Shown: positions 1 to 64,000 of the stretch, one piece after another
Numbering within the stretch: the first letter of the stretch is position 1
How the letters are laid out: every line of letters starts with the position of its first letter
Origin: Minisyncoccota bacterium
GTDB taxonomy: Bacteria > Patescibacteriota > Minisyncoccia > Phycocordibacterales > UBA9973
Length of the DNA: 64,000 nucleotides
Assembly: GCA_018061035.1 (NCBI GenBank)
Contig: JAGOUX010000001.1
Coordinates: 6,817 to 70,816, forward strand
Reading direction: 5' to 3'
Notes under the pieces: model-generated
The model's input: only the letters and a program-made list of their open reading frames with translations
What the model was told of the DNA's origin: nothing
Databases searched by the model: none
Program-made: the position numbers and the translations under genes

Positions 1-79
1 AATACCATTCGTGCTTTTCGCATATAGTTAGTATATCAACAAGCGAGCAACGTATGCAAGCGTTAACTTCAGTGAGTAA

Positions 80-1810
80 TTATTCAAAATATTCTGGAGT
101 ATATATAGACATCCAGTCTAGAAGCTGACGCATTATTGAGGAAGCTCCGACCCCATTGGTCGAAGGGCCAGCCTCCATCATGATAGTGAAGGAGTATTTC
201 GGATTTTCGTATGGGAAGAAACCGATTGCCCAAGAGTTCACTTTATTTTTCAGTACTCCCAGCTGTGCAGTACCTGTTTTCGCTGCCACATCTACATACG
301 GGACATTGAGAGCCACAGCAGTTCCGTAGGTTACAGCTTGGCGCATACCTTCGTGGGCAATATCAAAGTATTCCTTTTTGAGATCTATTATTCGTATTTG
401 ATTTTCTTTTTCCTTGTCGCCAAGAATGAAATGTGGAGTGAGAAGTGTCCCATCATTGGCAATAGCTGATACAGCTCTGGCCATTTCTATTGGTGTGACT
501 TGGAATCCATATTGTCCGATGGCTGTATGATATGTATCTCCAATTCTCCACGGGTCACCGTTGAAATTTTTCAACTTCCACTCAGGACTAGGAATTACAC
601 CGGACTTTTCGTCTGGCACATCTACACCAGTTTTCTCATCCATACCGAAAAGTTTTGAATATTCTCCAATTTTCAAAATTCCTAAACCTTTTTGATCTTC
701 AAATCCACCGCCTATTTCATAAAAGAAAACGTCGGACGAAACCGCAATTGCTTCTTTGATGTCAGTCCAGCCATGAGCTTTCCAGTCTTTAAAAACAGTT
801 TTCTGATCTGGGAAATATGGATTCGGAATGGATATAGATCCGGTAGATATAATCTGTTTGTACTGATCTATAATACCTTCAGCCAAGGCTCCAATTGCAA
901 ATATTGGTTTTACGATTGATCCTGGTGTATACAAACCAGAAATAGCTCGATCAAGAAAAACCTTTCGTTTATCTGCCAAGTAGCCATTGATCACCTTGCT
1001 ATCCTTGCCGAGCGACAATACTTCCGAATTATATTCTGGATAACTAGTAGAAGTTAGAATTTCTCCATTTCGTACATCCATAATCACACCACTACCACCA
1101 GCAAAAGAATTGCTTTCAGACAAATTTTTGATCAATGCATATAATTCCTTCTGAATTCTAGAATCGATTGTCGTTATCAAATCTGCGCCACGGGTTGGAG
1201 GGTTTACGATGTTTTCTCCATGAGTAACACCCTTGGCATCTGTTTCGACAATTTTTGAACCATTTTCACCCTGAAGTTTGGTATTGTATTGTTTCTCGAG
1301 ACCATCCTTACCTATAAATTCACTTTGCCAGAGTTTATTCATTTTGTCTCGAGCAGGATAACTAACGTAACCCAAAATATGAGCAAAACCATTCGATAAA
1401 TATGAGCGTATTTCAAAATCACTTTTTACTTGTTCTTCGCCCGTTTGTGAAGGAAGGGTCGCACTTTCTTTTTTATTCCAGGCCAATTCGACTTTGTTTC
1501 GGTCGTAAATGATTCCTCGATCAGCAAAAATTACCACCTTTTCTAAGGTGTTATTTTCACTGCGTTTGAAATAAGCCTCTCCTTTTGATATTTGGAGATA
1601 ACCAAGTCGTGCACCAAAAGTACCTGCAATTAAAAAGAAAAATATTCCAAGAAATACAATGGTTCGTTTTGGAATTGGCTTTTCAATTCGCCCCTCAAAT
1701 TGTTGGCGGTCGAAATTCTGAATATTTTTTGAATCCAAAAAAATCTCATCGGGTTCAACCATGAAGTTATGTTTCTTGAGCTTATTCTTCTTGAATACTC
1801 GAGTAATCAT
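80..1810 (-). CDS. Penicillin-binding protein 2 / FtsI-type peptidoglycan transpeptidase
   Basis: N-terminal TM helix; transpeptidase motifs S-x-x-K (GSIVKP region) and KTGT (AAKTGTAQ); 576 aa. Confidence 0.8.
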   Translation of the reverse strand: MITRVFKKNKLKKHNFMVEPDEIFLDSKNIQNFDRQQFEGRIEKPIPKRTIVFLGIFFFLIAGTFGARLGYLQISKGEAYFKRSENNTLEKVVIFADRGIIYDRNKVELAWNKKESATLPSQTGEEQVKSDFEIRSYLSNGFAHILGYVSYPARDKMNKLWQSEFIGKDGLEKQYNTKLQGENGSKIVETDAKGVTHGENIVNPPTRGADLITTIDSRIQKELYALIKNLSESNSFAGGSGVIMDVRNGEILTSTSYPEYNSEVLSLGKDSKVINGYLADKRKVFLDRAISGLYTPGSIVKPIFAIGALAEGIIDQYKQIISTGSISIPNPYFPDQKTVFKDWKAHGWTDIKEAIAVSSDVFFYEIGGGFEDQKGLGILKIGEYSKLFGMDEKTGVDVPDEKSGVIPSPEWKLKNFNGDPWRIGDTYHTAIGQYGFQVTPIEMARAVSAIANDGTLLTPHFILGDKEKENQIRIIDLKKEYFDIAHEGMRQAVTYGTAVALNVPYVDVAAKTGTAQLGVLKNKVNSWAIGFFPYENPKYSFTIMMEAGPSTNGVGASSIMRQLLDWMSIYTPEYFE

Positions 1811-1816
1811 TGGTAA

Positions 1817-2083
1817 TTATTTATTGTAAAACTTCAGCCTCTTTTTCAATATTTCAGCTAATATTAATGCTACACCGCCTAGTATGGTTGTTAAGAAAAA
1901 TACCCCACCAAATTTTCCACTTCTTGCAGCATAAAGAATATCAGACAAAAGTAATAGTACTATGCTCTCAGCAAAGATATCAAAGTAAATAATCCCTGCG
2001 GCTACCATAAGAACAAATACCCAAAAAGGCATGAAAAATATTGAAAAAAGTATAACAAGTACAGACACGATACGAATAGCCAT
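1817..2083 (-). CDS. Small hydrophobic membrane protein (hypothetical)
   Basis: 88 aa ORF, almost entirely hydrophobic, co-directional and tightly spaced with neighbours. Confidence 0.3.
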   Translation of the reverse strand: MAIRIVSVLVILFSIFFMPFWVFVLMVAAGIIYFDIFAESIVLLLLSDILYAARSGKFGGVFFLTTILGGVALILAEILKKRLKFYNK

Positions 2084-2139
2084 ATCTACATATTACACGT
2101 AGATTGTCAGAATACAAAATCCTTTATCGTAGAAGATAA

Positions 2140-2985
2140 TTATGAATAAAATACCCTACGCCAGATTGCTCTTACGATAAAAAAAGTGACTATACATATT
2201 ATTCCATAAAAAATTACTCCGTACTTGAAAAGGTATGACAATAATGTAATTAGAAATAACTCAACGTATTTGAAGGGTTTGATAAACTTACTCGCCTTTT
2301 CAGCTTTCTCTGATTTAGGATTCGTAGAGCTCAGACTCTTTATAGCTGTACTGACTTCAACTTTTTTATTACTGGTTGCGACGCTGGCACTTGTACGAAC
2401 ACTCTCTAGCATATTTGCAGTAGCTATTATGGGTGTCGAGATTAACTTTGGAGTGTTGGACACAATTTTCTCCTCGAGTTCTTTGACAGGATCGATTGCT
2501 ACTTCGGTATTTTTATTTGTAGAAGTTTTTACCTCAGCTTTATTGGTCGAGATGTCATTCTCTATAATAATTTTGGAAGCGACGGTACGCTCATTCTCCT
2601 CTGTCTGATTGCCAGAGCGATACACTGGTTCATACTTCCCTCCCCCTAAAGCAAATTTTGCATTTTCAATCTTGGCATAGATTTTGTGCGAGCCAGCCAC
2701 AACTGTCCAATCGATAGATATTTCCGTAGCATCTTTGGGTTTCAGAACAAAATCCTTTTTCCCTAAGAAAAGTGATTTGTCAAAAAAAATAACTGTACCC
2801 GAAAATTCTCTTATGTCGGGATTAAACAACATAGTGTAAATTTTAATTTTATCGCCAGCATCAAATGGATCTTTCGAATACCAAATATTACCAGGAACAA
2901 AACCCGCTCCAGATTCCTGGGCCAATATAAAAAAATTCGGTAGAAAAGAAAAAATAATAGCTAGAAAAAATACCAGTTTTTTCAT
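2140..2985 (-). CDS. Secreted Ser/Thr-rich protein with C-terminal membrane anchor (hypothetical)
   Basis: N-terminal signal-peptide-like segment, S/T-rich middle, C-terminal hydrophobic segment. Confidence 0.4.
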   Translation of the reverse strand: MKKLVFFLAIIFSFLPNFFILAQESGAGFVPGNIWYSKDPFDAGDKIKIYTMLFNPDIREFSGTVIFFDKSLFLGKKDFVLKPKDATEISIDWTVVAGSHKIYAKIENAKFALGGGKYEPVYRSGNQTEENERTVASKIIIENDISTNKAEVKTSTNKNTEVAIDPVKELEEKIVSNTPKLISTPIIATANMLESVRTSASVATSNKKVEVSTAIKSLSSTNPKSEKAEKASKFIKPFKYVELFLITLLSYLFKYGVIFYGIICIVTFFIVRAIWRRVFYS

Positions 2986-3024
2986 TGGTAATATTATAGC
3001 AGGATTTAAAAGGTAATAAAGTAC

Positions 3025-4278
3025 TTATTCTTTATTTAGGGCTTCTATTGGGTTTAGCTTAGCAGCATTTCTAGCAGGAAAGACTCCGAACACCACTCCG
3101 ATTAGCATAGATATCGTTACAGAAAGTACGATTCCGTATATTGGAATAGCAAAATTCCAATCGAAGCCATATGCCTGAGCGGCCTTGGCTATAATGAAGG
3201 TAAACAATGTTCCTCCCAATATGCCGACGACTCCTCCAAGTAGAGTTAATATCACAGCTTCAATTAAAAATTCATATAATATATCTTGATTTCTAGCACC
3301 GAGAGCTTTTTTAAGACCAATTTCGCCGATACGTTCTGTGACTACCACATACATAATATTCATGACCCCGACACCACCTACAATGAGTGATATCAATGCA
3401 ATAGCTATAAGTAGAAATGTAACCGCACTCAGAATAGTGTTAAAAGTCTCCAAATTTTGTTCTTGTGTTTTGACGACGAAATCGTCTTTGGTCGGATCGG
3501 TGATCGAGTGATTACGGCGAAGCACATCTGTGGCATCGAGGGCTGTGGTCTCACCTTTCGCTGGATCGATAGGCTCGATTATTCCATAAAATAAATAATC
3601 AATACCTAGAAACTTTTTCTGTAGTGTGGTCGAGGGTATATAGATTTGCTCATCATCATTGTTGGGACCAAAGCTACCTCTGCTTTCATACACTCCAATT
3701 ACTTCAAAATTGTAAGCTCCGATTCGAATTAATTTTCCCAGTGGATCATTGTCGCCAAAGAAATTTTCAGAAATATCATGTCCGAGTACTGCTACTTGAG
3801 CCAATGACCTATTTTCTTCTAGAGTATAGGGTCGTCCTACTTCTATTACACCTTTGTCGATATCAAACCTGGCAGCATCAGCACCAAAAAGAAATGCATT
3901 TTTTGAAACATTGCCATAACTAGCTACTTCTTGACCGATTACGGCGCCGTAAGCATTTCTTACATTTGGTAGCATTTTAATGTCTTCAATATCTTTGTTT
4001 TTGAATGTAGTGATAGGTACTGCATTCGAGGCAGTATTGCCACCAGATGTAGCGCCATCATTTCTAGATTTGGTCGAAGCTGGGACAACAGTTTCAATAG
4101 TAAGAGTGTTTGATCCAAACATTTCAACCTGGGCATTTATGTAGCTTTTAAATCCTTCACCTGCGCCTAGCACCAATACAACCGTACCTATACCGATCAT
4201 AATACCCAAAGTAGTTAGGACTGTTCTACCCTTGTTGGTTGTTATTCCCCGAATTGCTTGTTTGAGATATGTTTGCAT
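3025..4278 (-). CDS. ABC transporter permease, FtsX/MacB family
   Basis: N-terminal TM, large extracytoplasmic domain, C-terminal 3-TM FtsX-like domain; sits next to the ABC ATPase. Confidence 0.8.
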   Translation of the reverse strand: MQTYLKQAIRGITTNKGRTVLTTLGIMIGIGTVVLVLGAGEGFKSYINAQVEMFGSNTLTIETVVPASTKSRNDGATSGGNTASNAVPITTFKNKDIEDIKMLPNVRNAYGAVIGQEVASYGNVSKNAFLFGADAARFDIDKGVIEVGRPYTLEENRSLAQVAVLGHDISENFFGDNDPLGKLIRIGAYNFEVIGVYESRGSFGPNNDDEQIYIPSTTLQKKFLGIDYLFYGIIEPIDPAKGETTALDATDVLRRNHSITDPTKDDFVVKTQEQNLETFNTILSAVTFLLIAIALISLIVGGVGVMNIMYVVVTERIGEIGLKKALGARNQDILYEFLIEAVILTLLGGVVGILGGTLFTFIIAKAAQAYGFDWNFAIPIYGIVLSVTISMLIGVVFGVFPARNAAKLNPIEALNKE

Positions 4279-4281
4279 AAT

Positions 4282-5559
4282 TTATTCGTATCTTAGTGCT
4301 GCTATAGGGTCGAGCTTGGCAGCCTTGATTGCTGGGTATAAGCCGAACACTATTCCTGTTAAGGTCGACACAAATACTGCCAAAATCACAGCCATTGGCG
4401 AAATAACAAAAGACCAATCATACCCAGCCACTCTAGCACCAATAGCAATCAAATAAGAAATAAGTATACCAATGATTATACCCAATATGCCTCCCATACC
4501 AGTTAGGACTACAGCTTCTATGAGAAATTGGTTGCGAATTTGCTTTGGTGTAGCGCCAATAGCTTTGCGAAGACCGATCTCTCTTGTTCTTTCAGAAACT
4601 GTAACCAGCATGATATTCATAATTCCTATTCCACCAACAATCAGAGAGATCCCCGCCATTAATCCCAAGAACATGCGAAGTGCATCTGTGATGCTGGTCA
4701 ATACTTTGATTGCGTCTGCCAAATCTCTCACAGAAAAATCGTCATTTTCAGAATTCGTAATTCGATGCTCTTCACGAAGAACCTGAGTTATATCTTCGAT
4801 AGTACTTTTTACATTTTCTGGCGCGTCTGCTTTTAGTCGTATAAATTGAATATAATCAATACCCAATATCTGCCTTTGACCAATTTGAAATGGAATAAAT
4901 ACCTGATCATCTTGATTTTGAAATGCGACTGTTCCCAGTTTCTCTTGAATTCCTACTACTCGAAATGGAATACCACCTCCCTTATCTCCACCTTGTTGAA
5001 TCTTTACTATTGATCCAATTGCGGATGAATTAGGAAATAATTGAGTCGCTACGTCATATCCAAGCACAATCACATTTGCTCCCGCTTTACCTTCTTCGTC
5101 AGAGAAAAATTGACCTTCACTCATTTTTACATTCTGAACTCTAGGATAAGAGCCATCAGTCGCAGTAAATGATGTGTCTACAGATTCTCGGCCAGATATT
5201 ATCGTGACATTACCACGTACAAATTGCGCCACTTCTGCCAAATGAGGCACACGAGATTTGTCCTCTATGGCTCTCATATCAATAGAGCTTAGTGTTTTGA
5301 CCTGTATTCCGAACACGGCTGCGGGTGGACCATTTTCATTGCTTTTGCCAGGTAAAATTCCAATTAGGTTTGTTCCCAATTTGGTAATTTGGCCAAGTAC
5401 GAGTGCTTGAGCACCAGCACCGAGAGATATGATCACAATAACTCCAGATACACCAATAACAATACCCAATATGGTCAGTAGGCTTCGGACTTTTCTTGCA
5501 AAAAGATTTTTAATTATTGCTCGTGTATTTTTGAAGTAATTTGCCATATTACTTGTCAT
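4282..5559 (-). CDS. ABC transporter permease, FtsX/MacB family (second copy)
   Basis: Same architecture as 3025..4278; overlaps the ATPase gene by a few nt. Confidence 0.8.
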   Translation of the reverse strand: MTSNMANYFKNTRAIIKNLFARKVRSLLTILGIVIGVSGVIVIISLGAGAQALVLGQITKLGTNLIGILPGKSNENGPPAAVFGIQVKTLSSIDMRAIEDKSRVPHLAEVAQFVRGNVTIISGRESVDTSFTATDGSYPRVQNVKMSEGQFFSDEEGKAGANVIVLGYDVATQLFPNSSAIGSIVKIQQGGDKGGGIPFRVVGIQEKLGTVAFQNQDDQVFIPFQIGQRQILGIDYIQFIRLKADAPENVKSTIEDITQVLREEHRITNSENDDFSVRDLADAIKVLTSITDALRMFLGLMAGISLIVGGIGIMNIMLVTVSERTREIGLRKAIGATPKQIRNQFLIEAVVLTGMGGILGIIIGILISYLIAIGARVAGYDWSFVISPMAVILAVFVSTLTGIVFGLYPAIKAAKLDPIAALRYE

Positions 5560-6265
5560 CTTCTTCGACTAATAGCTTGCTTCGTTTTTGATTAGAAATC
5601 TTTTCATCAGCAATAATGCTTCCATCCATAATAGTGATGACGCGCTTAGCGTGTTCGGCCACACCTCGATCATGTGTAACTAGAATAATTGTTCTTCCTT
5701 CATCATTTAGTCTTTGCAATATGCTCATGACGATTGCGCCACTTTTTGAATCTAGGTTTCCGGTTGGCTCATCAGCAAATATAACCTTCGGATCACATAC
5801 GAGTGCTCGTGCTATGGCTACGCGTTGTTTCTGTCCACCAGAAATTTGATTTGATAAGAAATTCAATCTATTACCCAGACCCACAGCCTCGAGAGCCTTT
5901 GTGGCCAATTCGGCATGATTTGTTTTTTTGCTATAAGTTAGAGGCAGTATGACATTGTCGAGTACTGTAGTACGAGCAAGCAGGTTGAACGATTGAAAAA
6001 CGAAACCAATTCTTTCGTTTCGAATATGTGCCAACTCGTCATCATTGAAAAGAGCTGTATTTTCGCCATCAAATAAATATTTTCCTCTTGTTGGACGATC
6101 TAGAAATCCAATTGTGTGCATTAGGGTCGATTTTCCCGATCCAGAAGGGCCCATCACAGCCAAAAATTCCCCTTCTTTTACGTCTAGAGATACTCCACGA
6201 AGCACTTTCGTAAGTCCTCCTCCATTGTCGTATTCTTTTTCTATATCTTTAAGCTGTATGAGCAT
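5549..6265 (-). CDS. ABC transporter ATP-binding protein (MacB/LolD-like)
   Basis: Walker A GPSGSGKST, ABC signature LSGGQKQRVAIARAL, Walker B IFADEPTGNLD. Confidence 0.9.
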   Translation of the reverse strand: MLIQLKDIEKEYDNGGGLTKVLRGVSLDVKEGEFLAVMGPSGSGKSTLMHTIGFLDRPTRGKYLFDGENTALFNDDELAHIRNERIGFVFQSFNLLARTTVLDNVILPLTYSKKTNHAELATKALEAVGLGNRLNFLSNQISGGQKQRVAIARALVCDPKVIFADEPTGNLDSKSGAIVMSILQRLNDEGRTIILVTHDRGVAEHAKRVITIMDGSIIADEKISNQKRSKLLVEEDDK

Positions 6266-6267
6266 AA

Positions 6268-7827
6268 TTATGCTTTGATTAAGACGACGAATTCATCACC
6301 AGTATTTAGTCCTGATGTGATTTCTACTTGTCCTCCATCACCTTCCATGCCGGTTGTGACTTCGACCTGCTCCCATTCTTTGGTCTTAGGATTAGTTACA
6401 AGACGAATAGTTTTCTTGCCAGATTTGTCCGTCAGTACTGCTCTACTAGGGACTGAAATAATATTTTCTTTTGCTGAGACTAGAATAGTCATGTTTGCAG
6501 TCATTCCAGGTCGAAGTTCTGGTGTAGAATCTATGCTTGCTGTGACTTTATAATTCACAACTCCAGATATAAGAGTTGAAGATGGATCTACTCTTAGTAC
6601 TTTACCAGTAAAAACCTTGTCGGAACCAAATGCATCAAAAGTTAGATCTACGTGAGCATCTGGAATTATGGATGTTATGTTTGCTTCATTAATATTTGCT
6701 TCCAAATATAAATCACTAACATTTTGTATGACCATAACGTTATTTTGCGCTTGGGCCAATTCACCTAACTTGATATCTACTTTTGTAACTGTGCCATTTG
6801 TCGGTGCTCTTAACAGTGTGTGTTCAAAATTCGCTGATGCTGATTGAACCTGTCCTTGGGCACTTAGAATATCAGCTTGCGCTAGGTTGAGATCAGCGGG
6901 ACGGGCCATAGATTTTTTGAGTGACAACTCGGCATTGCGTTGATTTACTAAAGCTTCAGATGTACCCAATGCAGATTCTTCAGTTTTTAGAGCAGACTGG
7001 TATGCATTGTAATTTGTTACATAGTCAGAAGCATTTTTGTTTGGAATATCAATAACCCAATCTGTAACTCCAGGATTAAGACTTGCAAATGCAATTGATA
7101 ATCCTGAATTTCCTACTGACTGAGGTGATGTACTAACTACACCAGAGGCGGTTACAATTCCGGAAGCATTAAATCTAGTACCATCACCTGCTGTATATAC
7201 TGAAATATGAATTTGGCCTTCACTCGTTTTATTGTATGAACCACTAATAGTTGGTGCAGTCGTAGAACTACTACCATTTGTAGCAACTGCCTCCAGGCTT
7301 GAGCTCAGAAGTTTTTTGTAAGCATTCTCAACTAAAATTTGTTGTTGGGATTTTACTCGTATTTGGTCACTTTTAGCATTATCTAGTGCTACTTGAGCCA
7401 AAGCTACTTCTTCACTCGAAGCTCCGTCGAGGATTTTCTGATATCTCGCTTGAGCTGCTGCTTCTGCTCCTCGCGCAGAAGTTAATGCAGCGAGTTCGGT
7501 ACCTTGATCAAGGGTGGCCAATATCGCACCAGCTCTTACTTGATCACCCACTTTTACTCTAAGTGACTTCACGGTGCCACTTTTTCCGAAAGACAAGCTG
7601 AGATCGGTCGTAGATGTGACCTGCCCAGTAGCCAAGACAGTACGCTTAAGATTAGATACATGAGCCATGTCTGTAGTAATGTTGGCACTATTGTCTTTTG
7701 GACCGAATATTTTATAGCCAAGAAAAAGTACTAAAATAAGTAATAATCCGTAGATTATTTTTTTTGTAAGCGACCATCCAACTATCCGTGCACCAAGATT
7801 GGTAAAAAAGTTTTTTATTTTATGCAT
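6268..7827 (-). CDS. HlyD/MacA-type periplasmic adaptor (membrane fusion protein)
   Basis: N-terminal TM, long coiled-coil/beta-barrel-like architecture, operon position upstream of the ABC ATPase. Confidence 0.65.
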   Translation of the reverse strand: MHKIKNFFTNLGARIVGWSLTKKIIYGLLLILVLFLGYKIFGPKDNSANITTDMAHVSNLKRTVLATGQVTSTTDLSLSFGKSGTVKSLRVKVGDQVRAGAILATLDQGTELAALTSARGAEAAAQARYQKILDGASSEEVALAQVALDNAKSDQIRVKSQQQILVENAYKKLLSSSLEAVATNGSSSTTAPTISGSYNKTSEGQIHISVYTAGDGTRFNASGIVTASGVVSTSPQSVGNSGLSIAFASLNPGVTDWVIDIPNKNASDYVTNYNAYQSALKTEESALGTSEALVNQRNAELSLKKSMARPADLNLAQADILSAQGQVQSASANFEHTLLRAPTNGTVTKVDIKLGELAQAQNNVMVIQNVSDLYLEANINEANITSIIPDAHVDLTFDAFGSDKVFTGKVLRVDPSSTLISGVVNYKVTASIDSTPELRPGMTANMTILVSAKENIISVPSRAVLTDKSGKKTIRLVTNPKTKEWEQVEVTTGMEGDGGQVEITSGLNTGDEFVVLIKA

Positions 7828-7866
7828 AATTGCTTCAATTATAGCATAAAAATATGAACCTGTAAT

Positions 7867-9087
7867 CTACTTAGTTTTTGATTCGATACGCATCAATGCT
7901 AAGACAAAGGCACCTCTTCTTAGGTCAGTATTAAGTTCCCGCGATTTAGCTAAAATCATTTTTGCGGAATCATCGAGCATGGGTTGTAATTTCTCAAATA
8001 CTTGCTGTTCCGTCCAGTGCTCCTTTTTGAGATTTTGATCCCACTCGAAATATGAGACTGTTACTCCACCTGAGTTGGCTAGAATGTCCGGAATTACTTG
8101 AATTCCCTTTTTAAATAAAATCTCATCTGCTTCTGGTGTCGTCGGCCCATTGGCTAATTCGAGCACCACTTTGGCCTTCACCATATTTGCATTAGTTTCG
8201 GTAATCTGATTTTCGAAAGCTGCTGGAATCAGTAGATCGCAAGGTAATTCCAATAATTCTGCGTTAGAAATATTTTTGCTACCAGGAAAACCAGACAAAC
8301 TACCGGTATTTTTCTTATGTTCAGAAAGTTTTTCAATATCCAAGCCTTCGGAATTATAGATACCTCCTTTTGAATCCGAAACTGCTACCACCTTATGTCC
8401 ATTTTTATTCCAAATTTTAGCCGCGAAGCTACCAGCATTGCCAAATCCTTGCACAGCCACTTGGCACACATCTGGAAGACCTAAATCTTTCCTTAATGAT
8501 TCGAATACATAAAATCCTCCTTGTGCTGTGGCAGTACCTCGGCCCTCTGAACCACCTTTATCTAGAGGCTTACCAGTAATCACAGCTCCAGTAGTGTCTC
8601 CTGTAATTTTTCCATATTCATCGGCAATCCAAGCCATCATTTGTGGTGTGGTGTTTACATCGGGGGCAGGGACATCCTTTTGTGGACCCAATACGTCACT
8701 TAATCTTCTGGCCCAGCCTCGTGATAATCTTTCGAGCTCTCCTGCTGAAAGCTTTTTCGGATCAACAGTGACTCCACCCTTACCACCTCCCATGGGGATA
8801 TTCACCACTGCGCACTTGAGAGCCATCCAGAAAGCGAGAGCCTTTACTTCATTTACTTCGGTATCCTGATGATATCTAATACCGCCTTTGTAAGGACCTA
8901 GTGCGTTGTTATACTCAACTCGATATCCATCAAAAATAGAGAGAGAACCATCGTCCATAGTTACGGGAATAGAAAATCTAATATCACGATCTGGCACTCT
9001 CATGCGCGCAAGAAATTCTGGACTAAAGTTTTTAATCTTAGCTACTTTTTCTAACTGCGACATCGCGTTCTCGTAAGGATTGTGCAT
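7867..9087 (-). CDS. gdhA: Glutamate dehydrogenase
   Basis: KGGIRYH and GGGKGG motifs of the Glu/Leu/Phe/Val dehydrogenase family; 406 aa. Confidence 0.85.
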   Translation of the reverse strand: MHNPYENAMSQLEKVAKIKNFSPEFLARMRVPDRDIRFSIPVTMDDGSLSIFDGYRVEYNNALGPYKGGIRYHQDTEVNEVKALAFWMALKCAVVNIPMGGGKGGVTVDPKKLSAGELERLSRGWARRLSDVLGPQKDVPAPDVNTTPQMMAWIADEYGKITGDTTGAVITGKPLDKGGSEGRGTATAQGGFYVFESLRKDLGLPDVCQVAVQGFGNAGSFAAKIWNKNGHKVVAVSDSKGGIYNSEGLDIEKLSEHKKNTGSLSGFPGSKNISNAELLELPCDLLIPAAFENQITETNANMVKAKVVLELANGPTTPEADEILFKKGIQVIPDILANSGGVTVSYFEWDQNLKKEHWTEQQVFEKLQPMLDDSAKMILAKSRELNTDLRRGAFVLALMRIESKTK

Positions 9088-9121
9088 TATATTATGTGGT
9101 TAGGTAATAATTATTTGCCAA

Positions 9122-9514
9122 CTATCTAAATAAAAAATAAATTATGATTGATGTCAGAGCTGTGACAAATATGCCCCAGGACATGTCGGTCAAAGTCACT
9201 ATCGATGGCCATTTCATAATGGTCGCATTGTTGGTTAGGTCGTATGCTCCATATGCTGCTAGTCCGAGTATTGCCCCTCTCCATATGGCCGTCCAAGCTG
9301 AATGACTGGCAATGGCTGGTGTAATAGCAAAGACAGACAAAGCAATAGCATAGACTAGGTAAAATAATATTACTGGCCACCAGATTACGGACTCACCCAT
9401 AAGATAACCCAAATGTTTGAGGTTAAAACTCTTCACTACATAACCAAGCCAAAATGCATCAAGGCCAGCCATGACGAGCACACTAGCAATGTATATTTTT
9501 ATTATTTCAATCAT
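9122..9514 (-). CDS. Integral membrane protein (hypothetical, DUF2177-like)
   Basis: 130 aa with four hydrophobic segments. Confidence 0.4.
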   Translation of the reverse strand: MIEIIKIYIASVLVMAGLDAFWLGYVVKSFNLKHLGYLMGESVIWWPVILFYLVYAIALSVFAITPAIASHSAWTAIWRGAILGLAAYGAYDLTNNATIMKWPSIVTLTDMSWGIFVTALTSIIIYFLFR

Positions 9515-9559
9515 TAGAATATTGTAGCACTTTGTTAAAATTTAACTACAAGTGTCGAA

Positions 9560-10114
9560 TTAATATTCTATTGTAATGGGGAAAGACACAGAAGCGTCTA
9601 ATTCGCGCATATCAGATGGATTATCCTTATGGAGAACTACAGTAGCTGGACCTATGTATGATTCTGGAACTTTGACCATTATCTCAAAAGGCACCAAATC
9701 ATCTACCATCCATTCGCCTAGGGCTTGCGCTGGGCCAATAAAAAGTCGTTTGCCATCTTTGTCTAAGATCTCTACAGGAAATGATCCTTCGAAATAAAAT
9801 GCTCGTGCTTGTCCTGAAACTTTGAATTCTTTACCAGTTACTGCGCCTGATGTCGGAGTGTCAATAATCATATATTCCTTAGTGGTATTTGTGTATGTAA
9901 TAGGTGGGGGTGGAAGTTCTTCACTATAAGTACGACCATCTGGGGTCTTGCATTGACGCGGATGGCTCTCCATTATCGGATATCCTGCATTGGCACAATC
10001 TTCAAAAGATTGAATATTGAGGACTATAGAATCTTTGGTGTTAAAAAATCCCAACCATATTGCACCACCCAATATCGCAAGCACAATTAAAATATTTAAA
10101 AATTTATTATTCAT
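9560..10114 (-). CDS. Secreted/membrane-anchored hypothetical protein
   Basis: N-terminal TM or signal segment; no recognised catalytic motif. Confidence 0.4.
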   Translation of the reverse strand: MNNKFLNILIVLAILGGAIWLGFFNTKDSIVLNIQSFEDCANAGYPIMESHPRQCKTPDGRTYSEELPPPPITYTNTTKEYMIIDTPTSGAVTGKEFKVSGQARAFYFEGSFPVEILDKDGKRLFIGPAQALGEWMVDDLVPFEIMVKVPESYIGPATVVLHKDNPSDMRELDASVSFPITIEY

Positions 10115-10134
10115 TTATTTATTATAGCATTAAG

Positions 10135-10755
10135 TTATTCGACTAGCTGTGCCGTGACCACAAGGCGTTCTGCATGAGTACGCAATTCCTTGATGAAGTT
10201 TCCTGTACAAGTTATCAATCGAATCAACTTGCCACTTTTATCATTAAAAACTTCTGCTGGTGCGCTGTCGTATGGGTAAATTTTGCTACCTGTGACTACA
10301 AAGTGCAATTTAGTATCTTTGTCAGTATTGATATATATATCATCTCCTACTTGCAATTTATTCAAATGAGCAAAAACAGCGGGCATAGCTACACCATTGT
10401 CGACATGCCCAGCGATAACCGCACTACCCAATTTGCCTGGAAATGTTCCATATTTATACCAACCCACATCTGCAAAAGTACGCGGAGCAGCCATATTTCC
10501 CTTAGCATTTATTCCAAGTTCACCCATTTTCGCATTTACCTTTATACTAGGTATTGTAAGTTTCATTGAAAATTTTTCATCAGCATTTTTTGCTAATGCC
10601 ACTTGGCTTTCAGGATTGATTATTTGAGCAACTTGTTCATCAGGCAATGAGATTTCGTCAGATGGAAAATAATAAAATGCACGCATATAACCCACTGAAA
10701 ATATCGTGAGCGCAATTAGAGTCGTTATTAAAATAATAGTATTTTTGATTTTCAT
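10135..10755 (-). CDS. Sortase-family transpeptidase
   Basis: N-terminal TM; AGHVD histidine region and LITCTG (TLxTC catalytic Cys motif); directly downstream of an LPXTG protein. Confidence 0.65.
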   Translation of the reverse strand: MKIKNTIILITTLIALTIFSVGYMRAFYYFPSDEISLPDEQVAQIINPESQVALAKNADEKFSMKLTIPSIKVNAKMGELGINAKGNMAAPRTFADVGWYKYGTFPGKLGSAVIAGHVDNGVAMPAVFAHLNKLQVGDDIYINTDKDTKLHFVVTGSKIYPYDSAPAEVFNDKSGKLIRLITCTGNFIKELRTHAERLVVTAQLVE

Positions 10756-10820
10756 TTAAAATTTAAAGGTATCGAAAAGCGGATACACATGTACCCGCAT
10801 TCGATCTCCTTTGTCCTAAG

Positions 10821-11315
10821 TTAGATTGAATTTGAACTCGCAAGGCGTTTTAGGCCAATGAAAGCAATTCCACCTGATAGAGCCAATAGAGCTAGAAGGC
10901 CGTAAGTGTTGGCACCAGCACCTGTTGTAGGTAAGCCTGGATTTGTAGTTGTGCCACCAGGAATTGGAGCATTCGTAGCTACAAATGTTCCGTTACATGG
11001 CGCAGCTGTGATTGTGCTGTAGCCATAAATAGACGTACATCCTGCCAAGTATGAGATTGCAACTGAACCTCCACTACATGGAGCGCCATTTGTGACACTG
11101 TATCCTAATACACTCGAACAACCGTATAAGTTTCCCATGGTTGCAGTGGAAGTGCCATTACATGGAAGACCAGTTGTAACACTGTATCCCATCGCACTTG
11201 AACATCCCGAAGGAAAAGTCGCTGTCTGAGCACTAGCTGTCTCGGTTCCGCTAATAAACGCAATACTAAGCATGAATCCTAATACCATTGCTGATCCAAA
11301 TATTTTTTTAATCAT
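10821..11315 (-). CDS. LPXTG-anchored surface protein with tandem Cys-containing repeats
   Basis: Signal peptide; at least three ~26-aa repeats C-x5-Y-S-x-T-x-x-P-C-x-G; C-terminal LPTTG plus hydrophobic stretch plus KR tail. Confidence 0.7.
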   Translation of the reverse strand: MIKKIFGSAMVLGFMLSIAFISGTETASAQTATFPSGCSSAMGYSVTTGLPCNGTSTATMGNLYGCSSVLGYSVTNGAPCSGGSVAISYLAGCTSIYGYSTITAAPCNGTFVATNAPIPGGTTTNPGLPTTGAGANTYGLLALLALSGGIAFIGLKRLASSNSI

Positions 11316-11465
11316 AAAATTTTATAGTTATAGTCATTAATAATACCGACCTATATAAAGAAGATTATTCTCTATATAGCTACATTATATAAAATATATG
11401 TTAAATTAGCTAAATTAGTTATCCCCTTAAAATAATCATACAAAATAGGGATAATACATCTATAT

Positions 11466-12020
11466 TTATTTCTTATTAAATGCCATGTTAAACATTCCCA
11501 AAGCTTCAACCAGTTCTTCTCTCTCTATGATGATCTTCAAAAAGGCAATAATCAGTCCTTTTGTGATAGGAATTTCTTCCTTATTTTCTACCAGTATTTC
11601 AGCCTCGACAAAATATCTAATATTTTCAGAATGATCAAATTTTACATTATCCATGTCTACATGCATGGTTGTATTTTGATATTTACCTGCCCAACTTTGT
11701 CGATCTTTTGAGAGTTTTAAAATTATTGGCCCAGACTCAATCACCTTCATGAATTCTGCCCGAGTCACTTCCCTTTCTGTTTCCTTGGTAATTTTATTTC
11801 CATCCACAATTTCTGTTTCTTTCTCTGTGTATAGAATATTTTTCCCTTCATCTCGATAACGTTTGATATTATAGCCACCTTCGGCTAATTTAGTTGCCTC
11901 AGTATAATAATTATCTTGATGCACAGTATCTCGTGAGATAAAACCATCTCTTGTGAGTGTTTGAACTAATTTTGCCCTTTCCTCTTTAGTTATTTCTACT
12001 TTATATTCTACTTCGTACAT
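11466..12020 (-). CDS. CYTH-domain (triphosphate tunnel metalloenzyme) protein
   Basis: N-terminal EVEYKVEI and C-terminal ExExE (FVEAEILVE) pattern typical of CYTH. Confidence 0.5.
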   Translation of the reverse strand: MYEVEYKVEITKEERAKLVQTLTRDGFISRDTVHQDNYYTEATKLAEGGYNIKRYRDEGKNILYTEKETEIVDGNKITKETEREVTRAEFMKVIESGPIILKLSKDRQSWAGKYQNTTMHVDMDNVKFDHSENIRYFVEAEILVENKEEIPITKGLIIAFLKIIIEREELVEALGMFNMAFNKK

Positions 12021-12022
12021 AA

Positions 12023-13123
12023 TTATTTATTATAAGATGACTCAAGTACTGCCATTTTTGCTAATAGCACAGGATGAGTGATGAACGGTTTAGTATATTC
12101 TAGGAATTCAATAAATAAAGGTATCTTTTGTGCTCGCTCATATTCAAATGCTTTCTCTACAGCTTGATATTTATCTATTTGTCTTGCGAGTGAAGCAATT
12201 TCATCATCAGATAATTCAAATTTAAGCCATAAGTCTAGTATCTCTTGTCCCTTGCCCCCAAGCTCGCTACAAATTTTAGTTAATGCTTCTCGCTCAGCAA
12301 TAAACTTGTCTTCCTTGAGTTGTTTTAGCTTGATTTTATCTTCTTCAACCACTATTTGATCACCATTAATAGCCTCAGGCCAATCGTGTATCTCTAGCAT
12401 ATCAAGCAATTCTCTCTTTTCCATTTCTGATAAATCAGGTATCTCTAGAGCCACTATTCGAGCTGAGATTGTGTGTTGCTGTACAGTTTCGGGATTCTTG
12501 ACTGAGCGCTTAACCCAACCTTTTCTTTTAAGTTTACCTAACTCTGCCCATGCATCGGGAGCTAAATGTGCGAATCTAAGTTTAGGACCTTGTTCCTGAA
12601 GTGGCTTGCCATACTTTTCATACATATCCTCAATTCCAGCCTTCAGAGCATCAAGACCCATTATTTTCCTCCGCTCATCAACATGTTCCGGGTCCTTTAT
12701 CGGCTTTGGCACGAATTCTCCATTTATTTCATCGAATTGTGTTCCATAGGTTTGTTCACCTGTTTCCTTTAAGAGAACTCGATCCTCTAATAAAGCTATG
12801 TTCTTTGAGTTGATCTCGCTGTGAGGCAACTTCTTCATTAATTCCAAACAATATCTTTGAAAAGTTACGTCATGATCAGCGTGCTGGACAAGTAGCCAGG
12901 CATCTTCAGAGCCATTTTTGCCGATATTAGATATGGTGGGCCAGCCAATCTCATTAACGATCTCTTTCATCCTGTCAGTATTTTTCCTGTCGACTTCATA
13001 ATCCCAAAAATCGTCATCTTTTAGACTTCTATCACGCATGTCCTGATCAATATTAACCATTTCTTTTAACTCTAGTGCGATCTTAGGATACATTATTGGT
13101 TGTGGAATTGATTCGTTTTTCAT
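12023..13123 (-). CDS. HD-domain phosphohydrolase (YfbR-like) with uncharacterised N-terminal domain
   Basis: H...HD motif (QQHTISA ... EIHDWPEAINGD) in the C-terminal half. Confidence 0.55.
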   Translation of the reverse strand: MKNESIPQPIMYPKIALELKEMVNIDQDMRDRSLKDDDFWDYEVDRKNTDRMKEIVNEIGWPTISNIGKNGSEDAWLLVQHADHDVTFQRYCLELMKKLPHSEINSKNIALLEDRVLLKETGEQTYGTQFDEINGEFVPKPIKDPEHVDERRKIMGLDALKAGIEDMYEKYGKPLQEQGPKLRFAHLAPDAWAELGKLKRKGWVKRSVKNPETVQQHTISARIVALEIPDLSEMEKRELLDMLEIHDWPEAINGDQIVVEEDKIKLKQLKEDKFIAEREALTKICSELGGKGQEILDLWLKFELSDDEIASLARQIDKYQAVEKAFEYERAQKIPLFIEFLEYTKPFITHPVLLAKMAVLESSYNK

Positions 13124-13143
13124 GGAAATTGATAAATATTTGT

Positions 13144-13767
13144 CTAGCTATTCAATAAAATCTCCTGTAATGCTTGAGGGTTATGGACTAAAAAATCAGG
13201 CTCTACAGAACTCAATCTTTTTTCATTGCAGAAACCCCATGTGACTGCGACGCTATGTATACCAAACTTTTTGGCAACTTCAACTTCATGATTGCTGTCT
13301 CCGATGAAATAAGTCTCTTCCGGTTCTAGCTGGTACTCTTTAATAATACCCTCAACAGAATCTGATTTGTCATGCACTTCTGATATAACCTTATCGAATA
13401 TATCTTTAAGTCCAAAAAGTTCAATTTCCTTTAATAACGTCTCCTTGTGATCTGAACTTACTACAACAAGAAGATTATTCATTCGTTTCAAATCTATTAT
13501 CAATTCGGCAATTTGCGGAAATACCCCAGATTTAGGACAGTCAGTGCTGGTCATGGCTTCCCTGTAGTCTCTGCCTTCTTCCTCAAGGGAAATATCAGGT
13601 ATGTATTTGTTATAAAAAAGCTGATACGGTTGTTCCCAGTCTTCTCTGAATTGTTCGAGCGACAAGGGTTCCACTCCGTGCTTTTGAAACACTTTATTAG
13701 TAGCCCAGAGTTGGGCTTTCACTGCATCTTTTATCACTCCTGACCAGTCAAAAATTATATTTTTCAT
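13144..13767 (-). CDS. HAD-superfamily hydrolase
   Basis: N-terminal IFDWSGVIKD (motif I variant) and IGDSNHEV (motif IV). Confidence 0.6.
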   Translation of the reverse strand: MKNIIFDWSGVIKDAVKAQLWATNKVFQKHGVEPLSLEQFREDWEQPYQLFYNKYIPDISLEEEGRDYREAMTSTDCPKSGVFPQIAELIIDLKRMNNLLVVVSSDHKETLLKEIELFGLKDIFDKVISEVHDKSDSVEGIIKEYQLEPEETYFIGDSNHEVEVAKKFGIHSVAVTWGFCNEKRLSSVEPDFLVHNPQALQEILLNS

Positions 13768-13785
13768 TATTTAACGTTCTCTGTA

Positions 13786-14262
13786 TTATCCCTGGCGTGC
13801 CTTGTCTATAGTTGCAACGTCAATCTTTTGCATGGTCATCATGGCATCGAAGGCACGCTTTGCCTCCTCACCGCTTGCTACCATAGCCTCGATAAGAGTT
13901 CGAGGGGTAATCTGCCAGGACAAGCCCCATTTGTCTTTGCACCATCCGCACTCACTCTCCTTGCCTCCATTTCCAACGATCGCGTTCCAATATTTATCTG
14001 TTTCTTCTTGATCTTCGGTCATTATCTGAAAAGAAAAAGCTTCGCTCTGCTTGAACACAGGGCCACCATTTAGACCTATGCAAGGGATACCGCACACGGT
14101 GAATTCTACGGTCAACACATCACCCTGCTTGCCACCTGGAAAATCACTCGGCGCATGGGAGACACTAGTTAACTTACTATCAGGGAAAGTAGCTGCATAA
14201 AATTTTGCCGCCTCTTCTGCTTCCTTATCAAACCAAAGACAAATTGTATTTTTAGGTATCAT
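13786..14262 (-). CDS. VOC/glyoxalase-fold protein (PhnB-like)
   Basis: N-terminus ICLWFDKEAEEAAKFYAATFPDS is characteristic of the PhnB/3-demethylubiquinone-MTase-like VOC family. Confidence 0.6.
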   Translation of the reverse strand: MIPKNTICLWFDKEAEEAAKFYAATFPDSKLTSVSHAPSDFPGGKQGDVLTVEFTVCGIPCIGLNGGPVFKQSEAFSFQIMTEDQEETDKYWNAIVGNGGKESECGWCKDKWGLSWQITPRTLIEAMVASGEEAKRAFDAMMTMQKIDVATIDKARQG

Positions 14263-14337
14263 GTTTTTATGATATCACAGCGAGTTGAATTCTCAATCAA
14301 TTACTATTTCTCCCATCAAACGACATTTGCTTGCTTG

Positions 14338-14408
14338 CTGGGAGACATGGATTCGAACCATGATTCACGGCTTCAAAGGCCGCTGTCCTACCATTAGACG
14401 ATCTCCCA
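14338..14408 (-). tRNA. tRNA-Gln (anticodon UUG)
   Basis: Folded by hand: acceptor UGGGAGA/UCUCCCA with U1-A72 and G73 (typical of tRNA-Gln), anticodon loop CUUUGAA, T-arm CAUGG-UUCGAAU-CCAUG; no encoded CCA. Confidence 0.8.
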
Positions 14409-14417
14409 ATATAAACA

Positions 14418-15458
14418 CTACTTATCTTGCCCGATTATCTTGATTAAGGCAAGCTCTAGTGGCAATTCAGGAATGAATGTATTATCCATATTTTGATAGC
14501 TTTTGAGAAGCACTGCGAGGGCTGGGGATCGAATCATTCCTTCTTTGTCACCTTTTACTATACCTTCTAGGAAACCGAGATCTGCCTCGCTCACCCCTCC
14601 CGCCATTTCAGCCTTAAGCTTGGGCGCATAGCGGATAATTATCGCTACTCTAAATTTCTCAATGATCAGTTTGAAGTACAGCTTCAAGTCCAGATTATTT
14701 TCGTTTGCAGTTTTGACCGTACTAATACCTTTCTCAATATTCTTTTCAGCAATTGCAGAAATAAAATCATTTACCAGAACGCTCTTTGGTGCTCCAGTGA
14801 TAGCTTCCACATCTTCACGTTTGATTTTCTTATTTTTTGAAAAATTAAGTACCTTTTGGAGCTGTCCTAAGGCATCGCGGTATGATCCATCTCCCAAAAT
14901 AGCCACTAGCTCGGCACTTCCGGCATCAAGCTCGAAGCCTTCCTTTTTCGCTACATCGGTGAGCATTTTCCTGAGTATTGTGTCGCTGGGTTTCTTGAAA
15001 GTGAATATCTGGCAACGAGAAATAATTGTTTCGGGAACTTTATGAAGCTCTGTGGTCGCTAATATAAAAATGACATGTTTTGGAGGCTCTTCCAAGGTCT
15101 TCAGCAATGCATTAAATGCCTCTTTGGTAAGCATATGCACCTCGTCGATGATATATACCTTATATTTTGAATCAAATGGCAATACTCGTACTCCGTCTCG
15201 AAGTGCTTTAATATCATCGATGCCTCTATTCGAAGCGGCATCAATTTCATAGAGATCATTCACTGATACTCCAATACTGGTAGCGAAAATTCTTGCAAGC
15301 GAAGTCTTGCCAGTGCCTCGTGTTCCTACAAAAAGATAAGCGTGGGATACCTTGTTGCTCTCTACTGAACTCTCGAGTACGCTAACAATATGATCCTGCC
15401 CGAGGACTTCCTTAAATTTACTTGGTCTATATTTACGGTACAGGGCTAAATCGTGCAT
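14418..15458 (-). CDS. dnaX: DNA polymerase III subunit gamma/tau, short form
   Basis: Walker A GTRGTGKTS, LLKTLEEPP clamp-loader motif; only 346 aa. Confidence 0.85.
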   Translation of the reverse strand: MHDLALYRKYRPSKFKEVLGQDHIVSVLESSVESNKVSHAYLFVGTRGTGKTSLARIFATSIGVSVNDLYEIDAASNRGIDDIKALRDGVRVLPFDSKYKVYIIDEVHMLTKEAFNALLKTLEEPPKHVIFILATTELHKVPETIISRCQIFTFKKPSDTILRKMLTDVAKKEGFELDAGSAELVAILGDGSYRDALGQLQKVLNFSKNKKIKREDVEAITGAPKSVLVNDFISAIAEKNIEKGISTVKTANENNLDLKLYFKLIIEKFRVAIIIRYAPKLKAEMAGGVSEADLGFLEGIVKGDKEGMIRSPALAVLLKSYQNMDNTFIPELPLELALIKIIGQDK

Positions 15459-15467
15459 TGCATTATT

Positions 15468-16448
15468 CTACCCTAAAGTAGCCAAAAAATCATTAGTTAT
15501 AGTTTCGATCTCAGATGCAGTATTTGCTTCCATCAGCTTAACTCGGAGTTCCTTTGCCCCATCAAAATTATTAACATAAGCTTTGTAGTGCTTCTTCATG
15601 ATTGCAAAGTTCTTGTATCCACCAAGTTTCTCTTCGAATAATTTTGTATGTTCGACCATGACTCGTAATTTCTCCTCTACCGACGGTACTTTTGTAAAGG
15701 ACTGTCCTTTACAAGAAAATAGCCAGGGGTTGCCAAAGATAGCTCTACCGAGCATAACACCATCACAACCAGTATCTGCAACTTTTTTCTCAGCATCAGA
15801 GATATCAAGAGCATCGCCATTGCCGAAAATGAGAGTATCTTTCTTCATTTCATCGCGAATAGCTAAGACATCCTTCATCAAGTCCCAGTGAGCTGGAACT
15901 AGAGACATTTCTTTTCGAGTACGAAGGTGAACTGTGAGCACTGCTATATCTTCTGACAATAGTTCGCGAATCCATGTATCTATCTCATTTTTATTATATC
16001 CAATGCGAGTCTTTACCGATATTGGCAATCCTTGACCTCCTTCGATGGCAGCACGAATAACCTCGCGGGCAAGCTTGGGATCTTTCATCATCGCTGCTCC
16101 TGCGCATTGCTTCTCAATGCTTTTATCGGGACAACCCATATTAATATCAATACCATCAAAACCAAGCTCCTTGCAGAGTTTTGCAGCTTCGCGGATATTC
16201 TCAGGCTTGCCTCCAAATATCTGCGCTACAATCGGGTGCTCATTAGGGCTAAATTTTAAATCAATCAGAAGTTTTTCGCGTGCCTGAAGGTGGGCTAATC
16301 CATCAGCAGAGACAAATTCAGTCCAGAATACATCAGGCTTCCCATATTTGTTTATAATCTCTCTAAACACACAATCCGTAACATCAGCCATAGGCGCTAG
16401 CACCATTATTGGTTTATTAAGTTTTGCCCAAAATCCTAAATTGCTCAT
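15468..16448 (-). CDS. tRNA-dihydrouridine synthase
   Basis: LAPMADVTDCVFRE and DINMGCP motifs of the Dus family; carries an in-frame palindromic insert (see findings). Confidence 0.85.
   Translation of the reverse strand: MSNLGFWAKLNKPIMVLAPMADVTDCVFREIINKYGKPDVFWTEFVSADGLAHLQAREKLLIDLKFSPNEHPIVAQIFGGKPENIREAAKLCKELGFDGIDINMGCPDKSIEKQCAGAAMMKDPKLAREVIRAAIEGGQGLPISVKTRIGYNKNEIDTWIRELLSEDIAVLTVHLRTRKEMSLVPAHWDLMKDVLAIRDEMKKDTLIFGNGDALDISDAEKKVADTGCDGVMLGRAIFGNPWLFSCKGQSFTKVPSVEEKLRVMVEHTKLFEEKLGGYKNFAIMKKHYKAYVNNFDGAKELRVKLMEANTASEIETITNDFLATLG
15691..15714. repeat. 24-bp perfect palindrome TTTGTAAAGGACTGTCCTTTACAA inside the dus CDS
   Basis: Identical to 38471-38494 inside rsmI; in frame, encoding CKGQSFT. 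Confidence 0.85.
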
Positions 16449-16453
16449 CAGAA

Positions 16454-17344
16454 TTATTTAAATTTATAGTAAACTTTATTACCAAAACGAAGATCGATAT
16501 ACAATAAATTATTAAAATTATTCCTAAAATCATTCGCCAAAGGCTCGGTCGACAATGCTGTTTCTAGATTTTCTGCAATCTTATTTAAGTCTGAATCACT
16601 TCTAAACAATATTTTTTGTGCATTTGGTGGTGTCAGATTCGAGGCTAAATACAATTCTATGTCACCATCATCCTTGGCATAAAGTATCGATGGCTTCAAT
16701 TCCATTTTCGAAATTGCATTTTTAAAATCAAGGATGTCTTTCCATTGTAATGGCATAAAAGACAGACCCTCTGGTGTCTCACCATCTCCGCCCAATCCGC
16801 CATAAAATTTGAAATAGACATTACCCGAAAAATACGGCGCTCGGTCAAAAATATACCCATTGTCATCCATAAAATAACATCCGTTCGCGTCAGCCTTGGC
16901 GATAAGTGTCTGATTTATTTCTTCACTGATTTCATTTCCACACCATAAATACTTTCCTTCTCGTTCGCTGAAATTTATGTTCAAAGTTTTATGTCCATCC
17001 ATCTCAAAGCTGACATCTTTGATTCTTCGAAATTCAGTTGTTAGATTTGCTAGGACTGTATTTTCGGGGTATAGCAAAAAATTATTCTTGGGAAATAACC
17101 AAAAATAATATCCCGAAATATCCTGAGCCACTCTAGACCGTACAGATTCTACTTCGATTACTTTGTTTCCAGAAATATTAATATTTTCAATTCTCAAACT
17201 TGGAATACGTGCTATCAAGGTCAGACAGATAAGTCCAATAGCAAAAAATACACTATACAAAATAATTTTGTTGCGCAAATTCTTCCGTCTTTGTTTTTTG
17301 AGCTCTCTCAAACGCGGAGAGCTTAATACATCTCTCTTTTGCAT
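16454..17344 (-). CDS. FtsQ/DivIB-like cell-division protein (POTRA-like)
   Basis: Single N-terminal TM followed by an FtsQ POTRA-like pattern (IENINISGNKVIEVESV...). Confidence 0.45.
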   Translation of the reverse strand: MQKRDVLSSPRLRELKKQRRKNLRNKIILYSVFFAIGLICLTLIARIPSLRIENINISGNKVIEVESVRSRVAQDISGYYFWLFPKNNFLLYPENTVLANLTTEFRRIKDVSFEMDGHKTLNINFSEREGKYLWCGNEISEEINQTLIAKADANGCYFMDDNGYIFDRAPYFSGNVYFKFYGGLGGDGETPEGLSFMPLQWKDILDFKNAISKMELKPSILYAKDDGDIELYLASNLTPPNAQKILFRSDSDLNKIAENLETALSTEPLANDFRNNFNNLLYIDLRFGNKVYYKFK

Positions 17345-17363
17345 AATATATTATTGCCGACAA

Positions 17364-18632
17364 TTATTTACCGATGAATTCCCTACCACCCATATACTTT
17401 CGCAAAACATCAGGAATTCTTATTGTTCCATCGGCTTGCTGGCAATTTTCGATCAATGATACTAGGGCTCTTGGTGTGGCGATGGCAGTATTATTAAGAG
17501 AGTGCGCATACTGCATTTTGCCTGCCTCATCTTTATAGCGTATTCCCAATCTTCGCGTTTGAAAATCATGAAAATATGAAGCAGAAGCAACTTCTCGATA
17601 TTTATTCTCTTTCGGAACCCAAGCCTCTAGGTCGTATTTCTTTACTTGTCCTAGACCTAGATCACCTCCACAATTTATAACCTTATGATAAGGCAAATTC
17701 ATAGATTCAAAAAATTCTTCGGTATTCTTGGTGAGTTCCTCATGAAATTTGACCGATACTTCGTGATTCGCTTCACAAAGTATCACTTGCTCAAATTTAT
17801 AAAATTCATGAACTCTAATTAGACCCTTCACATCTTTGCCATGGCTTCCTGCTTCGAGTCTATAACACGGAGAAAAGCCGAGATATTTTATTGGTAAACT
17901 TGCTTCGTCGAGAACCTCACCAGCATGCATACCCATTATTGGAACTTCTGCTGTGCCAGCAAGGTAGTCGCCAGTCTGAGTCTTGTACAGATCTTCTTCG
18001 CTCTGAGGAATCATAGCGGTACCAATAAAATTTTCTTTTCTGGCGATAGCAGGAGGAAGAACAAAAGTATAACCTCGAGAAGTAAAAAATTCCATCGCGT
18101 GATTCCAAATAGCCATCGACAACATAGCACCATCACCAATCAAAAAGTATCCGCGAAAACCATGCACCTTGGTACCTCTTTCAAAATCTACCATCTTGAG
18201 TGCATTCATGATTTCTAGATGATCCTTCGGTTCAAAATCAAAGACAGGTTTTTCACCCCAGACTTTTACTTCTTGATTCTCTTCATCAGTATTTCCCTCA
18301 GGAACTGTCATATCAGGAACATTCGGAACATGTAGCATCATTAACTGCCATTCATTCATGATTGTTTTCAATTTCTCTTCTTTGGCTTTTATCTCGTCCT
18401 TAACTACTCGCATCTCTTCTATCAGTTGAACCTTAAGAGCAGGATCTTGATCTCTACCAATATCATTTGAAACTCGATTGACTTCTGTGCGCAATACTTC
18501 GATTTCTTTTAGTAGTACCAACCTTGTATCATCGAGTGCGATAAGAGCATCAATATCAATTTCTACACGTTTTTTCTTCGCCCCCATCTGGACGATATCT
18601 TTATTCTCGCGAATGAATTTAATATCTAACAT
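17364..18632 (-). CDS. serS: Seryl-tRNA synthetase
   Basis: N-terminal coiled-coil arm plus class II catalytic core; 422 aa. Confidence 0.9.
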   Translation of the reverse strand: MLDIKFIRENKDIVQMGAKKKRVEIDIDALIALDDTRLVLLKEIEVLRTEVNRVSNDIGRDQDPALKVQLIEEMRVVKDEIKAKEEKLKTIMNEWQLMMLHVPNVPDMTVPEGNTDEENQEVKVWGEKPVFDFEPKDHLEIMNALKMVDFERGTKVHGFRGYFLIGDGAMLSMAIWNHAMEFFTSRGYTFVLPPAIARKENFIGTAMIPQSEEDLYKTQTGDYLAGTAEVPIMGMHAGEVLDEASLPIKYLGFSPCYRLEAGSHGKDVKGLIRVHEFYKFEQVILCEANHEVSVKFHEELTKNTEEFFESMNLPYHKVINCGGDLGLGQVKKYDLEAWVPKENKYREVASASYFHDFQTRRLGIRYKDEAGKMQYAHSLNNTAIATPRALVSLIENCQQADGTIRIPDVLRKYMGGREFIGK

Positions 18633-18654
18633 ATTTCATATTGTATATAAATAT

Positions 18655-18663
18655 TGATATAAT
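18655..18663 (+). promoter_or_regulatory. Extended -10 element TGaTATAAT upstream of dprA
   Basis: TG-n-TATAAT, 11 nt before the ATG at 18675, with no SD; suggests a very short or leaderless transcript. Confidence 0.4.
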
Positions 18664-18674
18664 TGCAAAATAAC

Positions 18675-19535
18675 ATGTATCAATTAGAAATTTTGGAAAA
18701 AGAAAATATTCCGAAAGATTTACTCGAAATTCCACAACCTCCCAAGAAACTCTACATCTCTGGATCGCTTCCACCGAGCGGAACTATATTTTTGGCTGTA
18801 GTTGGATCAAGAAAAGCAACCAACTATGGAAAAGATGTTGTGAGGAAATTGATATCAGGACTCAAGGGTTATCCTATCGCTATTGTTTCTGGTCTGGCTC
18901 AAGGGATAGATGCTCTGGCCCATGAAGCAGCCATGGAAGCTGGATTATATGTTTTGGGTTTCCCTGGAAGTGGAATTTCAGACGAAGCTCTTTCTTATAA
19001 TCCAAATACTGCACTAATTAAAAAAGTTAGCGAGAATGGATGTCTTGTTTCGGAATTCGCACCTGATTTCAAGGCCACTTCATATGCATTTCCAATGCGC
19101 AATAGATTAGTCGCCGGGATATCAAAGGCTGCACTTATAATTGAAGCCCAGGAAAAATCAGGAACATTGATCACTGCCAGAATGGCTCTAGATTATAATA
19201 AGGAAGTTTTAGTTGTTCCAGGTCCAATTAATTCCGAGTATTCCAAGGGTACAAACAGACTTCTTAAAAATGGTGCCACCCCCATAACTTCAAGTGAAGA
19301 TATTTTGGAAGCATTGGGATTTAAATTAGATGATTCGATAAAGCAAGAAAGTTTATTTAATGATGCTTCGAATGAAGAAAAAAAGATACTCAAATTACTC
19401 ATCGAACCACTTGAGCGTGATGAATTAATTAGAAAAATGAAAATTGAAATCGGTGAGGCAAATGCCATTCTGTCTATTATGGAAATCAAAGGATTGATCA
19501 AGGAAGAGCTCGGTGAAATTCGAAAAATTTTCTAG
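18675..19535 (+). CDS. dprA: DNA processing protein DprA (Smf)
   Basis: SGLAQGIDALAHEAA (GxARGID motif). The ORF track starts at a TTG at 18663; I prefer the ATG at 18675. Confidence 0.85.
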   Translation: MYQLEILEKENIPKDLLEIPQPPKKLYISGSLPPSGTIFLAVVGSRKATNYGKDVVRKLISGLKGYPIAIVSGLAQGIDALAHEAAMEAGLYVLGFPGSGISDEALSYNPNTALIKKVSENGCLVSEFAPDFKATSYAFPMRNRLVAGISKAALIIEAQEKSGTLITARMALDYNKEVLVVPGPINSEYSKGTNRLLKNGATPITSSEDILEALGFKLDDSIKQESLFNDASNEEKKILKLLIEPLERDELIRKMKIEIGEANAILSIMEIKGLIKEELGEIRKIF

Positions 19536-19593
19536 CAAAATATTTTTGTAAATTTGCAATAGAAAACTATTTCGTGTAATACTTGTGTTGGAA

Positions 19594-19713
19594 ATGAATC
19601 CCGTTAGAAGCCGCGGTCGCATTCATTTCAAAATAAATGCTTTTACTAATATCAAAAAAATTATTACTATAAAAAAGCTTAACCGCGGTGTTACAACCGC
19701 GACCTGCTTCTAA
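19594..19713 (+). other. Upstream ORF within MITE copy 1 (39 aa, MNPVRSRGR...TATCF)
   Basis: ATG supplied by the left TSD copy, open through the element, TAA inside the right TIR 5 nt before the topA ATG. Confidence 0.45.
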
Positions 19714-19718
19714 ACGGG
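19599..19718 (+). mobile_element. MITE-like element, copy 1 (between the topA promoter and the topA start)
   Basis: TIRs CCCGTTAGAAGCCGCGGTCGC / GCGACCTGCTTCTAAACGGG; 5-bp direct repeat ATGAA at 19594-19598 and 19719-19723. Confidence 0.7.
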
Positions 19719-21935
19719 ATGAAATTATTAATCGTAGAGTCACCATCAAAAGCTAAAACTATCGAGAAATATCTCGAGGGTTCTTATACTGTGCGCGCAT
19801 CAGTTGGACATGTGCGAGATCTTCCGAAATCCAACAAAAAGGCGATCGACATCGAAGCAGGATTTCTCCCCCATTACGAAATTTCTAAAGGAAAAGAAAA
19901 AGTAGTTCACGAACTACAAGGTTTAGCTGAAAAAGCAACGGAAATAATGCTTGCGACAGACCCCGACCGTGAAGGTGAAGCCATAGCTTGGCATATTGAG
20001 ACACTTCTCCATGCAGACAAGAAAGTTAAGGCTCCGATTCATAGAGTAGCCTTTCACGAAATCACCAAAGAGGCAGTTGAAGAAGCGCTCTCACATCCCC
20101 GCAAAATAGATACTGCACTTCGAAAGGCGCAAGAAGCGCGTCGGGTACTCGATCGACTCGTAGGCTACGATCTTTCAGGAATAATTTGGAAAAAAGTTCG
20201 CTATGGATTATCTGCAGGGCGAGTTCAATCCCCAGCTCTCCGTATTATTATGGAACGTGAACGTGAGATTCGAGCTTTTGTGCCAGAAAAGTACTGGAGG
20301 CTTTTTGGAATTTTTGAAACATCTAAAAAAGATAAGCTGACACTTGAGTGTAGCGAAGAGCCTCGTGATGAAAAATTAGTAAATAAAATATTAGAAGAAG
20401 GCAAAAAGGGTTCATGGATAGTAAAGGGAGTAAAAGAGTCTGAGCAAAAGAGATCTCCTCGTGCTCCATTTACCACATCGACACTTCAGCAAACCGCGAG
20501 CTCACGATTGGGCTACTCACCTTCTCGCACTATGCAGATCGCTCAGAAGCTCTACGAAGCAGGACATATCACATATATGCGTACAGATAGTACAAACCTT
20601 GGCGCTTCTGCTCAGAGCCAAATTCTGGCATTCGTAAAAAAGCAATACGGCCCGGAATATGCTGAAGCTCACATATATAAGACTAAATCTAAGAATGCTC
20701 AAGAAGCTCACGAAGCCATCCGTCCTACACATATAGAGAAGATGCATGCCGGCACTGAGGAGCAGAGCCGTCTGTATCAACTTATTTGGGAGCGAGCTAT
20801 CTCTTCTCAGATGACCGACGCAAAACTACTCAAGACAAAAATCACCGCTGTTATCGAAGGCCATGAAGACCTCCCAGAATTCGGAGCAGTTGGCTCAAGA
20901 TTACTTTTCCCAGGATGGCTTGCAGCTGATACAGGTGCTCGAGGTGAAGATGTGGAACTACCACTTGTAAAAGCCGGCGAAAAATTAAAACTACTTGATC
21001 TCACAAGTGAAGAGAAGTTTACCGAGCCACCAGGCAGATATTCAGAGGCAGGTCTTGTGAAGGAGCTTGAGAGTAGAGGCATTGGCCGACCGTCGACCTA
21101 CGCATCTATCATGCGCACAATCGAAGATCGTGGCTATGTACGCAAGGAAGGCAAAACATTGTTCCCCACCGACACTGGTGAAGTAGTTTCAGATTTTCTC
21201 GAAGCACATTTCGCAAATTATATCTCTGATACATTTACAGCAGAAATGGAAGATGAGCTCGATGAAATCTCTCGCGGTGAACGTGAGTACGAAAAAACTT
21301 TGAAGGATTTTTATGGTCCATTCCTAAAAGAAGTTAAAGCTAAAGATAAGTTGGAAAAAGCAACCAATTTGGGAGATGCCCCAGATGGCACAAAATGTCC
21401 CAAATGTGGAAGTACGATGATTATAAAATTATCCCGAGGCGGTAAATTTTATTCTTGCTCTAAGTATCCAGACTGTGATGGTGCTCTCATGCTCGATGGT
21501 ACTGAATTAAAAGGCCCAGAAGAAACCGGCGAAATGTGTCCTACATGTGGAGACAAGAAGGGCAAATCAGGTGGAGGCAAGCTTGTTGTTCGACAGCGAC
21601 GAGACGGAGGCGGAAGTTTTATATCTTGCTCACGATATCCAAAATGCAAATTTATCAAACAAGACGAAGCGGAACTCGCTCGCAAGCGCACTGGGGTATT
21701 GTGCCCTCTGTGCAAAACCGGTGATATATCCGAACGCCGAGGCAGATTCGGAATATTCTACTCATGCTCCAACTACCCAGACTGCAAATATGCAATCAAG
21801 GCCAAGCCAACTGGAAATATTTGTAAAGAATGCGGAGCACTCATGATGGAAGGTACTAAGACAATCCCCGAGAGATGTTCAAACAAAGCATGTAAAATGC
21901 ACAATCCTCACAAAATCCCAAAAATTGAATCATAG
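19719..21935 (+). CDS. topA: DNA topoisomerase I
   Basis: TOPRIM/Topo IA core plus four C-terminal C4 zinc-ribbon repeats (CPKCG...CSKYPDC etc.). Confidence 0.9.
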   Translation: MKLLIVESPSKAKTIEKYLEGSYTVRASVGHVRDLPKSNKKAIDIEAGFLPHYEISKGKEKVVHELQGLAEKATEIMLATDPDREGEAIAWHIETLLHADKKVKAPIHRVAFHEITKEAVEEALSHPRKIDTALRKAQEARRVLDRLVGYDLSGIIWKKVRYGLSAGRVQSPALRIIMEREREIRAFVPEKYWRLFGIFETSKKDKLTLECSEEPRDEKLVNKILEEGKKGSWIVKGVKESEQKRSPRAPFTTSTLQQTASSRLGYSPSRTMQIAQKLYEAGHITYMRTDSTNLGASAQSQILAFVKKQYGPEYAEAHIYKTKSKNAQEAHEAIRPTHIEKMHAGTEEQSRLYQLIWERAISSQMTDAKLLKTKITAVIEGHEDLPEFGAVGSRLLFPGWLAADTGARGEDVELPLVKAGEKLKLLDLTSEEKFTEPPGRYSEAGLVKELESRGIGRPSTYASIMRTIEDRGYVRKEGKTLFPTDTGEVVSDFLEAHFANYISDTFTAEMEDELDEISRGEREYEKTLKDFYGPFLKEVKAKDKLEKATNLGDAPDGTKCPKCGSTMIIKLSRGGKFYSCSKYPDCDGALMLDGTELKGPEETGEMCPTCGDKKGKSGGGKLVVRQRRDGGGSFISCSRYPKCKFIKQDEAELARKRTGVLCPLCKTGDISERRGRFGIFYSCSNYPDCKYAIKAKPTGNICKECGALMMEGTKTIPERCSNKACKMHNPHKIPKIES

Positions 21936-21959
21936 GAGTATAAGTGTTATCATTTCTAT

Positions 21960-23432
21960 ATGGAACAAACTATCAAGGAAATACTTGATCTCAACGGAAA
22001 CATGAATCCGAAGGAAATAGAGCTTATCAAAAAAGCCTACCAATTCGCGGAAAAGGCTCATTTTGGGCAGAAAAGAATGAACGGTGACCCATATTTTGTT
22101 CATGTACTTGAAACTGCCAAAATATTGGCGAAGCTGGGTATGGACTCTCAAACCATCGCAGCTGGTTTTTTACATGATGTACTTGAGGACACAGAAACAA
22201 CCGAGGAATCAATGCATAAGGAATTTGGAGGTGACATTGTATTTCTAGTGAATGGGGTCACGAAATTGGGAACACTCAAATACCGTGGACATGAAAGACA
22301 CGTTGAATCATTGCGTAAATTTTTTATCGCTATGGCTCTCGACCTGCGTGTAGTCATTATCAAATTTGCCGATAGATTGCACAATCTAAGAACCTTGCAA
22401 TACGTGCGTGAAGACAAAAGAGAACGAATTGCTCTTGAATCAATCGAAGTATACGCCCCACTAGCCAATAGGCTCGGTATGGGTAAATTGAAAGGCGACA
22501 TCGAGGATGCTGCCTTCCCTTTCGCTTTTCCAAAAGAGTACGCTGAAGTAGAGAACCTAATCAAAAACGAAAAAGAAAAATATGGTAAGTATCTCGAAGA
22601 AGTATCTCAAGAGCTGAACAAAGAACTTCAAAAAAATAAAATCAAAGTTGATGAAATCAGCTATCGCATAAAACATAAATATAGCTTATACAAAAAATTA
22701 CAACGGTATGATATGGATATCAGCAAAATATTCGACGTGGTAGCTCTCAGAGTCGTTGTCGACAACATAGAAGAATGCTACCGGGTACTTGGCTTGGTTC
22801 ACTCTATTTGGAATCCACTTCCTGGTAGGATAAAGGACTACATCGCTGTCCCAAAGCCAAATGGATACCGATCTATTCACACAACTATTTTTACTGGGTT
22901 GGGTGGTATAGCAGAAATTCAAATTCGAACCAAAGAAATGCATGCAGAAGCAGCTTATGGTATCGCTGCGCATTTTGCATACAAGGAAAATAGTAATAGC
23001 AAAAATAAACCAACTGACAATTCAAAATTTAAGTGGATTGAAGAGCTCAAGGAATTAAATTATTCCCCTGATGAACCAAAAAAATTTCTCGAGCACCTAC
23101 GTATGGATTTTTTTAATGATCGAATATTCGTCTTTACACCAAAAGGTGATGTTATAGATCTCCCAGACAATTCTACTCCCATTGATTTCGCATACAACAT
23201 TCACTCTGATGTTGGTGACCATGCACTAAGTGCAAAAATAAATGGCAAGATGTCCCAACTAACCACAGCGCTTAAAAATGGAGATATCGTTGATATTGCA
23301 GTCAACAAAAAAGCTCATCCGACAACCAAATGGTTAGAATCTGTAAAAACTAGTATAGCTAAAAAACACATCAAATCTTATCTCGAAAAGAATAGTCTTC
23401 TCGCTAGACTAAAATCTTTTGGGAGATCTTAA
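21960..23432 (+). CDS. (p)ppGpp synthetase/hydrolase (Rel/SpoT homolog)
   Basis: HD hydrolase domain (LHDVLEDT), RelA/SpoT synthetase domain and a TGS-like C-terminus; 490 aa, no ACT domain. Confidence 0.85.
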   Translation: MEQTIKEILDLNGNMNPKEIELIKKAYQFAEKAHFGQKRMNGDPYFVHVLETAKILAKLGMDSQTIAAGFLHDVLEDTETTEESMHKEFGGDIVFLVNGVTKLGTLKYRGHERHVESLRKFFIAMALDLRVVIIKFADRLHNLRTLQYVREDKRERIALESIEVYAPLANRLGMGKLKGDIEDAAFPFAFPKEYAEVENLIKNEKEKYGKYLEEVSQELNKELQKNKIKVDEISYRIKHKYSLYKKLQRYDMDISKIFDVVALRVVVDNIEECYRVLGLVHSIWNPLPGRIKDYIAVPKPNGYRSIHTTIFTGLGGIAEIQIRTKEMHAEAAYGIAAHFAYKENSNSKNKPTDNSKFKWIEELKELNYSPDEPKKFLEHLRMDFFNDRIFVFTPKGDVIDLPDNSTPIDFAYNIHSDVGDHALSAKINGKMSQLTTALKNGDIVDIAVNKKAHPTTKWLESVKTSIAKKHIKSYLEKNSLLARLKSFGRS

Positions 23433-24442
23433 ACGCTAAAATTAGAGATATTGTAGAGATTTGAATCGTCCTCCTTGATTTCATCTTTTGTTCGATCGTC
23501 CACTGGCGCTTCTTCTGTTGGTTGTGGAGAAGTGTCTCCTGTTGTGTCAGTGCCGACAACTTGTGTAGCAAGATTGGCAATGTGGTTTTCCATCATATCT
23601 TCTGGTTTCTTTTCTGCCGTAGACTTCTGTATTAAGTCCAAAATCTGACGAAGATCATCGGTGGAGAAATAATCAATCTTGATCTGTCCACCAAGTTCTT
23701 TGCGGTCAATGTGTACTCTAGTACCGAGCTTCTCTTGGAATTCTTCTTCGAGTTCTGTAATCTCTGGATCAGGCATGAATTCTTTTTTACGAACTCGATC
23801 ATATGCTATCTTGCGAGCCAAACGTTCAGCCTCTCTCACTGTAATCTTCTTGTAGACAATCTCTTTAAATAAAACTAACTGCTCTTCTGGGTGATCAGCG
23901 AGCATGAGTATCGGCCTGGTATGACCTTCGGTTATTTTTCCCTCAGACAATCCATTCAATATTTCTTCGGGTAATGCAAGGATACGAAGAGAATTAGAAA
24001 CATATTCTCGACTTCGTCCCATTTTCTTGGCAATTTCGGCATGAGTGAATTTGAACTCGGAGGCAAGTCGAAAAAATGCTCGAGCTCGGTCAACTGCATT
24101 GAGATCTTCGCGCTGAAGATTCTCAATAATGGCAAGCTCGAGCTTCATCATTGATGTATCACCTACTCGGATGATAGCCGGCACCTGAGTCACACCAGCG
24201 AGCTTGGCTGCGCGCAAACGGCGCTCTCCAGCGATAAGTTCATACTCAGTACTTAATCCGCCTTCTTCTTTTTCAACTTCTACTCTAGAAACAGTGAGAG
24301 GCTGAAGAACTCCATACTGTTTGATTGAGAGAGCTAGGTCTTCTAGACGTGCTTCGTCGAATTCACGTCTAGGTTGGTATGGATTCGGCTTGATCTTATC
24401 GGTGTCGATCCAGAAAATTGAATTGGAATATAGGTTGGACAT
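23429..24442 (-). CDS. parB: ParB/Spo0J-family partition protein
   Basis: ParB box GERRLRAAK, HTH region, acidic C-terminal tail. Confidence 0.8.
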   Translation of the reverse strand: MSNLYSNSIFWIDTDKIKPNPYQPRREFDEARLEDLALSIKQYGVLQPLTVSRVEVEKEEGGLSTEYELIAGERRLRAAKLAGVTQVPAIIRVGDTSMMKLELAIIENLQREDLNAVDRARAFFRLASEFKFTHAEIAKKMGRSREYVSNSLRILALPEEILNGLSEGKITEGHTRPILMLADHPEEQLVLFKEIVYKKITVREAERLARKIAYDRVRKKEFMPDPEITELEEEFQEKLGTRVHIDRKELGGQIKIDYFSTDDLRQILDLIQKSTAEKKPEDMMENHIANLATQVVGTDTTGDTSPQPTEEAPVDDRTKDEIKEDDSNLYNISNFSV

Positions 24443-24483
24443 GAAATGATTTTAACATATTAAAAAATATTTCGACAATTGAT

Positions 24484-24555
24484 CCCGTTAGAGATTATGT
24501 TAATTACTTGGGGAATAAAAGGTCAATTTTTATATATTTCTGGATCTCTAACGGG
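24484..24555. mobile_element. MITE-like element, copy 5 (short subfamily)
   Basis: Perfect 12-bp TIRs CCCGTTAGAGAT / ATCTCTAACGGG with a perfect 6-bp TSD ATTGAT at 24478-24483 and 24556-24561. Confidence 0.7.
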
Positions 24556-24604
24556 ATTGATTTTGAGTATAAATATGTGTATCATATGTGGATTAGCCCC
24601 TATT

Positions 24605-24688
24605 GCCCAGGTGGCGGAATTGGTAGACGCGATAGACTCAAAATCTATTGTTGGCAACAACATGAGAGTTCGATTCTCTCCCTGGGCA
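24605..24688 (+). tRNA. tRNA-Leu (anticodon CAA)
   Basis: Hand fold: acceptor GCCCAGG/CCUGGGC, anticodon loop CUCAAAA, long variable arm, T-arm GAGAG-UUCGAUU-CUCUC; 84 nt. Confidence 0.85.
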
Positions 24689-24783
24689 CAGAAACAGTAA
24701 ATTTATTTACTGTTGTGGAGAGATCGAAAGGATTTTCGTTGTTGAATGAAATGAAACCGAAAATCACCCGGCTAAGTAATAGC

Positions 24784-24806
24784 CGATTCTCTCCCTGGGC
24801 ACAGAG
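24784..24806 (+). repeat. Direct repeat of the tRNA-Leu 3' end (identical to 24671-24693)
   Basis: CGATTCTCTCCCTGGGCACAGA is repeated 113 bp downstream. Confidence 0.8.
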
Positions 24807-24819
24807 AAAATTAAACAAT

Positions 24820-26136
24820 ATGAAAAATAATACTGAGGATTTTGTAATAGAAGGCGGAAGGAAGCTTTCAGGTACGATCGAAACAAACACATCCAAAAAT
24901 GGCTCTGTGGGTCTTTTGTGCGCCGCATTGATAAATAAAGGCAAGACCACCCTTCATGGTATTTCTAAAATCGAAGAAGTCTACAGAGTCATCGAAATAC
25001 TAGAAAGTATCGGTGTCGATATTAAATGGGTTGGCGACCAAATCATCGAGATGCAACCACCAGCAAAGTTTAATCTCCGAGGTCTTGATCAGACAGCAGC
25101 ACTCAAAACTAGAAGCATCATCATGCTCGCTGGCCCGCTTATACACAATCTTAAATCCTTTTATCTTCCCCACGCTCAAGGTTGCAAACTCGGCAAACGC
25201 ACAGTTAGTGCTCATATCTACGGACTCGAAGAGCTAGGCGTAAAGATCAAGGTTACTAATCAAAACTATAATATTAGCTACAAAAAGCTTCACGCTCGAG
25301 AAATTATCATGTATGAATCTGGTGACACTGCATGCGAGAACCTCATCACCGCTGCTGCGCTAATACCCGGCAAAACTACTATAAAATTCGCCGCATCAAA
25401 TTATATGGTCCAGGAAGTATGTTTCTTTATGGAATCCTTGGGGGTTAAGATCGAGGGCATTGGTACTTCCACATTGGTAATCCATGGTGTCAAAGAGATC
25501 AACAAGGATCTCGAGTACTGCAATAGTGAAGATCCTATCGAATCTATGATGTGGATCACTGCTGCTATCGCTACAAATTCCGAACTTGAAATCAAACGCT
25601 GTCCTATAAATTTCCTAGAGCTAGAGCTTTATAAACTCAAAAAGATGGGTCTACGGTTTAAAGTTTCCCCTATTTACAAATCATACAATCACCGCACCAA
25701 CCTTGCCGATATAAAGGTTCTCCCTTCTAGGCTCAAAGCTCTCGAGGACAAGATCGAGGCACGTCCCTACCCAGGCATCAATATCGACAACCTTCCATTC
25801 TTTGGAATGATTGCCGCATGCGCCAAAGGTACAACTTTGATTCATGACTGGGTTTATGAAAATCGTGCAATTTACCTAACAGAATTAAATCGACTTGGTG
25901 GAACAGTACTTCTAGCAGATCCTCATAGAGTGTATGTGGAAGGTCCAACTAAGTGGAAACCAGGACAGCTAGTGTGCCCTCCTGCACTTCGTCCGTCTGT
26001 GGTTATCATGCTGGCTATGCTCGCAGCCAATGGTAATTCTACTCTTCACAATGTATATATGATCAAGCGCGGATATGAGGACATCGTAAACAGATTCAAC
26101 AGCATAGGTGCCAATATCAGATCAGTTCAGAACTAA
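24820..26136 (+). CDS. murA: UDP-N-acetylglucosamine 1-carboxyvinyltransferase
   Basis: EPT-fold MurA-like sequence. The ORF-track N-terminal extension runs through tRNA-Leu and is spurious; the start is the ATG at 24820. Confidence 0.85.
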   Translation: MKNNTEDFVIEGGRKLSGTIETNTSKNGSVGLLCAALINKGKTTLHGISKIEEVYRVIEILESIGVDIKWVGDQIIEMQPPAKFNLRGLDQTAALKTRSIIMLAGPLIHNLKSFYLPHAQGCKLGKRTVSAHIYGLEELGVKIKVTNQNYNISYKKLHAREIIMYESGDTACENLITAAALIPGKTTIKFAASNYMVQEVCFFMESLGVKIEGIGTSTLVIHGVKEINKDLEYCNSEDPIESMMWITAAIATNSELEIKRCPINFLELELYKLKKMGLRFKVSPIYKSYNHRTNLADIKVLPSRLKALEDKIEARPYPGINIDNLPFFGMIAACAKGTTLIHDWVYENRAIYLTELNRLGGTVLLADPHRVYVEGPTKWKPGQLVCPPALRPSVVIMLAMLAANGNSTLHNVYMIKRGYEDIVNRFNSIGANIRSVQN

Positions 26137-26143
26137 AACTACT

Positions 26144-26223
26144 CCCGTTAGAAATTCTATGATTGGAAACTTTACTAAAAGTGATATAACAATGGAAATG
26201 CGAAGCATTTCCTATTTCTAACG
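26144..26223 (+). mobile_element. MITE-like element, copy 6 (short TIR, between murA and miaA)
   Basis: TIRs CCCGTTAGAAAT / ATTTCTAACG, no clear TSD; the reading frame CCC GTT AGA ... TTC TAA is open throughout. Confidence 0.55.
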
Positions 26224-26225
26224 TG

Positions 26226-27101
26226 ATGCAAAAAGTTTTTGTTATACTCGGGCAAACAACTACCGGCAAGAGTGCTTTGGCGGTAAAATTGGCAAAGAAA
26301 ATTAACGGAGAAATTATCTCTGCTGATTCACGGCAAGTATACACAGGTCTGAATATAGGTAGCGGAAAAGTAACAAAAAAAGAAATGGCTGGTGTCCCCC
26401 ATCATTTGCTTGATGTTGTGAGCCTAAAGAAAAAATTCTCTGTTGCTGAATATCAAAAATTAGCAAATAGTGTAATCACTGAAATTATAAAGCGAGGTAA
26501 GGTACCAATTATAGTTGGCGGAACGGGGTTCTATATTGATGCTGTAACCAAAGGCATAGTCTTACCCGAAGTACCACCCAATCCTAAGCTACGCAAAGAG
26601 CTAGAGAAGAAGAGCCTGTCTCAATTGGTGACAATGCTCAAAAAGCTCGATCCCGCGCGAGTAAAAAATATTGATGTGAAAAATAAAGTACGCTTAATCC
26701 GAGCCATAGAAATATCCAAGACGCTTGGGAAGGTACCAAAAATTAAAATCATGAAACCCGCATATGAATTCGTGCAGTTAGGATTATTTCTCCCCGAGAA
26801 GAAATTGAGGTCAAAAATATCTACTCGTCTCAAATCTAGAATGACTCAAGGAATGCTTCGTGAAGCAAAGAGTTTAAATAAAAATGGTCTGTCGTGGAAG
26901 CGCATGCGAGAGCTAGGATTGGAATACAGATTTATGGCTCTTCATCTAGAAGGAAAAATTAACAAAAAAGAAATGATAGAGAAGCTAGAGAAAGAGATAT
27001 ATCAATACGCCAAACGCCAAATGACTTGGTTCAAGAGAGATCAGAGTATTATTTGGTTTGACGCTTCCAAGAAAATTAGCCTTCGTAAAATTGGTGTATA
27101 A
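26226..27101 (+). CDS. miaA: tRNA dimethylallyltransferase
   Basis: P-loop GQTTTGKSALAV and DSRQVY motif. Confidence 0.85.
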   Translation: MQKVFVILGQTTTGKSALAVKLAKKINGEIISADSRQVYTGLNIGSGKVTKKEMAGVPHHLLDVVSLKKKFSVAEYQKLANSVITEIIKRGKVPIIVGGTGFYIDAVTKGIVLPEVPPNPKLRKELEKKSLSQLVTMLKKLDPARVKNIDVKNKVRLIRAIEISKTLGKVPKIKIMKPAYEFVQLGLFLPEKKLRSKISTRLKSRMTQGMLREAKSLNKNGLSWKRMRELGLEYRFMALHLEGKINKKEMIEKLEKEIYQYAKRQMTWFKRDQSIIWFDASKKISLRKIGV

Positions 27102-27102
27102 T
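27097..27102 (+). promoter_or_regulatory. -10 hexamer TATAAT overlapping the miaA stop
   Basis: TATAAT lies 6 nt before the ATG at 27109 (the left TSD copy); consistent with a leaderless start before insertion. Confidence 0.4.
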
Positions 27103-27108
27103 GCCCAG

Positions 27109-27189
27109 ATGGATTCCGTTAGAAGCCGCGGTCGCAATTACAATCAAATAACCTTAAGTAGTCTCGGTCTGACCGCGACCTGCTTCTAA
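27109..27189 (+). other. Upstream ORF within MITE copy 2 (26 aa, MDSVRSRGR...TATCF)
   Basis: Starts at the ATG of the left TSD copy and ends at a TAA in the right TIR 4 nt before the murI ATG. Confidence 0.45.
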
Positions 27190-27192
27190 CGG
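27115..27192 (+). mobile_element. MITE-like element, copy 2 (inserted at the murI start codon)
   Basis: TIRs CCGTTAGAAGCCGCGGTCGC / GACCGCGACCTGCTTCTAACGG; 7-bp TSD GATGGAT at 27108-27114 and 27193-27199. Confidence 0.75.
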
Positions 27193-27193
27193 G

Positions 27194-27910
27194 ATGGATG
27201 CACGACCGATTGGAGTTTTTGATTCAGGTATAGGAGGACTGACAGTTCTCAAGGAACTACAAAAGGCTATGCCAAATGAGAATTTCATATACCTAGCAGA
27301 TCAGGCTCACTTACCGTATGGAAACAAAAGCAAAAAAGAACTGATAGGCATAACTAGCACTATCATGAATTACTTCCTCACAAAGGATGTGAAGCTTGTA
27401 GTTATAGCTTGCAACACTGCTACTGCAAATACCATCGATGCCCTTCGCAAGAAATATTCTCTACCCATTGTTGGTACAATTCCTGCAGTTAAGCCCGCAG
27501 CAGAAAATACAAAGACTGGAACTATCGCGGTATTATCTACACCCGCAACAGCAAAAAGTTCTGCTTTGAAGAAATTGATCAGACAGTATTGCCGAGGAAT
27601 AAAAGTGCTCAACATTCCCTGCCCCGATCTAGTTGCTCAAATAGAAAAAGGCGACCTAGATAGTACAAAAACAAAGAAACTTTTGGAAAAATACCTCAAG
27701 CCCGTAATAGATTCAAATGCTGACCATGTTGTCCTTGGATGTACCCATTACCCACTTCTCAAGAAACAGATGCAAAAAATATTAGGAAGAAAAGTAAAAA
27801 TTATAGACTCGGGAACAGCCATTGCAAAAAGAACAAAACATATTCTACAACGGGAAAATATAGAAAATAAAACTAGGGGTAAGACTATTTACCAAACTAC
27901 ACTTACTTAA
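27194..27910 (+). CDS. murI: Glutamate racemase
   Basis: VFDSGIGGLTV and GCTHYP motifs. Confidence 0.85.
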   Translation: MDARPIGVFDSGIGGLTVLKELQKAMPNENFIYLADQAHLPYGNKSKKELIGITSTIMNYFLTKDVKLVVIACNTATANTIDALRKKYSLPIVGTIPAVKPAAENTKTGTIAVLSTPATAKSSALKKLIRQYCRGIKVLNIPCPDLVAQIEKGDLDSTKTKKLLEKYLKPVIDSNADHVVLGCTHYPLLKKQMQKILGRKVKIIDSGTAIAKRTKHILQRENIENKTRGKTIYQTTLT

Positions 27911-27918
27911 TTCACAAT

Positions 27919-28419
27919 TTAAGAATTTAATATTTTATTAGCCAATTTTTCCAATTTCTTAAAATCAGCTTTTGGGCCATCGTGAGAAGCCAAATATCCT
28001 TCGTACTTTTTGTAGTAATCCATTTTATTACTGGAATACTGTTTCCATATGCCCTTTTTCATGTGAGCTGTGCCGTGCATAGGCACTAGCTTTATATGAG
28101 CATGATTTATGCCTGTACCTTCCATGATCAAACCCACTCTACCCACGTCTTTGAAATTCTTAAGTAATAAATTAGAAACTTTTTTTGATACCAATATAAA
28201 TGAAGCTAGCTCTTTATCGGGCATTGCCAAGACATCAGAATCATAATGTTTTTTAGGTATAACTACAGCGAAGCCTTCTGTATTTGGAAATGGAGAAAGC
28301 CAAGCCATATATTTTTTATCTTCATATATTTTCCCGTTTCCCAAGGGATTCATTGTATGTGATCCTATTTCACAAAAAATGCACTTATTTTCCACTGTGA
28401 CTGATTTGTATTTGGACAT
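27919..28419 (-). CDS. HIT-family (histidine triad) hydrolase
   Basis: CIFCEI zinc motif and HAHIKLVPMHG histidine triad. Confidence 0.75.
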   Translation of the reverse strand: MSKYKSVTVENKCIFCEIGSHTMNPLGNGKIYEDKKYMAWLSPFPNTEGFAVVIPKKHYDSDVLAMPDKELASFILVSKKVSNLLLKNFKDVGRVGLIMEGTGINHAHIKLVPMHGTAHMKKGIWKQYSSNKMDYYKKYEGYLASHDGPKADFKKLEKLANKILNS

Positions 28420-28484
28420 AGGTATATTGTAGCAGATTTGTAATAAAGCAAGAAAAAGGTACCTGACCCTATTATTCTATTATT

Positions 28485-28991
28485 TTATAAAGAATCTAGA
28501 AATTCGTTTATTTCCTTAAAAGAAGACAGCGTGATTACTTCGTGTTTACGTGGTTCAATAAGGATAGATGGCGTTCGCTTCCCCTTCCTATACCCGAGTC
28601 CATATTTTTTATAGAGTACATGTTTCATAAGCTTTAATGACCCCAATATGGTATCGTTTTCTCTTTGAAAATACCTCTTTAAAATAACTGCCCATTGGGT
28701 GGGTATATTTTTATATTTAAGATGAATGATTGTATCAGCTGAATGTAATCCTGGTTCAAGTAGATATTCAGTTGTGCCTTCTACTATCCATTTTTCTTTT
28801 TTAAAGACTTCTGATATTTGAAATATGGACTCTGGCCTATTTCGAATTTTTGTAAATTTTACTTCGTAATAAAAATCGTCAGTTGAATAATTTGGTATTC
28901 CTAACTTGGAAGAAAGTTTGGATGCGAGGGTAGATTTTCCTCTACCAGCATCTCCTACAATGAGTATTCTATTTAAAATTCTGTCTGCCAT
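28485..28991 (-). CDS. P-loop NTPase (adenylate-kinase / topology-modulation-protein-like)
   Basis: Walker A GDAGRGKST near the N-terminus; ~170 aa. Confidence 0.5.
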   Translation of the reverse strand: MADRILNRILIVGDAGRGKSTLASKLSSKLGIPNYSTDDFYYEVKFTKIRNRPESIFQISEVFKKEKWIVEGTTEYLLEPGLHSADTIIHLKYKNIPTQWAVILKRYFQRENDTILGSLKLMKHVLYKKYGLGYRKGKRTPSILIEPRKHEVITLSSFKEINEFLDSL

Positions 28992-29005
28992 ATTTTTAGC
29001 ATCTG

Positions 29006-29076
29006 CGGGCGATGAGAGAATCGAACTCCCGCCAGCGGTTTTGGAGACCGCTGTTCTGCCACTAAACTAATCGCCC
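29006..29076 (-). tRNA. tRNA-Trp (anticodon CCA)
   Basis: Hand fold: acceptor GGGCGAU/AUCGCCC, anticodon loop CUCCAAA, T-loop UUCGAUU; 71 nt; no encoded CCA. Confidence 0.8.
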
Positions 29077-29110
29077 GTGACTTATTTATACCTTAAAACA
29101 GCGAAATAGG

Positions 29111-29135
29111 CAAAAGAAAATCCCCTATTCGGGGA
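29111..29135 (-). terminator. Rho-independent terminator downstream of rpmG
   Basis: Minus-strand stem UCCCC-gaaua-GGGGA followed by UUUUCUUUU. Confidence 0.6.
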
Positions 29136-29152
29136 CTTTCTAGAAAATGAGA

Positions 29153-29311
29153 TTATTTCTTGATCTCTTTGTGCTTAGTTACTTTTTTGCACCATTTGCA
29201 ATATTTATTAAGCTCTATCTTTTTAGTGACGAGTTTCTTGTTCTTGCTGGACCAGTAATTTGTACGCTTGCAGGTTCCGCAGGCGAATTTAATAAGTCTA
29301 TCTTGTGACAT
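29153..29311 (-). CDS. rpmG: 50S ribosomal protein L33
   Basis: 52-aa ORF MSQDRLIKFACGTCKRTNYWSSKNKK...KYCKWCKK with two CxxC pairs; below the ORF-track size cutoff, found by hand. Confidence 0.8.
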   Translation of the reverse strand: MSQDRLIKFACGTCKRTNYWSSKNKKLVTKKIELNKYCKWCKKVTKHKEIKK

Positions 29312-29384
29312 GAATATAGATTAATACAAAATCCCTTAAAAGGCAAGCCTATTTTAGAAATATCCCAATATAGGTCTAATTGGG

Positions 29385-30524
29385 CTAAAATCTCTTGATT
29401 ATAGGGTTAATTCGGGTAGTTATCTCGTAGTTAATAGTATCTGAATCCTGAGCCATCATATCAGCCTCGGCATAGTAGCCCTTTTCCCCACCGATTATTG
29501 CCACCTCGTCCCCTACCTTAACCTTGTGCCCAGTCAGGTCGATAGTGATCATATCCATCGAAACTCTACCTATTAATTTCACCATTTTTCCACGCAGACT
29601 AAGCATTCCTTTGCTAGATAACAATCTCGAATATCCATGCCAATAGCCCACAGGCACAATTCCCAGTAATGTATCTCGTTTGAGTTCCTCAGTAAGGTCG
29701 TAGCCGATCTTTGCGCCCTTGGGGATTTTTTTAATTTCTGAAATTACAGCTTTCCATGAGAGTACTGGGTACAATTTATATTTATGTCCAAGTTCTTCTT
29801 TTGTCTCTCGGGATGGCCACAGACCATACATACCGATACCAACGCGCACCATATCAAAATGTAGCTCTGGGAAAAACATTGTCGAAGATGTAGCGCATAG
29901 ATGCTTGAGTGGCTTGAAACCAAGAGCCAAAAATGCAAGATACCAAACATCAAGTCTACTTGCCTGAAGCATAGTGTATTCTCGCCCCGCAAGATCCTCG
30001 CCCACTGCGAGGTGACTATAAATACCCTCGAGATGAATACATTTTTTTGTTTCATCTTTGCTTAATTGTCCAAGGACTTTCTTCATATCTTCTGGCATAA
30101 AGCCTTGGCGACCGAGACCAGTGTCAGCCTTAATATGGATTTTCAATTTACCAGTAAGCTTTTGCTTCAATATTGCCTCAAGCGCTGGGAAATTGGATAT
30201 TGTAAGAGAAATATTTTTTCTAACTGCTTCCTGATAATACGAGGGCGATACATACCCGAAAACCATAATAGGAGTTTTGATTCCGGCTGTTCGGAGCTCG
30301 AGTGCCTCATCGAAGGAATCAACACCAAGGAAATTAACCCCAGCCTTCACCACCTCTTTTGCGAATGGCACAAGACCGTGGCCGTAAGCATTTGATTTAA
30401 CTACAGACATTAGCAAGCATTCCTTGGGAATCATTTTGCGAAAAGTCTGGGAGTTTTTCTTTATTGCTACTCTATCTAGCTCTACCCAAGTGCGCAGTTT
30501 AGTTTTTTCTATCTGTGTAAGCAT
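29385..30524 (-). CDS. alr: Alanine racemase
   Basis: PLP-lysine motif SVVKSNAYGHG. Confidence 0.85.
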   Translation of the reverse strand: MLTQIEKTKLRTWVELDRVAIKKNSQTFRKMIPKECLLMSVVKSNAYGHGLVPFAKEVVKAGVNFLGVDSFDEALELRTAGIKTPIMVFGYVSPSYYQEAVRKNISLTISNFPALEAILKQKLTGKLKIHIKADTGLGRQGFMPEDMKKVLGQLSKDETKKCIHLEGIYSHLAVGEDLAGREYTMLQASRLDVWYLAFLALGFKPLKHLCATSSTMFFPELHFDMVRVGIGMYGLWPSRETKEELGHKYKLYPVLSWKAVISEIKKIPKGAKIGYDLTEELKRDTLLGIVPVGYWHGYSRLLSSKGMLSLRGKMVKLIGRVSMDMITIDLTGHKVKVGDEVAIIGGEKGYYAEADMMAQDSDTINYEITTRINPIIKRF

Positions 30525-31489
30525 TAGACTGAGGACTTAAGGTTAGCGTCACGGTCAAAACGCTCGAATGCAAGTTCTACTAATCGGTCGAGGAGCTTCG
30601 AGACAGGCAGTCCGCTCGCCTCCCACATCTTTGGATACATACTAATATCTGTAAATCCCGGAAGAGTATTAATCTCGTTCACTAAGATCTCTCCATTCTT
30701 CTTTAGAAATACATCAACACGGCTTAAGCCCTCGCAACCGAGAACTTGAAAGGTTTTAATTGCTATCTCCTGTACTTTCTTGGCAGTTTTTTTATCAATC
30801 TGAGCAGGAATAACTGAAACAGAATTGCTATCGTTATATTTTGCGTCATAAGAATAAAAATCTTGTCCGGCAATTATTTCTCCAGGAACAGAGGCCATAG
30901 GCAAATCATTCCCGAGCAATGCGCACTCTATCTCTCTGCCATCTATGAATTCTTCAATCACAACTTTTGTATCAAAGAGGAATGCTGTTGCAAGAGCTTT
31001 CTTAAATTCCTTTTCATTCCTAACTTTGCTGATACCTACAGATGAGCCCATATTGGCTGGCTTGATGAACATAGGCAAAATGAGTTCTTTTTTTATAGTA
31101 TTGAAATTTATTTTTTCACCCTTCCTAATAGCAACAAATTTGCCGATAGGTATACCTGCATCTCGAAGCAAGCGCTTCATGAAATCTTTGTCCATACCCA
31201 CCGCCGAACCAAGCACTCCTGGACCAACGAATGGCACACCTGCCAGCTTGAGCAAACCTTGCATACTGCCATCCTCTCCGAAGGGCCCATGAAGGACAGG
31301 AAAAATAACATCGAAGCTCTTCACCAGCTCAAGGTCGAAATTACCGTCTCTGCCTATCTCAATGGCAGTTATATCGTATTTTTTCTGATCGAGAGCCTGC
31401 AAAACATTGCGAGCAGATACCAAAGACACATCATGCTCTGCTGACTTTCCCCCCGAGAGTATTCCAACCTTTATCTTTCGTTTAGCCAT
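30524..31489 (-). CDS. ddl: D-alanine--D-alanine ligase
   Basis: ATP-grasp fold, Ddl-like N-terminus KIKVGILSGGKSAEHDVS. Confidence 0.85.
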   Translation of the reverse strand: MAKRKIKVGILSGGKSAEHDVSLVSARNVLQALDQKKYDITAIEIGRDGNFDLELVKSFDVIFPVLHGPFGEDGSMQGLLKLAGVPFVGPGVLGSAVGMDKDFMKRLLRDAGIPIGKFVAIRKGEKINFNTIKKELILPMFIKPANMGSSVGISKVRNEKEFKKALATAFLFDTKVVIEEFIDGREIECALLGNDLPMASVPGEIIAGQDFYSYDAKYNDSNSVSVIPAQIDKKTAKKVQEIAIKTFQVLGCEGLSRVDVFLKKNGEILVNEINTLPGFTDISMYPKMWEASGLPVSKLLDRLVELAFERFDRDANLKSSV

Positions 31490-31507
31490 TCTTCGAGTAT
31501 ATCTTAA

Positions 31508-32236
31508 TTATTTCAAAATCGCACTCTCGAGATCCTTGGGCACCTTGGTGAGATTTTCGTATCCATTTGCAGTGATGAGGACCATGTCTTCTATGCGCAC
31601 CCCTCCGAAACCTTTCAAATATATACCGGGCTCTATGGTCATAACGCATCCCACAGGCAATACATCTTCGCTCTTTGGTTTGAAGTTCGGCCACTCATGG
31701 ATCACAGTGCCGACACCATGACCAAGACCATGTTGAAAGTTATCTTTATATTTTTTAGCGAGAAATTTTCTTGCAGATGCATCGATTATTTTTGCTCGCT
31801 TCTCACCAACTGCCAATTTTTTCATTGCTTGCTCCATCGCGCCAAGGACATCTAGATATACCTTTTTCTGTTTGGCTGTCGGCTCACCGAAGAAATATGT
31901 TCGGGTCATATCCGAACAGTAATGATTCACAGTACAACCGAAATCAAACATGACCATGTCTCCTTTTTTAAGCTTTGATTTACCCGGCTCATGATGGATG
32001 TTCGCAGAATTTTTACCAAAGGCTACGATCGGAGAAAATGAAAGTATCGGCGCGCCATACTTTTTAAATTGAGAAGCAATATAATTCGCAAGCTCTATCT
32101 CAGTAACTCCTATTTTCACCCTAAGGACAACATCAGCCAGAACTTTTTCTGAGATTCGCTGTGCCTTAATTATATTCGCGAGTTCCTTTTTGTTTTTTGC
32201 AGCACGAATTTGATGAATGAGGGTAACAGATTCCAT
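31508..32236 (-). CDS. M24-family metallopeptidase (Xaa-Pro peptidase-like catalytic domain)
   Basis: HGLGHGVG motif and pita-bread-fold metal ligands; short form without the N-terminal domain. Confidence 0.7.
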   Translation of the reverse strand: MESVTLIHQIRAAKNKKELANIIKAQRISEKVLADVVLRVKIGVTEIELANYIASQFKKYGAPILSFSPIVAFGKNSANIHHEPGKSKLKKGDMVMFDFGCTVNHYCSDMTRTYFFGEPTAKQKKVYLDVLGAMEQAMKKLAVGEKRAKIIDASARKFLAKKYKDNFQHGLGHGVGTVIHEWPNFKPKSEDVLPVGCVMTIEPGIYLKGFGGVRIEDMVLITANGYENLTKVPKDLESAILK

Positions 32237-32239
32237 AAA

Positions 32240-33334
32240 CTAAAATAGATTTGCTACATCATGATAGGTGATGAAGATCATAAACAAGATAAGTATTCCG
32301 AATCCGATAGTGTTGAGAGTATTTGCAACTTTTGGATTTATAGGAGAACCCTTGATCTTCTCAATAAGCAAGAAGAAAAGTCTACCACCATCTAGGGCAG
32401 GAAAAGGTACCAGATTGATAATACCTAGGTTTATAGAAATAAGAGCTGCAAAGGATAGCAGGTAAGCAAAACCGAGAGTATAGGCATCCCCCACGATACC
32501 CACCATTCCCACCGGTCCAGTCACCCCAGACAGGCTTCCTTGGCCCATAATAGCGTCTTTTATGAGCGTATAAAGGCCTACGGCGGTACTTTTGGTGACA
32601 TTAGCTGTTAGACTCATTCCCTCCTTTAAAGCCATGAAAAAGGGCAATTTTGCTATACCGATTTCATCCATGGATATGCCAATAGCGGGCACTCCAGACT
32701 CATTAACCTTTGGCTGTATATTATATTCACCAGTTTCTCCTCCTCGCATGTAGGCGATAGTGAGCTCACCTTCGCCAGTTGAAATTACAAAGTCTCGAAA
32801 AGTGTCTGGGGTGATATCATTTGTAATTGCAGTTTTTTCATTTCGAACTCCGAGAATTTTATCACCAGACTGGAGACCAGCGTGATCTGCAGGAGAATCA
32901 CCAAGAACTGAAACCACTACGAGATGTACATCTTTGAGATTAGAGCCTTTAGATTCACTTCCTACTGATGTAGGCATGCCTGACATAAATCCAAAAGAGA
33001 ACAATAGCCATGCAAGTAAAAAGTTGGCAAAAACACCTGCCCCTAGCACTATGGCTTGTTTCCACTTGGCCTTGTGTACAAAACTTCTCTCTCGATCTGG
33101 ACCATTAGTATTTTCGTCGTCTGGATTCTCTCCGAATATCTTCACAAAGCCTCCGATCGGTAGCAGATTGAATGTATACTCAGTCTCACCTTTTTTAATA
33201 CCAAAAAGCTTAGGTGGAAACCCGAAACCGAATTCATCTACCCGAATACCAAACTTTTTCGCAGAATAAAAATGTCCGAATTCATGGACGATTACTAGTA
33301 CCAATAAAATTATGATGAAAATTACTATATTCAT
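32240..33334 (-). CDS. rseP: RseP-type site-2 protease (M50 zinc metalloprotease with PDZ)
   Basis: HEFGHF zinc motif in TM1, central PDZ-like region, C-terminal TM with LDGG motif. Confidence 0.8.
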   Translation of the reverse strand: MNIVIFIIILLVLVIVHEFGHFYSAKKFGIRVDEFGFGFPPKLFGIKKGETEYTFNLLPIGGFVKIFGENPDDENTNGPDRERSFVHKAKWKQAIVLGAGVFANFLLAWLLFSFGFMSGMPTSVGSESKGSNLKDVHLVVVSVLGDSPADHAGLQSGDKILGVRNEKTAITNDITPDTFRDFVISTGEGELTIAYMRGGETGEYNIQPKVNESGVPAIGISMDEIGIAKLPFFMALKEGMSLTANVTKSTAVGLYTLIKDAIMGQGSLSGVTGPVGMVGIVGDAYTLGFAYLLSFAALISINLGIINLVPFPALDGGRLFFLLIEKIKGSPINPKVANTLNTIGFGILILFMIFITYHDVANLF

Positions 33335-33340
33335 TCGGTC

Positions 33341-33892
33341 TTACCCCATTACTTCGGTCTGCTTCTTCTCAAATATTGCCTCAAGAGAATTGTTGGCTTC
33401 GTTGATTATCTTCTGAAGCTCTTCCTTTGCTCGGAATAGCTCGTCCTCGGTCATCTTGCCTTCCTTTTCTTGTGCAGTAATTGTTGAAAGTACATTCTCA
33501 CGTTCCTTGCGGACAGTGATTCTGGAATCTTCCAACTTCTCTTTCAGGACTTTTACTAGTCGCTCTCTGGTTTCGGTTGTGAGCTGAGGGAAGATAACTC
33601 TCATTCCGGCATCGTCAGTAGCCACAGACAATCCCAAATTTGCCGCTACGATAGCGCGCTCGATATCCTTAAGCTGATTTTTATCCCACGGCGCAATGCG
33701 GAGTGTTTTTGGATCCTCGATAGATACAGATGCTAGGTTCTTGATCGGCATATATTGCCCATAGCTCTCTACAGAAACACCATCCAATATCATTGGTGAG
33801 GCTCGGCCGACATTGAGCTGGCTGTACTCTTTGCTGAGGAATTCCTCTACTTTCTTAAGATCATTTTTGAAAACGGAAAAATTGTATAACAT
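33341..33892 (-). CDS. frr: Ribosome recycling factor
   Basis: 183-aa RRF-like sequence in the usual position. Confidence 0.9.
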   Translation of the reverse strand: MLYNFSVFKNDLKKVEEFLSKEYSQLNVGRASPMILDGVSVESYGQYMPIKNLASVSIEDPKTLRIAPWDKNQLKDIERAIVAANLGLSVATDDAGMRVIFPQLTTETRERLVKVLKEKLEDSRITVRKERENVLSTITAQEKEGKMTEDELFRAKEELQKIINEANNSLEAIFEKKQTEVMG

Positions 33893-33915
33893 ATGCTTAT
33901 TGTAACATACTAAAT

Positions 33916-34647
33916 TTATTTTAATAAATGAGGAGTCACAAGGGCCACTGACTCCATCAAACTCTTCGTACTTGAGCCTGGCATACGGAGAAATTTACGA
34001 ACTTTAAAAACATGCTCCAAAGAAAACAAAAGCTCTTTATTGTCAGGATTATTCTTTAGGCTCGCACCCATAATTGATTCGATTCCATTCAAAAACACCA
34101 TTGCTCTTGCTCGTGCAGAATTTTCACTTTCTATTTCTTTACCCTCTTCGTCTACTTGCTCTTCTTCCACTAGCATATCTTTAATATAATCGATTCGTTT
34201 AAAAAGAGGCATTCTTAGAAAATTTTCAATTTCATTATCTTCATTCTTTCTATTCTTGGCAGTAATAAAATAAAACCGAGAAATAAGAGTTGGTAAAAGA
34301 GCATTCCGGTCTGGAATGATTATAAAAAAATGAGTATTCTCTATAGGTTCCTCAAACATTTTTAGCAATGTATTTTGCGCTTCAAATAGAAAACTATTTA
34401 CCGAAACCACAAATATTTTTTTATTTTCTGAATATCCTTTCTCTGTTGCTAAGGCTTTCAAATTTCTAGCATCATCAATTTTGAATGAATCTATATGAAT
34501 ATGAGTAAAATCTGCATTTCCCACAGTAGCAACTCCCAAACTTTCAGCAAAACTAAAAATTTGAGGAAGCAATTCTTCCTTATCTCCTTCAATTAGAAAT
34601 GCATGATGTAGATTATCCTTGTCCAGATTTTGAAAGATTAGGTTCAT
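33916..34647 (-). CDS. DNA polymerase III delta-prime-like clamp-loader subunit
   Basis: N-terminal HHAFLIEGDKE resembles the holB hHAyLf.G pattern; no intact P-loop. Confidence 0.45.
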   Translation of the reverse strand: MNLIFQNLDKDNLHHAFLIEGDKEELLPQIFSFAESLGVATVGNADFTHIHIDSFKIDDARNLKALATEKGYSENKKIFVVSVNSFLFEAQNTLLKMFEEPIENTHFFIIIPDRNALLPTLISRFYFITAKNRKNEDNEIENFLRMPLFKRIDYIKDMLVEEEQVDEEGKEIESENSARARAMVFLNGIESIMGASLKNNPDNKELLFSLEHVFKVRKFLRMPGSSTKSLMESVALVTPHLLK

Positions 34648-34693
34648 AGGTTCTAGGTTCTAGAAGCTAATCACTAGCCACTAGCACCTGATT
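34648..34693. repeat. CTAG-rich intergenic repeat (copy A)
   Basis: AGGTTCTAGGTTCTAGAAGCTAATCACTAGCCACTAGCACCTG fills the whole holB-like/mreB intergenic space; its reverse complement matches 45681-45756. Confidence 0.7.
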
Positions 34694-35707
34694 TTACTTC
34701 TTACTTAATACTGTTTTCTTATATACGTCCAAGTGATCGAGTGCTATGCCTGTACCTTTGACAACACAAAATAATGCATCCTCTGCTAGATTTGCCTTTA
34801 CTCCAGTCTTGCGATATACGAGATCAGTAAGATTGCGGAGCTGAGATGAGCCACCAGTCATGATTATTCCGTGATCCATGATATCAGAAGCCAATTCGGG
34901 TGGAGTCTCCTGAAGTACGTCCTTAATAGCTTTAATAATTTGTTTCAATTCTCCATCAATAGCTCTAACTATTTCATTTGTACCTACCTGAGCGCTTCGA
35001 GGCAAGCCTTGTATAAAATCTCTACCTTTGATTGTTACTCTTAGTTCTTCATCGAGAAGTATTGCTGCTCCAATTTTAATTTTAACTTCTTCGGCTGTTC
35101 TATCACCAATGGCTAGGTTGAAAGTTTTTTTAATATAGTCTGCGATAGCTTGATCAATTTTATTGCCAGCACACTTTACAGAAGTAGAAGCAACGATTCC
35201 GCCAAGCGAAATCACAGCTACGTCTGTGGTGCCTCCGCCTATGTCTACTACCATATACCCTTTTGATTCATATATGGGAATTCCCGCACCGATAGCTGCC
35301 AAAATCGGCTCTTTGACGACATAAGCATTTCTAGCGCCTGCGCGAATTGCAGCTTCTACCACTGCTCGACGTTCGGTCGAAGTCACTCCAGCTGGCACAG
35401 AGACCATCACATCTGGTTTGAAAAAATTCCATTTACCCATAGCCTTGCTGATAAAATATCTGAGCATTGCTTCAGTCACTCGATAATCCGCAATGACTCC
35501 ATCCTTCATCGGACAATATGTAATAATAGATTCGGGTGTCTTGCCGATCATATCTTTCGCTTCGAAACCAATAGCTAAAATTTTATTATCTTGCTCTGAA
35601 ACTGCTACCACTGATGGTTCATTTAATACTATTCCTTTGCCGGGCATAAATACGAGCGTATTTGCAGTACCCAAATCTATTCCTAATTTCTTTGAAAAAA
35701 TACCCAT
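34694..35707 (-). CDS. mreB: Rod-shape-determining protein MreB
   Basis: Actin-fold MreB sequence (GIDLGTANT, DIGGGTTD). Confidence 0.9.
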   Translation of the reverse strand: MGIFSKKLGIDLGTANTLVFMPGKGIVLNEPSVVAVSEQDNKILAIGFEAKDMIGKTPESIITYCPMKDGVIADYRVTEAMLRYFISKAMGKWNFFKPDVMVSVPAGVTSTERRAVVEAAIRAGARNAYVVKEPILAAIGAGIPIYESKGYMVVDIGGGTTDVAVISLGGIVASTSVKCAGNKIDQAIADYIKKTFNLAIGDRTAEEVKIKIGAAILLDEELRVTIKGRDFIQGLPRSAQVGTNEIVRAIDGELKQIIKAIKDVLQETPPELASDIMDHGIIMTGGSSQLRNLTDLVYRKTGVKANLAEDALFCVVKGTGIALDHLDVYKKTVLSKK

Positions 35708-35821
35708 CCCGTTAGAAGCAGGTCACGGTTGAATAACCGTGATTTAGCTTGATTATCTTATTAAATTTTTGAAGTTTGATTATCATTTTTTCTTAATATT
35801 GTGACCACTATTTCTAACGGG
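35708..35821. mobile_element. MITE-like element, copy 3 (abutting the mreB start codon)
   Basis: TIRs CCCGTTAGAAGCAGGTCACGG / TGTGACCACTATTTCTAACGGG; perfect 6-bp TSD ACCCAT at 35702-35707 and 35822-35827. Confidence 0.7.
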
Positions 35822-35863
35822 ACCCATGAAAGTAATATAACACATATATGCTAGAATAAAAGC

Positions 35864-37780
35864 ATGAAAATCGTTACCGTTATTCCGCTCGAAAAAACTG
35901 CATTTTCTGGAATTCTGACATATTTTACCTCTAAAGAATTGTCACCTGGAAGCATCGTTTCTATCGCTATTCGCAACAAAAAGATACTCGGCTTAGCTGT
36001 ATCTGTAGAAGAAGCTGAAGATATGAAAAGCGATATAAAGGGTATGGATTTCAATCTTCGAAAGATACTCGACGTCAAGGAGCATTCCCTATTTCGAGGT
36101 GAATTTCTTGATGCTGCTTTTATGACTAGCGAATACTTTGGAAGTACAAAAAATAGCGGACTTTCTCTCCTAATCCCCACTATACTAAAAACAGAGTACG
36201 ACAAAATTTCAAAATTTGTACCTGCCACAACTATTTCAAGTCAGCACTCTGAAATACGTCCAGAGAAATTGCTATTACAGATGCCGTTTGAAGAAAGAAT
36301 TTCAGTTTATAAAACTTTAATTCGTGAAAATTTTGCAGTCAAAAAATCTATCTTCATAGTCCTGCCGACCGAGCAAGATATAAAAGAAATTTCTGGGATA
36401 TTATCTAAGGGTATTGAACAATTCACTTATGCCTTGTACAGCAACCTAAGTGAAAAAAAGACACTACATGCAATACAAGGCATTATTACCAACGCTCATC
36501 CGATATTGATTTTGGGCACTGCACCATTTTTGTCTGTGCCACGTTATGATATCGGTACAATAATCCTCGAACACGAGAGCTCAAATGCGTACCGAAACAT
36601 TGGTCGCCCACACATGGATCAAAGAGTCTTCGCCGAAATATTTGCCTCAAAAATAAATGCTAAAATTATTTTTAGTGATACTATGCTTCGATTTGAAACT
36701 ATTGGCCGAGAAGAAATCGACAACTTTGCGCCGATGCATCCGATGTCTTACCGAATAGACCTGGCAAAAGAAATTCAAATTTTGGACAAAGGAGACAAAT
36801 TTAAGGTGCTCTCAGACGAGGTGATAAGAGAAATCACGGCTACATTAGAAAAAGGCGAGAATGCTTTTGTATTCGCCCTTCGAAAGGGCCTAGCGACTAT
36901 GACTGCATGTCGAGATTGTAGCCATGTAGTAGATTGCGAAAATTGTGGCGGGCCAGTGGTATTGTATTTATCTCGTGATGGCAAAAAACGAATGTTCATC
37001 TGTAATAGATGTAAAAATCAAATGAAAGATGATACCTATTGCAAAAGTTGTGGCTCATGGAATCTCATGCCACTAGGTATAGGCACCGACACAGTAGAAC
37101 TCGCTTTAAGAGAAATATTTCCTAAGATTAAATTATTTAAAATAGACAAAGAGGCAGTAAAAAGTTCCAAGGGTGCCGAAAAAATCGTTGAAGAATTTGA
37201 ATCAGAAAAAGGAGCTATTTTGATAGGAACAGAGATGGCCCTATATTATATTCACAAACAAATTCCCCTTTCGATAATATCTTCCTTCGAAACTCTATGG
37301 GGCATTCCGAATTTCAAAATGAGTGAAAAGGTGATCCAGCTTATATTGGCCCTCCATTCAAAATCTTCAAAAAAGTTGATTGTGCAAACCAAAAACCCAA
37401 CCGACCCGGTGATACAGGCAGTGCAATCTGGAAATCTAGTTTCTTTTGTGCGTAGTGAACTAGAAGACAGAAAAAACTTGGACTATCCTCCCTATAAGCG
37501 TTTCGTTAAAATTACCCACACTGGAGAAAAATCTGATTCTGTAAATGCCAAAGAAGCATTGTTAGAAGTATTCTCGCCATACCAGCCGGAAATTTTTGGA
37601 GGATTTATTGGTTCAAGTAAAAATAAATATGTCACCAATATGTTGATCAAAATCGAACCATCAAAATGGTCCCTACCCGAATTATCTACTGGTGGAACAT
37701 TGGACAAAAATCTCCTTTTGAAATTATTATCACTGCCTTCTGTTTTTGATATATATATCGACCCTGAAGATCTGCTGTAA
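35864..37780 (+). CDS. PriA-like primosomal protein with degenerate helicase motifs
   Basis: PriA-like N-terminal 3' DNA-binding domain and Cys-rich zinc region (CRDCSHVVDCENCGG...CNRCKNQ). Walker A position reads MPFEERIS, the DEEH box reads LEHE, and motif VI is absent. Confidence 0.6.
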   Translation: MKIVTVIPLEKTAFSGILTYFTSKELSPGSIVSIAIRNKKILGLAVSVEEAEDMKSDIKGMDFNLRKILDVKEHSLFRGEFLDAAFMTSEYFGSTKNSGLSLLIPTILKTEYDKISKFVPATTISSQHSEIRPEKLLLQMPFEERISVYKTLIRENFAVKKSIFIVLPTEQDIKEISGILSKGIEQFTYALYSNLSEKKTLHAIQGIITNAHPILILGTAPFLSVPRYDIGTIILEHESSNAYRNIGRPHMDQRVFAEIFASKINAKIIFSDTMLRFETIGREEIDNFAPMHPMSYRIDLAKEIQILDKGDKFKVLSDEVIREITATLEKGENAFVFALRKGLATMTACRDCSHVVDCENCGGPVVLYLSRDGKKRMFICNRCKNQMKDDTYCKSCGSWNLMPLGIGTDTVELALREIFPKIKLFKIDKEAVKSSKGAEKIVEEFESEKGAILIGTEMALYYIHKQIPLSIISSFETLWGIPNFKMSEKVIQLILALHSKSSKKLIVQTKNPTDPVIQAVQSGNLVSFVRSELEDRKNLDYPPYKRFVKITHTGEKSDSVNAKEALLEVFSPYQPEIFGGFIGSSKNKYVTNMLIKIEPSKWSLPELSTGGTLDKNLLLKLLSLPSVFDIYIDPEDLL

Positions 37781-37827
37781 TTGACTTAGCTCATATTTGA
37801 TGTAAAGTTCAGTCAGACATTATCCAT

Positions 37828-38088
37828 ATGGGGCACAGCGTCCCAAAAGGAGTACACGTGTGGCATGGACGGAATTACGTTCCCAGTTACCGCTTCATCA
37901 TGCGGTCACCTCGTCCAGGCGAAATGATCCTTGATGAAGTGACCACCTGCGCATCTCTCTTGGAGGCATGTAGATGGGCAGAAATGAATTTCCCGCAAGG
38001 GGGTACGCTGTGGCATGGGGATACAGCAGTTCTTTGTGTTCCTCAGATGAAGTTCGAAGCAGTAAATACGCAAGGGGCGGCGTCGTGA
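37828..38088 (+). CDS. Hypothetical protein in GC-rich island A
   Basis: 86-aa ORF with GC-rich codons in an otherwise AT-rich genome, followed by the GC hairpin GGGGCGGCGTCGTGAGAACGACCCGCCCC. Confidence 0.35.
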   Translation: MGHSVPKGVHVWHGRNYVPSYRFIMRSPRPGEMILDEVTTCASLLEACRWAEMNFPQGGTLWHGDTAVLCVPQMKFEAVNTQGAAS

Positions 38089-38112
38089 GAACGACCCGCC
38101 CCTAAAATATGC

Positions 38113-38802
38113 CTAAGACACAATTACAGTAAATTCCCCTCTTTGCTTTTCAGTATTTTTTACAAAATATTCGAGAACTTCGGCAGGAGTGCCAGTTTTA
38201 AATTCCTCATATATTTTTGTAAGTTCACGGGCAACACACACCTTCTTCTCTGGGCAAAATTTTATTAACGATTCCAAAGTTTTTAAAATTCTGTGGGGAG
38301 ATTCATAAAACACCATTGTCCGCTCTGATGATGCTATTTCTTTAAATAATGTTTCTCTACCCTTTTTGTGCGGTAAAAATCCAAGAAAAGTAAATTCATG
38401 AGTCGGAAGTCCTGAAGCCGAAAGCGCGGTGATCACAGCAGAAGCTCCAGGTATAGGCACCACCTCCACATTTGTAAAGGACTGTCCTTTACAAAATTTT
38501 TCTTTTATTTGTGAGACAAGCATGGCCCCTGGGTCAGATATGCCTGGCGTGCCTGCGTCTGAAACCAATGCCAAATCTTTACCTTCCTCAAGCATTTCAA
38601 AAATTTTATCTGTCTTGGACAACTTACTCTGCGCGTGGTAGCTCATAGTAGGCTTGCTGATAGCGTATTTATTTAAAAGATTTTTAGTTGTACGGGTGTC
38701 TTCGCAGAGTATTAGATCCACACTTTTAAGCGTTTCAATTGCCCGAAGAGTGATATCTCCCATATTGCCTATTGGTGTCGCTATTACATAAAATTTAGAC
38801 AT
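38113..38802 (-). CDS. rsmI: 16S rRNA 2'-O-methyltransferase RsmI-like (tetrapyrrole-methylase fold)
   Basis: N-terminus LYVIATPIGNMGDITLRAIETL; carries the same in-frame palindromic insert as dus. Confidence 0.8.
   Translation of the reverse strand: MSKFYVIATPIGNMGDITLRAIETLKSVDLILCEDTRTTKNLLNKYAISKPTMSYHAQSKLSKTDKIFEMLEEGKDLALVSDAGTPGISDPGAMLVSQIKEKFCKGQSFTNVEVVPIPGASAVITALSASGLPTHEFTFLGFLPHKKGRETLFKEIASSERTMVFYESPHRILKTLESLIKFCPEKKVCVARELTKIYEEFKTGTPAEVLEYFVKNTEKQRGEFTVIVS
38471..38494. repeat. Same 24-bp palindrome inside the rsmI CDS
   Basis: Identical sequence; encodes CKGQSFTN on the minus strand. Confidence 0.85.
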
Positions 38803-38907
38803 AGAAATAATATAGCATATAAATTATTAAAGGGGCCGCAACATACAGTCGCGACCCCTTCGAGATGATCCTCGAGTTTATTTTGTTTGCCCTCGTGGCA
38901 ATAGTGT

Positions 38908-39420
38908 TCAGCGCGGCCTGGAGAGCCAGAGATGAGGCACCAGCTCTTGGAGAGCCTCAGCTTGGGCCTCAGTGAGACCTACAGCCAGCACGGTGCCGAG
39001 CGCCGTCGTCATCAGTTTGGTCTCAGCGAAGGGGTCGCCATCCTGCATCAACCGCCTCCGGTTGAAGGCCGCCACGATGCGTGACGACTCCTCGTTATTC
39101 AGGCAAGGCGTCGTAGAGCTCATGGTGCAGGCCCCGACCAACAACGTCTCCTTTTTATCCGCAAACATCGCGTGGATGAACCAGGCATCCCCACCAGCAT
39201 TTATCTTTGTGACGTCTGTGCCGTACCTGGCCTTCGTCGGCTCGGGCAACAGCAATAGCGCAACGCAAAATGCTGCGCCAACACCACCGACAATCAATGT
39301 AGTGACCGCCAGCCACCACGCGAGGATCTGAGACTGTCCACCCGCCAGCCACTTGATTGAATCCGCCACACAAAAAGTGCAAACAAGCACCACCAACACT
39401 AACACGATCTTTCTGAACAT
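38908..39420 (-). CDS. Hypothetical two-TM membrane protein (GC-rich island B)
   Basis: GC-rich codon usage; likely start at MFRKIVLVLVV; GC hairpin terminator downstream at ~38831-38858. Confidence 0.4.
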   Translation of the reverse strand: MFRKIVLVLVVLVCTFCVADSIKWLAGGQSQILAWWLAVTTLIVGGVGAAFCVALLLLPEPTKARYGTDVTKINAGGDAWFIHAMFADKKETLLVGACTMSSTTPCLNNEESSRIVAAFNRRRLMQDGDPFAETKLMTTALGTVLAVGLTEAQAEALQELVPHLWLSRPR

Positions 39421-39598
39421 TTTTCCCCCTTGAGTTAATATACGATCCAAGATAAAGCACTAAAAATTCAAATATATTAAATTCTTAATGCTTTATCCAA
39501 GATTTTTTATTTTAAATGAGCAAAACATTATACTCTTGTAGTATAGCATAAATTATAGCAAAAGTCAATATTATTGTATTTAAAATAAAACTAATACA

Positions 39599-39629
39599 GG
39601 TCGGAGGAGAATGGTTTTCTCCGCCGACC
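39599..39629 (-). terminator. Rho-independent terminator for the island-B gene 39640..40272
   Basis: 13-bp stem GGTCGGAGGAGAA/TTCTCCGCCGACC, then a U-rich tract on the minus strand. Confidence 0.6.
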
Positions 39630-39639
39630 TGCTGTGTGA

Positions 39640-40272
39640 TTACAAGTGATTTTCAATCCGCAGGGCGGATTTGAAGAACCGGATCTTGTCATGCCGGTTC
39701 TTGGAATTGCAGCCCGCCTGGTACGCCAGGATGGCGTCCTTCTTGCGGACTACTCGCGCATCGGCCTCCAAGTTGGCCACCCGTCGATCTCCCTGCACCG
39801 GCATCGACGAAGCAGGTTCCGGATCAACACCCTTCCGCTGGAGTGACTCGAGAAGGCCGCGGTGCGACTTCTTGTGCTTCTCGGCCGAGCCGTTGTCCTC
39901 GAAGGCGACGAACCACTTCTTGAGTTCGTACAGGTTCCGGCACGCATCGAACCCAAGACGGAGTGCTCGACGTTCGTCCTCCGGCAGGTCGCGCTTGGCC
40001 AAGATCCGCTCGAACCTTGTACGAAACTTTTCCCGTCGTTCGAACGCCACGCGATTCTTCTTAAGGCCCGCGAGACAGGTGTTCACGAAATCGATGGCCT
40101 CCGTGATCACTTCGGGTTTTTTGTCCCCGAGAACCTCGGCGTACTCTGAATAATCCAGAGCCTGCCTAGCCGCTGAAGCCAACGCCGTTTTCAGGATGTT
40201 CATCCTGAGATTGGCGTCGACTTCCCCCCGCAGCCTGTCTGCCTGTGTCAAAAGCTCACTACGTTTCGACAT
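39640..40272 (-). CDS. Hypothetical charged/helical protein (GC-rich island B)
   Basis: 210-aa ORF with strongly GC-biased third codon positions; the antisense ORFs are Arg/Ser-rich artefacts. Confidence 0.5.
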   Translation of the reverse strand: MSKRSELLTQADRLRGEVDANLRMNILKTALASAARQALDYSEYAEVLGDKKPEVITEAIDFVNTCLAGLKKNRVAFERREKFRTRFERILAKRDLPEDERRALRLGFDACRNLYELKKWFVAFEDNGSAEKHKKSHRGLLESLQRKGVDPEPASSMPVQGDRRVANLEADARVVRKKDAILAYQAGCNSKNRHDKIRFFKSALRIENHL

Positions 40273-40315
40273 CTACCCCCCACTGAAAACTGTCAAACAA
40301 CAAACAACAAACAAC

Positions 40316-40346
40316 AAAAAACTAGTATTATTTATACTAGTTTTTT
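40316..40346 (-). terminator. Palindromic terminator after atpC (end of the atp operon)
   Basis: AAAAAACTAGTAT-TATTT-ATACTAGTTTTTT, perfect 13-bp arms flanked by A/T runs (bidirectional), next to an (AACAA)n simple repeat. Confidence 0.65.
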
Positions 40347-40361
40347 GGAAAAAGTCAATCT

Positions 40362-40808
40362 CTATTTTCTATATTTTCGCACCTTCCACTTGTCGGCAAT
40401 TTTTACACGTGTAAGTGATCGTTCGAGCTCAGACACGAAGTGCTCGTAGTCTACATGCTCTTTGTTTTCCATTAGCTTGTGAAGCTCTTCACTTCTCGCT
40501 ATGGCCTGAGCAATCTTTTCATCTCCAAGCTCGGATACATGTTCCGCGAAATCAGCAAGCACAGCAACCTCTGTCTCCCCGTGTGATCCGTGTTTGACTT
40601 CGAGAAATCCGCCAACAATAGCCATAGGTACATGCTCGCCATTTACTACAGCCACAACATCTCCAGATCCAAGAGCGGAAATAAGACCGATATGCTCAGG
40701 CAAGATAGTTATCTCCCCTTCTGTGGTAGGCAAAGAAACCTGATCCACATTTTCTTCGAGAATCAGTTTCTCTGGTGTCACTATCTTTAATTTTATTTGT
40801 TTTGACAT
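40362..40808 (-). CDS. atpC: ATP synthase F1 epsilon subunit
   Basis: Position and sequence in the atp operon. Confidence 0.8.
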   Translation of the reverse strand: MSKQIKLKIVTPEKLILEENVDQVSLPTTEGEITILPEHIGLISALGSGDVVAVVNGEHVPMAIVGGFLEVKHGSHGETEVAVLADFAEHVSELGDEKIAQAIARSEELHKLMENKEHVDYEHFVSELERSLTRVKIADKWKVRKYRK

Positions 40809-40851
40809 AATTTTGAAAAAATTTCAGATTCGAAATTTTTAAAGACCTGAA

Positions 40852-42249
<1,398 letters not shown>

Positions 42250-42276
42250 TTAAACTTAATACTTTCGACTTTATAA

Positions 42277-43182
42277 CTATCCTATGCTTGCCATGCCGGC
42301 GCTGATCTCTGATATTTCTCTGGTAATGTTCGACTGTCTGGCTTTGTTAAATACTAATGTAAGATCATCTATCATTTCTCCCGAAGCTTCTGATGCGTTC
42401 TTCATGGCCATCATTCTACTCGATTGCTCTGAAGCGTTTGATTCAAGGAGCATCTGGTAGATCTGCATTCGAGTGAGCTTCTCTGCAAGTGACTCAATAA
42501 GCTCATCCATATTTCCTTCAAACAAATATGGCGATTCTCCTGTCGGTGTTAAGTCAATTTTCTGATTTTCATTTTTTGCCGTATGGACTATTTCTGTCAT
42601 GTCATCCTTTGATATAGGCAAGAGTTTTCTAATTTTCGGCTTCTGAGTTAATGCTGATATAAAATCTGTATATGCCACATACACTTCCTTATATTTTTCA
42701 CTTTTAAATTCATTTATTAAAAGAGTTGATAGTGGTGCAACATCTGATAGTCGAAGCACCGCTGGTAGATCTGTGAAGGCAGCGAGTACATTTTGTTTTA
42801 CTCGGCGCATTGCCTCATCCCCCTTTTTGCCAACTGAAACAATATCTACCATCGCTGGATCTGCTTGGATCTTTAGCATACTAAGCACCTTTTTAATTAT
42901 CTGAGAATTGTATCCGCCACACAGTGAACCATTCGAAGTGATAAGCACTATAAGAGTGCGTCCTTCTGTTCGATCTACGAAGAATGGGTGGGTTATCTCT
43001 TCGAGTTTATTTGAAAGTGAAGTAAGCAATTCCCATGAATAGCCGGAATAAAGGCGAGAAGAAGTAGCCTGAGCGACAGCTCGGCGCATCTTAGAAGCAG
43101 CCACCAATTCCATTGCTTTGGTGATCTTCTTGGTGTTCTTCACACTTTTTATTCTTCTTTTTATTTCCTTTGTTCCAGCCAT
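42277..43182 (-). CDS. atpG: ATP synthase F1 gamma subunit
   Basis: Position between alpha and beta; gamma-like termini. Confidence 0.85.
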   Translation of the reverse strand: MAGTKEIKRRIKSVKNTKKITKAMELVAASKMRRAVAQATSSRLYSGYSWELLTSLSNKLEEITHPFFVDRTEGRTLIVLITSNGSLCGGYNSQIIKKVLSMLKIQADPAMVDIVSVGKKGDEAMRRVKQNVLAAFTDLPAVLRLSDVAPLSTLLINEFKSEKYKEVYVAYTDFISALTQKPKIRKLLPISKDDMTEIVHTAKNENQKIDLTPTGESPYLFEGNMDELIESLAEKLTRMQIYQMLLESNASEQSSRMMAMKNASEASGEMIDDLTLVFNKARQSNITREISEISAGMASIG

Positions 43183-43258
43183 CCCATTATAAATTTTAAT
43201 TAATAATCTTTCATTATTTTATCCTGCCCGTTCAATTTATAACGGGTCAAGTATAATT

Positions 43259-44761
43259 TTATTTACTGAATGATACTTTGAAATCTGCAATCACTTTCTT
43301 GAGCTCTTCTTCGCCTTTGTCAGTCCACATTTTGCTCTCCTTAACTTCCTTGTAGAAAGTCTTAGCATTACGCTCACTGTATTCGATCAATCCTTTCTCG
43401 AATTCCTTGATTCTATCTACAGCGACATCATCCATGTAGCCTTTTACAAGTGCGTAGAAAGTTACCACTTGGTGCTCGGTCTTTACTGGAGAATATTGAG
43501 CCTGCTTTAGGATCTCAACTGATCTCTTTCCTCTTTCAAGAGATTTCTTTGTAGATTCATCAAGATCAGAACCGAACTGAGAGAAAGCTTCGAGCTCTCG
43601 GAACTGCGCAAGGTCGAGCTTCAAAGTACCTGCAACCTTTTTCATAGCCTTAATCTGAGCAGAAGATCCCACACGAGACACAGATGATCCCACGTTCACC
43701 GCAGGGCGAATACCCTTGTAGAAAAGATCTGTTTCAAGGAAAATCTGTCCATCAGTGATAGAAATAACGTTTGTAGGAATGTATGCAGAGATATCACCAG
43801 CCTGAGTTTCAATGATTGGGAAAGCTGTGATAGATCCGCCTCCATACTTCTCATTTCTTCGGCAGGCTCGTTCAAGAAGTCTTGAGTGCAAATAGAAAAC
43901 GTCTCCAGGGTACGCTTCACGGCCTGGTGGTCGGCGAAGAAGAAGAGAAATTTCTCGGTATGCAACCGCGTGCTTGGAAAGATCATCGTATATGATGAGC
44001 ACATCCTTGCCTTGGTCCATAAAATATTCCGCAATAGAAACTCCGGTATACGGTGCGATATAAGAAAGTGGTGCAGCTTCTGATGCTCCAGCTGAAACGA
44101 TAACTGTATAATCCATAGCTCCACCTTCTTCGAGGCGAACTTGAATCTTTCGAAGCTTTGAATCCTTTTGTCCGATAGATACATAGACACAAATCATATT
44201 CTGACCCTTCTGGTTTAGGATGGCATCGATAGCAAGCGCAGTCTTTCCTGTCTGGCGGTCACCGATGATAAGCTCACGCTGCCCGCGACCCACAGGGATA
44301 ATCGCATCGATAGCCTTGATACCAGTAGCAACTGGCTGATCAACTGACTGTCGTGTTACAACACCAGGAGCAACCTTTTCAATAGGATAAGTTTTGTCAG
44401 CTTTTAGAGCACCCTTACCATCGATTGGGGCTCCGAGTGCATTTACCACACGTCCTAAAATAGCATCCGAAACAGGGACTTCGAGAATTCTACCTGTTGC
44501 CTTAACTTCATCTCCTTCGCGGATCTTAGAGAAATCACCGAGAATAATGACACCCACAGTGTCTTCTTCGAGGTTGAGCGCAACACCAGTCTCACCATTT
44601 GGGAACGAGATCATTTCAGATGAACGGATGTCTGTAAGGCCAGAAACCTTTGCGATACCGTCGAATACCTCGATAACCTTGCCTACCTTCTCAACCTTTG
44701 CATCCATTGCAAAGCCTGCGATCTCTTTTTTTAAATTTTCTACAATGTTGTTGCTACTCAT
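43259..44761 (-). CDS. atpA: ATP synthase F1 alpha subunit
   Basis: Walker A GDRQTGKT. Confidence 0.95.
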
Positions 44762-45168
44762 ATGTTTCTTGTTAAATATTCTTGTAATTTCGTAATCTTA
44801 TTCTTCATGGTCAGATCTATCACTTCATCATTTACCTCTATCTTCATTCCTCCAACCAAACTCTCATCTACTTTTTCTTTTAAAATTATATCTTTCGCTC
44901 CGTATCTCTCTTGTATAAAATGTTTGAGGTCATGTATGGTGGTCGGTTCTAATTTCTGTGCGCTCCATACTTGTACCTCCAGCCTACCTTCTTCTTTGTT
45001 GATTATTTTCTCAAGACTCTCTAATATCGCACTAGCCTTGGACATAAGTCGTTTTCGGTCGAGGAACTTCACCACATCCTTAATCCGTGAATCCAAAGAC
45101 GCTCCAGTCTCGCCTTTTGTTGCGAGATATATTGCGTGAGCTATGTCTTTGTTGGTTGTAACTGCCAT
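44758..45168 (-). CDS. atpH: ATP synthase delta (OSCP) subunit
   Basis: Position and size; short form (136 aa). Confidence 0.65.
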
Positions 45169-45172
45169 TGTG

Positions 45173-45664
45173 TTATATATTTCCTAATTCTTTGATTATC
45201 TTTGTCTCTACCTCCTTATTTACGCTCTGTCCGAGTAATTTCTCGGCAACAGTCATCGCAAGAGCTACTACTTCCTTCTTCGCCTCTGCTACCATCTTTA
45301 CTTTCTCGGCTTCGAGGGTCTTCTTGCCATTTGAGATGATCGTTGCAACTTCATTCTTTGCTTCCTCTATCATTTCCATTTTCTTTGCTTCAGCTTCTTT
45401 CTTGCCACTCTGGAATATGGTATTGGCTTCATTTTTTGCTTTGCGAAGCACCTCATCGTACTCTGCCTGTGTTTTTGTAAGAATAGCGGAATTTGTCTTC
45501 GCATCATCAATACCTTTTGAGATCTTCTCAGCGCGCTCATTCATGAGCTTCGATAGAGGCTTGAGAGCAAAGATATAGAGCACTACGAAGACCACGCCAA
45601 AGTTGAAAGCTTGAGCAATGATGATCTTCCAGTCTATGTGAAATGTGGAAATGATTGAGTCCAT
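45173..45664 (-). CDS. atpF: ATP synthase Fo b subunit
   Basis: N-terminal TM then long charged helix. Confidence 0.7.
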   Translation of the reverse strand: MDSIISTFHIDWKIIIAQAFNFGVVFVVLYIFALKPLSKLMNERAEKISKGIDDAKTNSAILTKTQAEYDEVLRKAKNEANTIFQSGKKEAEAKKMEMIEEAKNEVATIISNGKKTLEAEKVKMVAEAKKEVVALAMTVAEKLLGQSVNKEVETKIIKELGNI

Positions 45665-45680
45665 GTTTTTTTGATTAAGT

Positions 45681-45756
45681 GTTAGGTGCTAGGAGCTAGT
45701 GGCTAGTAATTCTAGATTTAACTAAAACCTAGTCACTAGAAACCTAGAACCTAGTT
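45681..45756. repeat. CTAG-rich intergenic repeat (copy B)
   Basis: GTGCTAGGAGCTAGTGGCTAGTAATTCTAGA...AACCTAGAACCTAG between atpF and atpE; related to copy A in inverted orientation. Confidence 0.7.
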
Positions 45757-45758
45757 AA

Positions 45759-45983
<225 letters not shown>

Positions 45984-46070
45984 TTATTATTAATATCTTC
46001 TCTTTTCGATTAAGAGCAGATTTCTTTTATACATGAGTTGTATCGCTCGATGTACAAAAGAAATACGCGC

Positions 46071-47009
46071 TTACGCATGCACTACTTTGTGTTCTTCTTC
46101 TTTGTGACCTTCGTGTCCCCCTTCCTCGTGTTCATCATGATCACTTGCTGATATCGTGAAGTAAACCACAAGCAAAATTGAAAAGATCAACGCCTGAATT
46201 ACACCCACCAATATCTCAAGGAACAAGAATGGGATCGGAACCACATAAGCGAAAATCGCTGCCATTGAGGCCAAAAGAACTTCACCTGCAAATACGTTTC
46301 CAAAGAGACGAAATGCCAATGATGCCATCTTTGCGAATTCTCCAATGATTTCGATAATACCAACAAAGAACGTAATTGGAGCAACAATTACAACAGTAGG
46401 ATCCTTGCGGACCTTGGTAAATATGCCTCCAAGTGCCTTCAGATTAACATATTTGTTGAAAGTTTTCCATATGCCGATTGAGATGATACCGAAGACATTT
46501 GCGCCGACAACTGCAGTGACTGCAAGGGCGATAGTAGTATTGATATCAGCTGTTCCTCCACGAAGATACGGAATAAATGCCAAACCATGTTCTCCTTGCT
46601 CAATTAAACCAAAACCACCAAGAGGAACAATTCCCAGCCAATTGTTGATCAATATGAAAAAGAATGCGGAAATAGCTATAGGAAAGATCTGCATTGAAAG
46701 CTTGCGACTATTGGTAACCTGATCACACAATCCCAAAGCGCCTTCCAAGATAATCTCAAATAGGTTCTGAAACTTTCCTGGGACTTCTTTGATTTTGGAT
46801 CGCAAGATAGCAGAAATTATTATTATAATAAGAACCACTACCCATGAGGTGAGAAGAGCGTTGGTGATAGCAAAATGTCCATAATGAGCAACAGGCTCAG
46901 CAAAAAGAGTAACCTCATGTGCTACCTCAGTACTCGCTTCACCATGCTCACCTATAGCTATAGGCAATTCATGTGTTTCTTCTATTGTTGTTACTTCGTG
47001 TCCTTCCAT
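46071..47009 (-). CDS. atpB: ATP synthase Fo a subunit
   Basis: Multi-TM; conserved Arg-containing helix (RLFGNVFAGE). Confidence 0.85.
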   Translation of the reverse strand: MEGHEVTTIEETHELPIAIGEHGEASTEVAHEVTLFAEPVAHYGHFAITNALLTSWVVVLIIIIISAILRSKIKEVPGKFQNLFEIILEGALGLCDQVTNSRKLSMQIFPIAISAFFFILINNWLGIVPLGGFGLIEQGEHGLAFIPYLRGGTADINTTIALAVTAVVGANVFGIISIGIWKTFNKYVNLKALGGIFTKVRKDPTVVIVAPITFFVGIIEIIGEFAKMASLAFRLFGNVFAGEVLLASMAAIFAYVVPIPFLFLEILVGVIQALIFSILLVVYFTISASDHDEHEEGGHEGHKEEEHKVVHA

Positions 47010-47015
47010 AAAAAA

Positions 47016-47327
47016 TTAATTTGTTTCTTTTTTGTTCTTGTCTTCACTAGCAATCTTCTTCATATATCTGGTCACCACTCGCACAATTCCAAATGAAGAA
47101 ATGATGAATGCAAATATTGTAAGTCCTAGGAATATCCATGGTCGCGTATTGAAACGTGAGTCTAGATACTTGCCAGCAATGAGGGCAAAAATTATAGGCC
47201 CCGCTATCCAGCTTGAAACCTCAGTAAATATCTCTACCGCAGGCTCCCACCAAGCAACCTTATTCTCTTGTTTTGGGTTATCTGACACAAAAAACAAAGC
47301 CGAAGTGGCTTTAGTGGAGTATATCAA
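47016..47327 (-). CDS. Small membrane protein upstream of atpB (AtpI/AtpZ-like)
   Basis: 103 aa, two TM segments, position typical of atpI/atpZ. Confidence 0.45.
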   Translation of the reverse strand: MIYSTKATSALFFVSDNPKQENKVAWWEPAVEIFTEVSSWIAGPIIFALIAGKYLDSRFNTRPWIFLGLTIFAFIISSFGIVRVVTRYMKKIASEDKNKKETN

Positions 47328-47368
47328 AAAGAAATTAGTAACGCAAAATATTGATTATATTTAATAAT

Positions 47369-48289
47369 TTATTCAATAATCTCACTAACCTTTTCAGCAA
47401 ACTCGTTAATTAAATCCATTGAATATATTATGCCCAAACTTTCATTTTCATCTGAACTCACCATGGAAGGCACACCAATCATACATCCGTCTTTGTCGGT
47501 AGCCAATCCACCAGAGTTTCCATGACTAATCTTCGCTGAAGTATAAATTAAGCCATCACTAGTGAGACTACTTACTACTCCATCAGTAACTGTCAAAGAA
47601 TATCCTCCGCTTATTGAAGGATAACCAAATACACGGATTGGATCTCCTAGCTTAACATTTGTATTCTCGCATATATATTTCGGGAAAGTTCTTGGATACA
47701 CCCCCATGTAGATTTTCTCCTCATCATCATAGTATGCAGAGTAAATTTGCATAAAAGCAAGATCATACTTATCGCTAATCCCTGAAAGCACAATTGGATG
47801 TGCTAGATAATAGTCTTCCGCTTGTCCAGTAATAGCGTCAGACATAACAACCAAACAACCCTCAGTTCCTACATGCAAATCAGTCTCGTCTTGCGGAATA
47901 ATGTGTGAATTAGTAAGAATAATGCCATCATCTGAAATGATTGTACCTGAACCCCCGCTTGTCTCCTCTTCTGGCATTACGCTTGGACAAAAGATATTTA
48001 CTACAGCAGCAGAATTTTTATTCTGACCATACATATCAACAGTATTTATTTTTTCATTTGAGAGTTGCGCCTCAGAGTTATTATTTGATTCAAAAAAATC
48101 ACCTCCATTAATAATAACTATAAGTATGGTAATACCTAAAATAACTGGCACTATAAATTTAGGATTTTTAAAATATTCGCTCAGTTTAATGCTAAACAAG
48201 CTAGCAAAATTTTGTTTCTTTAAATTACCACAGTGTGTGCAAAATTTGTTTCCTAAAGTTATGCCTTTTCCGCAATTTGTACAGAACAT
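47369..48289 (-). CDS. Zinc-ribbon membrane protein with C-terminal trypsin-like serine-protease domain
   Basis: N-terminal CxxC...CxxC (MFCTNCG...KFCTHCGN), TM helix, then TNSHI and GNSGG motifs of the S1 family. Confidence 0.6.
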   Translation of the reverse strand: MFCTNCGKGITLGNKFCTHCGNLKKQNFASLFSIKLSEYFKNPKFIVPVILGITILIVIINGGDFFESNNNSEAQLSNEKINTVDMYGQNKNSAAVVNIFCPSVMPEEETSGGSGTIISDDGIILTNSHIIPQDETDLHVGTEGCLVVMSDAITGQAEDYYLAHPIVLSGISDKYDLAFMQIYSAYYDDEEKIYMGVYPRTFPKYICENTNVKLGDPIRVFGYPSISGGYSLTVTDGVVSSLTSDGLIYTSAKISHGNSGGLATDKDGCMIGVPSMVSSDENESLGIIYSMDLINEFAEKVSEIIE

Positions 48290-48295
48290 AATAAA

Positions 48296-48679
48296 TTAAT
48301 TTAATTTAACCCAAACATACCTTGCTACATTATTAATTATATAAACAGGAGCAATAAATAGCGAAATCACACCCAACCACCCGATGCACAATGTTGTAAG
48401 TGTATATTTCCAAAAATACTTATCTATACAACTTTTGCAGAAATTACCGCGTATTTCTCTATGATACCGCATAACAATAGCACCTCTATTTTCATAAAAA
48501 ACTACATGCGCTAAAGCCTCATTTTGCCCACAAGCCTCACATAGATTGAAATTGTTTTCGTGGAAAAAACTAGATTCATTTTCTACTTCTGCGTCAACTA
48601 AACCTGCAACATTATTTCCACATTTGCCACAAAACTTAGTATTTTTTTCCAGCATACTTCCACATTTATTACAGTACAT
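48296..48679 (-). CDS. Zinc-ribbon domain membrane protein
   Basis: MYCNKCG...KFCGKCGN plus a second CEACG pair, C-terminal TM; paralogous N-terminus to the 47369..48289 gene. Confidence 0.5.
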   Translation of the reverse strand: MYCNKCGSMLEKNTKFCGKCGNNVAGLVDAEVENESSFFHENNFNLCEACGQNEALAHVVFYENRGAIVMRYHREIRGNFCKSCIDKYFWKYTLTTLCIGWLGVISLFIAPVYIINNVARYVWVKLN

Positions 48680-48776
48680 ATTTGTAGCTTATTAGGTTAG
48701 AATAATAATTACAATTATACAACTCTTTTAACAAAAAACCCACTATTTCAATATATCTTACTGGACAAATTTAATC

Positions 48777-48851
48777 TGGTGAGTGTGGATGGAATCGGAC
48801 CATCGACCTCTGTCTTATCAGGACAGCGTTCTACCACTGAACTACACACTC
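48777..48851 (-). tRNA. tRNA-Ile (anticodon GAU), CCA encoded
   Basis: Hand fold: acceptor GAGUGUG/CACACUC, anticodon loop CUGAUAA, 3' ACCA; T-loop reads UCCGAUU (C at position 55). Confidence 0.7.
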
Positions 48852-48908
48852 AAACTAAACAAACAATAGAGAAAATATAACAGAAAAATTAGATTTAGGC
48901 AAACAAAA

Positions 48909-48935
48909 AATCGCCCCGTAGGGCGACTCCTTGTT
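48909..48935 (-). terminator. Rho-independent terminator after the RRM gene
   Basis: Minus-strand stem UCGCCC-uacg-GGGCGA followed by UUUUUUUGUUUG. Confidence 0.65.
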
Positions 48936-48952
48936 TGAAAGTTTAAATTGAA

Positions 48953-49300
48953 TTAGTACTCTCGGCGTCCACCGCGGCTTGCACCACCGTAACCACCATT
49001 TGAGCCTCCTCCGTATCCACCGCCATTTCCACCTGTTCGTGGAGGACGAGCTTCCATAGGGCGAGCCTCATTTACAGTCAATTTGCGTCCTTCGAATTCC
49101 TGATCGTTGAACATTGAGATCGCCTTTGCAGCCTCATCAGCTGAAGACATTTCAACGAATCCAAATCCCTTAGAACGACCAGACATTTTGTCCATGATAA
49201 TCACAGCTGAGGTAACATTACCTGCCTGTGCAAAAAGATCTCGTAGAGCATCTTCTTGTGTACTGTAAGGTAGTCCCCCTACATATAGCTTTGTAGCCAT
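48953..49300 (-). CDS. RRM-domain RNA-binding protein with Gly-rich tail
   Basis: RNP2 KLYVGGL and RNP1 KGFGFVEM, C-terminal GGNGGGYGGG; start taken at MATKLYV. Confidence 0.75.
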   Translation of the reverse strand: MATKLYVGGLPYSTQEDALRDLFAQAGNVTSAVIIMDKMSGRSKGFGFVEMSSADEAAKAISMFNDQEFEGRKLTVNEARPMEARPPRTGGNGGGYGGGSNGGYGGASRGGRREY

Positions 49301-49475
49301 CTTCTTTACTTCTTCCCTTTTTCCTAAAAAGGACAAAAAACTATTTTATAAACGTAGAAACTCTTTTTTCGCTAAATGAGAAACTACCCCAAAAGTGTAA
49401 CACAGATTGCTAAAATAGCAATCAAGCAAATTAAATGGCGCCGCATGACCAAGTCAGGCGGCGCCAAATTTTTTG

Positions 49476-49709
49476 CTAATTCTCTAGATCAGAGCTGTCC
49501 CCGTAGTCGATGAGCGGAGGCGGCTCCTCGATATCTGGAACGGCGTCCATTGGGGACGTCTGACGAATGATCGGTACGCGCTCGATCTGTTCGAGCTGCC
49601 GCCTGATCGGGACATTTCCTCGTATAGCCTCTCGATCGAAGAAATCATCCACATCATGTGGCTCTCGACGCGCTCGCGTCACTTTTGCATCATTCCGAAT
49701 GCTACGCAT
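49476..49709 (-). CDS. Hypothetical acidic protein (GC-rich island C)
   Basis: 77-aa GC-rich ORF with the GC hairpin GGCGCCGC...GCGGCGCC plus a T-run downstream. Confidence 0.3.
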   Translation of the reverse strand: MRSIRNDAKVTRARREPHDVDDFFDREAIRGNVPIRRQLEQIERVPIIRQTSPMDAVPDIEEPPPLIDYGDSSDLEN

Positions 49710-49807
49710 TTACCACCACCCCCGAAAAAAACGAAAGAAAAACTGAACCAGATATATGTTACCTTAGAATTTATTAAACGACAACGTAAAACCCATTTTA
49801 CATATTA

Positions 49808-49836
49808 TTGACAATTTTCAAATATAGTGTAAGAAT
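49808..49836 (+). promoter_or_regulatory. Sigma70-like promoter for the island-C lipoprotein
   Basis: Perfect -35 TTGACA, 17-nt spacer, TGt-AAGAAT extended -10, then the RBS GGAGG 7 nt before the ATG at 49880. Confidence 0.55.
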
Positions 49837-49879
49837 AATCTCGATTAGGTTCGCATCCCGCGAGCTCGGAGGCACACCC

Positions 49880-50299
49880 ATGAAAGCCAAGACTGCTCTT
49901 TCCATTCTCGTCTTCCTGGCGTTGGGACTCAGCGTCGCCTGCTCGAAGTCTTCACCGACAGCACCGACACCAACCCCGGTCACCTACACGGTGGCTATCA
50001 CCCCGACTGCTTCCACGTTGACCTTCAAGGCCGGCGCGGGCGCTCCGCTGACCTTCACTGCCAGAATCACAGGGAGTGACGGTACCACAGTGGCACCATC
50101 CGCATCTGATGCGGTGGTGATCACCTTCGGCACGTCTGGGGTCGCGACAGCGACGATGCAGACGCCCGTGGCGACCAGCACCAGTCTGATCCAGACCGTC
50201 AGCTTTGGTGGCACGAAGGTCGGCACAACCACGGCAACGGCGACCATGTCCAACCCCAAGTACGTGGGGAACGTCACCGTGACCATCGTCGTGCAATAG
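49880..50299 (+). CDS. Lipoprotein with Ig-like (Big_2-like) Thr/Ala/Val-rich domain, GC-rich codon usage
   Basis: Signal peptide with lipobox LSVA-C; beta-rich T/A/V composition; strong third-position GC bias. Confidence 0.6.
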   Translation: MKAKTALSILVFLALGLSVACSKSSPTAPTPTPVTYTVAITPTASTLTFKAGAGAPLTFTARITGSDGTTVAPSASDAVVITFGTSGVATATMQTPVATSTSLIQTVSFGGTKVGTTTATATMSNPKYVGNVTVTIVVQ

Positions 50300-50319
50300 A
50301 CGGTGAGACAGAACAAAAA

Positions 50320-50348
50320 GCGAGAGTCTGCTCACGGCAGACTCTCGC
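50320..50348 (+). terminator. GC hairpin after the lipoprotein gene
   Basis: GCGAGAGTCTGC-tcacg-GCAGACTCTCGC, perfect 12-bp stem, no U-tract. Confidence 0.5.
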
Positions 50349-50600
50349 AATAACACAACGAACATAAGTTCGCATTATCTAAAGTCGTTAGCACCCCAAA
50401 AAAGCGGTACTAACGGCTTTTTTGATTTCTGTTATTTATTTCACAAACTGCAAACTCCTCACTCAAAAAACTTCCAACAACAAACTAACTATTAAAATAT
50501 ATTAAATCCAGATGGCATGCAAAAGGCCCCGTCGACATCTGTCGACGGGGCCGATTTTCTTCGTGCTCAAGCCTACCATTGGTTCTGAATGTGACCAATA

Positions 50601-50930
50601 TCACACCGGCGACATTTCTGCCTCGGAAGAACCATTACTGCTGTTTTTGTGGTGTCGGTGACGCCCTTGATACCTCGCAGGGTACTGGCTTTCGTTTTCG
50701 ACCAAACGTTCGAGAAGAAGGATAAACTTGTCGAGAATGCCGTGCTTATTCATCCGGCGTAATTCGACCATTGCCCAGTACTGGTCCTTATGCGAGAAGA
50801 ACAAATAGACCAGTCGCACACGCAACTTCTTGATTCTTTCTGCTTGTCGCTTTAGGCCTCCCTTTTTACGATGTGGGTATACATGCAGGTCAACACGATC
50901 CCTTTCGCACCGCCTCTGGTTCACATGCAT
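50601..50930 (-). CDS. Hypothetical protein, possible degenerate HNH-like remnant
   Basis: RRCERDRVDLHVYPHRKKGG loosely resembles the C-x2-C...DHxxP..GG segment of HNH nucleases but lacks the second Cys pair; GC hairpin terminator at 50525-50552. Confidence 0.25.
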   Translation of the reverse strand: MHVNQRRCERDRVDLHVYPHRKKGGLKRQAERIKKLRVRLVYLFFSHKDQYWAMVELRRMNKHGILDKFILLLERLVENESQYPARYQGRHRHHKNSSNGSSEAEMSPV

Positions 50931-51021
50931 CAGGTCTTCGCCTTTCGCTTAAACCAAAGTACACCAAGAACTAATTACAAAAATATTCTACATCAGTAAA
51001 AATTTTGTGCAATATAAGATT

Positions 51022-51993
51022 TTATTCCTCGTCTTCTGTTCCCTCTTCTCCAGACTCTAGTGCAGAAAAAATATCTTCCATATAACCTTCGAGTATCTTT
51101 GGCAGATTGTGCCAGGATTTCTTGAGTCTGTGGTCTGTGATTCTGTCTTGTGCGAAATTATAAGTGCGGATTTTTTCTGAACGATCACCAGAACCAATCT
51201 GATTCTTGCGAACACCGGCATACTTGGCAGCTTCCTTTTCTTCTTCGAGCTGTTGAAGCTTGGCCATCAATATACCCATAGCTTTCTCACGGTTTGCTAG
51301 CTGGCTTCGTTCATTAGTAGAACGCACATCTATGCCAGTAGGTTTGTGAATCAATCGCACCGCGGTCTCCACCTTATTCACGTTCTGTCCGCCCTTTCCA
51401 CCAGAGCGAGAATACTCCATTTCAATATCAGAAGGATTAACTTCAAAATTTACTTTTTTGCGGATAGGCAACACTGCGACAGATGCAGTAGAGGTATGCA
51501 CACGGCCGTTTTTCTCGGTAGCGGGCACTCTCTGTACTCGGTGCACGCCTGTCTCATATCGCATCATCTTATATACATCTTTCCCACGTATTTCAAAGCT
51601 GGCTTCTTTATATCCACCTTGGTCACTCTTGGATTCATAATTGGTCTTCCAATTCCATCCTCGCATTTCAGAGAATTTTTCATACATGTGTGCCAGCTCC
51701 CATGCGAACAAAGATGCCTCGTCTCCTCCGGCACCTGCTCGCACTTCTAGGACGATCTCATTTGGAGATTCTTCCTCTTCTTTATCTTTCGCAAGGATAT
51801 CTTCAATCTGACCTTCTACTGCTTCTCGCTCGAGCTGTATGCCCTTCAATTCCTCAGCTGCAAGATCATGCAGTGTCGCATCACCTGCAAGCATTTCTCG
51901 CACTTCTGCCTCCTGACGCATAAGGCGCTCCAAATTTCCTGCGAGATAATTCGTACGGTGGTCTTTCTTTAATTCATCTATATTTAATTCCAT
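51022..51993 (-). CDS. prfA: Peptide chain release factor 1
   Basis: GGQ motif ([13 protein letters not shown]) and the PAT tripeptide (RVPATE) diagnostic of RF1; start taken at MELNIDEL. Confidence 0.85.
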
Positions 51994-52059
51994 AAATTGA
52001 TATATTAATTCTATCACACAAAGCAAAAACACCCTGCAAATACAGGGTGTCCATGGTGT

Positions 52060-52281
52060 TTATTTCTTTGCTTTGGTAGCGACAAGAGCTCGGCGCTTGT
52101 TGAATCGATCTACGCGTCCTGCTGTGTCCATGATCTTTTCGTTACCTGTATAGAATGGATGGCAAGAACTGCAGATTTCCATACGGATTTCTGGCATAGT
52201 TGAGCCAACCTCAAAGACTGCTCCGCATGCGCAGATTGCCTTTGTTTTGATATCATATTTTGGGTGAATGTCTTTTTTCAT
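52060..52281 (-). CDS. rpmE: 50S ribosomal protein L31
   Basis: MKKDIHPKY...CxxC...C pattern. Confidence 0.9.
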   Translation of the reverse strand: MKKDIHPKYDIKTKAICACGAVFEVGSTMPEIRMEICSSCHPFYTGNEKIMDTAGRVDRFNKRRALVATKAKK

Positions 52282-52400
52282 TCCGTTAGAGATAGAAAAT
52301 CTTTAGATTTTCGTAATTAAATTACTCCTAATAAACAAAATAACCAATTCGATTAGTTATTATTCATGAATTCCATTAAACCAATAGATCTCTAACAGAA
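52282..52400. mobile_element. MITE-like element, copy 7 (abutting the rpmE start codon)
   Basis: TIRs TCCGTTAGAGAT / ATCTCTAACAGA (one mismatch); 5-bp TSD TTCAT at 52277-52281 and 52401-52405. Confidence 0.65.
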
Positions 52401-52427
52401 TTCATGTCCTTAGACTTTATCACACAA

Positions 52428-53801
52428 TTACGACGAAAGCAAATCTATATTGGCCTGAATGGTCGCCCGAAGTTTGGCGACACTATTACCATACGAACAG
52501 CTAGAACCCCCTGAACCATAGTATCTGCAAGCTGCTTTCTTTTGAGCGCTTTCACTTGTGCCTACAGCACCTAAATCTGTCAGATACATACCAGAGGCCA
52601 TGAAAGCATCTTTTGGTGCCCAAGGATTTGCTTCATAGCCCAATATTGCTTTTAATCTCGAAGCAAATAACTGCCAAGTCGAAGGTATAAATTGTGCAGG
52701 ACCCATAGCTCCACCATAACCAGCCACTCCGGCTATAGGGCAAGATACTGCAGTATTATATGGATTTAAATTCAATCTACTAGTAATAGCTAAAAATGGT
52801 TCGACGTCTCGTGTAGGTTTCATGAGATTTGTCCAAACTTTACCAGTCTTAATATTTTTTCCATAGCCTATATTAGGACCAGTACTATCAGTGAGATAGC
52901 ATTGTCCCACATTTGAACCGAGATTACTTTCTTGGGTCAATATTGCCAATAGGAAAGCTGGGTCAACACCTGTCTTTTTACTTACATCATTTGCATAAAG
53001 CAAGGCTGTACCGAATTCAATCTTTTGAGAAATACCTGCGAGCGAGAAAAGAGCACTTCGAATTTTGTCAGCTTGGGCTTTTTTCTCTGCGGCTAATTTC
53101 TGATAAGCTGCTTCTTGATTCTTTGAAATTTGAAGCAACTTTTTTTTGTCCGCTTCTGATTGTGCTACTTTCTTTTGAGCACTTTCCAATTCAGCCTTGG
53201 CGTCTGTCTCGGCATCTTGTTTGGCTTCCAAATCTTTCTTGGCGACCTCGGTATCAGATTTAATTCCCTTGATATTGTCTACTGATACTTTGACCGCCTC
53301 TTTGATAGTGGAATATGACTCTAGGTCACTATAAAAATCAGAAATGCTTTCATCACCGAGGACCACATGTAAAATATTGGCATTATCAAATTCATTAGTA
53401 TTTCGAATTAATTGAGCGATAGACTCGTGCTCTCGTTCGATTTTAGCATTCAAACTTCCAATTTGTTTAGACTTTTCAGTTATAGAAACTTTCAACTGAG
53501 CTATTACCAAAGCTCGGGCTTTGATCTTTGTTTTAAGAGCATTGATTTGACTGGTGAGATAATCCACATCACCTTTTAGTGTACCAGTTTGCTTTTGCTG
53601 TTCTTTTTGCTTGGCTATGAGTTCTGCTAATTGATTTTCTATTTGAGTAAGCTCATTTCGACAATAATCCTTATCAGAATTACTCGAAGAAGGAGTAATA
53701 TTGAGACAATCCACAGCAAAAGCCTTGGGAATAGCCAAATATCCAGCCGTAATAAGCATTATTGAAAATATAAAAATAAAAACTATGGTCTTCTTTGCCA
53801 T
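52428..53801 (-). CDS. Secreted coiled-coil protein with C-terminal lytic-transglycosylase-like (SLT/GEWL-like) domain
   Basis: Signal/TM segment, long coiled-coil, then AILTQESNLG (ES catalytic-Glu motif); a PcsB-like architecture. Confidence 0.45.
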   Translation of the reverse strand: MAKKTIVFIFIFSIMLITAGYLAIPKAFAVDCLNITPSSSNSDKDYCRNELTQIENQLAELIAKQKEQQKQTGTLKGDVDYLTSQINALKTKIKARALVIAQLKVSITEKSKQIGSLNAKIEREHESIAQLIRNTNEFDNANILHVVLGDESISDFYSDLESYSTIKEAVKVSVDNIKGIKSDTEVAKKDLEAKQDAETDAKAELESAQKKVAQSEADKKKLLQISKNQEAAYQKLAAEKKAQADKIRSALFSLAGISQKIEFGTALLYANDVSKKTGVDPAFLLAILTQESNLGSNVGQCYLTDSTGPNIGYGKNIKTGKVWTNLMKPTRDVEPFLAITSRLNLNPYNTAVSCPIAGVAGYGGAMGPAQFIPSTWQLFASRLKAILGYEANPWAPKDAFMASGMYLTDLGAVGTSESAQKKAACRYYGSGGSSCSYGNSVAKLRATIQANIDLLSS

Positions 53802-53838
53802 AGTTCTTATTGTACCATATTTGAGATAAAAATTTGAA

Positions 53839-54492
53839 TTATTTTGCGTCTGGAGTAGCTTCTCCTGCACCTTCTTCTTCTTTCTTACCTTTCTTTTCTA
53901 CTTCGATAGCAGATAGATCAACTGGAGCTGCTTCTTCTTCTTTTTCTTCAACCTGAGCAACGATAGAAGCGACAACTTCTGTAGCCGGAGTTATAGCTTC
54001 AACACCTGATGGAAGCTTGATGTCAGCAACAGTTACTACATCTTCGAGAGTATTCAATCCTGTGACATCTGCAACAAGATTATGAGGAAGATCCTTAGGA
54101 AGAGCTTCGATTTCGATTTCGTGTAGAACCTTAACAAGGTTACCAATTCCACTCTTCACAGCTCCGGCTACACCTTCGAATTCGAGAGGAACATTGACCT
54201 TGATCTTCTTCTTCATGTCGATAGCAAGGAAGTCAGCATGTATAGGCTCGCTAGTAACAGGGTCTACCTGCACATCGTGGATAAGTACATCTACATCTCC
54301 TTCTGGAGTTGAGACAACAATAGCAGAAGACTCTCCGGCATCTCTCCAAACCTTCTTAAAATCAACAATAGATACAGAGATAGAAGTAGTTTCCTTGCCT
54401 GCTCCGTAAAAAACAGCAGGGATTTCTCCCCCTTTTCTTAGAACATCTAGTTTTACTCCCTCATCTCGCTTTTTAGCTTTGATTACAAACAT
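53839..54492 (-). CDS. rplY: 50S ribosomal protein L25 / general stress protein Ctc
   Basis: N-terminal KAKKRDEGVKLDVLRKGGEIPAVFYG; long form with acidic C-tail. Confidence 0.8.
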   Translation of the reverse strand: MFVIKAKKRDEGVKLDVLRKGGEIPAVFYGAGKETTSISVSIVDFKKVWRDAGESSAIVVSTPEGDVDVLIHDVQVDPVTSEPIHADFLAIDMKKKIKVNVPLEFEGVAGAVKSGIGNLVKVLHEIEIEALPKDLPHNLVADVTGLNTLEDVVTVADIKLPSGVEAITPATEVVASIVAQVEEKEEEAAPVDLSAIEVEKKGKKEEEGAGEATPDAK

Positions 54493-54623
54493 ACAGACAA
54501 GTATATACAAAAAATTTAAAAAAGCAAATAAAAAAGCCGTCAGTGCTCTTCCGTGGAAGTCTTAACGACTTTGACTATATGGACGCGGTAGGCAAGCCTT
54601 GTTCTGCCTGCCTACCGATATCT

Positions 54624-55070
54624 CTATCCGAACATGACCTCGAAGCCAGCTTCCTTGGCCTCGCGGACGAGGAATGCCTCCGTCATGGAATCATCCCCAA
54701 AACTCGGAAGAAAGAGCTTTGGCGCTGGCTTCTCGTCCGTATTCTTCCGACGGGCACGAGGCCGAGCTGAGACGAGTCCGTGCTCCTTCCACTCGTGCTC
54801 ACCCGTGTACTGAACCAGCCAGAGATACGACGCACCGATGCCAGCCACTTGATGACTCTCTGGGATGTACGGAACGCACGCCCAAGTGCAGCCGTGCAAG
54901 GCCGTACGAAGCTCCGGCAACGGATTGATCCGAAACCGGTAGCCGACATCGAGGTGCGACTGGATCAGTCGAAGCGCGTCCGACAAAACCAAGCGACCCC
55001 CGGGGTCAGGCTGTCCATCCAGCATCGCCATGAGACGATGATGAAAACTACGATTACTCTCTTTGTGCAT
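54624..55070 (-). CDS. Hypothetical protein (GC-rich island D)
   Basis: 148-aa GC-rich ORF; GC hairpin GGTAGGCA...TGCCTACC downstream. Confidence 0.35.
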   Translation of the reverse strand: MHKESNRSFHHRLMAMLDGQPDPGGRLVLSDALRLIQSHLDVGYRFRINPLPELRTALHGCTWACVPYIPESHQVAGIGASYLWLVQYTGEHEWKEHGLVSARPRARRKNTDEKPAPKLFLPSFGDDSMTEAFLVREAKEAGFEVMFG

Positions 55071-55188
55071 GGGGCTCTCCCACAGTCTCGCGGACTAGCT
55101 CACCCTTGGAACGATTCCCTCGAAGCTCTGGTGACGAGCTTGTGCATTACGAAAATTACCATACCACATTTATAGGAAAAAGACAACC

Positions 55189-56901
55189 CTAGACCTTGTG
55201 CTCGACTTTATGTTCTATAGCTAAATGAGAAGAAATATATTCCCTTGTTCCCCCTTCCTTTTCCGTTGGAACTTTCTTGCCGGGGTTTAAAATATTCTTT
55301 GGATCGAAAGCAAACTTGATATCCTTGAATATAGCGGTGACTCTCGCGCCAAACATCTTTTCTAGATATGGTGTGCGGATAATACCGTCATTGTGCTCCG
55401 CAGTAATCGAGCCATGATAATGCATCACGAGATCATAGACCTTGTCAGAAAGCTCGGTGATAATTTGGGCAGTATCAGGCCGTGAGAAATCCATGAGCGG
55501 AATGATGTGAAAATTGCCATCACCAGCATGACCAGCGATAGTATAGGTCAGATCGTATTTGCTCAATATTTTATTAAGCTCTGGTATGAATTTAGGTAGG
55601 AATTCTGGGCGCACGATGATGTCGTCGATGAATGGAGCAGTTCTTTTGCCTTTCACATGCTTGCGAAGAAGCGCAAAGCTGTCTCTGCGAATATCCCAAT
55701 ATTTATTTGCTTCAGATTCGTTCTTGGTTATGTGGGTCTTAAGGCCGAAAGGCTTGATTTTTGCGACCAATGCCTCGCATTTCTTTTGTACTTCTTCTTC
55801 GCTATTGCCGGCAAATTGCGCGAGGATCACCATCTTTGGGAATCCGCCACGAACCATCATGAAAAATTCCGGCAAGAATGACCACATCATTTTAAACATA
55901 CCCACGAGTCCTTTGTTCTTTAAAAAATCTGGGAAGAACTTCACTGCAAGTGCCAAAGTCTTGTCGTCATAAGTCTCCAAGGTTTCGGGATCCAGGGTCA
56001 GCATCTCATCTACGAGTCTGCCGAGAGGCATAAGGTCCTGCATGAATACTGCCACGAGCTTGGTGTGCTTGATGTCCGGCAATACTTTGAAAGTTATTTC
56101 GGTAACTATGCCGAGAGTACCCTGAGAGCCGACGAGTAATTTGTTCAAATCAAACATGCCATTCGCTGTCATCACATTCCAGATATAATATCCGGCGGAA
56201 TTTTTGCTCACCTTTGGCTTCGCTTCCTTTATTTCCTCTTTGTTCTTCTCGATCAGATTATAAATCTGCTTATACACTTCTCCTTCGAAGGATTTCTCTG
56301 CCATTTTTTGCGCGAGCTCCTTGAGATTTAATGGCTTAACCACATATTCATTACCATCAGAGAAAATAACTTTTGCCGAAAGTACATAATCTTCTGTTTT
56401 ACCGTATTTGAGTGTTCGCTCACCTGCAGAATTGTTGCCATACATACCACCCATAGCATTGAGACTCTTTGATGCGGTATAGCAAGGCAATATCAAACTC
56501 TTCTCGAGGGTTATCTTTTCAAAATCACGGTAATACATACCAGGCTGGACCGTTATAGAATATTCCTTTTGAGTTAGGCTTCCAGGATATTTCTGAGGAA
56601 TGTGATCAATGAATTTCACCAAGTGATTCATATATCTGGTGAAGTCGAGAATGATCGACGGCCCTATCGCCCCTCCAGACATATCTGTGCCGGCACATCT
56701 TGCAGTGATCGAAAGAGTTGGGCGAACCTTTTTGGTGTAGTTGACCCATTTTACGATGTTCTGAACATCCAATGAATCCTTGGGATATAGCACGAGCTTC
56801 GGCTTCACCTCTAGTAGGCTCGCGTCGTGAGAATATTTATTGAGAGTCTCTCGGCTATCATCGACATCTCCCTTGAAAAATTTTTTAATTTCGTCTTTCA
56901 C
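55189..56901 (-). CDS. FAD-linked oxidase (GlcD / D-lactate dehydrogenase / alkyl-DHAP-synthase-like)
   Basis: FAD_binding_4-type N-terminal domain and a large C-terminal cap; 570 aa. Confidence 0.7.
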   Translation of the reverse strand: MKDEIKKFFKGDVDDSRETLNKYSHDASLLEVKPKLVLYPKDSLDVQNIVKWVNYTKKVRPTLSITARCAGTDMSGGAIGPSIILDFTRYMNHLVKFIDHIPQKYPGSLTQKEYSITVQPGMYYRDFEKITLEKSLILPCYTASKSLNAMGGMYGNNSAGERTLKYGKTEDYVLSAKVIFSDGNEYVVKPLNLKELAQKMAEKSFEGEVYKQIYNLIEKNKEEIKEAKPKVSKNSAGYYIWNVMTANGMFDLNKLLVGSQGTLGIVTEITFKVLPDIKHTKLVAVFMQDLMPLGRLVDEMLTLDPETLETYDDKTLALAVKFFPDFLKNKGLVGMFKMMWSFLPEFFMMVRGGFPKMVILAQFAGNSEEEVQKKCEALVAKIKPFGLKTHITKNESEANKYWDIRRDSFALLRKHVKGKRTAPFIDDIIVRPEFLPKFIPELNKILSKYDLTYTIAGHAGDGNFHIIPLMDFSRPDTAQIITELSDKVYDLVMHYHGSITAEHNDGIIRTPYLEKMFGARVTAIFKDIKFAFDPKNILNPGKKVPTEKEGGTREYISSHLAIEHKVEHKV

Positions 56902-56934
56902 GAAGATAATTATAGCACCTTTATACTTTAGATT

Positions 56935-57789
56935 TTATTTTATACCGTTGAAAAGTTTCAGTCTGGCTTCCACAACAGCTTCAACTGCATCCTCAGCAGG
57001 TTGCAAAATCTTTGCAGGAGTAATTTCTTCTGTATGTTCTGATAACGACTCTTTTACAGCATCACGGAAAGCCAAGCGAAGCTCAGAGTTAATGTGCACT
57101 ACTGAAATTCCTGCCTTGATAGCATTGGTAAAGTCTTCATCCCTAAGTCCTGATCCACCATGAAGTACCAGCGGAATTTTTACCGCATCTTTTATTTTTT
57201 TTACCAGTTCCGCATCTATGTGCGGTTTGCCACTCTTGATAAGGCCATGAATACTACCGACAGACGGCGCGAACATATCTATACCAGTTTCTTCCACAAA
57301 TCTTTTTGCATCCTCGGGTGTAGTCAGTACTCCTGCGCCTTCAGGTATAGTTTCTTTGATATCTGAGCCTGACCCGATATATCCGAGTTCTGCTTCTACT
57401 AGAACCTCGCGTCCAATCATTCGCGCATATATTACGCACTCCTTAGTGACTTTTACATTCTCTTCAAAGCTAAGCTTGGCTCCATCAATAATAACCATAT
57501 CAAAGCCAGCATCAATCGAGGCCTTCACAGACTCAAAGCTTGAATGATGATCGGCATTTAGAAATATCGGATAATCATCTCTGGTGCGGATAGCCTGCAC
57601 GAGAGCAACTGCCTCCTCTCTGCCCACAAATTTCTCTTCACCCTCAGAAACTCCGATTATCACCGGCACATTTAGCTTCTTTGCCGCATTGTAGATGGCA
57701 TGAAGGGCCTCTAAATTTGAAATATTAAAATGTCCAATAGCTACACCCTTATCTTCTGCTTCTTTTATATATTCTCTGAGTGATTTCAT
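56935..57789 (-). CDS. fba: Fructose-bisphosphate aldolase class II
   Basis: KGVAIGHFNISNLE, GVSEG and HGGSG motifs. Confidence 0.9.
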   Translation of the reverse strand: MKSLREYIKEAEDKGVAIGHFNISNLEALHAIYNAAKKLNVPVIIGVSEGEEKFVGREEAVALVQAIRTRDDYPIFLNADHHSSFESVKASIDAGFDMVIIDGAKLSFEENVKVTKECVIYARMIGREVLVEAELGYIGSGSDIKETIPEGAGVLTTPEDAKRFVEETGIDMFAPSVGSIHGLIKSGKPHIDAELVKKIKDAVKIPLVLHGGSGLRDEDFTNAIKAGISVVHINSELRLAFRDAVKESLSEHTEEITPAKILQPAEDAVEAVVEARLKLFNGIK

Positions 57790-57905
57790 TCCGTTAGAGG
57801 CAGGTCGCGATCTTCGCTTCCTGTAAATTATTTATAATGTAGTTAGTAGTAATAATGTTATTAATTAATCTTAATGGTATTTTGTGACCGCGGCCTCTAA
57901 CGGAA
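57790..57905 (-). mobile_element. MITE-like element, copy 4 (abutting the fba start codon)
   Basis: TIRs CCGTTAGAGGCAGGTCGCGA / TGTGACCGCGGCCTCTAACGG; 5-bp TSD TTCAT at 57785-57789 and 57906-57910. Confidence 0.7.
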
Positions 57906-57910
57906 TTCAT
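57794..57910 (-). other. Upstream ORF within MITE copy 4 (38 aa, MNSVRGRGH...IATCL)
   Basis: ATG from the TSD copy, open through the element, TAA in the TIR, then 4 nt (CGGA), then the fba ATG. Confidence 0.45.
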
Positions 57911-57914
57911 GATT

Positions 57915-59345
57915 TTATTTTAGCATTTCCTTAAGCAACTTTATAACGATCTGTGGGTTGGCTGATCCATTTGATTCTTTGATGACCTTGCCCACGAGTG
58001 ACATTATCGCATTCTCCTTGCCGGCTTTATATGTGGCCACGACTTCGGGATTTGCATCTATCATTTTCTGTACTATCTCTTTGAGCGCTCCTTCATCATT
58101 ACTCTGCAGCATATTCTTTTCGGTCGCTATTTTAAGTGGAGACTCATCAGAAACTACAATCATCGCAAGAATATCCTTGGCTCCACGAGAAGAAATTTTA
58201 CTTTCGGCAATCAAGCCGACAAGCTCCCCAAAATTTAGAGGTGAAGGAAGCTTGGCATTAGAATTTGCCTTCTTGAGTCCCGTAAAGTCAGAGGTAATAT
58301 AGTTTGATGCAATTTTAATTTTTTCCTTGTCGACGAGGATCTTAGAAACTTCTTCGAACCATACTCCGAGCTCAGGATCATTCACATACACTTCGATATC
58401 TTCTGCTTTAATGCCGAAATTATTCATATATCTTTCTCTCTTCTCGGCTGGCAGCTCAGGCAAATTTTTCTTCATAGCCTCGAGATCGAAAGCTTCGTGA
58501 AGTTTCATTTTTGGCAGATCAGGATCGGGGAAATATCGGTAGTCTTCACTGGACTCCTTTTTGCGCTGAGAGAATGTTTTCTGCTTGGCTTCATCCCAGC
58601 CTCGTGTCTCCTTTACTATTTCTTCTTCTTTGCCGGCTTCTATGAGCTCAATCATTCTCTCTATCTCGTATTTGATCGCTTTCTCGACAGTCTTGAATGA
58701 GTTAAGGTTCTTCACCTCGACATAACTCTTGGACATTTTGTTCGGATCAGCAGACACAGAAACGTTCGCCTCTACACGCATCTCACCTTTCTCCATATTC
58801 GCTTCTGAAGCTCCGAGATACCAGAGCAAAAGCTGATACTCTTTCGCGAATACGCTCGCTGCTTTGGCAGCCTCGTCTCCAGTATCAAATGTATGCGCAC
58901 CGGTTACCAGCTCCATCAGTGGCACTCCTGCTCGGTTGAAATCTATCAAAGAGAAATCTCCACGATCATGTTTGTTGTTCGCTGTGTCTTCCTCGAGGTG
59001 TATACGAGTAACTTTCATCCCCGCCAAGGCACCGCCTGAGACTATTGGATATTTGTATTGCGAGATCTGGTAGCCCTTTGGTATGTCGGGATAGAAATAG
59101 TTTTTGCGATCAAATTCAGAAAAGTCCGCGATATTGGCGCCAATTGCTAGACCCACCTTGATCACATTCTCTATTGCCTGCTTATTAGGTACAGGCAGAG
59201 CTCCCGGATGTGCCATGCACACAGGACATATATTAGTATTCGGATTCTCTTCATCAGGATCGTTTTTGCAGGAGCAAAACATCTTGGTTTTGGTCTTAAG
59301 TTCCGCGTGAATCTCAAGTCCAATTGTCGGATAATATTTGGTCAT
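57915..59345 (-). CDS. gatB: Asp-tRNA(Asn)/Glu-tRNA(Gln) amidotransferase subunit B
   Basis: N-terminal IGLEIHAELKT, C-terminal YqeY-like helical domain. Confidence 0.9.
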   Translation of the reverse strand: MTKYYPTIGLEIHAELKTKTKMFCSCKNDPDEENPNTNICPVCMAHPGALPVPNKQAIENVIKVGLAIGANIADFSEFDRKNYFYPDIPKGYQISQYKYPIVSGGALAGMKVTRIHLEEDTANNKHDRGDFSLIDFNRAGVPLMELVTGAHTFDTGDEAAKAASVFAKEYQLLLWYLGASEANMEKGEMRVEANVSVSADPNKMSKSYVEVKNLNSFKTVEKAIKYEIERMIELIEAGKEEEIVKETRGWDEAKQKTFSQRKKESSEDYRYFPDPDLPKMKLHEAFDLEAMKKNLPELPAEKRERYMNNFGIKAEDIEVYVNDPELGVWFEEVSKILVDKEKIKIASNYITSDFTGLKKANSNAKLPSPLNFGELVGLIAESKISSRGAKDILAMIVVSDESPLKIATEKNMLQSNDEGALKEIVQKMIDANPEVVATYKAGKENAIMSLVGKVIKESNGSANPQIVIKLLKEMLK

Positions 59346-59346
59346 T

Positions 59347-60360
59347 TTATTTTTTCTTTAAAATTTTTGCTAATTCATCACCAAACTCCTTCACTGATTC
59401 GTCGTCGAATAGTGACAGTACGAAAACTTTCTTTGCAATCTTTTTAAATTCTTTTTGAACTTTGCTGATTAACTTTGGATCTTCAATCACATCGGTCTTG
59501 GTAAGCACAATGATCTCTTCTTTTTCAGAGAGCCCGTCATCTGAGAGACCGAGATTTTTGTCATACTTTGCAAGCTCTTTTCTGATTTCCTTATACACCT
59601 TTAACATTCCAGCCGGACTGGATGATTTCAGATTCTCGAATGATACGAGGTGCGCTAGCATCTTGGTGCGCTTGATGTGTCGTAGGAATTTTGCTCCCAG
59701 ACCCTTGCCCTCGGATGCACCTTCAATGATACCTGGAATATCTGCGATAATGTACCCATAAAAATCTCCGAGGTTTGGATCGAGTGTAGTGAATGCATAA
59801 TCGCCCACTTTCGCATCGGCATTGGTGATCGAGTTGAGAAGTGAAGACTTGCCGGCATTCGGTAAGCCGATAAGTCCTATATCCGCAAAAAGCTCGAGCT
59901 CGATCTTGAATGTTCCTCTCTCTCCTTCCTGTCCTGGCTTCCATTCCTGTGGAGTAGTATTAACTGAACTTTTGAAATGTTCATTACCGAATCCTCCGTA
60001 GCCACCCTTCAATACCATTATCTTCTCTCCTTCTTCTGTGAGTGTCCATGTTTCATCGGTATCGAGGTTGGTAATGATAGAGCCGATCGGAAGATCAAGT
60101 ACGAAATCCTCGCCATTGGCGCCATGGAGAGATTTGTTTCCGCCATCCTCACCCTTGCCTGCAGCGAAACTCTTCTTGGCTTTATATTTAGAAAGTACAT
60201 GCACATCTCGTACAGCATGCACGTAAAAATTGCCTCCACGTCCGCCGTCTCCTCCGGAAGGTCCGCCTTTGGGTACGAATTTTTCCTGGCGCCATCTAAC
60301 GACGCCATTTCCTCCCTGCCCAGCCTGGGCTTCTATTTTCATTTCATCAATAAATGCCAT
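59347..60360 (-). CDS. obg: GTPase Obg
   Basis: Obg fold Gly-rich N-domain (GQGGNG, GGRGGN) and G-domain motifs GLPNAGKSS and DIPG. Confidence 0.85.
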   Translation of the reverse strand: MAFIDEMKIEAQAGQGGNGVVRWRQEKFVPKGGPSGGDGGRGGNFYVHAVRDVHVLSKYKAKKSFAAGKGEDGGNKSLHGANGEDFVLDLPIGSIITNLDTDETWTLTEEGEKIMVLKGGYGGFGNEHFKSSVNTTPQEWKPGQEGERGTFKIELELFADIGLIGLPNAGKSSLLNSITNADAKVGDYAFTTLDPNLGDFYGYIIADIPGIIEGASEGKGLGAKFLRHIKRTKMLAHLVSFENLKSSSPAGMLKVYKEIRKELAKYDKNLGLSDDGLSEKEEIIVLTKTDVIEDPKLISKVQKEFKKIAKKVFVLSLFDDESVKEFGDELAKILKKK

Positions 60361-60437
60361 CCCGATAGTAAAATTTAAATAATAAGCTCTATACCTACGA
60401 CTCCCGTGCAATCAAAATTTACTACGGGACAGGTATA

Positions 60438-61337
60438 TTATGATTCTAGCGCAATTTGAGCTAATTTGATAGCTCCCTCTTTGGATTGAGCTCCACAAAG
60501 GTAAAGTGCGTTGTGACAAAAAATTGCATCAGACACTCCAGTAACTTTCTGAAATTCTTCTCCCTTTAGTCCACCCCAAGACTTTGGCAGGTCCTTTCTG
60601 TTTTGGAAAGTCTTAATATCAGATCGAATTGCCTTCACTCCCCAGGTGCCATCTGTTTTTCTAGGATAGATAGCATAGAGGGGCTCGGAAAAATTATGAA
60701 GGAAAAATTCAAATGGGTAATTATCATCAAGTACAATTATTCTTTTGTCTTTTGTCTTCTGGTAAATGGCTGTGAGTTTATCCAAGGCAAGCATCATGTC
60801 GCTAGCTTGGATTATTTCTCTGCTTAAAATCATTTTCGCTATATCCACGCATTTTGGAAATATCGCATCTCTATCCTGATCTTCTTCTCGCCAGGTTGGA
60901 TAGAATGCAAAAAATACATGCTGCATTAAATATGGCGCAACTGAAGATGTATTCTTCACAATATCAATACCATTGTCCCAGGAATCTATCGGGCATGCCA
61001 CTTTAAAATCAATCATATCTGCAACCTTATTAGATCCACACAATTCAACTCCGAATTTCTTCCAGACCAATCCAAAGGAAGAATATTTAATGCTGTTCTC
61101 TCTCTGCCCTGCACCCCCTAACTGATGATGGTCAAATCTATTCTTCTCTTGATCATATATACCACCCACATCAAATACATAATCACCTGACGCAATAATA
61201 GATTCATCCCGAGATCGAATTATCTCAAATGTTTCTCCTCTCTTTTCAAGTAGTAATGACAAAGCAGCAGCCGCGAATATATCGTCAGTGTGAAAGGATC
61301 CATTATGTGTTACTAGTTTTTTAATTGGTGTTTGCAT
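60438..61337 (-). CDS. MYG1/UPF0160-family metal-dependent hydrolase
   Basis: THNGSFHTDD and DHHQ motifs. Confidence 0.65.
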   Translation of the reverse strand: MQTPIKKLVTHNGSFHTDDIFAAAALSLLLEKRGETFEIIRSRDESIIASGDYVFDVGGIYDQEKNRFDHHQLGGAGQRENSIKYSSFGLVWKKFGVELCGSNKVADMIDFKVACPIDSWDNGIDIVKNTSSVAPYLMQHVFFAFYPTWREEDQDRDAIFPKCVDIAKMILSREIIQASDMMLALDKLTAIYQKTKDKRIIVLDDNYPFEFFLHNFSEPLYAIYPRKTDGTWGVKAIRSDIKTFQNRKDLPKSWGGLKGEEFQKVTGVSDAIFCHNALYLCGAQSKEGAIKLAQIALES

Positions 61338-61929
61338 CTTCAAATTCTTCAAATAATTCATAAAGCCAGCCGACCATCTTGTCGAATATCATAAAGACAA
61401 TTATGAGTACGAGGATGATCATCGAGAACCTCCATATCTCTCGACTGACATGTAGCGCAGTATAGCTGAAAAAATATCCTAGTGCCATCATAAATGGTGC
61501 CCATATAATAGTAGCCCAAAATTCTGCACGGAGATATTTGCGATAACTTACCCGCTCAAAACCAGAATACAGTATCACGAGATGGTTCGCTCCGAGAATA
61601 AATTTGGAAATAAATATAGACCAAAATGGTTTCCTTTTAAATTTCGGCAATATTCTAGAAACTCTTTTCTGCATATATCTGAAAAATTTACTTTTGTTAT
61701 ATCGCTCATAGCAAAATTTGCCTATGGCATATCCCGCCAAAGTTTTTGTAAATGCTCCTGCTAAAATTATAAAAAATGACGCAGTGGGATTCAGAGCCCC
61801 CAAGTGAGCCAGAATGCCCACAGATATGACAGTCACTTCTCCTTCCAACAATACCCCTACATATATAAGAGCATGTGCTAGTATCGCATGATGCTCTACC
61901 AAACTAATTAGAAGATTTACAGTATGCAT
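61321..61929 (-). CDS. Multi-TM membrane protein (DedA/SNARE-associated-like)
   Basis: 202 aa, 4-5 hydrophobic segments. Confidence 0.35.
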   Translation of the reverse strand: MHTVNLLISLVEHHAILAHALIYVGVLLEGEVTVISVGILAHLGALNPTASFFIILAGAFTKTLAGYAIGKFCYERYNKSKFFRYMQKRVSRILPKFKRKPFWSIFISKFILGANHLVILYSGFERVSYRKYLRAEFWATIIWAPFMMALGYFFSYTALHVSREIWRFSMIILVLIIVFMIFDKMVGWLYELFEEFEDANTN

Positions 61930-62007
61930 CGCAGTACTAAATTTTAAAGTTGTTAATTTGTGTGGTCATATAATGTTCCGTGAATTTAGTACGGGACAAG
62001 TAATATA

Positions 62008-62457
62008 TTAGAAGAGCGAGTCGACGGCTTCTTTTACTGTACTGCCATCCGCTTTGCCTTTGAGATCTTTCATAAGAGCCGACATAAGCATACCCTTTTT
62101 TGTCGGATCTGTGATACCTAGTTCTATTTTTTTTGCTTGTGCTATTGATTTGACTTCATCAAGCTCCATCATTTTTGGCAAGTAAGTCTCTAAGATTGAA
62201 AGTTCTGCCTGCTCTTCGGCCACTAGATCTTCTCGGCCACCCTTTTGGAATTGTTCAATGGAATCTTTGCGCTGTTTTGCGAGCTTGGTGATTACCACCA
62301 TTGCTTCTTCATCAGTGAGCATTTCTTGAGGAGTCTTGCCTTTCACTCCGAGTTCATATGTAAATGCTGCAGACATTGCGCGGAATGCTTTTAATTTTAT
62401 TGCATCTTTGGCCATCATTGCTTCTTTGATGCCTGATTTGATTTGTTCGTGTAACAT
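62008..62457 (-). CDS. GatB/YqeY-domain protein
   Basis: 149-aa YqeY-like helical protein. Confidence 0.7.
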   Translation of the reverse strand: MLHEQIKSGIKEAMMAKDAIKLKAFRAMSAAFTYELGVKGKTPQEMLTDEEAMVVITKLAKQRKDSIEQFQKGGREDLVAEEQAELSILETYLPKMMELDEVKSIAQAKKIELGITDPTKKGMLMSALMKDLKGKADGSTVKEAVDSLF

Positions 62458-62494
62458 GGTTCTATTATATCAAAGTGTGTTAAAATAACCCAAT

Positions 62495-63220
62495 ATGAGC
62501 AAGACTAAAAAACTAATATTTTTTGATACAGAGACCACAGGCATAGGCGACGAGGACCGTTTGTGTCAAATTGCATACAAAATAAATGAGGAAAGCTTTA
62601 TGGGTATGTATAAACCACCTCTTCCTATACCACCTGGTGCATCTGCCGTACATCACATCACCAACGAAATGGTAGAAAGTAAATCATCTTTTATCGAGTC
62701 ATCTGATTTTCAATTAATGAAAGAATTGTTTGAACACCCAGAATCGATATTGATAGCGCACAATATGCCCTTCGATTATGCAATGATAAAAAAAGAAGGT
62801 ATAGAACCCAAGAATACTATCTGTACTCTCCGTGTCGCGAGGCATTTGGATAAAAATGGCAAACTCGCCAAACATAATCTCCAATTCCTGCGCTATGCAC
62901 TCGGAATAGAAATAGAAGCGACAGCACATGATGCTCTCGGTGATGTCCTAGTAATGGAACAATTATTCCAGAGACTTCTAAAAAAGATTGTTGAAGAAGA
63001 GAAAGTCACAGAAAGTGAAGCTATCGAAAAAATGATAGAAATATCTTCCAAGCCTTCCCTGCTTCGAAATATCAGCTTCGGCAAGCATGCTGGTAAAAAA
63101 ATTGAGGAAGTACTACAGACTGACAAAGGATATCTGGAATGGCTATTGTCACAAAAAGAACAAAAACCAAAAGGCGAAGATGACTGGATATACACACTCC
63201 GGCACTATCTCGGCAAATAG
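62495..63220 (+). CDS. DEDDh 3'-5' exonuclease (DnaQ-like) with C-terminal extension
   Basis: Exo I LIFFDTETTG, Exo II, and Exo III with H-x4-D (AHDALGD). Confidence 0.7.
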   Translation: MSKTKKLIFFDTETTGIGDEDRLCQIAYKINEESFMGMYKPPLPIPPGASAVHHITNEMVESKSSFIESSDFQLMKELFEHPESILIAHNMPFDYAMIKKEGIEPKNTICTLRVARHLDKNGKLAKHNLQFLRYALGIEIEATAHDALGDVLVMEQLFQRLLKKIVEEEKVTESEAIEKMIEISSKPSLLRNISFGKHAGKKIEEVLQTDKGYLEWLLSQKEQKPKGEDDWIYTLRHYLGK

Positions 63221-63369
63221 ACTATTAACATAATATAAAATTAGTATCCAATCCTTCACCGAAGAGCCCAATCTCCATCGGTACTTTTTCGTATTTGACA
63301 TTCATACGACTAGAATGCAGAATTGAAACGAGTGTACATCTAAATGGCCATTTTGGCCGGAAAGGTAAT

Positions 63370-63654
63370 ATGGCAGCGATTCCAAAGATTAAGGACGAGG
63401 TGTTCTTCAACGTCAACGAGGAAGGGATCCGCGCAGTTGGGGTCACGAATGAGGCCGGCGTCTTCATCGACGTCATGCCCGAAGAACCTCCTCAGGGCGC
63501 CGACGTGAGCGAAGCCGATCTAGCCAAGTGGCTGGCGGATGAGATCGATCCGACTGGCTTCAGCCAGATTGAGGTCGTGAAGGTCAAAAACGATCCGTTG
63601 ACCTTCAGAATTGATGACGCCAAAACTGGCGAGCTCCTTGACGCCAGCGAGTAG
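63370..63654 (+). CDS. Hypothetical acidic protein (GC-rich island E)
   Basis: 94-aa GC-rich ORF with SD GGAAAGG 5 nt upstream, a TTGACA -35-like hexamer at 63295, and a GC hairpin at 63665-63690 downstream. Confidence 0.4.
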   Translation: MAAIPKIKDEVFFNVNEEGIRAVGVTNEAGVFIDVMPEEPPQGADVSEADLAKWLADEIDPTGFSQIEVVKVKNDPLTFRIDDAKTGELLDASE

Positions 63655-64000
63655 ACAAGAAGATAGGGTGGCGACCACACGGTCGCCACCCTCGCGAGAA
63701 AATATATCAAGCACCGAAGAGCATATGCCCGATCGGTGCTTTCTTCGTTTTACCCTTAATGTGCTAAAATATATGGACTTGTCCCGTTATAAATTTAGCT
63801 CGCGGGATTTTGTAAATAAAGATTATTAATTAAAATTTATAATGGGATGCAAATTATTTGGATATTATTGGGAGTTATCGCAGGAGGCCTAGTAGCATAT
63901 GCTATCCTAGGAAAAAAGAGAGATGATTCAAATGGAGCCAAGGATCAATCCTTACTTCTTCTTCAGCAACAAATGGCCGAGCTCGCGAGAGCCCTTGATT

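Follow-up and report, generated by a model that had tools for sequence, protein, structure and literature searches.

The question raised by this locus is how one and the same short palindrome came to lie, in frame, within two unrelated housekeeping genes. In the window, as we call the whole 64-kb stretch of DNA analysed here, an exact search located the 24-mer TTTGTAAAGGACTGTCCTTTACAA at positions 15691-15714 and 38471-38494 with no mismatches at either site, and no match to it appeared across 100 dinucleotide-preserving shuffles. It had originally been described as an identical 24-bp perfect palindrome; the identity of the 24-mer in both genes stands, but the real symmetry is that of a 23-bp dyad, TTGTAAAGGAC-T-GTCCTTTACAA, with 11-nt arms and one central base (T on the plus strand), which reads TT-GTAA-AGGAC...GTCCT-TTAC-AA. 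The first of these candidate REP-type copies, an exact match with none expected by chance, spans 15692..15714 in dus and has no strand of its own. The second, equally exact and unstranded, spans 38471..38495 in rsmI (23-bp dyad at 38472-38494), in such a way that its arms reach 12 nt through a flanking T and A and are 100% complementary, with 1 nt between them. Both copies are alike over 27 nt with a single mismatch (15688-15714 versus 38468-38494), all synonymous positions included. Folding of copy 1 as single-stranded DNA yields a stem of 10 bp capped by a 3-nt loop (-7.8 kcal/mol, z -5.8), and copy 2 in its mRNA context gives a fold z of -3.2. The window was also searched for further copies, half-sites and degenerate copies, and none was found, even for the core AAGGACNGTCCTT when two mismatches were allowed. 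Two other palindromes, at 50525-50552 and 63665-63692, were considered as relatives and discarded, being intergenic, GC-rich and unrelated in sequence. At gathering thresholds, Rfam returned only four tRNAs over the whole window, with no known RNA family at the palindromes.

The first host gene (15468..16448, minus strand) encodes a tRNA-dihydrouridine synthase (Dus) of 326 aa (Pfam PF01207, E 1e-63), whose model gave TM values of 0.75-0.78 against PDB 1vhn and 3b0u. The second (38113..38802, minus strand) encodes the 16S rRNA C1402 2'-O-methyltransferase RsmI, of 229 aa (Pfam TP_methylase PF00590, E 1e-28), which matches E. coli RsmI (5hw4) with an E value of 3e-51 in phmmer; 5hw4 is also its top Foldseek match. 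From ORF translation and orthologue comparison, the inserted codons are TGT AAA GGA CAG TCC TTT ACA, that is CKGQSFT, at Dus residues 246-252 (15693..15713, minus strand), and the identical seven codons are found at RsmI residues 104-110 (38473..38493, minus strand), so that the predicted reading of both copies in one frame on the minus strand is confirmed. Through the palindrome, two of the three frames of each strand are free of stops, the resulting peptides being CKGQSFT or VKDSPLQ. In the AF2 models the inserts are placed in low-confidence coil away from the conserved motifs: in Dus, residues 245-256 are coil and pLDDT averages 60 over residues 241-250, and in RsmI the coil covers 105-111, with pLDDT values below 50 at 107-109. 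The Dus insert is predicted to belong to an interdomain linker and that of RsmI to a helix-strand loop, model confidence being low at both. Orthologue comparison and models together are consistent with in-frame insertion into conserved proteins at tolerated surface positions, as in the Rickettsia palindromic elements (RPEs).

By comparison with their orthologues, both copies are insertions. The CKGQSFT peptide is missing in 119/120 of the closest Dus orthologues, the sole carrier (P0001) being 98% identical and coming from a different sample, and it is likewise missing in 119/120 of the closest RsmI orthologues, with P0121 as the only carrier; the extra segment that alignments had been expected to reveal is thus present in both enzymes. 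In Dus orthologues without the insert a single residue, mostly G, stands in place of the seven codons, and the basal linker of 9 residues (80/121 sequences) becomes one of 15 in the window Dus. Empty sites were seen at the DNA level for dus (TTC TCC GGC AAA GTC, in L016) and for rsmI (in L015). What had been proposed as an insertion of about 8 codons is better put as seven codons replacing one, a net gain of six in each gene, the boundaries of the insert being ambiguous among 18, 21 or 24 nt. The further statement that other bacteria have no equivalent residues is right for RsmI, as the E. coli protein shows an 8-residue gap opposite CKGQSFT, but for Dus it must be restricted to the orthologues from Paceibacteria, the linker of the distant Thermotoga Dus (1vhn) being longer at this place. 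The Dus linker is lengthened in 41/121 orthologues, and the one checked at the DNA level carries an unrelated long hairpin of ~85 nt.

The distribution of the copies was also compared between relatives. A syntenic contig, Ga0502775_0000424 (65-81% nt identity), carries the rsmI copy and has the dus site empty, with one copy in ~41 kb, and this contrast of presence and absence between relatives is a signature of mobility. Of the two natural, dated insertions in the window, one precedes a split between the relatives and the other came after it. It had been reasoned in the original prediction that a peptide kept by close relatives on diverged DNA would indicate ancestral sequence; the relative bearing the RsmI peptide retains the palindromic DNA, with the 21-nt core unchanged against 81% identity over the whole gene, an outcome in favour of an inserted element. 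At the rsmI copy, window and relative agree in 7/7 codons, against 57% of the conserved-residue codons gene-wide (p ~0.02), a signal of DNA-level constraint that is weak because identical runs of 29-35 nt are found elsewhere in rsmI. A target-site motif was sought in the flanks of the in-gene copies and no clear one was found, ..AC(T/A)TT being common to one side at inconsistent offsets. In Dus, the flank with ..AC(T/A)TT belongs to the ancestral coding sequence (K-V).

Other contigs yielded variants built on the core AAGGACNGTCCTT. The rsmI loop of L019 contains TGTCAAGGACGGTCCTTGACA, a single copy whose stem is compensated and whose frame is the same, and that of L017 contains an inverted, REPIN-like doublet with a 13-bp inter-REP stem (-24 kcal/mol). 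In L006 a doublet sits between genes, immediately beyond the 3' end of a convergent ORF, and its adjacent copies have the core in common and different outer stems. Inverted doublets, by which REPINs are recognised, are found in L017 and L006; the window copies are singletons. Peptides encoded by the core occur in at least 9/121 RsmI loops, scattered among insert-free nearest neighbours, and there are other proteins in which the 21-mer DNA is translated in the second stop-free frame, giving VKDSPLQ. An RNA methyltransferase with the 21-mer in that second frame (L009) was not counted among the clear insertions, the stretch exceeding that of PDB 2igt by just 1 residue, and a hypothetical protein (L011) on a contig without recognisable markers of the Candidate Phyla Radiation (CPR) was set aside as a possible chance match. 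None of the Patescibacteria species representatives in the genome collection contained the exact 21-mer, and the viral collection gave no match. The matches obtained in the genome collection (L001-L003, also L007 and L010) correspond to one orthologous locus of gut Clostridia, in which the 21-mer has an ordinary position (..LVKDSPLQNLDTPK..) within an XerC/D-like integrase ORF; this locus was taken as unrelated, since chance alone accounts for about this much with 20 bases specified across 596 Gb.

A connection with a transposase is provided by three metagenome loci (L004, L005/L022/L023 and L008), in which a pair of palindromes ~700 bp apart flanks an ORF of 229-236 aa. In these flanking copies, TTGTAAAGGAC-G-GTCCTTTACA(A/G), the arms are identical and the central base is G, versus T/A in the window. 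The flanked ORF belongs to Pfam Y1_Tnp PF01797 (32.9 bits, cut-off 23), and its top and sole NCBIfam match is REP_Tyr_transpos (NF047646) with 48-51 bits; as this best and only match stays below the equivalog cut-off of 80, the protein represents a distant clade. Among PDB entries, E. coli TnpA-REP (4er8) ranked first (E 0.007), aligned across HxH and YIxxNP, and the profile match to the same structure is weak (E 0.12). Across 53 sequences, the HUH histidines (H84, H86) and the tyrosines (Y140, Y144) do not vary. The layout of L004, L005/L022 and L008 is the REP/RAYT arrangement, a palindrome on both sides of the RAYT gene as in REPtrons being found in L004, L005/L022/L023 and L008. In ultra-small genomes the RAYT-like family is large, with 7042 protein clusters at E <= 1e-10.

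Regarding its surroundings, the RAYT-like gene is directly followed by a PaaX_M-like gene in 3/3 diverged loci, with dnaK and grpE nearby in L008 and L022, where the contigs extend that far. This shared neighbourhood, at 69-80% aa identity, may point to vertical inheritance as a single copy, as for RAYTs, which are known to be single-copy, vertically inherited genes of housekeeping-like distribution (PMC5581495). No palindromes outside the RAYT locus were found in 12-13 kb of L008 and L022, and neither a RAYT homologue nor a PaaX_M-like gene was found in the 64-kb window. Within the transposase ORF, too, the core is present in frame, both at an internal motif and at the C-terminal tail. The conserved motif R-(K/E)-GRSFTE of the RAYT-like proteins is encoded by the same core; a codon-constraint test on the internal copy was not significant (p ~0.06). 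The 5' copy supplies a -35-like TTGTAA with TATAAT or TACAAT 17 nt on, promoter-like matches being common (mean ~5) in shuffles of these AT-rich regions, and the 3' copy precedes the start codon of the PaaX_M-like gene by 15 nt in L008 and falls within the first codons of that gene in L022.

From these data we consider it probable that the palindrome is a REP-type hairpin of a RAYT clade widespread among Patescibacteria (Paceibacteria/Nomurabacteria), kept only where it is in frame, free of stops and tolerated as a loop. An analogy with the Rickettsia palindromic elements had been proposed, and it agrees with the in-frame palindromic insertion in two unrelated genes; REP/RAYT systems nevertheless fit better than RPE-1 with its 100-150 bp, given that relatives carry this palindrome at both ends of a gene for a Y1 transposase. 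In such a mechanism, a single-copy chromosomal transposase would recognise the hairpin on single-stranded DNA, cut it and rejoin it elsewhere, in the manner of E. coli TnpA-REP and of the IS200/IS605 enzymes. With almost no intergenic space in the genome, many hairpin landings would fall within genes, and the survivors would be those adding a multiple of three nucleotides with a stop-free frame (CKGQSFT or VKDSPLQ) in a tolerant surface loop or linker. The Dus interdomain linker and the RsmI helix-strand loop would each have been passively enlarged by 6 residues, both enzymes presumably remaining active. We infer that a RAYT-like transposase moved the two window copies, and the genome from which the window derives presumably encodes it.

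The 23-bp dyad conforms to the short stem-loop-forming palindromes, of about 20-40 bp, that characterise REPs. Classical REPs are present in tens to hundreds of copies, and the low number found here, two in the 64-kb window, may count against a REP. Moreover, REPs are typically extragenic, just 3' of ORFs, whereas both window copies lie within ORFs, and the GTAG / CGTC tag of the REP superfamilies of PMC3733652 was looked for in the palindrome and was absent. Only tentatively do we go further and propose that in Paceibacteria and other CPR bacteria this divergent RAYT clade has its AAGGACNGTCCTT-core hairpins mostly within coding sequence, repeatedly decorating the same permissive loops of core enzymes, with the transposase gene carrying the core in frame and in its putative -35 box. 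If this were so, much of the variation in loop length across CPR proteomes would have such hairpins as a main source, and transposase and hairpin would be physically interlocked.

The same facts can be read in other ways. A real inserted element could have spread by ectopic gene conversion, by template switching at hairpins or through an unrelated transposase, the RAYT link then reflecting that gene's own ends. The 64-kb window without a transposase and the very low copy number would suit it, as would the fact that seven codons substitute for one in both genes instead of being simply added, and that in L009 the palindrome takes the place of a stretch of equal length, which resembles replacement more than cut-and-paste. 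We regard it as unlikely in view of an organisation like that of described REPtrons (PMC3733652, PMC5581495) and of a RAYT-like gene that stays in a similar neighbourhood and is not itself repeated, so that the dispersed copies are not the ends of a moving IS. Even more doubtful is a protein-binding dyad, the alternative originally offered; the palindrome would then be a double-stranded operator of a dimeric DNA-binding protein, such as a PaaX_M-like winged-helix one, with the intragenic copies as extra sites. The window copies are in frame in the middle of unrelated ORFs with no -10-like hexamer downstream, the core occurs as an inverted doublet inside a coding loop (L017), and the L006 neighbours, with a shared core and different outer stems, keep the pairing and not the half-site sequence; no regulator, RAYT-like or PaaX_M-like gene is near either window copy. 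It is true that the sequence has dyad symmetry, that the changes of L019 in both half-sites together would suit a dimeric binder, and that at the RAYT loci the 3' copy is at or near the start of the PaaX_M-like gene (L008, L022) and the 5' copy overlaps the promoter-like site (TTGTAA, 17 nt, TATAAT/TACAAT), matches to which are, as stated, frequent in shuffles.

That CKGQSFT is native or convergent coding sequence, for example an RNA-contacting motif of two RNA-modifying enzymes, with an incidental symmetry of the DNA, appears very improbable. Both hosts do modify RNA, and the R-(K/E)-GRSFTE of the RAYT-like proteins comes from the same core, but 119/120 orthologues of each enzyme are without the peptide, the near-identity of the copies over 27 nt extends to synonymous positions, the same DNA is read as VKDSPLQ in other proteins, and the insert is in low-confidence coil outside the conserved motifs. 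As for an assembly or sequencing artefact, nothing was found in its favour, and it is hardly credible given that inserts recur in independent samples and assemblers (P0001, JGI; L012, JGI 3300051786; L013, Logan SRR35802784).

To our knowledge, REP/RAYT systems have been studied almost exclusively in Proteobacteria, and a literature search for them in the CPR yielded no linking paper in the collection searched. The loci described here extend the reach of REP/RAYT systems to ultra-small genomes, in which hairpins, given little room between genes, can be maintained in frame as additions to essential enzymes. For annotation and phylogenomics, such additions would give a concrete explanation to some of the loop-length differences in CPR protein alignments. 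In-frame selfish palindromes are a known kind of DNA (intragenic REPs, Rickettsia RPEs), to which the present case adds an example.

Compared with the REP/REPIN-RAYT systems (E. coli TnpA-REP, Pseudomonas REPINs; Nunvar 2010, Bertels & Rainey 2011, Messing 2012, Ton-Hoang 2012; PMC5581495), the one described here has in common a short hairpin-forming palindrome, a chromosomal Y1/HUH transposase gene that lies in a conserved neighbourhood with this palindrome at either end, and dispersed solo copies along with inverted doublets. It differs in its CPR host, in a longer (229-236 aa) and highly divergent transposase, below the NCBIfam cut-off and with E 0.007 to 4er8, in having GTAA...TTAC within the stem and no GTAG/CGTC tag, in an apparently very low copy number, in the intragenic and not extragenic position of both window copies, and in a transposase ORF that holds the core in frame. 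Intragenic REPs are described in other phyla (Opitutus terrae, Thauera, and RPE-4/RPE-6 of R. conorii; Di Nocera et al. 2013, PMC3733652), single or as dimers, in frame in genes of known proteins, RNA-/DNA-handling enzymes among them, and adding roughly 10-30 residues. The window copies resemble these as in-frame palindromes in genes of known proteins, and differ from them in sequence family, in phylum, and in that one RsmI loop has been struck repeatedly by related variants across a clade.

According to the accounts of Ogata et al. 2000 given in PMC3733652 and PMC3184786, RPE-1 measures about 100-150 bp and encodes 30-50 residues, with no transposase linked to it in those accounts. As described there, it is similar as a selfish palindrome in frame in housekeeping genes of a reduced genome, where the insert is tolerated because it lands in surface segments; the element here has 23 bp, 7 residues, a Patescibacteria host and a RAYT-like gene that bears the same palindrome. 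With IS200/IS605 elements (IS608, ISDra2) the transposase shares the Y1 HUH fold (Pfam Y1_Tnp), recognition of hairpins on single-stranded DNA being the chemistry to be expected. The palindrome also contains TTAC, which we take to be the target tetranucleotide of IS608. Unlike in those elements, the gene is here apparently fixed beside the same neighbours and not repeated, and both of its ends carry the same near-perfect palindrome instead of distinct left and right subterminal hairpins.

The 24-mer described in the original prediction was found exactly at positions 15691-15714 and 38471-38494, and had no matches in 100 dinucleotide-preserving shuffles of the window. Its real anatomy is a 23-bp dyad instead of a perfect 24-bp palindrome, formed by the arms TTGTAAAGGAC and GTCCTTTACAA and one central base, T on the + strand. 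In copy 2 the arms are 12 nt long, through the flanking T and A, and the two copies are alike over 27 nt except for one base. The single-stranded element folds into a hairpin with a stem of 10 bp and a loop of 3 nt (-7.8 kcal/mol, z about -6). Each strand has two stop-free frames, encoding CKG(Q/L)SFT and VKD(S/C)PLQ, and a third that contains TAA. Both copies lie within minus-strand ORFs and are indeed in frame, being translated in one common frame as CKGQSFT, which corresponds to residues 246-252 of a Dus family tRNA-dihydrouridine synthase (15468-16448) and to residues 104-110 of an RsmI-type methyltransferase (38113-38802). A search of the window with the 13-nt core AAGGACNGTCCTT, with two mismatches allowed, detected no further copies, half-sites or degenerate copies.

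Other repeats and hairpins are present in the window. A 31-nt direct repeat (87% identical) occupies 24671-24701 and 24784-24814. Since tRNA-Leu(caa) (24605-24689) ends within the first copy, the 3' end of this tRNA is duplicated 113 bp downstream; the duplication could be a relict of the attachment site used by an integrated element. A 43-nt repeat (79% identical) with the common core CCGTTAGAAGCCGCGGTCGCA is located at 19594-19636 and 27109-27151. Two perfect GC-rich hairpins, at 50525-50552 (13-nt arms) and 63665-63692 (12-nt arms), are unrelated in sequence to the palindrome, lie outside all ORFs of at least 100 aa and are probably terminators.

The window Dus protein was aligned with its 120 best hits (71-98% identity), its nearest relatives being from Paceibacterota/Nomurabacteria metagenome bins of the Candidate Phyla Radiation (CPR). 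Among these hits only the orthologue P0001 (98% identity) has CKGQSFT, and among the aligned RsmI orthologues only P0121 (92%) has it, supporting the insertion that had been proposed. Counting from the residue after NPWLF up to the start of the next helix, 80 of the 121 Dus sequences have 9 residues (e.g. S-G-KVPTLEE) and the window protein has 15 (S-CKGQSFT-KVPSVEE); for RsmI, the shortest orthologues read ..IKEK-M-P-EVQV.. versus ..IKEK-F-CKGQSFT-NVEV.. in the window. At the DNA level, the empty dus site of the public stretch L016 is TTC TCC GGC AAA GTC and the filled site of the window is TTT TCT [TGT AAA GGA CAG TCC TTT ACA] AAA GTA, while an empty rsmI site is seen in L015. In dus and rsmI alike, a single basal codon has become seven, with a net gain of 18 nt, and the insert unit can be drawn as 18, 21 or 24 nt, its boundaries being ambiguous. 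Judged from these alignments, the palindrome is an insertion in both genes.

Models of both proteins were obtained with AlphaFold2, using the orthologue alignments as input. In RsmI (mean pLDDT 80.8, best solved match 5hw4), the insert region is a coil (105-111) preceded by helix 90-104 and followed by strand 112-117, with pLDDT below 50 at residues 107-109. In Dus (mean pLDDT 86.9, best solved matches 1vhn and 3b0u, with TM of 0.75-0.78), it is a coil (245-256) that joins a short helix (241-244, within NPWLF at the end of the TIM barrel) to helix 257-275, the first one of the C-terminal helical domain, and residues 241-250 have a mean pLDDT of 60. Both insert sites are, in these models, the sort of position tolerant of length change. 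The claim that homologues lack equivalent residues held for RsmI, as E. coli RsmI (5hw4) has an 8-residue gap opposite the insert, but not for Dus, where the linker of the Thermotoga protein (1vhn) is longer than that of the window protein, so that the Dus residues are extra relative to the Paceibacteria orthologue group alone.

The contig Ga0502775_0000424 is syntenic with the window, in blocks of 65-81% nucleotide identity. Its rsmI carries the palindrome (cTGTAAAGGACAGTCCTTTACAg) at exactly the same position and with an identical 21-nt core, and its dus site is empty, so that on this comparison the dus copy arose after the two lineages had split; the rsmI copy either predates the split or was gained twice. 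That all seven codons of the rsmI copy are conserved is only slightly out of the ordinary (p about 0.02), longer identical runs exist elsewhere in the gene, and we do not claim selection on this copy at the DNA level. The window DNA that flanks rsmI on either side (about 35864-38088 and 38908-40350) is not matched at nucleotide level by the equivalent part of this contig, which situates the gene within a locally variable stretch. These flanks hold a 638-aa PriA-like ORF and two smaller ones, of 86 aa and, membrane-like, of 180 aa, and lie in a 4-kb block (36001-40000) with a higher GC content (0.43) than most of the window.

Variants and doublets of the element were detected in other public stretches. 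In the same frame (CQGRSLT), the rsmI loop of L019 contains TGTCAAGGACGGTCCTTGACA, with a stem change matched on both arms, and that of L017 has two inverted core copies 12 nt apart (-24 kcal/mol), resembling a REPIN, or inverted REP doublet. In L006, a doublet with a common core and different outer stems is intergenic, just past the 3' end of an ORF. Core-encoded peptides occur in 9 of 121 RsmI loops, scattered among insert-free nearest neighbours, which points to several independent gains or many losses. The Dus linker is expanded to 10-44 residues in 41 of 121 orthologues, with recurring peptide types (e.g. ..KKHENFLQKIFSVRRRH.. and ..NFSGLLHP..), and in the orthologue P0072 (L018, 10001-11038) it contains an in-frame hairpin of about 85 nt, unrelated to the palindrome, within a 132-nt region that folds at -58 kcal/mol. 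The linker seems to be a hotspot where elements of several families have inserted.

A scan of the metagenome collection with TGTAAAGGACNGTCCTTTACA yielded eight stretches, and in three of them (L004, L005 and L008) the palindrome is paired at a spacing of about 700 bp. The L008 pair brackets a 229-aa ORF (1225-1914) that reaches 32.9 bits (cut-off 23) with the Pfam family Y1_Tnp ("transposase IS200-like") and has REP_Tyr_transpos as its sole NCBIfam hit (48-51 bits, under the 80-bit cut-off). Its nearest solved structure is E. coli TnpA-REP (4er8, E 0.007), with HxH and YIxxNP aligned; the family profile matches the PDB weakly, yet 4er8 ranked first. This is the organisation of a REPtron, a REP-associated tyrosine transposase (RAYT) gene flanked by palindromes. 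A 53-sequence alignment of the RAYT-like family shows no variation at the two histidines or the tyrosines. The family comprises 7042 clusters at E <= 1e-10; named clusters belong to Paceibacterota, Nomurabacteria, Moranbacteria and Minisyncoccia, and one bears the source label "REP element-mobilizing transposase RayT". The gene neighbourhood is alike in three loci that have diverged to 69-80% protein identity, suggesting a single-copy, vertically inherited gene, as described for RAYTs (PMC5581495). A PaaX_M-like gene for a putative DNA-binding protein follows directly in all three (L008 1924-2481, L022 3257-3850, L004 1019-1366), overlapping the end of the RAYT-like gene in L022 and starting 15 nt past the 3' palindrome in L008, and may encode a functional partner or regulator; dnaK and grpE are nearby in L008 and L022.

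Each RAYT-like locus has three core copies. The 5' copy provides TTGTAA, which resembles a -35 box, and a spacer of 17 nt separates it from TATAAT or TACAAT. The internal copy, AAGGACGGTCCTT (L008 1387-1408, L004 about 456-476, L022 about 2722-2742), is in frame on the conserved motif F-R-(K/Q)-GRSFTE, and its synonymous-site conservation was not significant (p about 0.06). The 3' copy encodes the C-terminal tail ..VKDGPLQ.., and comparable tails, such as VKDGPSQ, VKVGASQ and VKVRPSQ, are present in 42 of 121 sequences examined.

The palindrome's overlap with what may be the promoter of the RAYT-like gene, and the winged-helix PaaX_M-like gene immediately after that gene, would suit an operator for a DNA-binding protein, the alternative contemplated in the original prediction; we consider it unlikely, as copies in the middle of ORFs, doublets within a coding loop and neighbouring copies with one core and different outer stems fit better with a hairpin element. 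The orthologue alignments, and cases elsewhere in which the other frame is the one translated, make a native or convergent origin of CKGQSFT very improbable. An identical 21-mer exists in gut Oscillospiraceae/Ruminococcaceae (L001-L003, L007 and L010; e.g. L002 3822-3842), inside a XerC/D-like tyrosine recombinase ORF where it is read LVKDSPLQ at an ordinary conserved position, probably by chance or independent occurrence. An artefact can practically be dismissed, given the independent samples.

RAYT-like transposition plus selection is the most likely account. TnpA-REP and IS608 enzymes act on single-stranded DNA and, by analogy, a RAYT-like HUH enzyme would use the hairpin as a substrate in that form. 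Copies would land all over a nearly all-coding genome, and selection would retain those keeping the reading frame, outside the stop frame, in loops. Such an enzyme, presumably encoded in the window's genome, would have moved the two window copies, and Dus and RsmI presumably function with the insert. Several points count against RAYT-like transposition: there is no RAYT homologue within the 64-kb window, the copy number of the palindrome is apparently very low, its central base is G at the RAYT-like loci versus T/A in the window, it has no GTAG or CGTC tag, the insertions resemble replacements (7 codons for 1), and the palindrome-encoded stretch of L009 hardly differs in length from that of a distant homologue.

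With respect to known systems, the window palindrome is outside the REP superfamilies as strictly defined (it has no tag and is not extragenic), it is not an RPE-1 (Rickettsia palindromic element), and the RAYT-like protein falls outside the NCBIfam RAYT equivalog. No paper in the literature searched ties RAYTs or REPINs to the CPR, and our data suggest a possible CPR-wide habit of these hairpins living in coding loops, the transposase's own ORF included. GTAG and CGTC REPs are located within genes of several species, RPE-4 and RPE-6 of R. conorii are intragenic REPs (Di Nocera et al. 2013, PMC3733652), and in-frame repeat insertions have been reviewed (PMC3184786), so that the feature in the window works like an already published kind.

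Follow-up and report, generated by a model that had tools for sequence, protein, structure and literature searches.

Correia/NEMIS elements of Neisseria carry a TA duplication and a conserved interior and have no known tie to start codons, while the palindromic elements of Rickettsia enter coding sequences in frame and end up within the protein. Bacteria of the Candidate Phyla Radiation have tiny genomes, about 93% coding, and are thought to be poor in mobile elements. Here we describe a family of short elements in a stretch of 64,000 nucleotides (the window) from a Candidatus Nomurabacteria-like host, which is poor in Shine-Dalgarno sequences and has many leaderless-type genes. Like the Correia/NEMIS elements they are short, non-autonomous, intergenic and dispersed, with inverted termini and duplications; in both cases hairpins are co-transcribed with the neighbours and the ends can supply or restore expression signals. 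In contrast to Correia/NEMIS, this family duplicates T-N-N-A, conserves only its arms and rebuilds start codons or -35 boxes. Like the Rickettsia elements, its members are mobile palindromic repeats that, in a reduced genome, would come to be translated by the host ribosome while essential genes stay intact, but here the element lies outside the protein and the upstream ORF ends before the rebuilt start. A third relative is termination-reinitiation coupling, which it resembles in the stop of the upstream ORF 4-5 nt before the AUG or overlapping it as AUGA, in the lack of a Shine-Dalgarno motif and in a -10 box that precedes the upstream AUG by 6-9 nt; unlike usual translational coupling, the arrangement would have been created by transposon insertion and appears to be built into the terminal repeat. 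Literature searches on the terminal sequence and on MITEs associated with start codons or leaderless genes gave no relevant match.

Seven elements with inverted termini had been proposed in the window from its letters, and all of them are present where the original prediction placed them. The direct repeats that it described at their flanks are real, but their length of 5-7 bp was wrong, being uniformly 4 bp; at E3, for which it implied no duplication, none is detectable. The elements, their duplications and upstream ORFs, together with two variant copies, are as follows.

19599..19719, + strand: E1, long form; its last base, A 19719, opens the topA start codon.
19595-19598 and 19720-19723, + strand: E1 duplication TGAA; the ancestral ATG is kept at 19594-19596.
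19594..19713, + strand: E1 upstream ORF, opened by the kept ATG and open across the whole of E1 (MNPVRSRGR...TATCF, then stop); the stop is the TAA of the right repeat, 5 nt from the topA ATG.
24483..24556, + strand: E2, short form, splitting the -35 box of the tRNA-Leu/murA promoter.
24479-24482 and 24557-24560, + strand: E2 duplication TTGA; the downstream copy restores TTGATT-N17-TATCAT (24557-24585).
26143..26226, + strand: E3, degenerate short form adjoining the miaA start (ATG at 26226), with a mutated right repeat (TCTAACGTGA).
27114..27194, + strand: E4, long form, in the 7-nt miaA-murI junction; its terminal A, 27194, opens the murI ATG.
27110-27113 and 27195-27198, + strand: E4 duplication TGGA.
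27109-27189, + strand: E4 upstream ORF, fully open (MDSVRSRGR...TATCF, then stop).
35707..35822, - strand: E5, long-form-like, adjoining the mreB start (ATG 35707-35705).
35703-35706 and 35823-35826, - strand: E5 duplication TGGG (minus-strand reading); the ancestral ATG copy (35827-35825) lies behind the -10 box TGtTATATT, and the upstream ORF has an early stop.
52281..52400, - strand: E6, short form with one repeat mismatch, adjoining the start of ribosomal protein L31 (ATG 52281-52279; Pfam Ribosomal_L31); the upstream ORF has an early stop.
52277-52280 and 52401-52404, - strand: E6 duplication TTCA (TGAA on the minus strand).
57789..57905, - strand: E7, long form, in the 4-nt gatB-fba junction.
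57785-57788 and 57906-57909, - strand: E7 duplication TTCA (TGAA on the minus strand).
57910-57794, - strand: E7 upstream ORF, fully open (MNSVRGRGH...IATCL, then stop); the stop is 4 nt before the fba ATG.
63783..63846, + strand: V1, variant (CCCGTTATAAATT...AATTTATAATGGG) adjoining the ATG of a membrane-protein gene (MQIIWILLG...), with no duplication at its flanks.
43183..43246, - strand: V2, second copy of the variant, adjoining the ATG of an atpG-like gene (MAGTKEIKRRIKSV...).

The elements of the window are 74-121 bp long and are bounded by inverted repeats of 10-22 bp of the form [T/C]CCCGTTAGA...TCTAACGGG[A/G], in which the terminal purine covaries with the pyrimidine of the left end as C:G or T:A. 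The motif CCGTTAGA occurs 11 times in the window, with 1.4 expected, and no shuffled sequence reached 11. The two variant copies end in CCCGTTATA...TATAATGGG and have their right 32 nt in common; the kinship of V1 to the family is probable. The target-site duplication has a constant length of 4 bp and the form T-N-N-A, reading TGAA, TTGA, TGGA, TGGG, TGAA and TGAA at E1, E2, E4, E5, E6 and E7, respectively, and those in use elsewhere in the family include TAAA and TTGA. A metagenome scan unbiased for start codons returned at least 120 loci with the family termini outside the window. Among the matches listed, the same 4-mer flanks the element at constant offset in 80 of 131 metagenome copies, 75 of these 80 duplications have the T-N-N-A form and only one is TTAA. 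Since pattern matches in viral contigs are nearly all due to chance and lack duplications, they served as a control, in which none of 40 elements from 38 matches was duplicated. Any matching flank bases beyond the 4 bp are the element's terminal A plus chance; in fact, 11 metagenome copies with G-ended termini show ATGAA at the upstream flank and GTGAA at the downstream one, which places the fifth base outside the duplication. The same elements recur in independent assemblies (L001, L002 and L241-L245, with an identical E4 in L001 and L002) and are thus not assembly artefacts. Taken together, the data support, as one part of the best explanation given below, a large, previously undescribed MITE family that is expanded in the window's genome and occurs widely in metagenomes from groundwater and sediment. 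The interiors of the window copies are mutually unalignable, with conserved arms. Such interiors, despite an apparently lineage-specific expansion, speak against that explanation.

That these repeats are mobile, as originally proposed, is favoured by the reproducible duplications, which extend to more than 100 copies from other genomes, and by empty orthologous sites in relatives at the topA, mreB and tRNA-Leu promoter loci. At topA, relatives read ...ttcgtgtaatact, 8-10 nt, ATGAAA (L040, L034, L044, L005, L013 and others), and one (L041) carries an element copy at the same site as E1. At mreB the empty site is TATATT, 6-8 nt, ATGGG (L032, L043, L034, L010, L003, L018), and at the tRNA-Leu promoter it is ATTGATTTT-N13-TGTG-TAnAAT, with the promoter conserved (L036, L033, L029, L014, L009, L044). 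At all three loci, the upstream duplication copy in the window corresponds to the position that is uninterrupted in relatives. The empty sites are intact, which fits sites that were never inserted as well as sites from which an element was excised. The distribution is patchy, with about 5 copies in 1.23 Mb from 80 relatives versus 7-9 in the window's 64 kb; the density that had been called unusual for a reduced genome is indeed so relative to the relatives examined. Among near-identical strains no presence/absence difference was found, as all contigs encoding exactly the same MurI or L31 carry E4 or E6, respectively, and no record was found for the exact MreB and Fba proteins.

Copies in the host persist almost only at gene "punctuation", six of the seven window elements lying at a start codon while E2 splits a -35 box instead. 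The positions at start codons and at the -35 box, and the rebuilding of these signals, had been overlooked in the original prediction. In L015 both element copies are at start codons and, among the metagenome matches listed, so are 28 of the 34 copies with A-ended termini and 32 of the 34 (94%) with the duplication TGAA, TTCA, TGGA or TCCA. A null built from sequence only gives 29% at starts for the 4-mer target (p=2e-15) and 58% for ATGRA (p=3e-6). The start-site target is A^TGRA and the -35-box target TTGA^YA (the caret marks the junction), and TTGA-type sites then read TTGACA-N17-TAATAT or TATAAT. The terminal A (or G) of the element together with the duplicated TGRA rebuilds an ATG (or GTG) next to the gene, and the duplicated TTGA rebuilds a -35 hexamer. 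Upstream, the original ATG keeps its place behind the native promoter and, as the start codon is rebuilt by the element's last base, the gene survives. Part of the start-codon bias could reflect a transposase preference for ATGRA plus the loss of intragenic insertions. We also considered a targeting of stop codons at G^TAAA sites and rejected it, as just 7 of 31 such sites close a long ORF and they have no common context.

Of 49 targeted genes, 23 carry a TANNNT box that precedes the upstream ATG by 6-9 nt and only 7 a Shine-Dalgarno-like motif; among the genes of the window, such a box precedes the ATG by 6 nt in 22% and a Shine-Dalgarno-like motif is present in 8%. Among Parcubacteria, no more than 48% were found to have the anti-Shine-Dalgarno motif (PMC9297842). 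A promoter scanner found no enrichment at the elements except for the tRNA-Leu promoter adjoining E2.

The frame opened by the upstream ATG stays open through the element more often than control frames do. It is stop-free through the interior in 21 of 49 start-site copies (43 independent interior clusters), compared to 13% of control frames and 11% of shuffles (p=3e-7). In a paired test, 18 elements are open in the gene orientation only and 2 in the opposite orientation only (p=4e-4). The excess is modest under the strictest, GC-matched control, at 33% versus 19% (p=0.03), the latter being pooled from non-start copies and start-site copies in the opposite orientation. Moreover, the length class that would give an in-frame fusion is depleted at starts (14 of 61, versus 39 of 83 elsewhere). 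In the long form, one arm is gene-proximal in 11 copies and the other in none. Of 14 long-form copies, 10 have the TAA of the right repeat in frame and 7 have a frame that is open throughout. Each of the three frames through the right repeat would have a productive end, at a TAA 4 nt before the start, at an overlapping ATGA or in an in-frame fusion. Early stops interrupt the upstream ORF in over half of the start-site copies, E5 and E6 among them, which means that re-initiation is not the sole route to expression.

Read-through with a stop beside the rebuilt start suggests termination-reinitiation. Given a host without Shine-Dalgarno use and a -10 box 6-9 nt before many target ATGs, the 5′ end of the transcript would probably still lie at the upstream AUG or close to it. 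There a ribosome would initiate, translate through the hairpin-forming element, stop at the UAA of the right repeat or at the UGA overlapping AUGA, and re-initiate on the rebuilt start codon, while copies whose frame or orientation blocks re-initiation would probably be removed by selection. Ribosome bypassing, as in T4 gene 60, need not be invoked, since the downstream copy already provides a start codon, next to which most frames stop. We give a probability of roughly 0.6 to the joint explanation, namely an undescribed MITE family whose insertion rebuilds signals, with putative re-initiation and a piggyBac/IS1380-like enzyme that would act in trans. A further-reaching version is put forward only tentatively: that the family is adapted to the start sites of leaderless genes without Shine-Dalgarno sequences, its terminal base and 4-bp duplication being tuned to regenerate ATG or GTG and each insertion turning a leaderless gene into one expressed by re-initiation behind an upstream ORF that the transposon supplies, and that its members are perhaps the first prokaryotic MITEs mobilized by a piggyBac-type enzyme, which would insert at T..A tetranucleotides where promoter or start DNA melts easily.

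A purely parasitic MITE preferring A^TGRA, with no role for the upstream ORF and a downstream start used directly and independently of Shine-Dalgarno sequences, would make the enrichment at starts a by-product, because insertion at such sites within genes would be lethal and a 93%-coding genome offers few of them between genes. The ATGRA target alone predicts about 58% at starts, yet the observed 94% exceeds this null (p=3e-6) and other T-N-N-A targets (TAAA, TTGA) are used elsewhere in the family. The host initiates without Shine-Dalgarno sequences anyway, stem mismatches show no RNA-strand asymmetry and the early upstream-ORF stops stand before essential genes (mreB, L31), all of which suits such a parasite. 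The paired asymmetry of orientation and frame (18 versus 2), the depletion of in-frame-fusion lengths at starts and the constant arm orientation of the long form (11 versus 0) with its conserved frame do not, and we regard this account as unlikely, though worth serious weight.

Considerably less probable is that the elements are domesticated RNA regulators, in which a 5′ hairpin with conserved arms would control mRNA stability, processing (e.g. by RNase III) or translation. Each window element does fold as an RNA hairpin closed by the terminal repeats, with z-scores of -2.8 to -5.5 and the A of the AUG as its last base pair, small sub-terminal hairpins adjoin the gene-proximal arm, the arm orientation is constant relative to the gene and the arms are conserved beside unalignable interiors. 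However, G.U mismatches in the sense-strand stems are not in excess of A.C (14 versus 13), which reveals no selection on the hairpin at the RNA level, recognition by a transposase predicts arm conservation equally, and the same genes in relatives manage without the elements. Rfam searches of the window matched four tRNAs only and no element. Two other roles for the ends were rejected: TCTAAC is a poor match to a -10 box, and a tRNA-like RNase Z site yielding a leaderless mRNA is at odds with the terminal purine, which is paired with the left-end pyrimidine and is not a free discriminator base.

An ancestral non-mobile palindrome or another class of repeat (REP/REPIN with RAYT, IS200/IS605-type or integron attC) would fit palindromic, intergenic elements of variable length with no transposase nearby, but it is highly improbable in view of the constant 4-bp duplication (80 of 131 among the matches listed) and, for a non-mobile palindrome, of the three empty orthologous sites. 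REP/REPIN and IS200/IS605 elements are not known to make a target-site duplication and have sub-terminal hairpins in place of terminal inverted repeats; both are ruled out by the uniform 4-bp duplication and the genuine inverted repeats at the ends of this family. An attC site needs RYYYAAC...GTTRRRY, whereas the elements always read GTT...AAC (GTTAGA...TCTAAC), in both orientations since the arms are inverted repeats.

As to the enzyme, the 2.9 Mb of scanned DNA contained no transposase, no full-length autonomous copy with the same termini, such as the original prediction had looked to, and no ORF of at least 250 aa bracketed by family termini; between long terminus pairs lie housekeeping genes alone (murG, ftsW, murC, prfA, a sigma factor and glycosyltransferases). 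A phmmer search of the same 2.9 Mb with an approximate ISEcp1 query, and thus of limited sensitivity, found no ISEcp1-like protein. The elements are too short for a transposase gene and, no autonomous partner having been found, we infer "non-autonomous" from their size alone.

Members of the IS1380 family, the prokaryotic counterpart of the piggyBac superfamily, bear "CC" ends and duplicate 4-5 bp of their target. The termini of this family begin with CCC ([T/C]CCCGTTAGA), as do those of piggyBac (CCCTAGAAAGATA, confirmed from the literature), the ends comparing as CCCTAGAAAG in piggyBac and CCCGTTAGAAAG here. The 4-bp duplications of piggyBac and of this family resemble each other in the outer bases, T first and A last (in 75 of 80 here), but the two central ones, fixed in the TTAA of piggyBac, vary in this family. 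In piggyBac, a hydrogen bond between T0 and A3 of the unpaired target gives the TTAA specificity and excision is seamless (PMC7351741), and piggyBac has been paired with IS1380 (PMC5718144). Seamless excision of this kind would account for the intact empty sites. By analogy, the T..A duplication of 4 bp, the termini in CCC and empty sites that look seamless could point to a piggyBac/IS1380-like enzyme provided in trans, which we offer as a lead only.

A transposon can thus spread in a tiny, dense genome by landing where its own ends rebuild the signal that it interrupts. If the route through the upstream ORF is true, this would be a natural rewiring of translation initiation on leaderless genes by a mobile element, and gene calling would be affected, as some genes now begin with GTG and have a spurious short ORF in front. 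The terminal motif of 9-10 bp with the T..A duplication is a marker that is simple to spot and could serve to study transposition and excision in uncultivated lineages, and through this family MITEs of bacteria may be connected to the piggyBac/IS1380 superfamily.

The original prediction of seven elements with inverted termini (E1 to E7) was borne out for every copy, positions included. The window contains 11 instances of the octamer CCGTTAGA, where 1.4 would be expected. Folded as RNA, each element forms a long hairpin whose stem is closed by the terminal repeats, with free energies of -24 to -39 kcal/mol and z-scores of -2.8 to -5.5. The ends follow a model that is uniform for the family, [T/C]CCCGTTAGA...TCTAACGGG[A/G], with a 4-bp target-site duplication on either side; in the window, the duplicated 4-mer is TTGA for E2 and, where a start codon is the target, TGAA, TGGA or TGGG. 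The direct repeats formerly described at the ends are real, but their length of 5-7 bp is not, as the repeats reported consist of the start codon and the next few bases. When the elements are read in the direction of the adjacent gene, six of the seven have their right end, TCTAACGG(G/A), immediately against a start codon, a feature that had been overlooked:

E1, adjoining the start codon of topA
E2, splitting the -35 hexamer of a tRNA-Leu promoter
E3, adjoining the start codon of miaA
E4, adjoining the start codon of murI
E5, adjoining the start codon of mreB
E6, adjoining the start codon of the ribosomal protein L31 gene
E7, adjoining the start codon of fba

Directly inward of the gene-proximal arm, several copies have small sub-terminal hairpins (E1, 19681-19704; E3, 26194-26212; also within E5 and E6), for example GGAAATGC-GAA-GCATTTCC and CACGGTT-ATTC-AACCGTG. 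Some were scored as terminator-like by the scanner, and those of the long form, with terminal repeats of about 20 bp rather than the 12 bp of the short form, share bases with the arm and might compete with formation of the main stem. Two copies of a variant element are also present in the window:

V1, 63783-63846, plus strand, 64-nt variant
V2, 43183-43246, minus strand, 64-nt variant

Both read CCCGTTATAAATT...AAAGATTATTAATTAAAATTTATAATGGG, have their right 32 nt in common, are preceded by ACTTG(T/A) and run right up to an ATG, which belongs to a membrane-protein gene for V1 and to an atpG-like gene for V2. Neither copy shows a duplication, and the variant is found in no other fetched locus.

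Metagenomes were scanned with a pattern containing no start codon (CCGTTAGAR, 51-111 nt, YTCTAACGG), which was matched by at least 120 loci; groundwater samples of the Hainich or Rifle type account for many of the copies. Among the matches listed, an identical 4-mer at fixed offset flanks 80 of 131 copies, and it has the form T-N-N-A in 75 of these 80. None of 40 pattern matches in viral contigs carries such a duplication, and they thus serve as a chance control. Two of these chance matches (L223, 6247-6325; L235, 8385-8463) contain repeated short palindromes, GTTAGAACGTTTGTTCTAAC, which look like operator sites and are unrelated to the MITE family. Empty sites were found in relatives. At topA, the upstream sequence (aaatttgc...tttcgtgtaatact) is conserved in ten relatives, where ATGAAA comes 8-10 nt after it, and at mreB relatives have TATATT, 6-8 nt and ATGGG; in both genes, the upstream ATG copy of the window lies at the position of the relatives' start codon. 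At the tRNA-Leu promoter, relatives retain an unbroken ATTGATTTT-N13-TGTG-TAnAAT. The spread is patchy: 80 relatives, covering 1.23 Mb, have about 5 copies between them, and the 64-kb window has 7-9. The original prediction had made its MITE interpretation depend on duplications that recur and on orthologous sites that are empty in relatives; both were found, and that interpretation is supported.

The topA promoter and start region has been struck repeatedly among relatives. A long-form copy within L041 4480-4745 occupies the same A|TGAA site as E1, and its right repeat shares with that of E1 the position of a 1-nt insertion; in L033 and L036 a short-form copy lies about 14-16 nt upstream of the topA ATG, within the conserved -10 region. 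In L103, two near-identical copies stand in tandem (617-704 and 713-798) with only GGTGAACC between them, an arrangement that looks like insertion of the second copy at the first one's duplication.

In termini of the T...A type, the final A together with the duplicated TGNN re-creates an ATG, and the original ATG is kept upstream of the element. Among the matches listed, 28 of 34 copies with T...A ends adjoin the start codon of an ORF that is 50 codons or longer, as do 32 of the 34 copies duplicating TGAA, TTCA, TGGA or TCCA. In a null model derived from the window, start codons make up only 29% of usable TGRA sites and 58% of ATGRA sites; starts are in excess of both (p=2e-15 and 3e-6), and the association therefore goes beyond simple sequence preference. 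Eleven copies with C...G ends have ATGAA upstream and GTGAA next to the gene, which shows that the element, not the duplication, supplies the fifth base and that the gene now starts with GTG.

A second class of targets is the -35 box. At E2, the scanner reports TTGATT-17-TATCAT starting exactly at the right duplication, and all six examinable metagenome sites of the TTGA/TCAA type continue as TTGA(C/T)A..., 17 nt, then TAATAT or TATAAT. L145 carries one element twice in inverted orientation (7081-7184 and 9138-9241), each copy splitting a TTGACA -35 box; the pair brackets about 2 kb encoding a sigma-70-like factor and a 428-aa membrane protein, an arrangement like that of a composite transposon. 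Among the matches listed, 31 copies lie at G|TAAA or TTTA|C, the third of the common classes; inspection of their surroundings revealed no recognisable context. A large subgroup (L086, L087, L110, L114, L116, L120, L127, L131, L132 and others) with C...G termini and GC-rich interiors (CAGCGGGGCAT...) always lies at G|TAAA or TTTA|C, and the base preceding its left duplication always matches the element's terminal G; a search for a gene context common to this subgroup found none.

The window genes include dprA, topA, relA/spoT, parB, murA, miaA, murI, mreB, priA, prfA, fba and gatB, and the closest MurA loci are 77% identical, which together assign the host to the Candidate Phyla Radiation, as a Candidatus Nomurabacteria-like bacterium. 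Among 60 called genes, a TANNNT box stands exactly 6 nt before the ATG in 22%, as a sharp peak, and a Shine-Dalgarno-like 4-mer precedes only 8%; these boxes are often an extended TGn -10 box. From such signals, the host appears to be Shine-Dalgarno-poor and rich in leaderless-type starts. In 23 of 49 genes targeted by the family, a TANNNT box, often as TGnTAnnnT, is found 6-9 nt ahead of the upstream ATG, and only 7 of 49 show a Shine-Dalgarno-like motif; E4 and E7, which make up the remaining targets, lie at operon junctions of 4-7 nt. The scarcity of Shine-Dalgarno motifs fits the report that the anti-Shine-Dalgarno motif was detected in only 48% of Parcubacteria (PMC9297842). In L015, from a Paceibacterota relative, a family element lies directly before the start codon of murA (9797-11308), whose product has an N-terminal extension of about 65 residues (…GMTQDEFAKALSTSQSAVARMEKGEQ…) that looks like an XRE-type helix-turn-helix domain.

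From sequence statistics, we infer that an upstream ORF may be translated through the insertion. Across the left repeat (ATG AAT CCC GTT AGA), the only frame without stops is the one set by the upstream ATG, and the right repeat would offer a productive end in all three frames: GC TTC TAA places a stop 4 nt ahead of the start, GGA TGA overlaps it as ATGA, and GGG ATG leads to fusion in frame. Of 49 non-redundant copies, 21 have an interior without stops in the used frame, versus 13% in five control frames and 11% in shuffles (p=3e-7), and the copies are effectively independent because their interiors fall into 43 unrelated clusters. A paired comparison of the two orientations of each element finds 18 whose frame is open in the gene orientation alone and 2 in which it is open in the opposite orientation alone (p=4e-4). 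The in-frame-fusion length class is depleted at start sites (14/61 versus 39/83 elsewhere). Against a GC-matched control pooling non-start copies and start-site copies in opposite orientation, the excess of open frames is modest (33% versus 19%, p=0.03), and more than half of the start-site copies, E5 and E6 among them, have an early stop. In the long form, whose arms are AGAAGC-CGC-GGTCGC and GCGACC-T-GCTTCT, the same arm is gene-proximal in 11 copies and the other in none, the two ATGs are typically 118 nt apart, and of 14 copies, 10 have the TAA in frame and 7 a fully open frame; the product reads M[ND][PS]VR[SG]RGR...TATCF*, with an interior that is not alignable. Stem mismatches show no sense-strand G.U excess (14 versus 13), so arm conservation looks DNA-level, as expected of transposase recognition, and not RNA-level.

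Neither an autonomous copy nor a transposase was found in the 2.9 Mb of fetched DNA. PiggyBac has been paired with its prokaryotic counterpart IS1380 (PMC5718144); the target of piggyBac is unpaired and bent, the specificity for it depends on a T0-A3 hydrogen bond, and piggyBac excision is seamless (PMC7351741). The piggyBac duplication is of 4 bp, as in this MITE family, and its termini begin CCCTAGAAAG, those of the family CCCGTTAGAAAG. The closest mechanistic match is piggyBac/IS1380, a lead that makes no claim of membership. Full-text literature gave nothing relevant on the terminal sequence, or on any link of MITEs with start codons, with leaderless mRNAs or with the Candidate Phyla Radiation, and no Rfam family matches the elements. 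The MITE family that they form is widespread and undescribed, and its ends reconstitute the signal that the insertion interrupts, be it a start codon or a -35 box.

Follow-up and report, generated by a model that had tools for sequence, protein, structure and literature searches.

Our somewhat favoured reading is that the gene topA, like several of its neighbours, carries at its start codon one copy of a palindromic, MITE-like family that targets start codons in a host without Shine-Dalgarno signals, and that the displaced start is reached by termination-reinitiation or by a relay of short ORFs. As judged from the open frames described below, the short ORF that copies often carry, with its stop 4 bases short of the true start, probably hands ribosomes to the gene.

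Element copies in the window

The window, which is the whole 64,000-nt stretch of DNA analysed here, contains nine element copies among ~60 genes, about one gene in seven (Table 1). At topA, murI and fba, the first-pass annotation had described upstream ORFs (uORFs) of 39, 26 and 38 codons running from an ATG in the duplicated flank to a TAA in the right repeat. All three frames were verified; the gap between the TAA and the true start is 5 nt at topA and 4 nt at murI and fba, and the ATG was found within the duplicated flanks (ATGAAT/ATGAAA and ATGGAT/ATGGAT). The upstream ATG of murI has a −10 box (TATAAT) 6 nt on its 5′ side, and the upstream ATG of fba (57910-57908) lies 4 nt past the gatB stop. 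The mreB copy contains two uORFs, the first of which has a TGA stop that overlaps the start of the second as ATGA. The miaA copy, for which an open frame with internal ATGs had been claimed, is indeed open from an internal ATG to the TAA of the repeat; the rpmE copy, described as prematurely stopped, does contain early stops and has no relay, because its uORFs end 71 nt short of the main ATG. The TAA-to-start spacing is present at every gene-associated copy in the window. The two-step relay of mreB and the two diverged short copies were absent from the first-pass annotation.

Table 1. Coordinates of the element copies and associated features in the window
Feature	Position	Strand	Details
Element copy off start codons	24483..24556	+	Between parB promoter and tRNA-Leu; TTGA duplication on both sides
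Element copy at topA	19599..19719	+	Termini T...A; arms TCCCGTTAGAAGCCGCGGTC (left) and ACCGCGACCTGCTTCTAAACGGGA with one additional A (right); final base doubles as the A of the topA start codon
TSD TGAA at topA	left 19595..19598, right 19720-19723	+
topA-copy uORF	19594..19713	+	39 codons, MNPVRSRGR...TTATCF*; ATG 19594 (duplicated original start), right-arm TAA 19711-19713, ACGGG, ATG 19719; gap 5 nt
topA gene	19719..21935	+	Toprim domain from residue 3, counting from the downstream ATG
Element copy at miaA	26143..26226	+	Degenerate, without duplicated ATG
miaA-copy ORF	ATG 26159	+	20 codons; repeat's TAA 26219-26221, 4 nt before ATG 26226
Element copy at murI	27114..27194	+	Short, 81 nt
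TSD TGGA at murI	27110-27113, 27195-27198	+
murI-copy uORF	27109..27189	+	26 codons; TAA 27187-27189, CGGG, ATG 27194; gap 4 nt
Element copy at mreB	35707..35822	-	Two-step relay
mreB-copy uORF1	35827-35783	-	14 codons, TGA stop
mreB-copy uORF2	35786-35712	-	24 codons; ends on repeat's TAA, 4 nt before mreB ATG 35707
Diverged short copy	43183..43250	-	Arms CCCGTTATAAATT / AAATTTATAATGGG; adjoins ATG of gene 42277..43182; TAA-N4-ATG spacing retained
Element copy at rpmE (L31)	52281..52400	-	Degenerate
rpmE-copy uORFs	ATG 52405	-	End early; last stop 71 nt upstream of main ATG
Element copy at fba	57789..57905	-
fba-copy uORF	57794..57910	-	38 codons; TAA 57796-57794, CGGA, ATG 57789-57787; gap 4 nt
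Second diverged short copy	63782..63848	+	Same subfamily as 43183-43250; adjoins ATG at 63847

Insertion at start codons and signs of mobility

The family is found in MAGs of the Patescibacteria (CPR); more than 200 copies were retrieved, and at least 119 GTDB and at least 120 metagenome loci were matched. The element is ~113–115 nt in length, with a peak at 112–116 and a range of 66–125 nt; it has no transposase gene and occurs in several copies per MAG. The right junction is a start codon in 105 of 110 and 105 of 105 copies, the orientation is constant, and the Pfam domains of the downstream proteins start at residues 1–6. Many of the genes hit have housekeeping functions; among them are topA, mreB, fba, a dnaA-like gene, ssb, frr and lepA.

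An exact 4-nt duplication surrounds 136 of the 213 copies, and a 3-nt duplication surrounds 18 more. The 4-nt duplications are mostly TGAA (78), TGGA (30) and TGAG (13), and 127 of the 136 have an A immediately in front. The right flank co-varies copy by copy with the left flank, as in a true duplication. These flanks showed, as far as bases can, that insertion takes place at A|TGRA, in these genomes overwhelmingly the first five bases of genes, with the four bases duplicated. The last base of the element is A (or G); ATG or GTG followed by RA is therefore rebuilt at the 3′ end and the coding sequence stays intact. In the variant with C...G ends, the rebuilt start is GTG. The upstream ATG is missing in ~25% of copies, 11 of which have ACTTG instead.

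Several arrangements look like traces of movement. One locus (L003) carries three elements in tandem with ATGAAT around each, and nested copies bear 4-nt duplications of their own, CCTG and CGCG. The frr gene has no element in the window and has one at two other loci (L018 and L044). Interiors of the murI type recur with 88% identity at lepA (L069) and tig (L014), and copies from the same MAG resemble one another. The first-pass annotation had called the repeat a MITE, and on its terminal inverted repeats, target-site duplications, small size, many copies and signs of movement, the element is MITE-like.

Vertical inheritance as a cis-regulatory leader RNA, riboswitch-like or protein-binding and not mobile, would agree with the conserved termini in many CPR lineages, with the single orientation and with the recurrence at the same genes (topA in three genomes, fba and frr in two each). 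However, the 4-nt duplications, the tandem and nested insertions, the 86 unrelated clusters of downstream genes, the alike interiors at differing genes in differing genomes, and the lack of interior conservation and of any Rfam match make this reading highly improbable. A regulon was likewise rejected on the 86 clusters.

Within the window population no empty-site polymorphism was seen, as surveyed through exact protein matches of rpmE, because all of these matches come from the same population and carry the identical element; the rpmE copy recurs with 100% identity in five further samples and is fixed in the population. The same look-up gave no recorded match for TopA or MreB. A search of 0.94 Mb of CPR DNA revealed no autonomous transposon with the same ends; the long end-to-end pairs that might have passed for one are each two separate copies at divergent genes. 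A phage origin was rejected as well, the seven IMG/VR matches being chance matches within coding regions.

Hairpin formed by the terminal arms

The terminal arms form a 20-bp hairpin and are Watson-Crick paired at 97% of stem positions. RNAalifold predicted one 14-bp helix, one 4-nt bulge and one 6-bp helix, with compensatory changes at five pairs; the main AUG contributes its A and U to the terminal stem pairs. Every window copy folds, at z-scores between −2.8 and −6.5. Counts of G.U versus A.C pairs in the stem gave no clear signature of the RNA strand. The arms are much better conserved than the interiors, which are mostly unalignable. TAA-N4-ATG is present in 85 of 111 copies and TAA-N5-ATG in 20 of 111; because the TAA lies within the invariant palindromic terminus, its conservation is in itself no evidence of a stop function. 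The conserved ACCT bulge and the fixed orientation are unaccounted for by the relay model.

An Rfam 15 scan of the window returned only four tRNAs at gathering score, with a best E-value of 0.75 for the element, and no description of the element was found in Rfam or in the full-text literature searched.

Translation initiation in the host

Among the element-free genes, TANNNT is located 5–8 nt before the start in 20 of 48, versus 7.8% at random, and an SD-like tetramer is present in 2 of 48, versus 9% at random. By these upstream regions, the host is shown to have no Shine-Dalgarno signal: first genes are leaderless, with a −10 box 6–7 nt before the ATG, and operon-internal genes begin 0–6 nt past the preceding stop. 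The upstream ATGs of element copies have similar surroundings: in 160 cases, a −10 box is found at 5–8 nt in 66 and the end of a preceding ORF within 20 nt in 58. The first-pass annotation did not have this host context, that is, CPR membership, leaderless or coupled SD-free initiation and a phylum-wide element. An internal promoter giving a leaderless transcript was also considered and rejected; no TANNNT is present 5–8 nt before the internal ATGs, and the right arm has no −10-like box.

Open frames up to the right-repeat TAA

Frames were tested in 151 copies that carry an upstream ATG, drawn from two sets ascertained independently of each other. The first-pass annotation had proposed length modulo 3 and stop codons as the test that could refute its claim; the outcome did not refute it. 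The ATG-to-TAA frame classes, TAA frame first, are 65/50/36, a skewed distribution (p=0.015); the replication set alone gave 40/22/14, and the first set was at chance (30/28/21), with no overall depletion of uORF-frame stops. With the TAA in frame, 31 of 65 copies are free of stops, versus 3 of 50 and 2 of 36 in the other two classes (Fisher 5e-7 and 6e-6); the last of these is the class of in-frame N-terminal fusions, which are thus seldom open. A complete termination-reinitiation chain to the main ATG is present in 41% of copies, compared to ~19% for frame-shifted controls. By set, complete relays numbered 25 of 72 against 14.75 expected (P=0.0035) and 34 of 76 against 9–15 expected (P=5e-9). 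Internal ATG-ORFs closing at the TAA occur in 38 of 103 and 42 of 91 copies, versus 3 of 103 and 6 of 88 on the reverse complement.

The design first proposed, one single uORF, stands at the three loci topA, murI and fba; family-wide, the strict form from duplicated ATG to TAA is found in only ~20% of copies, and many others rely on an internal ATG or on a relay in two steps. Under our relay rules, 55–60% of copies, including that at rpmE, have no complete chain. For the three uORF copies, shuffled interiors were open with probabilities of ~0.11, 0.41 and ~0.06–0.11; multiplied by 1/3 each for frame, the chance of three open copies among five in the window is of the order of 1e-3, in line with the original rough estimate of below 1 percent. 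The peptide is not conserved. A conserved micropeptide was rejected, as interiors are unalignable and related pairs differ mainly by nonsynonymous changes, with eight of these and two synonymous ones between L006 and L032.

Taken together, the open frame up to the TAA appears to be kept by selection in ~40% of copies. A purely selfish MITE aimed at ATGRA and surviving only where it is harmless, at start codons, would leave these ORFs incidental; they could stem from A-rich low-complexity interiors, or from descent from a transposase gene with its stop in the right repeat. The high baseline of relays in the frame-shifted controls, the missing frame bias in the first set, the unconserved peptides and the position of the TAA within the palindrome all fit such an element. 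Yet rotation controls, which preserve composition and ATG content, yield half as many relays, openness is confined to the class with the TAA in frame, and open N-terminal fusions are rare. Moreover, the mostly unalignable interiors mean that common descent cannot account for the signal, and an SD-free host requires some means of reaching the displaced AUG. We consider the purely selfish reading quite unlikely.

Possible routes to the displaced start codon

In the favoured model of termination-reinitiation or relay, ribosomes would, after insertion, still initiate at the old ATG, which is now upstream, and read into the element; termination-reinitiation would then have to carry them to the true start, which the insertion has displaced. 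Two routes may be used. In one, a single uORF would extend up to the TAA of the right repeat, 4 nt before the start; in the other, a first short ORF would stop at or beside an internal ATG, and a second ORF would close at the TAA. Ribosomes translating the left arm would also open the 20-bp hairpin, in which two bases of the true start codon, its A and U, are otherwise paired. If ribosomes are handed on in this way, selection would act on the continuity of the ORF and not on the peptide.

It is also conceivable, but unlikely, that the 20-bp stem and not the uORF restores expression. The transcript might be cleaved, for example by RNase III, so that it would begin at or near the downstream AUG; alternatively, the stem might bring the 5′ end near the AUG and the ribosome would hop to the identical AUGRA at the stem base. 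RNase III is retained in CPR genomes (PMC12641178). The conservation of the arms far above the interiors, the pairing and covariation of the stem, the folding of every window copy, the AU of the main AUG within the stem, the identical AUGRA on both sides and the missing relay in more than half of the copies would all suit a stem-based rescue. However, one interior that is cut or skipped gives no reason for frame-specific stop depletion or in-frame ATGs, and, in contrast to T4 gene 60, the 5′ AUG is not directly followed by a stop. Neither a ribozyme nor any Rfam family was matched, and the right arm has no −10-like box.

Comparison with known systems

Correia elements (CREE/NEMIS) of Neisseria, ERIC, RUP and BOX are ~100–150 bp in length, with terminal inverted repeats and short target duplications. 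Correia elements and other bacterial MITEs have many gene-adjacent copies, are co-transcribed as long hairpins and can alter expression. Correia elements duplicate TA, have no known link to start codons and are known from one genus, whereas the CPR element targets A|TGRA at starts and rebuilds the start; its orientation is fixed, its copies within one genome share only the arms, and it occurs superphylum-wide.

Like translational coupling and 70S scanning in operons, the proposed relay has a stop 4–5 nt before the start or an ATGA overlap and does not need a Shine-Dalgarno signal; ordinary neighbouring genes in the window show the same stop-start geometry. Different from operon coupling, the upstream cistron is short, unconserved, made by a mobile element and begun at a duplicated start, sometimes in two steps. 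Rickettsia palindromic elements (RPE) are tolerated in essential genes with the reading frame preserved. RPE are translated in frame within the protein, whereas the CPR element lies outside the protein and fusion is avoided. In T4 gene 60 and the Magnusiomyces mitochondrial byps, a mobile insert is located between identical codons, with one hairpin at the take-off site. The CPR insert is far longer than these bypass inserts, and its frame-specific signal argues for translation through it; programmed bypass was rejected since the AUGs match but the first of them is followed by a sense codon (AAU, GAU or AGU) and not by a stop.

The ends of IS1380 family elements begin with CC, and their target duplications are 4–5 bp. 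These ends and duplication lengths are compatible with the termini of the CPR element and make the family a possible lead; no transposase or full-length element with the CPR element's ends was seen. An integron attC site does not fit, as the core order is opposite on either strand (GTTAGA first and TCTAAC last, versus RYYYAAC 5′ and GTTRRRY 3′ in attC). IS200/IS605-type elements (PATE), which make no target duplication and have subterminal hairpins in place of terminal inverted repeats, were rejected, as was insertion 3′ of TTGAT-like targets: the two flanks vary together, as in a true duplication, and the ends are true inverted repeats.

Implications

CPR/Patescibacteria make up a large part of bacterial diversity and are almost uncultured, and their rules of gene expression are scarcely known. 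The family provides hundreds of natural experiments in which the start codons of essential genes were shifted ~120 nt from the initiation signal. How these genes stay expressed is directly relevant to leaderless initiation, to 70S reinitiation and to what mobile DNA costs a minimal genome. For annotation, gene callers may choose the wrong ATG or predict spurious peptides of 25–40 aa; the element is also usable as a sequence marker of CPR contigs.

A broader reading, possible but tentative, is that of a superphylum-wide hairpin family that homes to start codons, is tolerated and may have been recruited for control at the 5′ end. The element would be tolerated because CPR ribosomes, which initiate on mRNAs that are leaderless or coupled, could move by relay, or by a shunt across the stem, from the old start to the rebuilt one. 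If this is true, the elements would both report on and modulate the largely unstudied SD-independent initiation in a major bacterial branch.

Distribution and architecture of the element

A 20-nt left-arm pattern, searched against the GTDB species representatives, matched at least 119 loci. Five of the matches listed were fortuitous and fell in coding regions outside CPR; the others came from Patescibacteria/CPR MAGs, with labels including Nomura-, Kaiser-, Zambryski-, Taylor-, Lloyd-, Lipton-, Wolfe-, Doudna- and Komeilibacteria, Sungiibacteriota, Paceibacterota and 'Saccharibacteria'. The locus L089, from a Ca. Nomurabacteria MAG, is syntenic with the window at ~68% identity. Searching with a right-arm pattern added 120 metagenome loci, 105 of which are new non-redundant copies. 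One complete element at a gene start (L045, CAZSQN010000001.1) comes from a 348-kb contig that carries a Gammaproteobacteria label; this is either a mislabelled bin or an occurrence outside CPR. Rfam holds no family matching the element.

The element length peaks at 112–116 nt, and there is an additional class of 75–81 nt. RNAalifold analysis of 47 copies gave one stem of 14 bp, a 4-nt bulge and 6 bp, with compensatory changes at five pairs. The bulge is ACCT and is located on the gene-proximal arm in all cases; the two outermost stem pairs include the main start codon's A and U. Counts of G.U versus A.C gave no clear RNA-strand signature. The interiors are mostly unalignable; shared interiors occur only in a few small clusters, which either lie inside a single MAG or join different genes of different genomes. 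An additional short palindrome (CTGCCTTTGCCGGCAGGCAGG or CTGCCTACCGGCAGGCAGG) interrupts the left arms of loci L151 and L153 at an identical point; it may be another tiny mobile hairpin.

Insertion and regeneration of the start codon

With the ends taken as Y...R, an exact 4-nt direct repeat flanks 136 of 213 copies (TGAA 78, TGGA 30, TGAG 13, TGTA 7), and in 127 of the 136 an A precedes the left repeat. The start codon is re-created from the last base of the element plus the duplicated TG; where the terminal pair is C-G in place of T-A, a GTG start results. The right junction is an ORF start codon in 105/110 copies found by the left arm (first set) and in 105/105 of the second, independent set, found by the right arm. 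The downstream genes belong to 86 unrelated clusters, and the orientation of the element relative to the gene is fixed. At frr, the window has an empty site (TACAAT, 6 nt, ATG), and the element is present in two other genomes. No kilobase-size partner with the ends of the element was found in the 0.94 Mb searched; 'MITE' is therefore a structural label only.

Several loci have more complex arrangements. L003 (5899–6277) is a tandem array of three different elements before one gene, ATGAAT flanking each; the middle element has variant arms (CCCGTAGTAGAAAA / TTTTTCACTACGGG). In L077, L116 and L143, elements sit within the arms of a second element and bring 4-nt duplications of their own: CCTG at the same position of the right arm in L077 and L116 and CGCG in the left arm of L143. 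One copy (L026, 2769–2894) is flanked by inverted, outward-pointing copies of ATGAGCGC, not direct ones, which suggests inversion or recombination between two copies. In eleven copies the usual duplicated ATGAA is replaced by the pentamer ACTTG, often 6–8 nt after a −10 box: two in the window and the others in L002, L005, L061, L078, L173, L182, L204 (two copies) and L223. Their right flank remains ATG plus the gene; a matching duplication (CTTG) is seen in L002 only.

Copies in the window

The window contains nine copies, six of which (canonical or degenerate) adjoin gene starts. A long terminal hairpin is predicted in every one (folding z = −2.8 to −6.5). Pfam confirmed topA, murI (Asp/Glu racemase), class-II FBA, MreB, L31 and MiaA downstream of copies; because the domains begin at residues 1–6 when the protein is read from the downstream ATG, this ATG is the real start. 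The first-pass annotation had described uORFs at topA, murI and fba; their codon counts, the duplicated ATG opening each frame and the close stop-start spacing all proved correct.

Element copies, upstream ORFs and other repeats in the window
Feature	Position	Strand	Description
topA copy	19594–19721		ATGAAT/CCCGTTAGAAGCCGCGGTCGC ... ACCGCGACCTGCTTCTAAACGGG/ATGAAA
topA uORF	ATG 19594 to TAA 19711–19713		39 codons, open; TAA 5 nt before topA ATG 19719
murI uORF	ATG 27109 to TAA 27187		26 codons; 4-nt spacer to main ATG
fba uORF	ATG 57910 to TAA 57796	−	38 codons; 4-nt spacer to main ATG
mreB copy, first uORF			two-step relay; 14 codons from duplicated ATG, TGA overlapping next ATG (ATGA)
mreB copy, second uORF			24 codons; stops at the TAA of the repeat, 4 nt before mreB
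miaA copy			20-codon ORF, internal ATG to the repeat's TAA
rpmE copy			at gene start; no ORF path to the repeat's TAA
Copy between parB promoter and tRNA-Leu			TTGA duplication; away from gene start
Short diverged copy	43183–43250	−	66 nt; adjoins gene ATG
Short diverged copy	63782–63848	+	66 nt; adjoins gene ATG
ACTTG flanks	43251–43255; 63777–63781		
tRNA-Leu(CAA) 3' end	24669–24691; 24784–24806		GATTCTCTCCCTGGGCACAGA; second occurrence ~113 nt downstream
25-nt palindrome	15690–15714; 38472–38496		TTGTAAAGGAC-T-GTCCTTTACAA, perfect, two distant sites

The two short diverged copies are 84% alike, with arms CCCGTTATAAATT / AAATTTATAATGGG; their right end, TATAATGGGATG, is similar to a −10 box. 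Among the other repeats, the recurring tRNA-Leu(CAA) end looks like the footprint of integration at the tRNA, and the 25-nt palindrome may represent a terminator or operator common to both sites.

Initiation signals of the host

Among 48 element-free window genes, 20 have TANNNT 5–8 nt before the start (7.8% at random), whereas only two have an SD-like tetramer (9% at random); judged from these gene starts, the genome appears to be almost without Shine-Dalgarno sequences. These −10 boxes, often TGnTAnAAT, point to leaderless mRNAs. Operon-internal genes start 0–6 nt past the preceding stop. Family-wide (n = 160), a −10 box lies 5–8 nt before 66 upstream ATGs, and 58 have an ORF ending within the 20 nt before them; the duplicated ATG is therefore taken as the native initiation site. 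This site would serve as a coupled start or mark the 5' terminus of a leaderless mRNA, and insertion would displace the real start by ~120 nt from it in a host with no visible SD mechanism. Anatomy, duplication, start-codon regeneration and the SD-free, leaderless or coupled context are all evident at the sequence level.

Upstream ORFs ending at the main start

When interiors of the window uORF copies were shuffled, the probability of an open frame was ~0.1 to 0.4 per copy; counting 1/3 per copy for the frame, the chance of three such copies among five is ~1e-3, in agreement with the earlier estimate of below 1%. In the first set, ATG-to-ATG distances mod 3 were distributed 30/28/21, the uORF frame showed no overall depletion of stops, and ~80% of 5' uORFs ended 37–95 nt before the main start. 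The frame classes were 40/22/14 in the right-arm set, and combination of the sets (n = 151) gave 65 copies in the TAA frame, 50 in the third frame and 36 in the gene frame (p = 0.015). A path free of stops between the 5' ATG and the right arm was found in 31/65, 3/50 and 2/36 of these, respectively (Fisher 5e-7, 6e-6), which argues that in-frame N-terminal fusions are avoided and TAA-terminated ORFs favoured.

ATG-ORFs of 19–26 codons ending at the repeat's TAA were present in 38/103 copies of the first set versus 3/103 on the reverse complement, which carries an identical terminal TAA; for internal ORFs of the right-arm set, the counts were 42/91 versus 6/88. We also scored chains, in which each termination is followed by an ATG within 4 nt, up to the main ATG, using interiors rotated by 1 or 2 nt as controls. 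The chain was complete in 25/72 non-window copies of the first set, compared to 14.75 in the controls (P = 0.0035), and in 34/76 copies of the right-arm set, compared to 9–15 (P = 5e-9). There is hence a frame-specific excess of ORFs whose stop would leave ribosomes no more than 4 nt from the main start. The coupling proposed by the first-pass annotation gains partial support from this and has to be generalised: its exact single-uORF design occurs in 19/76 right-arm copies, with relays in some of the others. Since differences between related copies are mostly nonsynonymous, selection appears to act on the act of translation rather than on the peptide.

A model for start-codon occupation

Ribosomes would start on the old ATG, enter the element while translating and open the hairpin, terminate at the repeat's TAA, directly or via a relay, and then reinitiate on the regenerated ATG. 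The same stop-start geometry is found between ordinary neighbouring genes of the window. Over half of the copies lack a full chain and ~25% have no upstream ATG; the relay does not explain these copies, the ACTTG flanks, the fixed orientation or the conservation of the ACCT bulge. Processing or shunting that depends on the hairpin may operate in copies outside the relay, or alongside it. Literature searches returned no description of such an element, which would combine a MITE with translational coupling. Beyond the individual uORFs, the larger finding is an element, spread across CPR, that sits on start codons and rebuilds them.

Follow-up and report, generated by a model that had tools for sequence, protein, structure and literature searches.

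The Correia element (CREE/NEMIS) is a small, non-coding, multi-copy element whose terminal inverted repeats form a hairpin; it is flanked by a short duplication, lies mostly upstream of genes, is co-transcribed and depends on an enzyme acting in trans (PMC10969869). Much of this description also applies to an unnamed family of elements, defined in this analysis as the CPR 'CCCGTTAGA' start-codon hairpin family, whose members are small, non-coding and multi-copy, with terminal inverted repeats forming a long hairpin, a short target duplication and a position mostly just upstream of genes. However, the target duplication of the Correia element is TA, its repeats measure 26 bp and are unrelated in sequence, and it is found at variable distances from genes in either orientation, whereas members of the CPR family directly adjoin the start codon with no base in between, share a single orientation and themselves provide the codon's first base. 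The copy of main concern here lies at 24478-24561, between parB and a tRNA-Leu gene, in the window, i.e., the whole 64-kb stretch of DNA that was analysed.

REPINs, REP doublets mobilised by RAYT transposases, are also hairpins of about 100 nt in which two inverted arms, better conserved than the loop, enclose a variable spacer, and they too multiply within a genome while carrying no gene of their own. They differ from the CPR family in that they have no target duplication, that each REP is itself palindromic with a GTAG-type head, and that they are extragenic with no start-codon precision. A REP/REPIN identity was rejected for the element studied here, since it has a duplication and arms that are not self-palindromes, and since none of the window proteins searched has a Y1 transposase domain. 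Rickettsia palindromic elements (RPEs) are selfish palindromic repeats in or at coding sequences, tolerated because the gene stays translatable, and in this they resemble the CPR family. RPEs, however, lie in frame inside ORFs and are translated into protein, whereas the frame opened by the duplicated ATG of the CPR family stops inside the element and the gene restarts at the rebuilt ATG.

Integron attC sites share with the family an imperfect hairpin with a conserved base, extrahelical bases and a variable loop, as well as a position between one stop codon and the following start codon and a fixed orientation. They read RYYYAAC...GTTRRRY, as against GTTAGA...TCTAAC in the CPR family, and both a cassette array and an integrase are absent, which led to the rejection of this identity. 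Elements derived from IS200/IS605 (PATEs) were set aside too, as they lack terminal inverted repeats and duplication and have separate subterminal hairpins, whereas the parB/tRNA-Leu element has perfect inverted repeats and a duplication; so was an intrinsic terminator (a GC-rich stem followed by a T run), as a terminator scan gave no site at 24478-24561. The CCC termini and a 4-bp duplication are presumably reminiscent of piggyBac/IS1380 elements. A more conceptual likeness exists with mobile translational-bypass inserts, such as the gap of phage T4 gene 60 and the mitochondrial 'byps' (10.1101/2022.08.31.505936; PMC5009743), where a mobile structured insert lies between matching take-off and landing codons and the host gene still yields protein. 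In the CPR family the matching codons are start codons, so that ordinary initiation or re-initiation at the second ATG would suffice. The CPR hairpin family is MITE-like, and each of the closest known systems differs from it in a defining feature.

The Element Between parB and tRNA-Leu

The host is a tiny groundwater (CPR) bacterium and the G+C content of the window is about 40%. Genes around the insertion are relA/spoT, parB, tRNA-Leu, murA, miaA, and murI; the MurA protein is on record as Candidatus Pacebacteria. The parB gene (23429-24442, reverse strand) encodes a 337-aa protein with the Pfam domains ParB_N, HTH_ParB, and ParB_C, and the tRNA-Leu(CAA) gene, identified by a tRNA search, occupies 24605-24689 on the forward strand.

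Between them, the window reads ATTGAT / CCCGTTAGAGAT / 48 nt / ATCTCTAACGGG / ATTGAT, with ...CGACA before the left ATTGAT and TTTGAG... after the right one. The left direct repeat spans 24478-24483, with its core TTGA at 24479-24482 (window sequence, alignment and junction analysis), and is followed by the left terminal inverted repeat CCCGTTAGAGAT (24484-24495, forward strand). An AT-rich interior, or loop, of 48 nt (24496-24543), delimited by copy comparison and folding, has no similarity to the interiors of other family copies. The right terminal inverted repeat ATCTCTAACGGG (24544-24555, forward strand), found like the left one by a repeat search, precedes the right direct repeat (24556-24561), whose core TTGA at 24557-24560 is defined by the window sequence, the promoter scan and the alignment. 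T24483 and A24556 are probably the terminal bases of the element itself.

An initial, sequence-only reading of this DNA had described perfect 12-bp terminal inverted repeats with ATTGAT on both flanks, located 41 nt from the parB ATG (24442) and 49 nt from tRNA-Leu (24605); repeats and flanks are both found in the sequence, and the two distances are right. The inverted repeat is perfect at 12/12 positions, or 14/14 when the adjoining AT is counted, and thus runs 14 bp rather than 12 because the inner AT of each ATTGAT pairs too. Two further statements of that reading were confirmed, namely that the CCC-GTT-AGA frame of this copy has no TAA and, by repeat comparison, that it shares a short inverted-repeat subtype with the copy at 52282-52399 (TCCGTTAGAGAT / ATCTCTAACAGA).

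The element is 72 bp long and the sole ORF that crosses it is spurious, running on through the tRNA. Its termini, T-CCCGTTAGAG ... CTCTAACGGG-A, fit the family consensus T-CCCGTTAGAR ... YTCTAACGGG-A, and it is of the short-arm subtype, i.e., without the inner stem of the long arms (GCCGCGGTCGC / GACCGCGACCT) and without the ACCU bulge; similar short-arm copies are present at L101, L134, L212, and L042. With at most one mismatch, the 12-mer arm occurs 5 times in the window against 0.20 expected, and its 8-mer core CCGTTAGA occurs 11 times against 1.37 expected, a count reached by no shuffle. Folded as a single strand, the element is more stable than its shuffled versions (z = -4.6 for DNA and -4.1 for RNA). 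Like prokaryotic MITEs generically, it is shorter than about 500 bp, non-coding, bounded by terminal inverted repeats and present in dispersed copies, and its target-site duplication is verified against the empty site (see below). All this makes it very probable that the sequence is a 72-74-bp non-autonomous, hairpin-forming MITE-like element, of a family abundant in Patescibacteria (CPR), that was inserted in this lineage with a 4-6 bp duplication.

Empty Sites in Related Species

A scan of species-representative genomes for ParB yielded 80 loci, all in Candidatus Nomurabacteria / Paceibacterota / Patescibacteria MAGs and with 79-85% ParB identity; the 76 related species whose locus has at least 170 nt upstream of parB formed the empty-site census. 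The family arm pair is found upstream of parB in none of these 76 species. According to the sequence-only reading, insertion would be contradicted if element-free orthologous loci lacked a single ATTGAT; run on the relatives, this comparison leaves the claim standing, as 48 of the 76 carry a single AATTGAT, in 39 cases at a distance of 32-37 nt from the parB ATG that matches the offset in the window, and TTGAT is present in 16 more.

In the relatives, the spacer between the two genes runs from the parB -10 box (on the reverse strand) through AATTGATTTTGAG and TGTGTAGAATGTGTG to the tRNA. When the window and 14 relatives are aligned with MAFFT, an invariant AATTGAT is followed by a 78-column gap in 14/14 relatives and then by T; the 78 nt correspond to the 72-nt element and one 6-nt repeat. 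Insertion into the window's lineage is the parsimonious reading of the compared sequences, with the caveat that the empty sites all come from other species. Two strains were found through the RelA/SpoT neighbour. L081, on a 5.2-kb contig (GCA_020047435.1) that is 99.96% identical, has the element unchanged, both mismatches being elsewhere, and the contig of L082 (98.8% identical) stops short of the insertion site; the strains found in this way hence provide no within-species empty allele. An exact look-up found no identical ParB protein on record, and a plasmid BLAST with the insertion region gave no match.

The parB/tRNA-Leu copy had been presented as the cleanest evidence that the family transposes. 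The empty sites do support mobility, but the copy is not the sole one with such proof, since the topA copy has an empty site too. At the topA start, about 50 relatives are empty with a single ATGAAA, reading GTGTAATACT, 7-10 nt and ATGAAATTA; the window and L012 have a long-arm copy there, both with an odd TCTAAACGGG end, and in L042 the same ATGAA holds a short-arm copy of 64 nt. As several nearer relatives lack any copy at topA, either this is a hot spot struck repeatedly or an old copy was precisely lost. The empty site of the miaA copy is not clean, as L069 has 10 other nucleotides at the position of the element. The parB/tRNA-Leu copy, taken with its relatives, demonstrates mobility at the DNA level for a family that targets start codons.

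Two other sequences were seen ahead of topA. A CTAG-rich repeat (...taggttctagtttctagg...ctagcaactag...) of about 70-100 nt is located between the conserved topA promoter and the ATG in L026, L050, L069, L074, L078, and L013, and L038 has a remnant, TATCTAACGGGA, 14 nt before the topA ATG. The leader of topA thus looks like a hot spot for insertions.

Two Predicted Promoters Survive the Insertion

The promoters of parB and tRNA-Leu are consensus predictions. On the reverse strand, that of parB (24449-24478) consists of a -35 box TTGTCG (24478-24473), an 18-nt spacer and a TG-extended -10 box TAAAAT (24454-24449); on the forward strand, that of tRNA-Leu (24557-24585) consists of a -35 box TTGATT (24557-24562), a 17-nt spacer and a -10 box TATCAT. 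The parB -10 box (TG-n-TAAAAT or TAGAAT) is separated from the ATG by 6 nt in the window and in 14/14 aligned relatives, which predicts a leaderless parB mRNA throughout the group. The alignment gives TTGATT, 17 nt and TGTGTAGAAT for the tRNA-Leu promoter of the relatives, whose -35 hexamers for parB and tRNA-Leu are directly back to back (CGACAA|TTGATT-like). In L010 and L073, the conserved TTGATT...TAGAAT promoter, which in other species drives tRNA-Leu, leads into another sequence (...TATTGCCATCTCACAAGCTCGTAACGGCAATTC...) ahead of any tRNA.

Comparison with the aligned relatives shows that the element entered exactly at the junction of the back-to-back -35 boxes, parB CGACAA | TTGATT tRNA-Leu. 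The right-hand TTGA together with the native TT restores the tRNA-Leu -35 box TTGATT, and the parB -35 box is left intact; the duplication thereby rebuilt TTGATT and both promoters survive. Both are still predicted by the promoter scan after the insertion and now stand 78 bp further apart. Transcription from either promoter leads away from the element, so that this copy is probably untranscribed and probably functionless. The MITE-like insertion itself is real, its effect here is probably neutral and, taken alone, it is an ordinary small transposon insertion that both promoters survived.

A Family Attached to Start Codons

The window holds nine family copies, eight of which abut a start codon to the base; the sole exception is the element at 24484-24555, whose nearest start codon, that of parB, is 41 nt away and whose repeat contains neither ATG nor GTG. 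Three copies on the forward strand abut the ATG of topA (19719; long-arm copy at 19600-19718, with flanks ATGAAT / ATGAAA), miaA (26226; short-arm copy at 26144-26225, in which the duplication is absent), and murI (27194; long-arm copy at 27115-27193, with flanks ATGGAT / ATGGAT). On the reverse strand, copies abut the starts of mreB (35707; copy at 35708-35821, with flanks ACCCAT / ACCCAT), rpmE, encoding ribosomal protein L31 (52281; short-arm copy at 52282-52399), and fba (57789; long-arm copy at 57790-57904). Two variant copies abut the atpG start (43182; 43183-43246, reverse strand, arms CCCATTATAAAT / ATTTATAACGGG) and an ATG at 63847 (63783-63846, forward strand, arms CCCGTTATAAAT / ATTTATAATGGG). 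These two form a 64-nt variant subfamily and are 84% alike, and both are preceded on the gene-distal side by an (A/G)CTTG-like sequence that recurs beside several metagenome copies. The interiors of the window copies have no sequence in common. Nine copies in the 64-kb window compare with one copy (L042) in 630 kb of related species, so that the family has expanded in this genome, in keeping with a lineage-specific burst.

A scan of metagenomes with the exact 19-nt end of one long arm, CCGTTAGARGCAGGTCRCG, returned at least 120 loci, against about 15 matches expected by chance according to a rough estimate. Nearly all of the listed matches are elements of about 115 nt, and some measure 78-82 nt. 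Among the matches listed, one particular arm abuts a start codon in 107 of the 109 distinct copies, with two exceptions, and the searched arm is directly preceded by CAT in 101/109 and by CAC in 6/109; none has the opposite orientation relative to the gene (107:0). About 98% of the sampled copies are thus fixed, in a single orientation, to the first base of housekeeping start codons. The ORFs that start at the abutted codon have a median length of about 200 codons, many being cut by the contig end. Copies were found ahead of topA, mreB, murI, atpG, rpmE, fba, ssb, nusB, and ribosomal protein genes, all of them housekeeping genes, those at metagenome loci being named from N-terminal sequence only.

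The consensus of the 109 copies among the matches listed is T-CCCGTTAGAAGC-CGCGGTCGC ... GACCGCG-ACCT-GCTTCTAACGGG-A; about 22 positions in each arm exceed 90% identity, and the loops are not conserved. The mean folding energy of family copies is about -40 kcal/mol. RNAalifold predicts an outer stem of 13 bp and an inner stem of 6 bp with, between them on the gene-proximal arm, a 4-nt ACCU bulge; at four pairs the arms show compensatory changes, a covariation that subfamily descent can mimic. As a test for selection at the RNA level, G·U against A·C mismatches between the arms show no bias (12 versus 14), a count that carries no information because the search pattern had fixed one arm. Between orthologous copies of different species, the arms are identical, and the loops and neighbouring synonymous sites have diverged, which implies that the arms are constrained or are being homogenised. 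The orthologous groups noted are L103/L112/L126/L172, L120/L129/L133/L212, and L148/L200, ahead of nusB-like, ssb-like, and rpsK-adjacent genes.

The family appears to be widespread in CPR/Patescibacteria metagenomes and, apparently, undescribed. At gathering score, Rfam finds four tRNAs in the whole window and no match to the element, and with one family copy and E-values up to 5 it returns only noise. Full-text searches on the arm sequence, on Patescibacteria MITEs and on start-codon MITEs retrieved no published description, and the recent surveys of prokaryotic MITEs mention neither of the latter two. A scan of viral contigs with a loose arm pattern gave 15 matches, all of them attributable to chance and rejected.

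Junctions and Target Choice

The outermost pair of the element is T...A in 103 copies and C...G in 5, and among the matches listed C...G goes with a GTG start codon for the gene. The base that precedes the gene-distal duplication, which was the start codon's original first base, is A in 73 of these matches, T in 6, G in 2, and C in 2, and the rebuilt start codon is always A/G-TG. Because the terminal T·A covaries with C·G, the element is understood to supply the first base of the rebuilt start codon and to insert at N|TG. Outside T...A, the duplication measures 4 nt in 62 of the 109 copies among the matches listed, 3 nt in 12, 5 nt in 5, 2 nt in 4, and 0 nt in 25. The commonest duplicated 4-mer is TGAA, and the commonest hexamer ahead of the outer (gene-distal) arm is ATGAAT.

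Among the 25 zero-duplication copies, 6 are one-base mismatches of the TGAG/TGAA kind, and in about 9 the stop codon of a long upstream ORF stands directly before T, which implies a native stop/start overlap of the TAATG type. Copies of this stop-T[hairpin]A-TG kind without duplication were noted at L103, L104, L112, L121, L126, L148, L172, L178, and L200. A staggered-cut model has no explanation for this zero-duplication class at TAATG overlaps.

These family-wide junctions modify two descriptions of the parB/tRNA-Leu copy. It had been credited with a perfect 6-bp target-site duplication, and ATTGAT does stand on both sides, but the mechanistic duplication is probably the 4-bp TTGA, as the outer T...A covaries with C...G. 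The two flanks agree over 6 bp because the target happened to read A-TTGA-T before the insertion, and both readings predict the same 78-nt insertion. With 4 nt outside T...A, TTGA falls within the 3-5 nt typical of the family. The site had also been described as one without a start codon. None is there, but the site is not arbitrary, because on the opposite strand it reads ATCAAT, one base from ATGAAT, just as TTGA is TCAA on the other strand and one base from the usual TGAA.

Two other copies are found outside start codons. L204, an independent insertion, is a short-arm copy of the C...G subtype whose duplicated TTGA lies within gcTTGA|TTTTTTTGAGGGATAGTG-TAAACT, a TTGATT -35 box. L206:7774-7839 is a short-arm C...G copy inside a ychF-like ORF at a CTTGAT site, where it appears to be in frame and to add about 22-24 codons in the manner of a Rickettsia palindromic element. 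Since the L204, L206, and parB/tRNA-Leu copies are all outside start codons, a WTGA-like sequence, rather than start-codon function, seems to guide insertion, which argues against translation-coupled models and is the main contribution of the parB/tRNA-Leu copy.

The frame opened by the duplicated, gene-distal ATG encodes M-x-PVRSRGR and terminates either within the loop or at the TAA of TTCTAACGGG, which lies 7 nt ahead of the real ATG. A functional peptide from this frame was considered and rejected, there being no conservation beyond the arm-encoded M-x-PVRSRGR. Upstream of the duplicated ATG, -10-like hexamers peak 6-8 nt away (19/77) and SD-like motifs are rare (5/77), from which many target genes look leaderless. 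The family raises the question of how genes are translated whose AUG stands directly at the base of a hairpin with a folding energy near -40 kcal/mol, the sampled genes rarely having an SD and often being leaderless, in addition to that of how a DNA element finds start codons. A practical consequence is that gene callers will choose the wrong ATG or invent short ORFs at family sites.

Proposed Mechanism of Insertion

In the proposed mechanism, an enzyme encoded elsewhere would recognise the termini (T)CCCGTTAGAR / YTCTAACGGG(A), make a short staggered cut in the target and join the element, and gap repair would then yield the duplication. The normal target of the family would be N|TG at a start codon, mostly A|TGAA, with the terminal A (or G) rebuilding the codon. 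The parB/tRNA-Leu copy would have used a near-cognate TTGA/TCAA site without a start codon, which suggests that targeting relies on DNA sequence and would not need translation.

No autonomous element with the family termini (TCCCGTTAGA) was found in the metagenome loci (at least 120, exact 19-mer query) or in 1.68 Mb of sequence, in a search that extended to arm partners within 6 kb and to all inverted repeats of 13 nt or longer at spacings of 0.7-3.5 kb. It brought up only separate copies lying close by and candidate insertion sequences of unrelated type (L018, L025, and L063), which were rejected as partners. The latter, at L018:2212-3867, L025:1147-3392, and L063:1415-3962, have inverted repeats of 25-86 nt placed 1-1.6 kb apart and would represent unrelated families in related CPR genomes. 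Pfam searches with the window's approximately 60 proteins revealed housekeeping domains only, and no transposase, integrase, HUH, or Y1/RAYT domain.

The terminal repeats and the 3-5-nt duplication are compatible with a DDE-type enzyme that acts in trans. The orientation of 107:0, the compensation between arms, the gene-proximal bulge and the duplication of 0-5 nt are nevertheless atypical for a DDE transposon, and an enzyme that reads the hairpin fits the fixed orientation, the arm covariation, the bulge and the zero-duplication class better. One alternative takes this further by accepting the insertion as real and having the family moved as a folded single-stranded hairpin, by a HUH/RAYT-like nuclease in trans or by an attC-style recombinase that reads extrahelical bases, the duplication being a by-product of repair. 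Compensatory changes that keep the arms paired at four positions speak for it, as do the 4-nt ACCU bulge, conserved and always gene-proximal, the single orientation among the matches listed, a duplication of variable length anchored at N|TG, the identity of orthologous arms while loops and synonymous sites diverge, and the finding of no autonomous insertion sequence in the loci and the 1.68 Mb covered. However, HUH/RAYT transposition leaves no target duplication, yet the parB/tRNA-Leu copy and about 80 others have one; single arms are not REP-like palindromes, the core motif has the polarity opposite to that of attC (GTT...AAC, not AAC...GTT), the window encodes no recognisable Y1/RAYT domain, and the covariation may just reflect subfamily descent. 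On balance, this alternative is the main rival but unlikely.

Far less plausible is the view that the palindrome serves the host, as an operator or cruciform set between the divergent promoters of parB and tRNA-Leu, and is retained for that function. The position exactly between divergent promoters agrees with it, and perfect 14-bp arms could bind a dimeric protein; yet the palindrome is absent from 76/76 related species despite conserved flanking promoter motifs, the same arms are found at eight unrelated start codons of the window, and the element lies upstream of both -35 boxes. That the inverted repeat and its flanking direct repeat arose by chance, in an AT-rich region where short repeats are common, deserves practically no credence in view of the arm counts (5 versus 0.20 expected for the 12-mer and 11 versus 1.37 for the 8-mer core) and of folding z-scores around -4, and is refuted by the empty-site alignment with its indel of exactly 78 nt against 14 orthologous sites.

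Returning to a MITE-like element moved by an enzyme in trans, we tentatively consider, as a possibility of rather modest standing, that the family is a mobile hairpin that homes to start codons. It would enter between the first and second bases of the start codon, restore that codon with the A or G at its own terminus, and be harmless or useful because its hairpin would let ribosomes reach the rebuilt AUG; the enzyme would read the asymmetric folded hairpin, and the parB/tRNA-Leu copy would reflect mis-targeting to a TTGAT -35 box, with homing by DNA sequence (WTGA) and not by translation. Ribosomes might reach the rebuilt AUG with the hairpin looped out between stop and start, or by re-initiation after the short frame that begins at the duplicated AUG; bypass, or processing to a leaderless mRNA, would be further routes.

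Other Repeats in the Window

A perfect 24-nt palindrome, TTTGTAAAGGACTGTCCTTTACAA, is present at 15690-15714 and again at 38472-38496. Next to the insertion, the last 21 nt of tRNA-Leu (CGATTCTCTCCCTGGGCACAG, 24671-24691) are repeated 113 nt downstream, at 24784-24804, just ahead of the murA ATG, and a terminator-like hairpin is located between the two repeats. This repeat of the tRNA-Leu 3' end looks like an att-type remnant of an integrated element, and a second partial match to the tRNA-Leu 3' end also is found in L065, L037, and L006.
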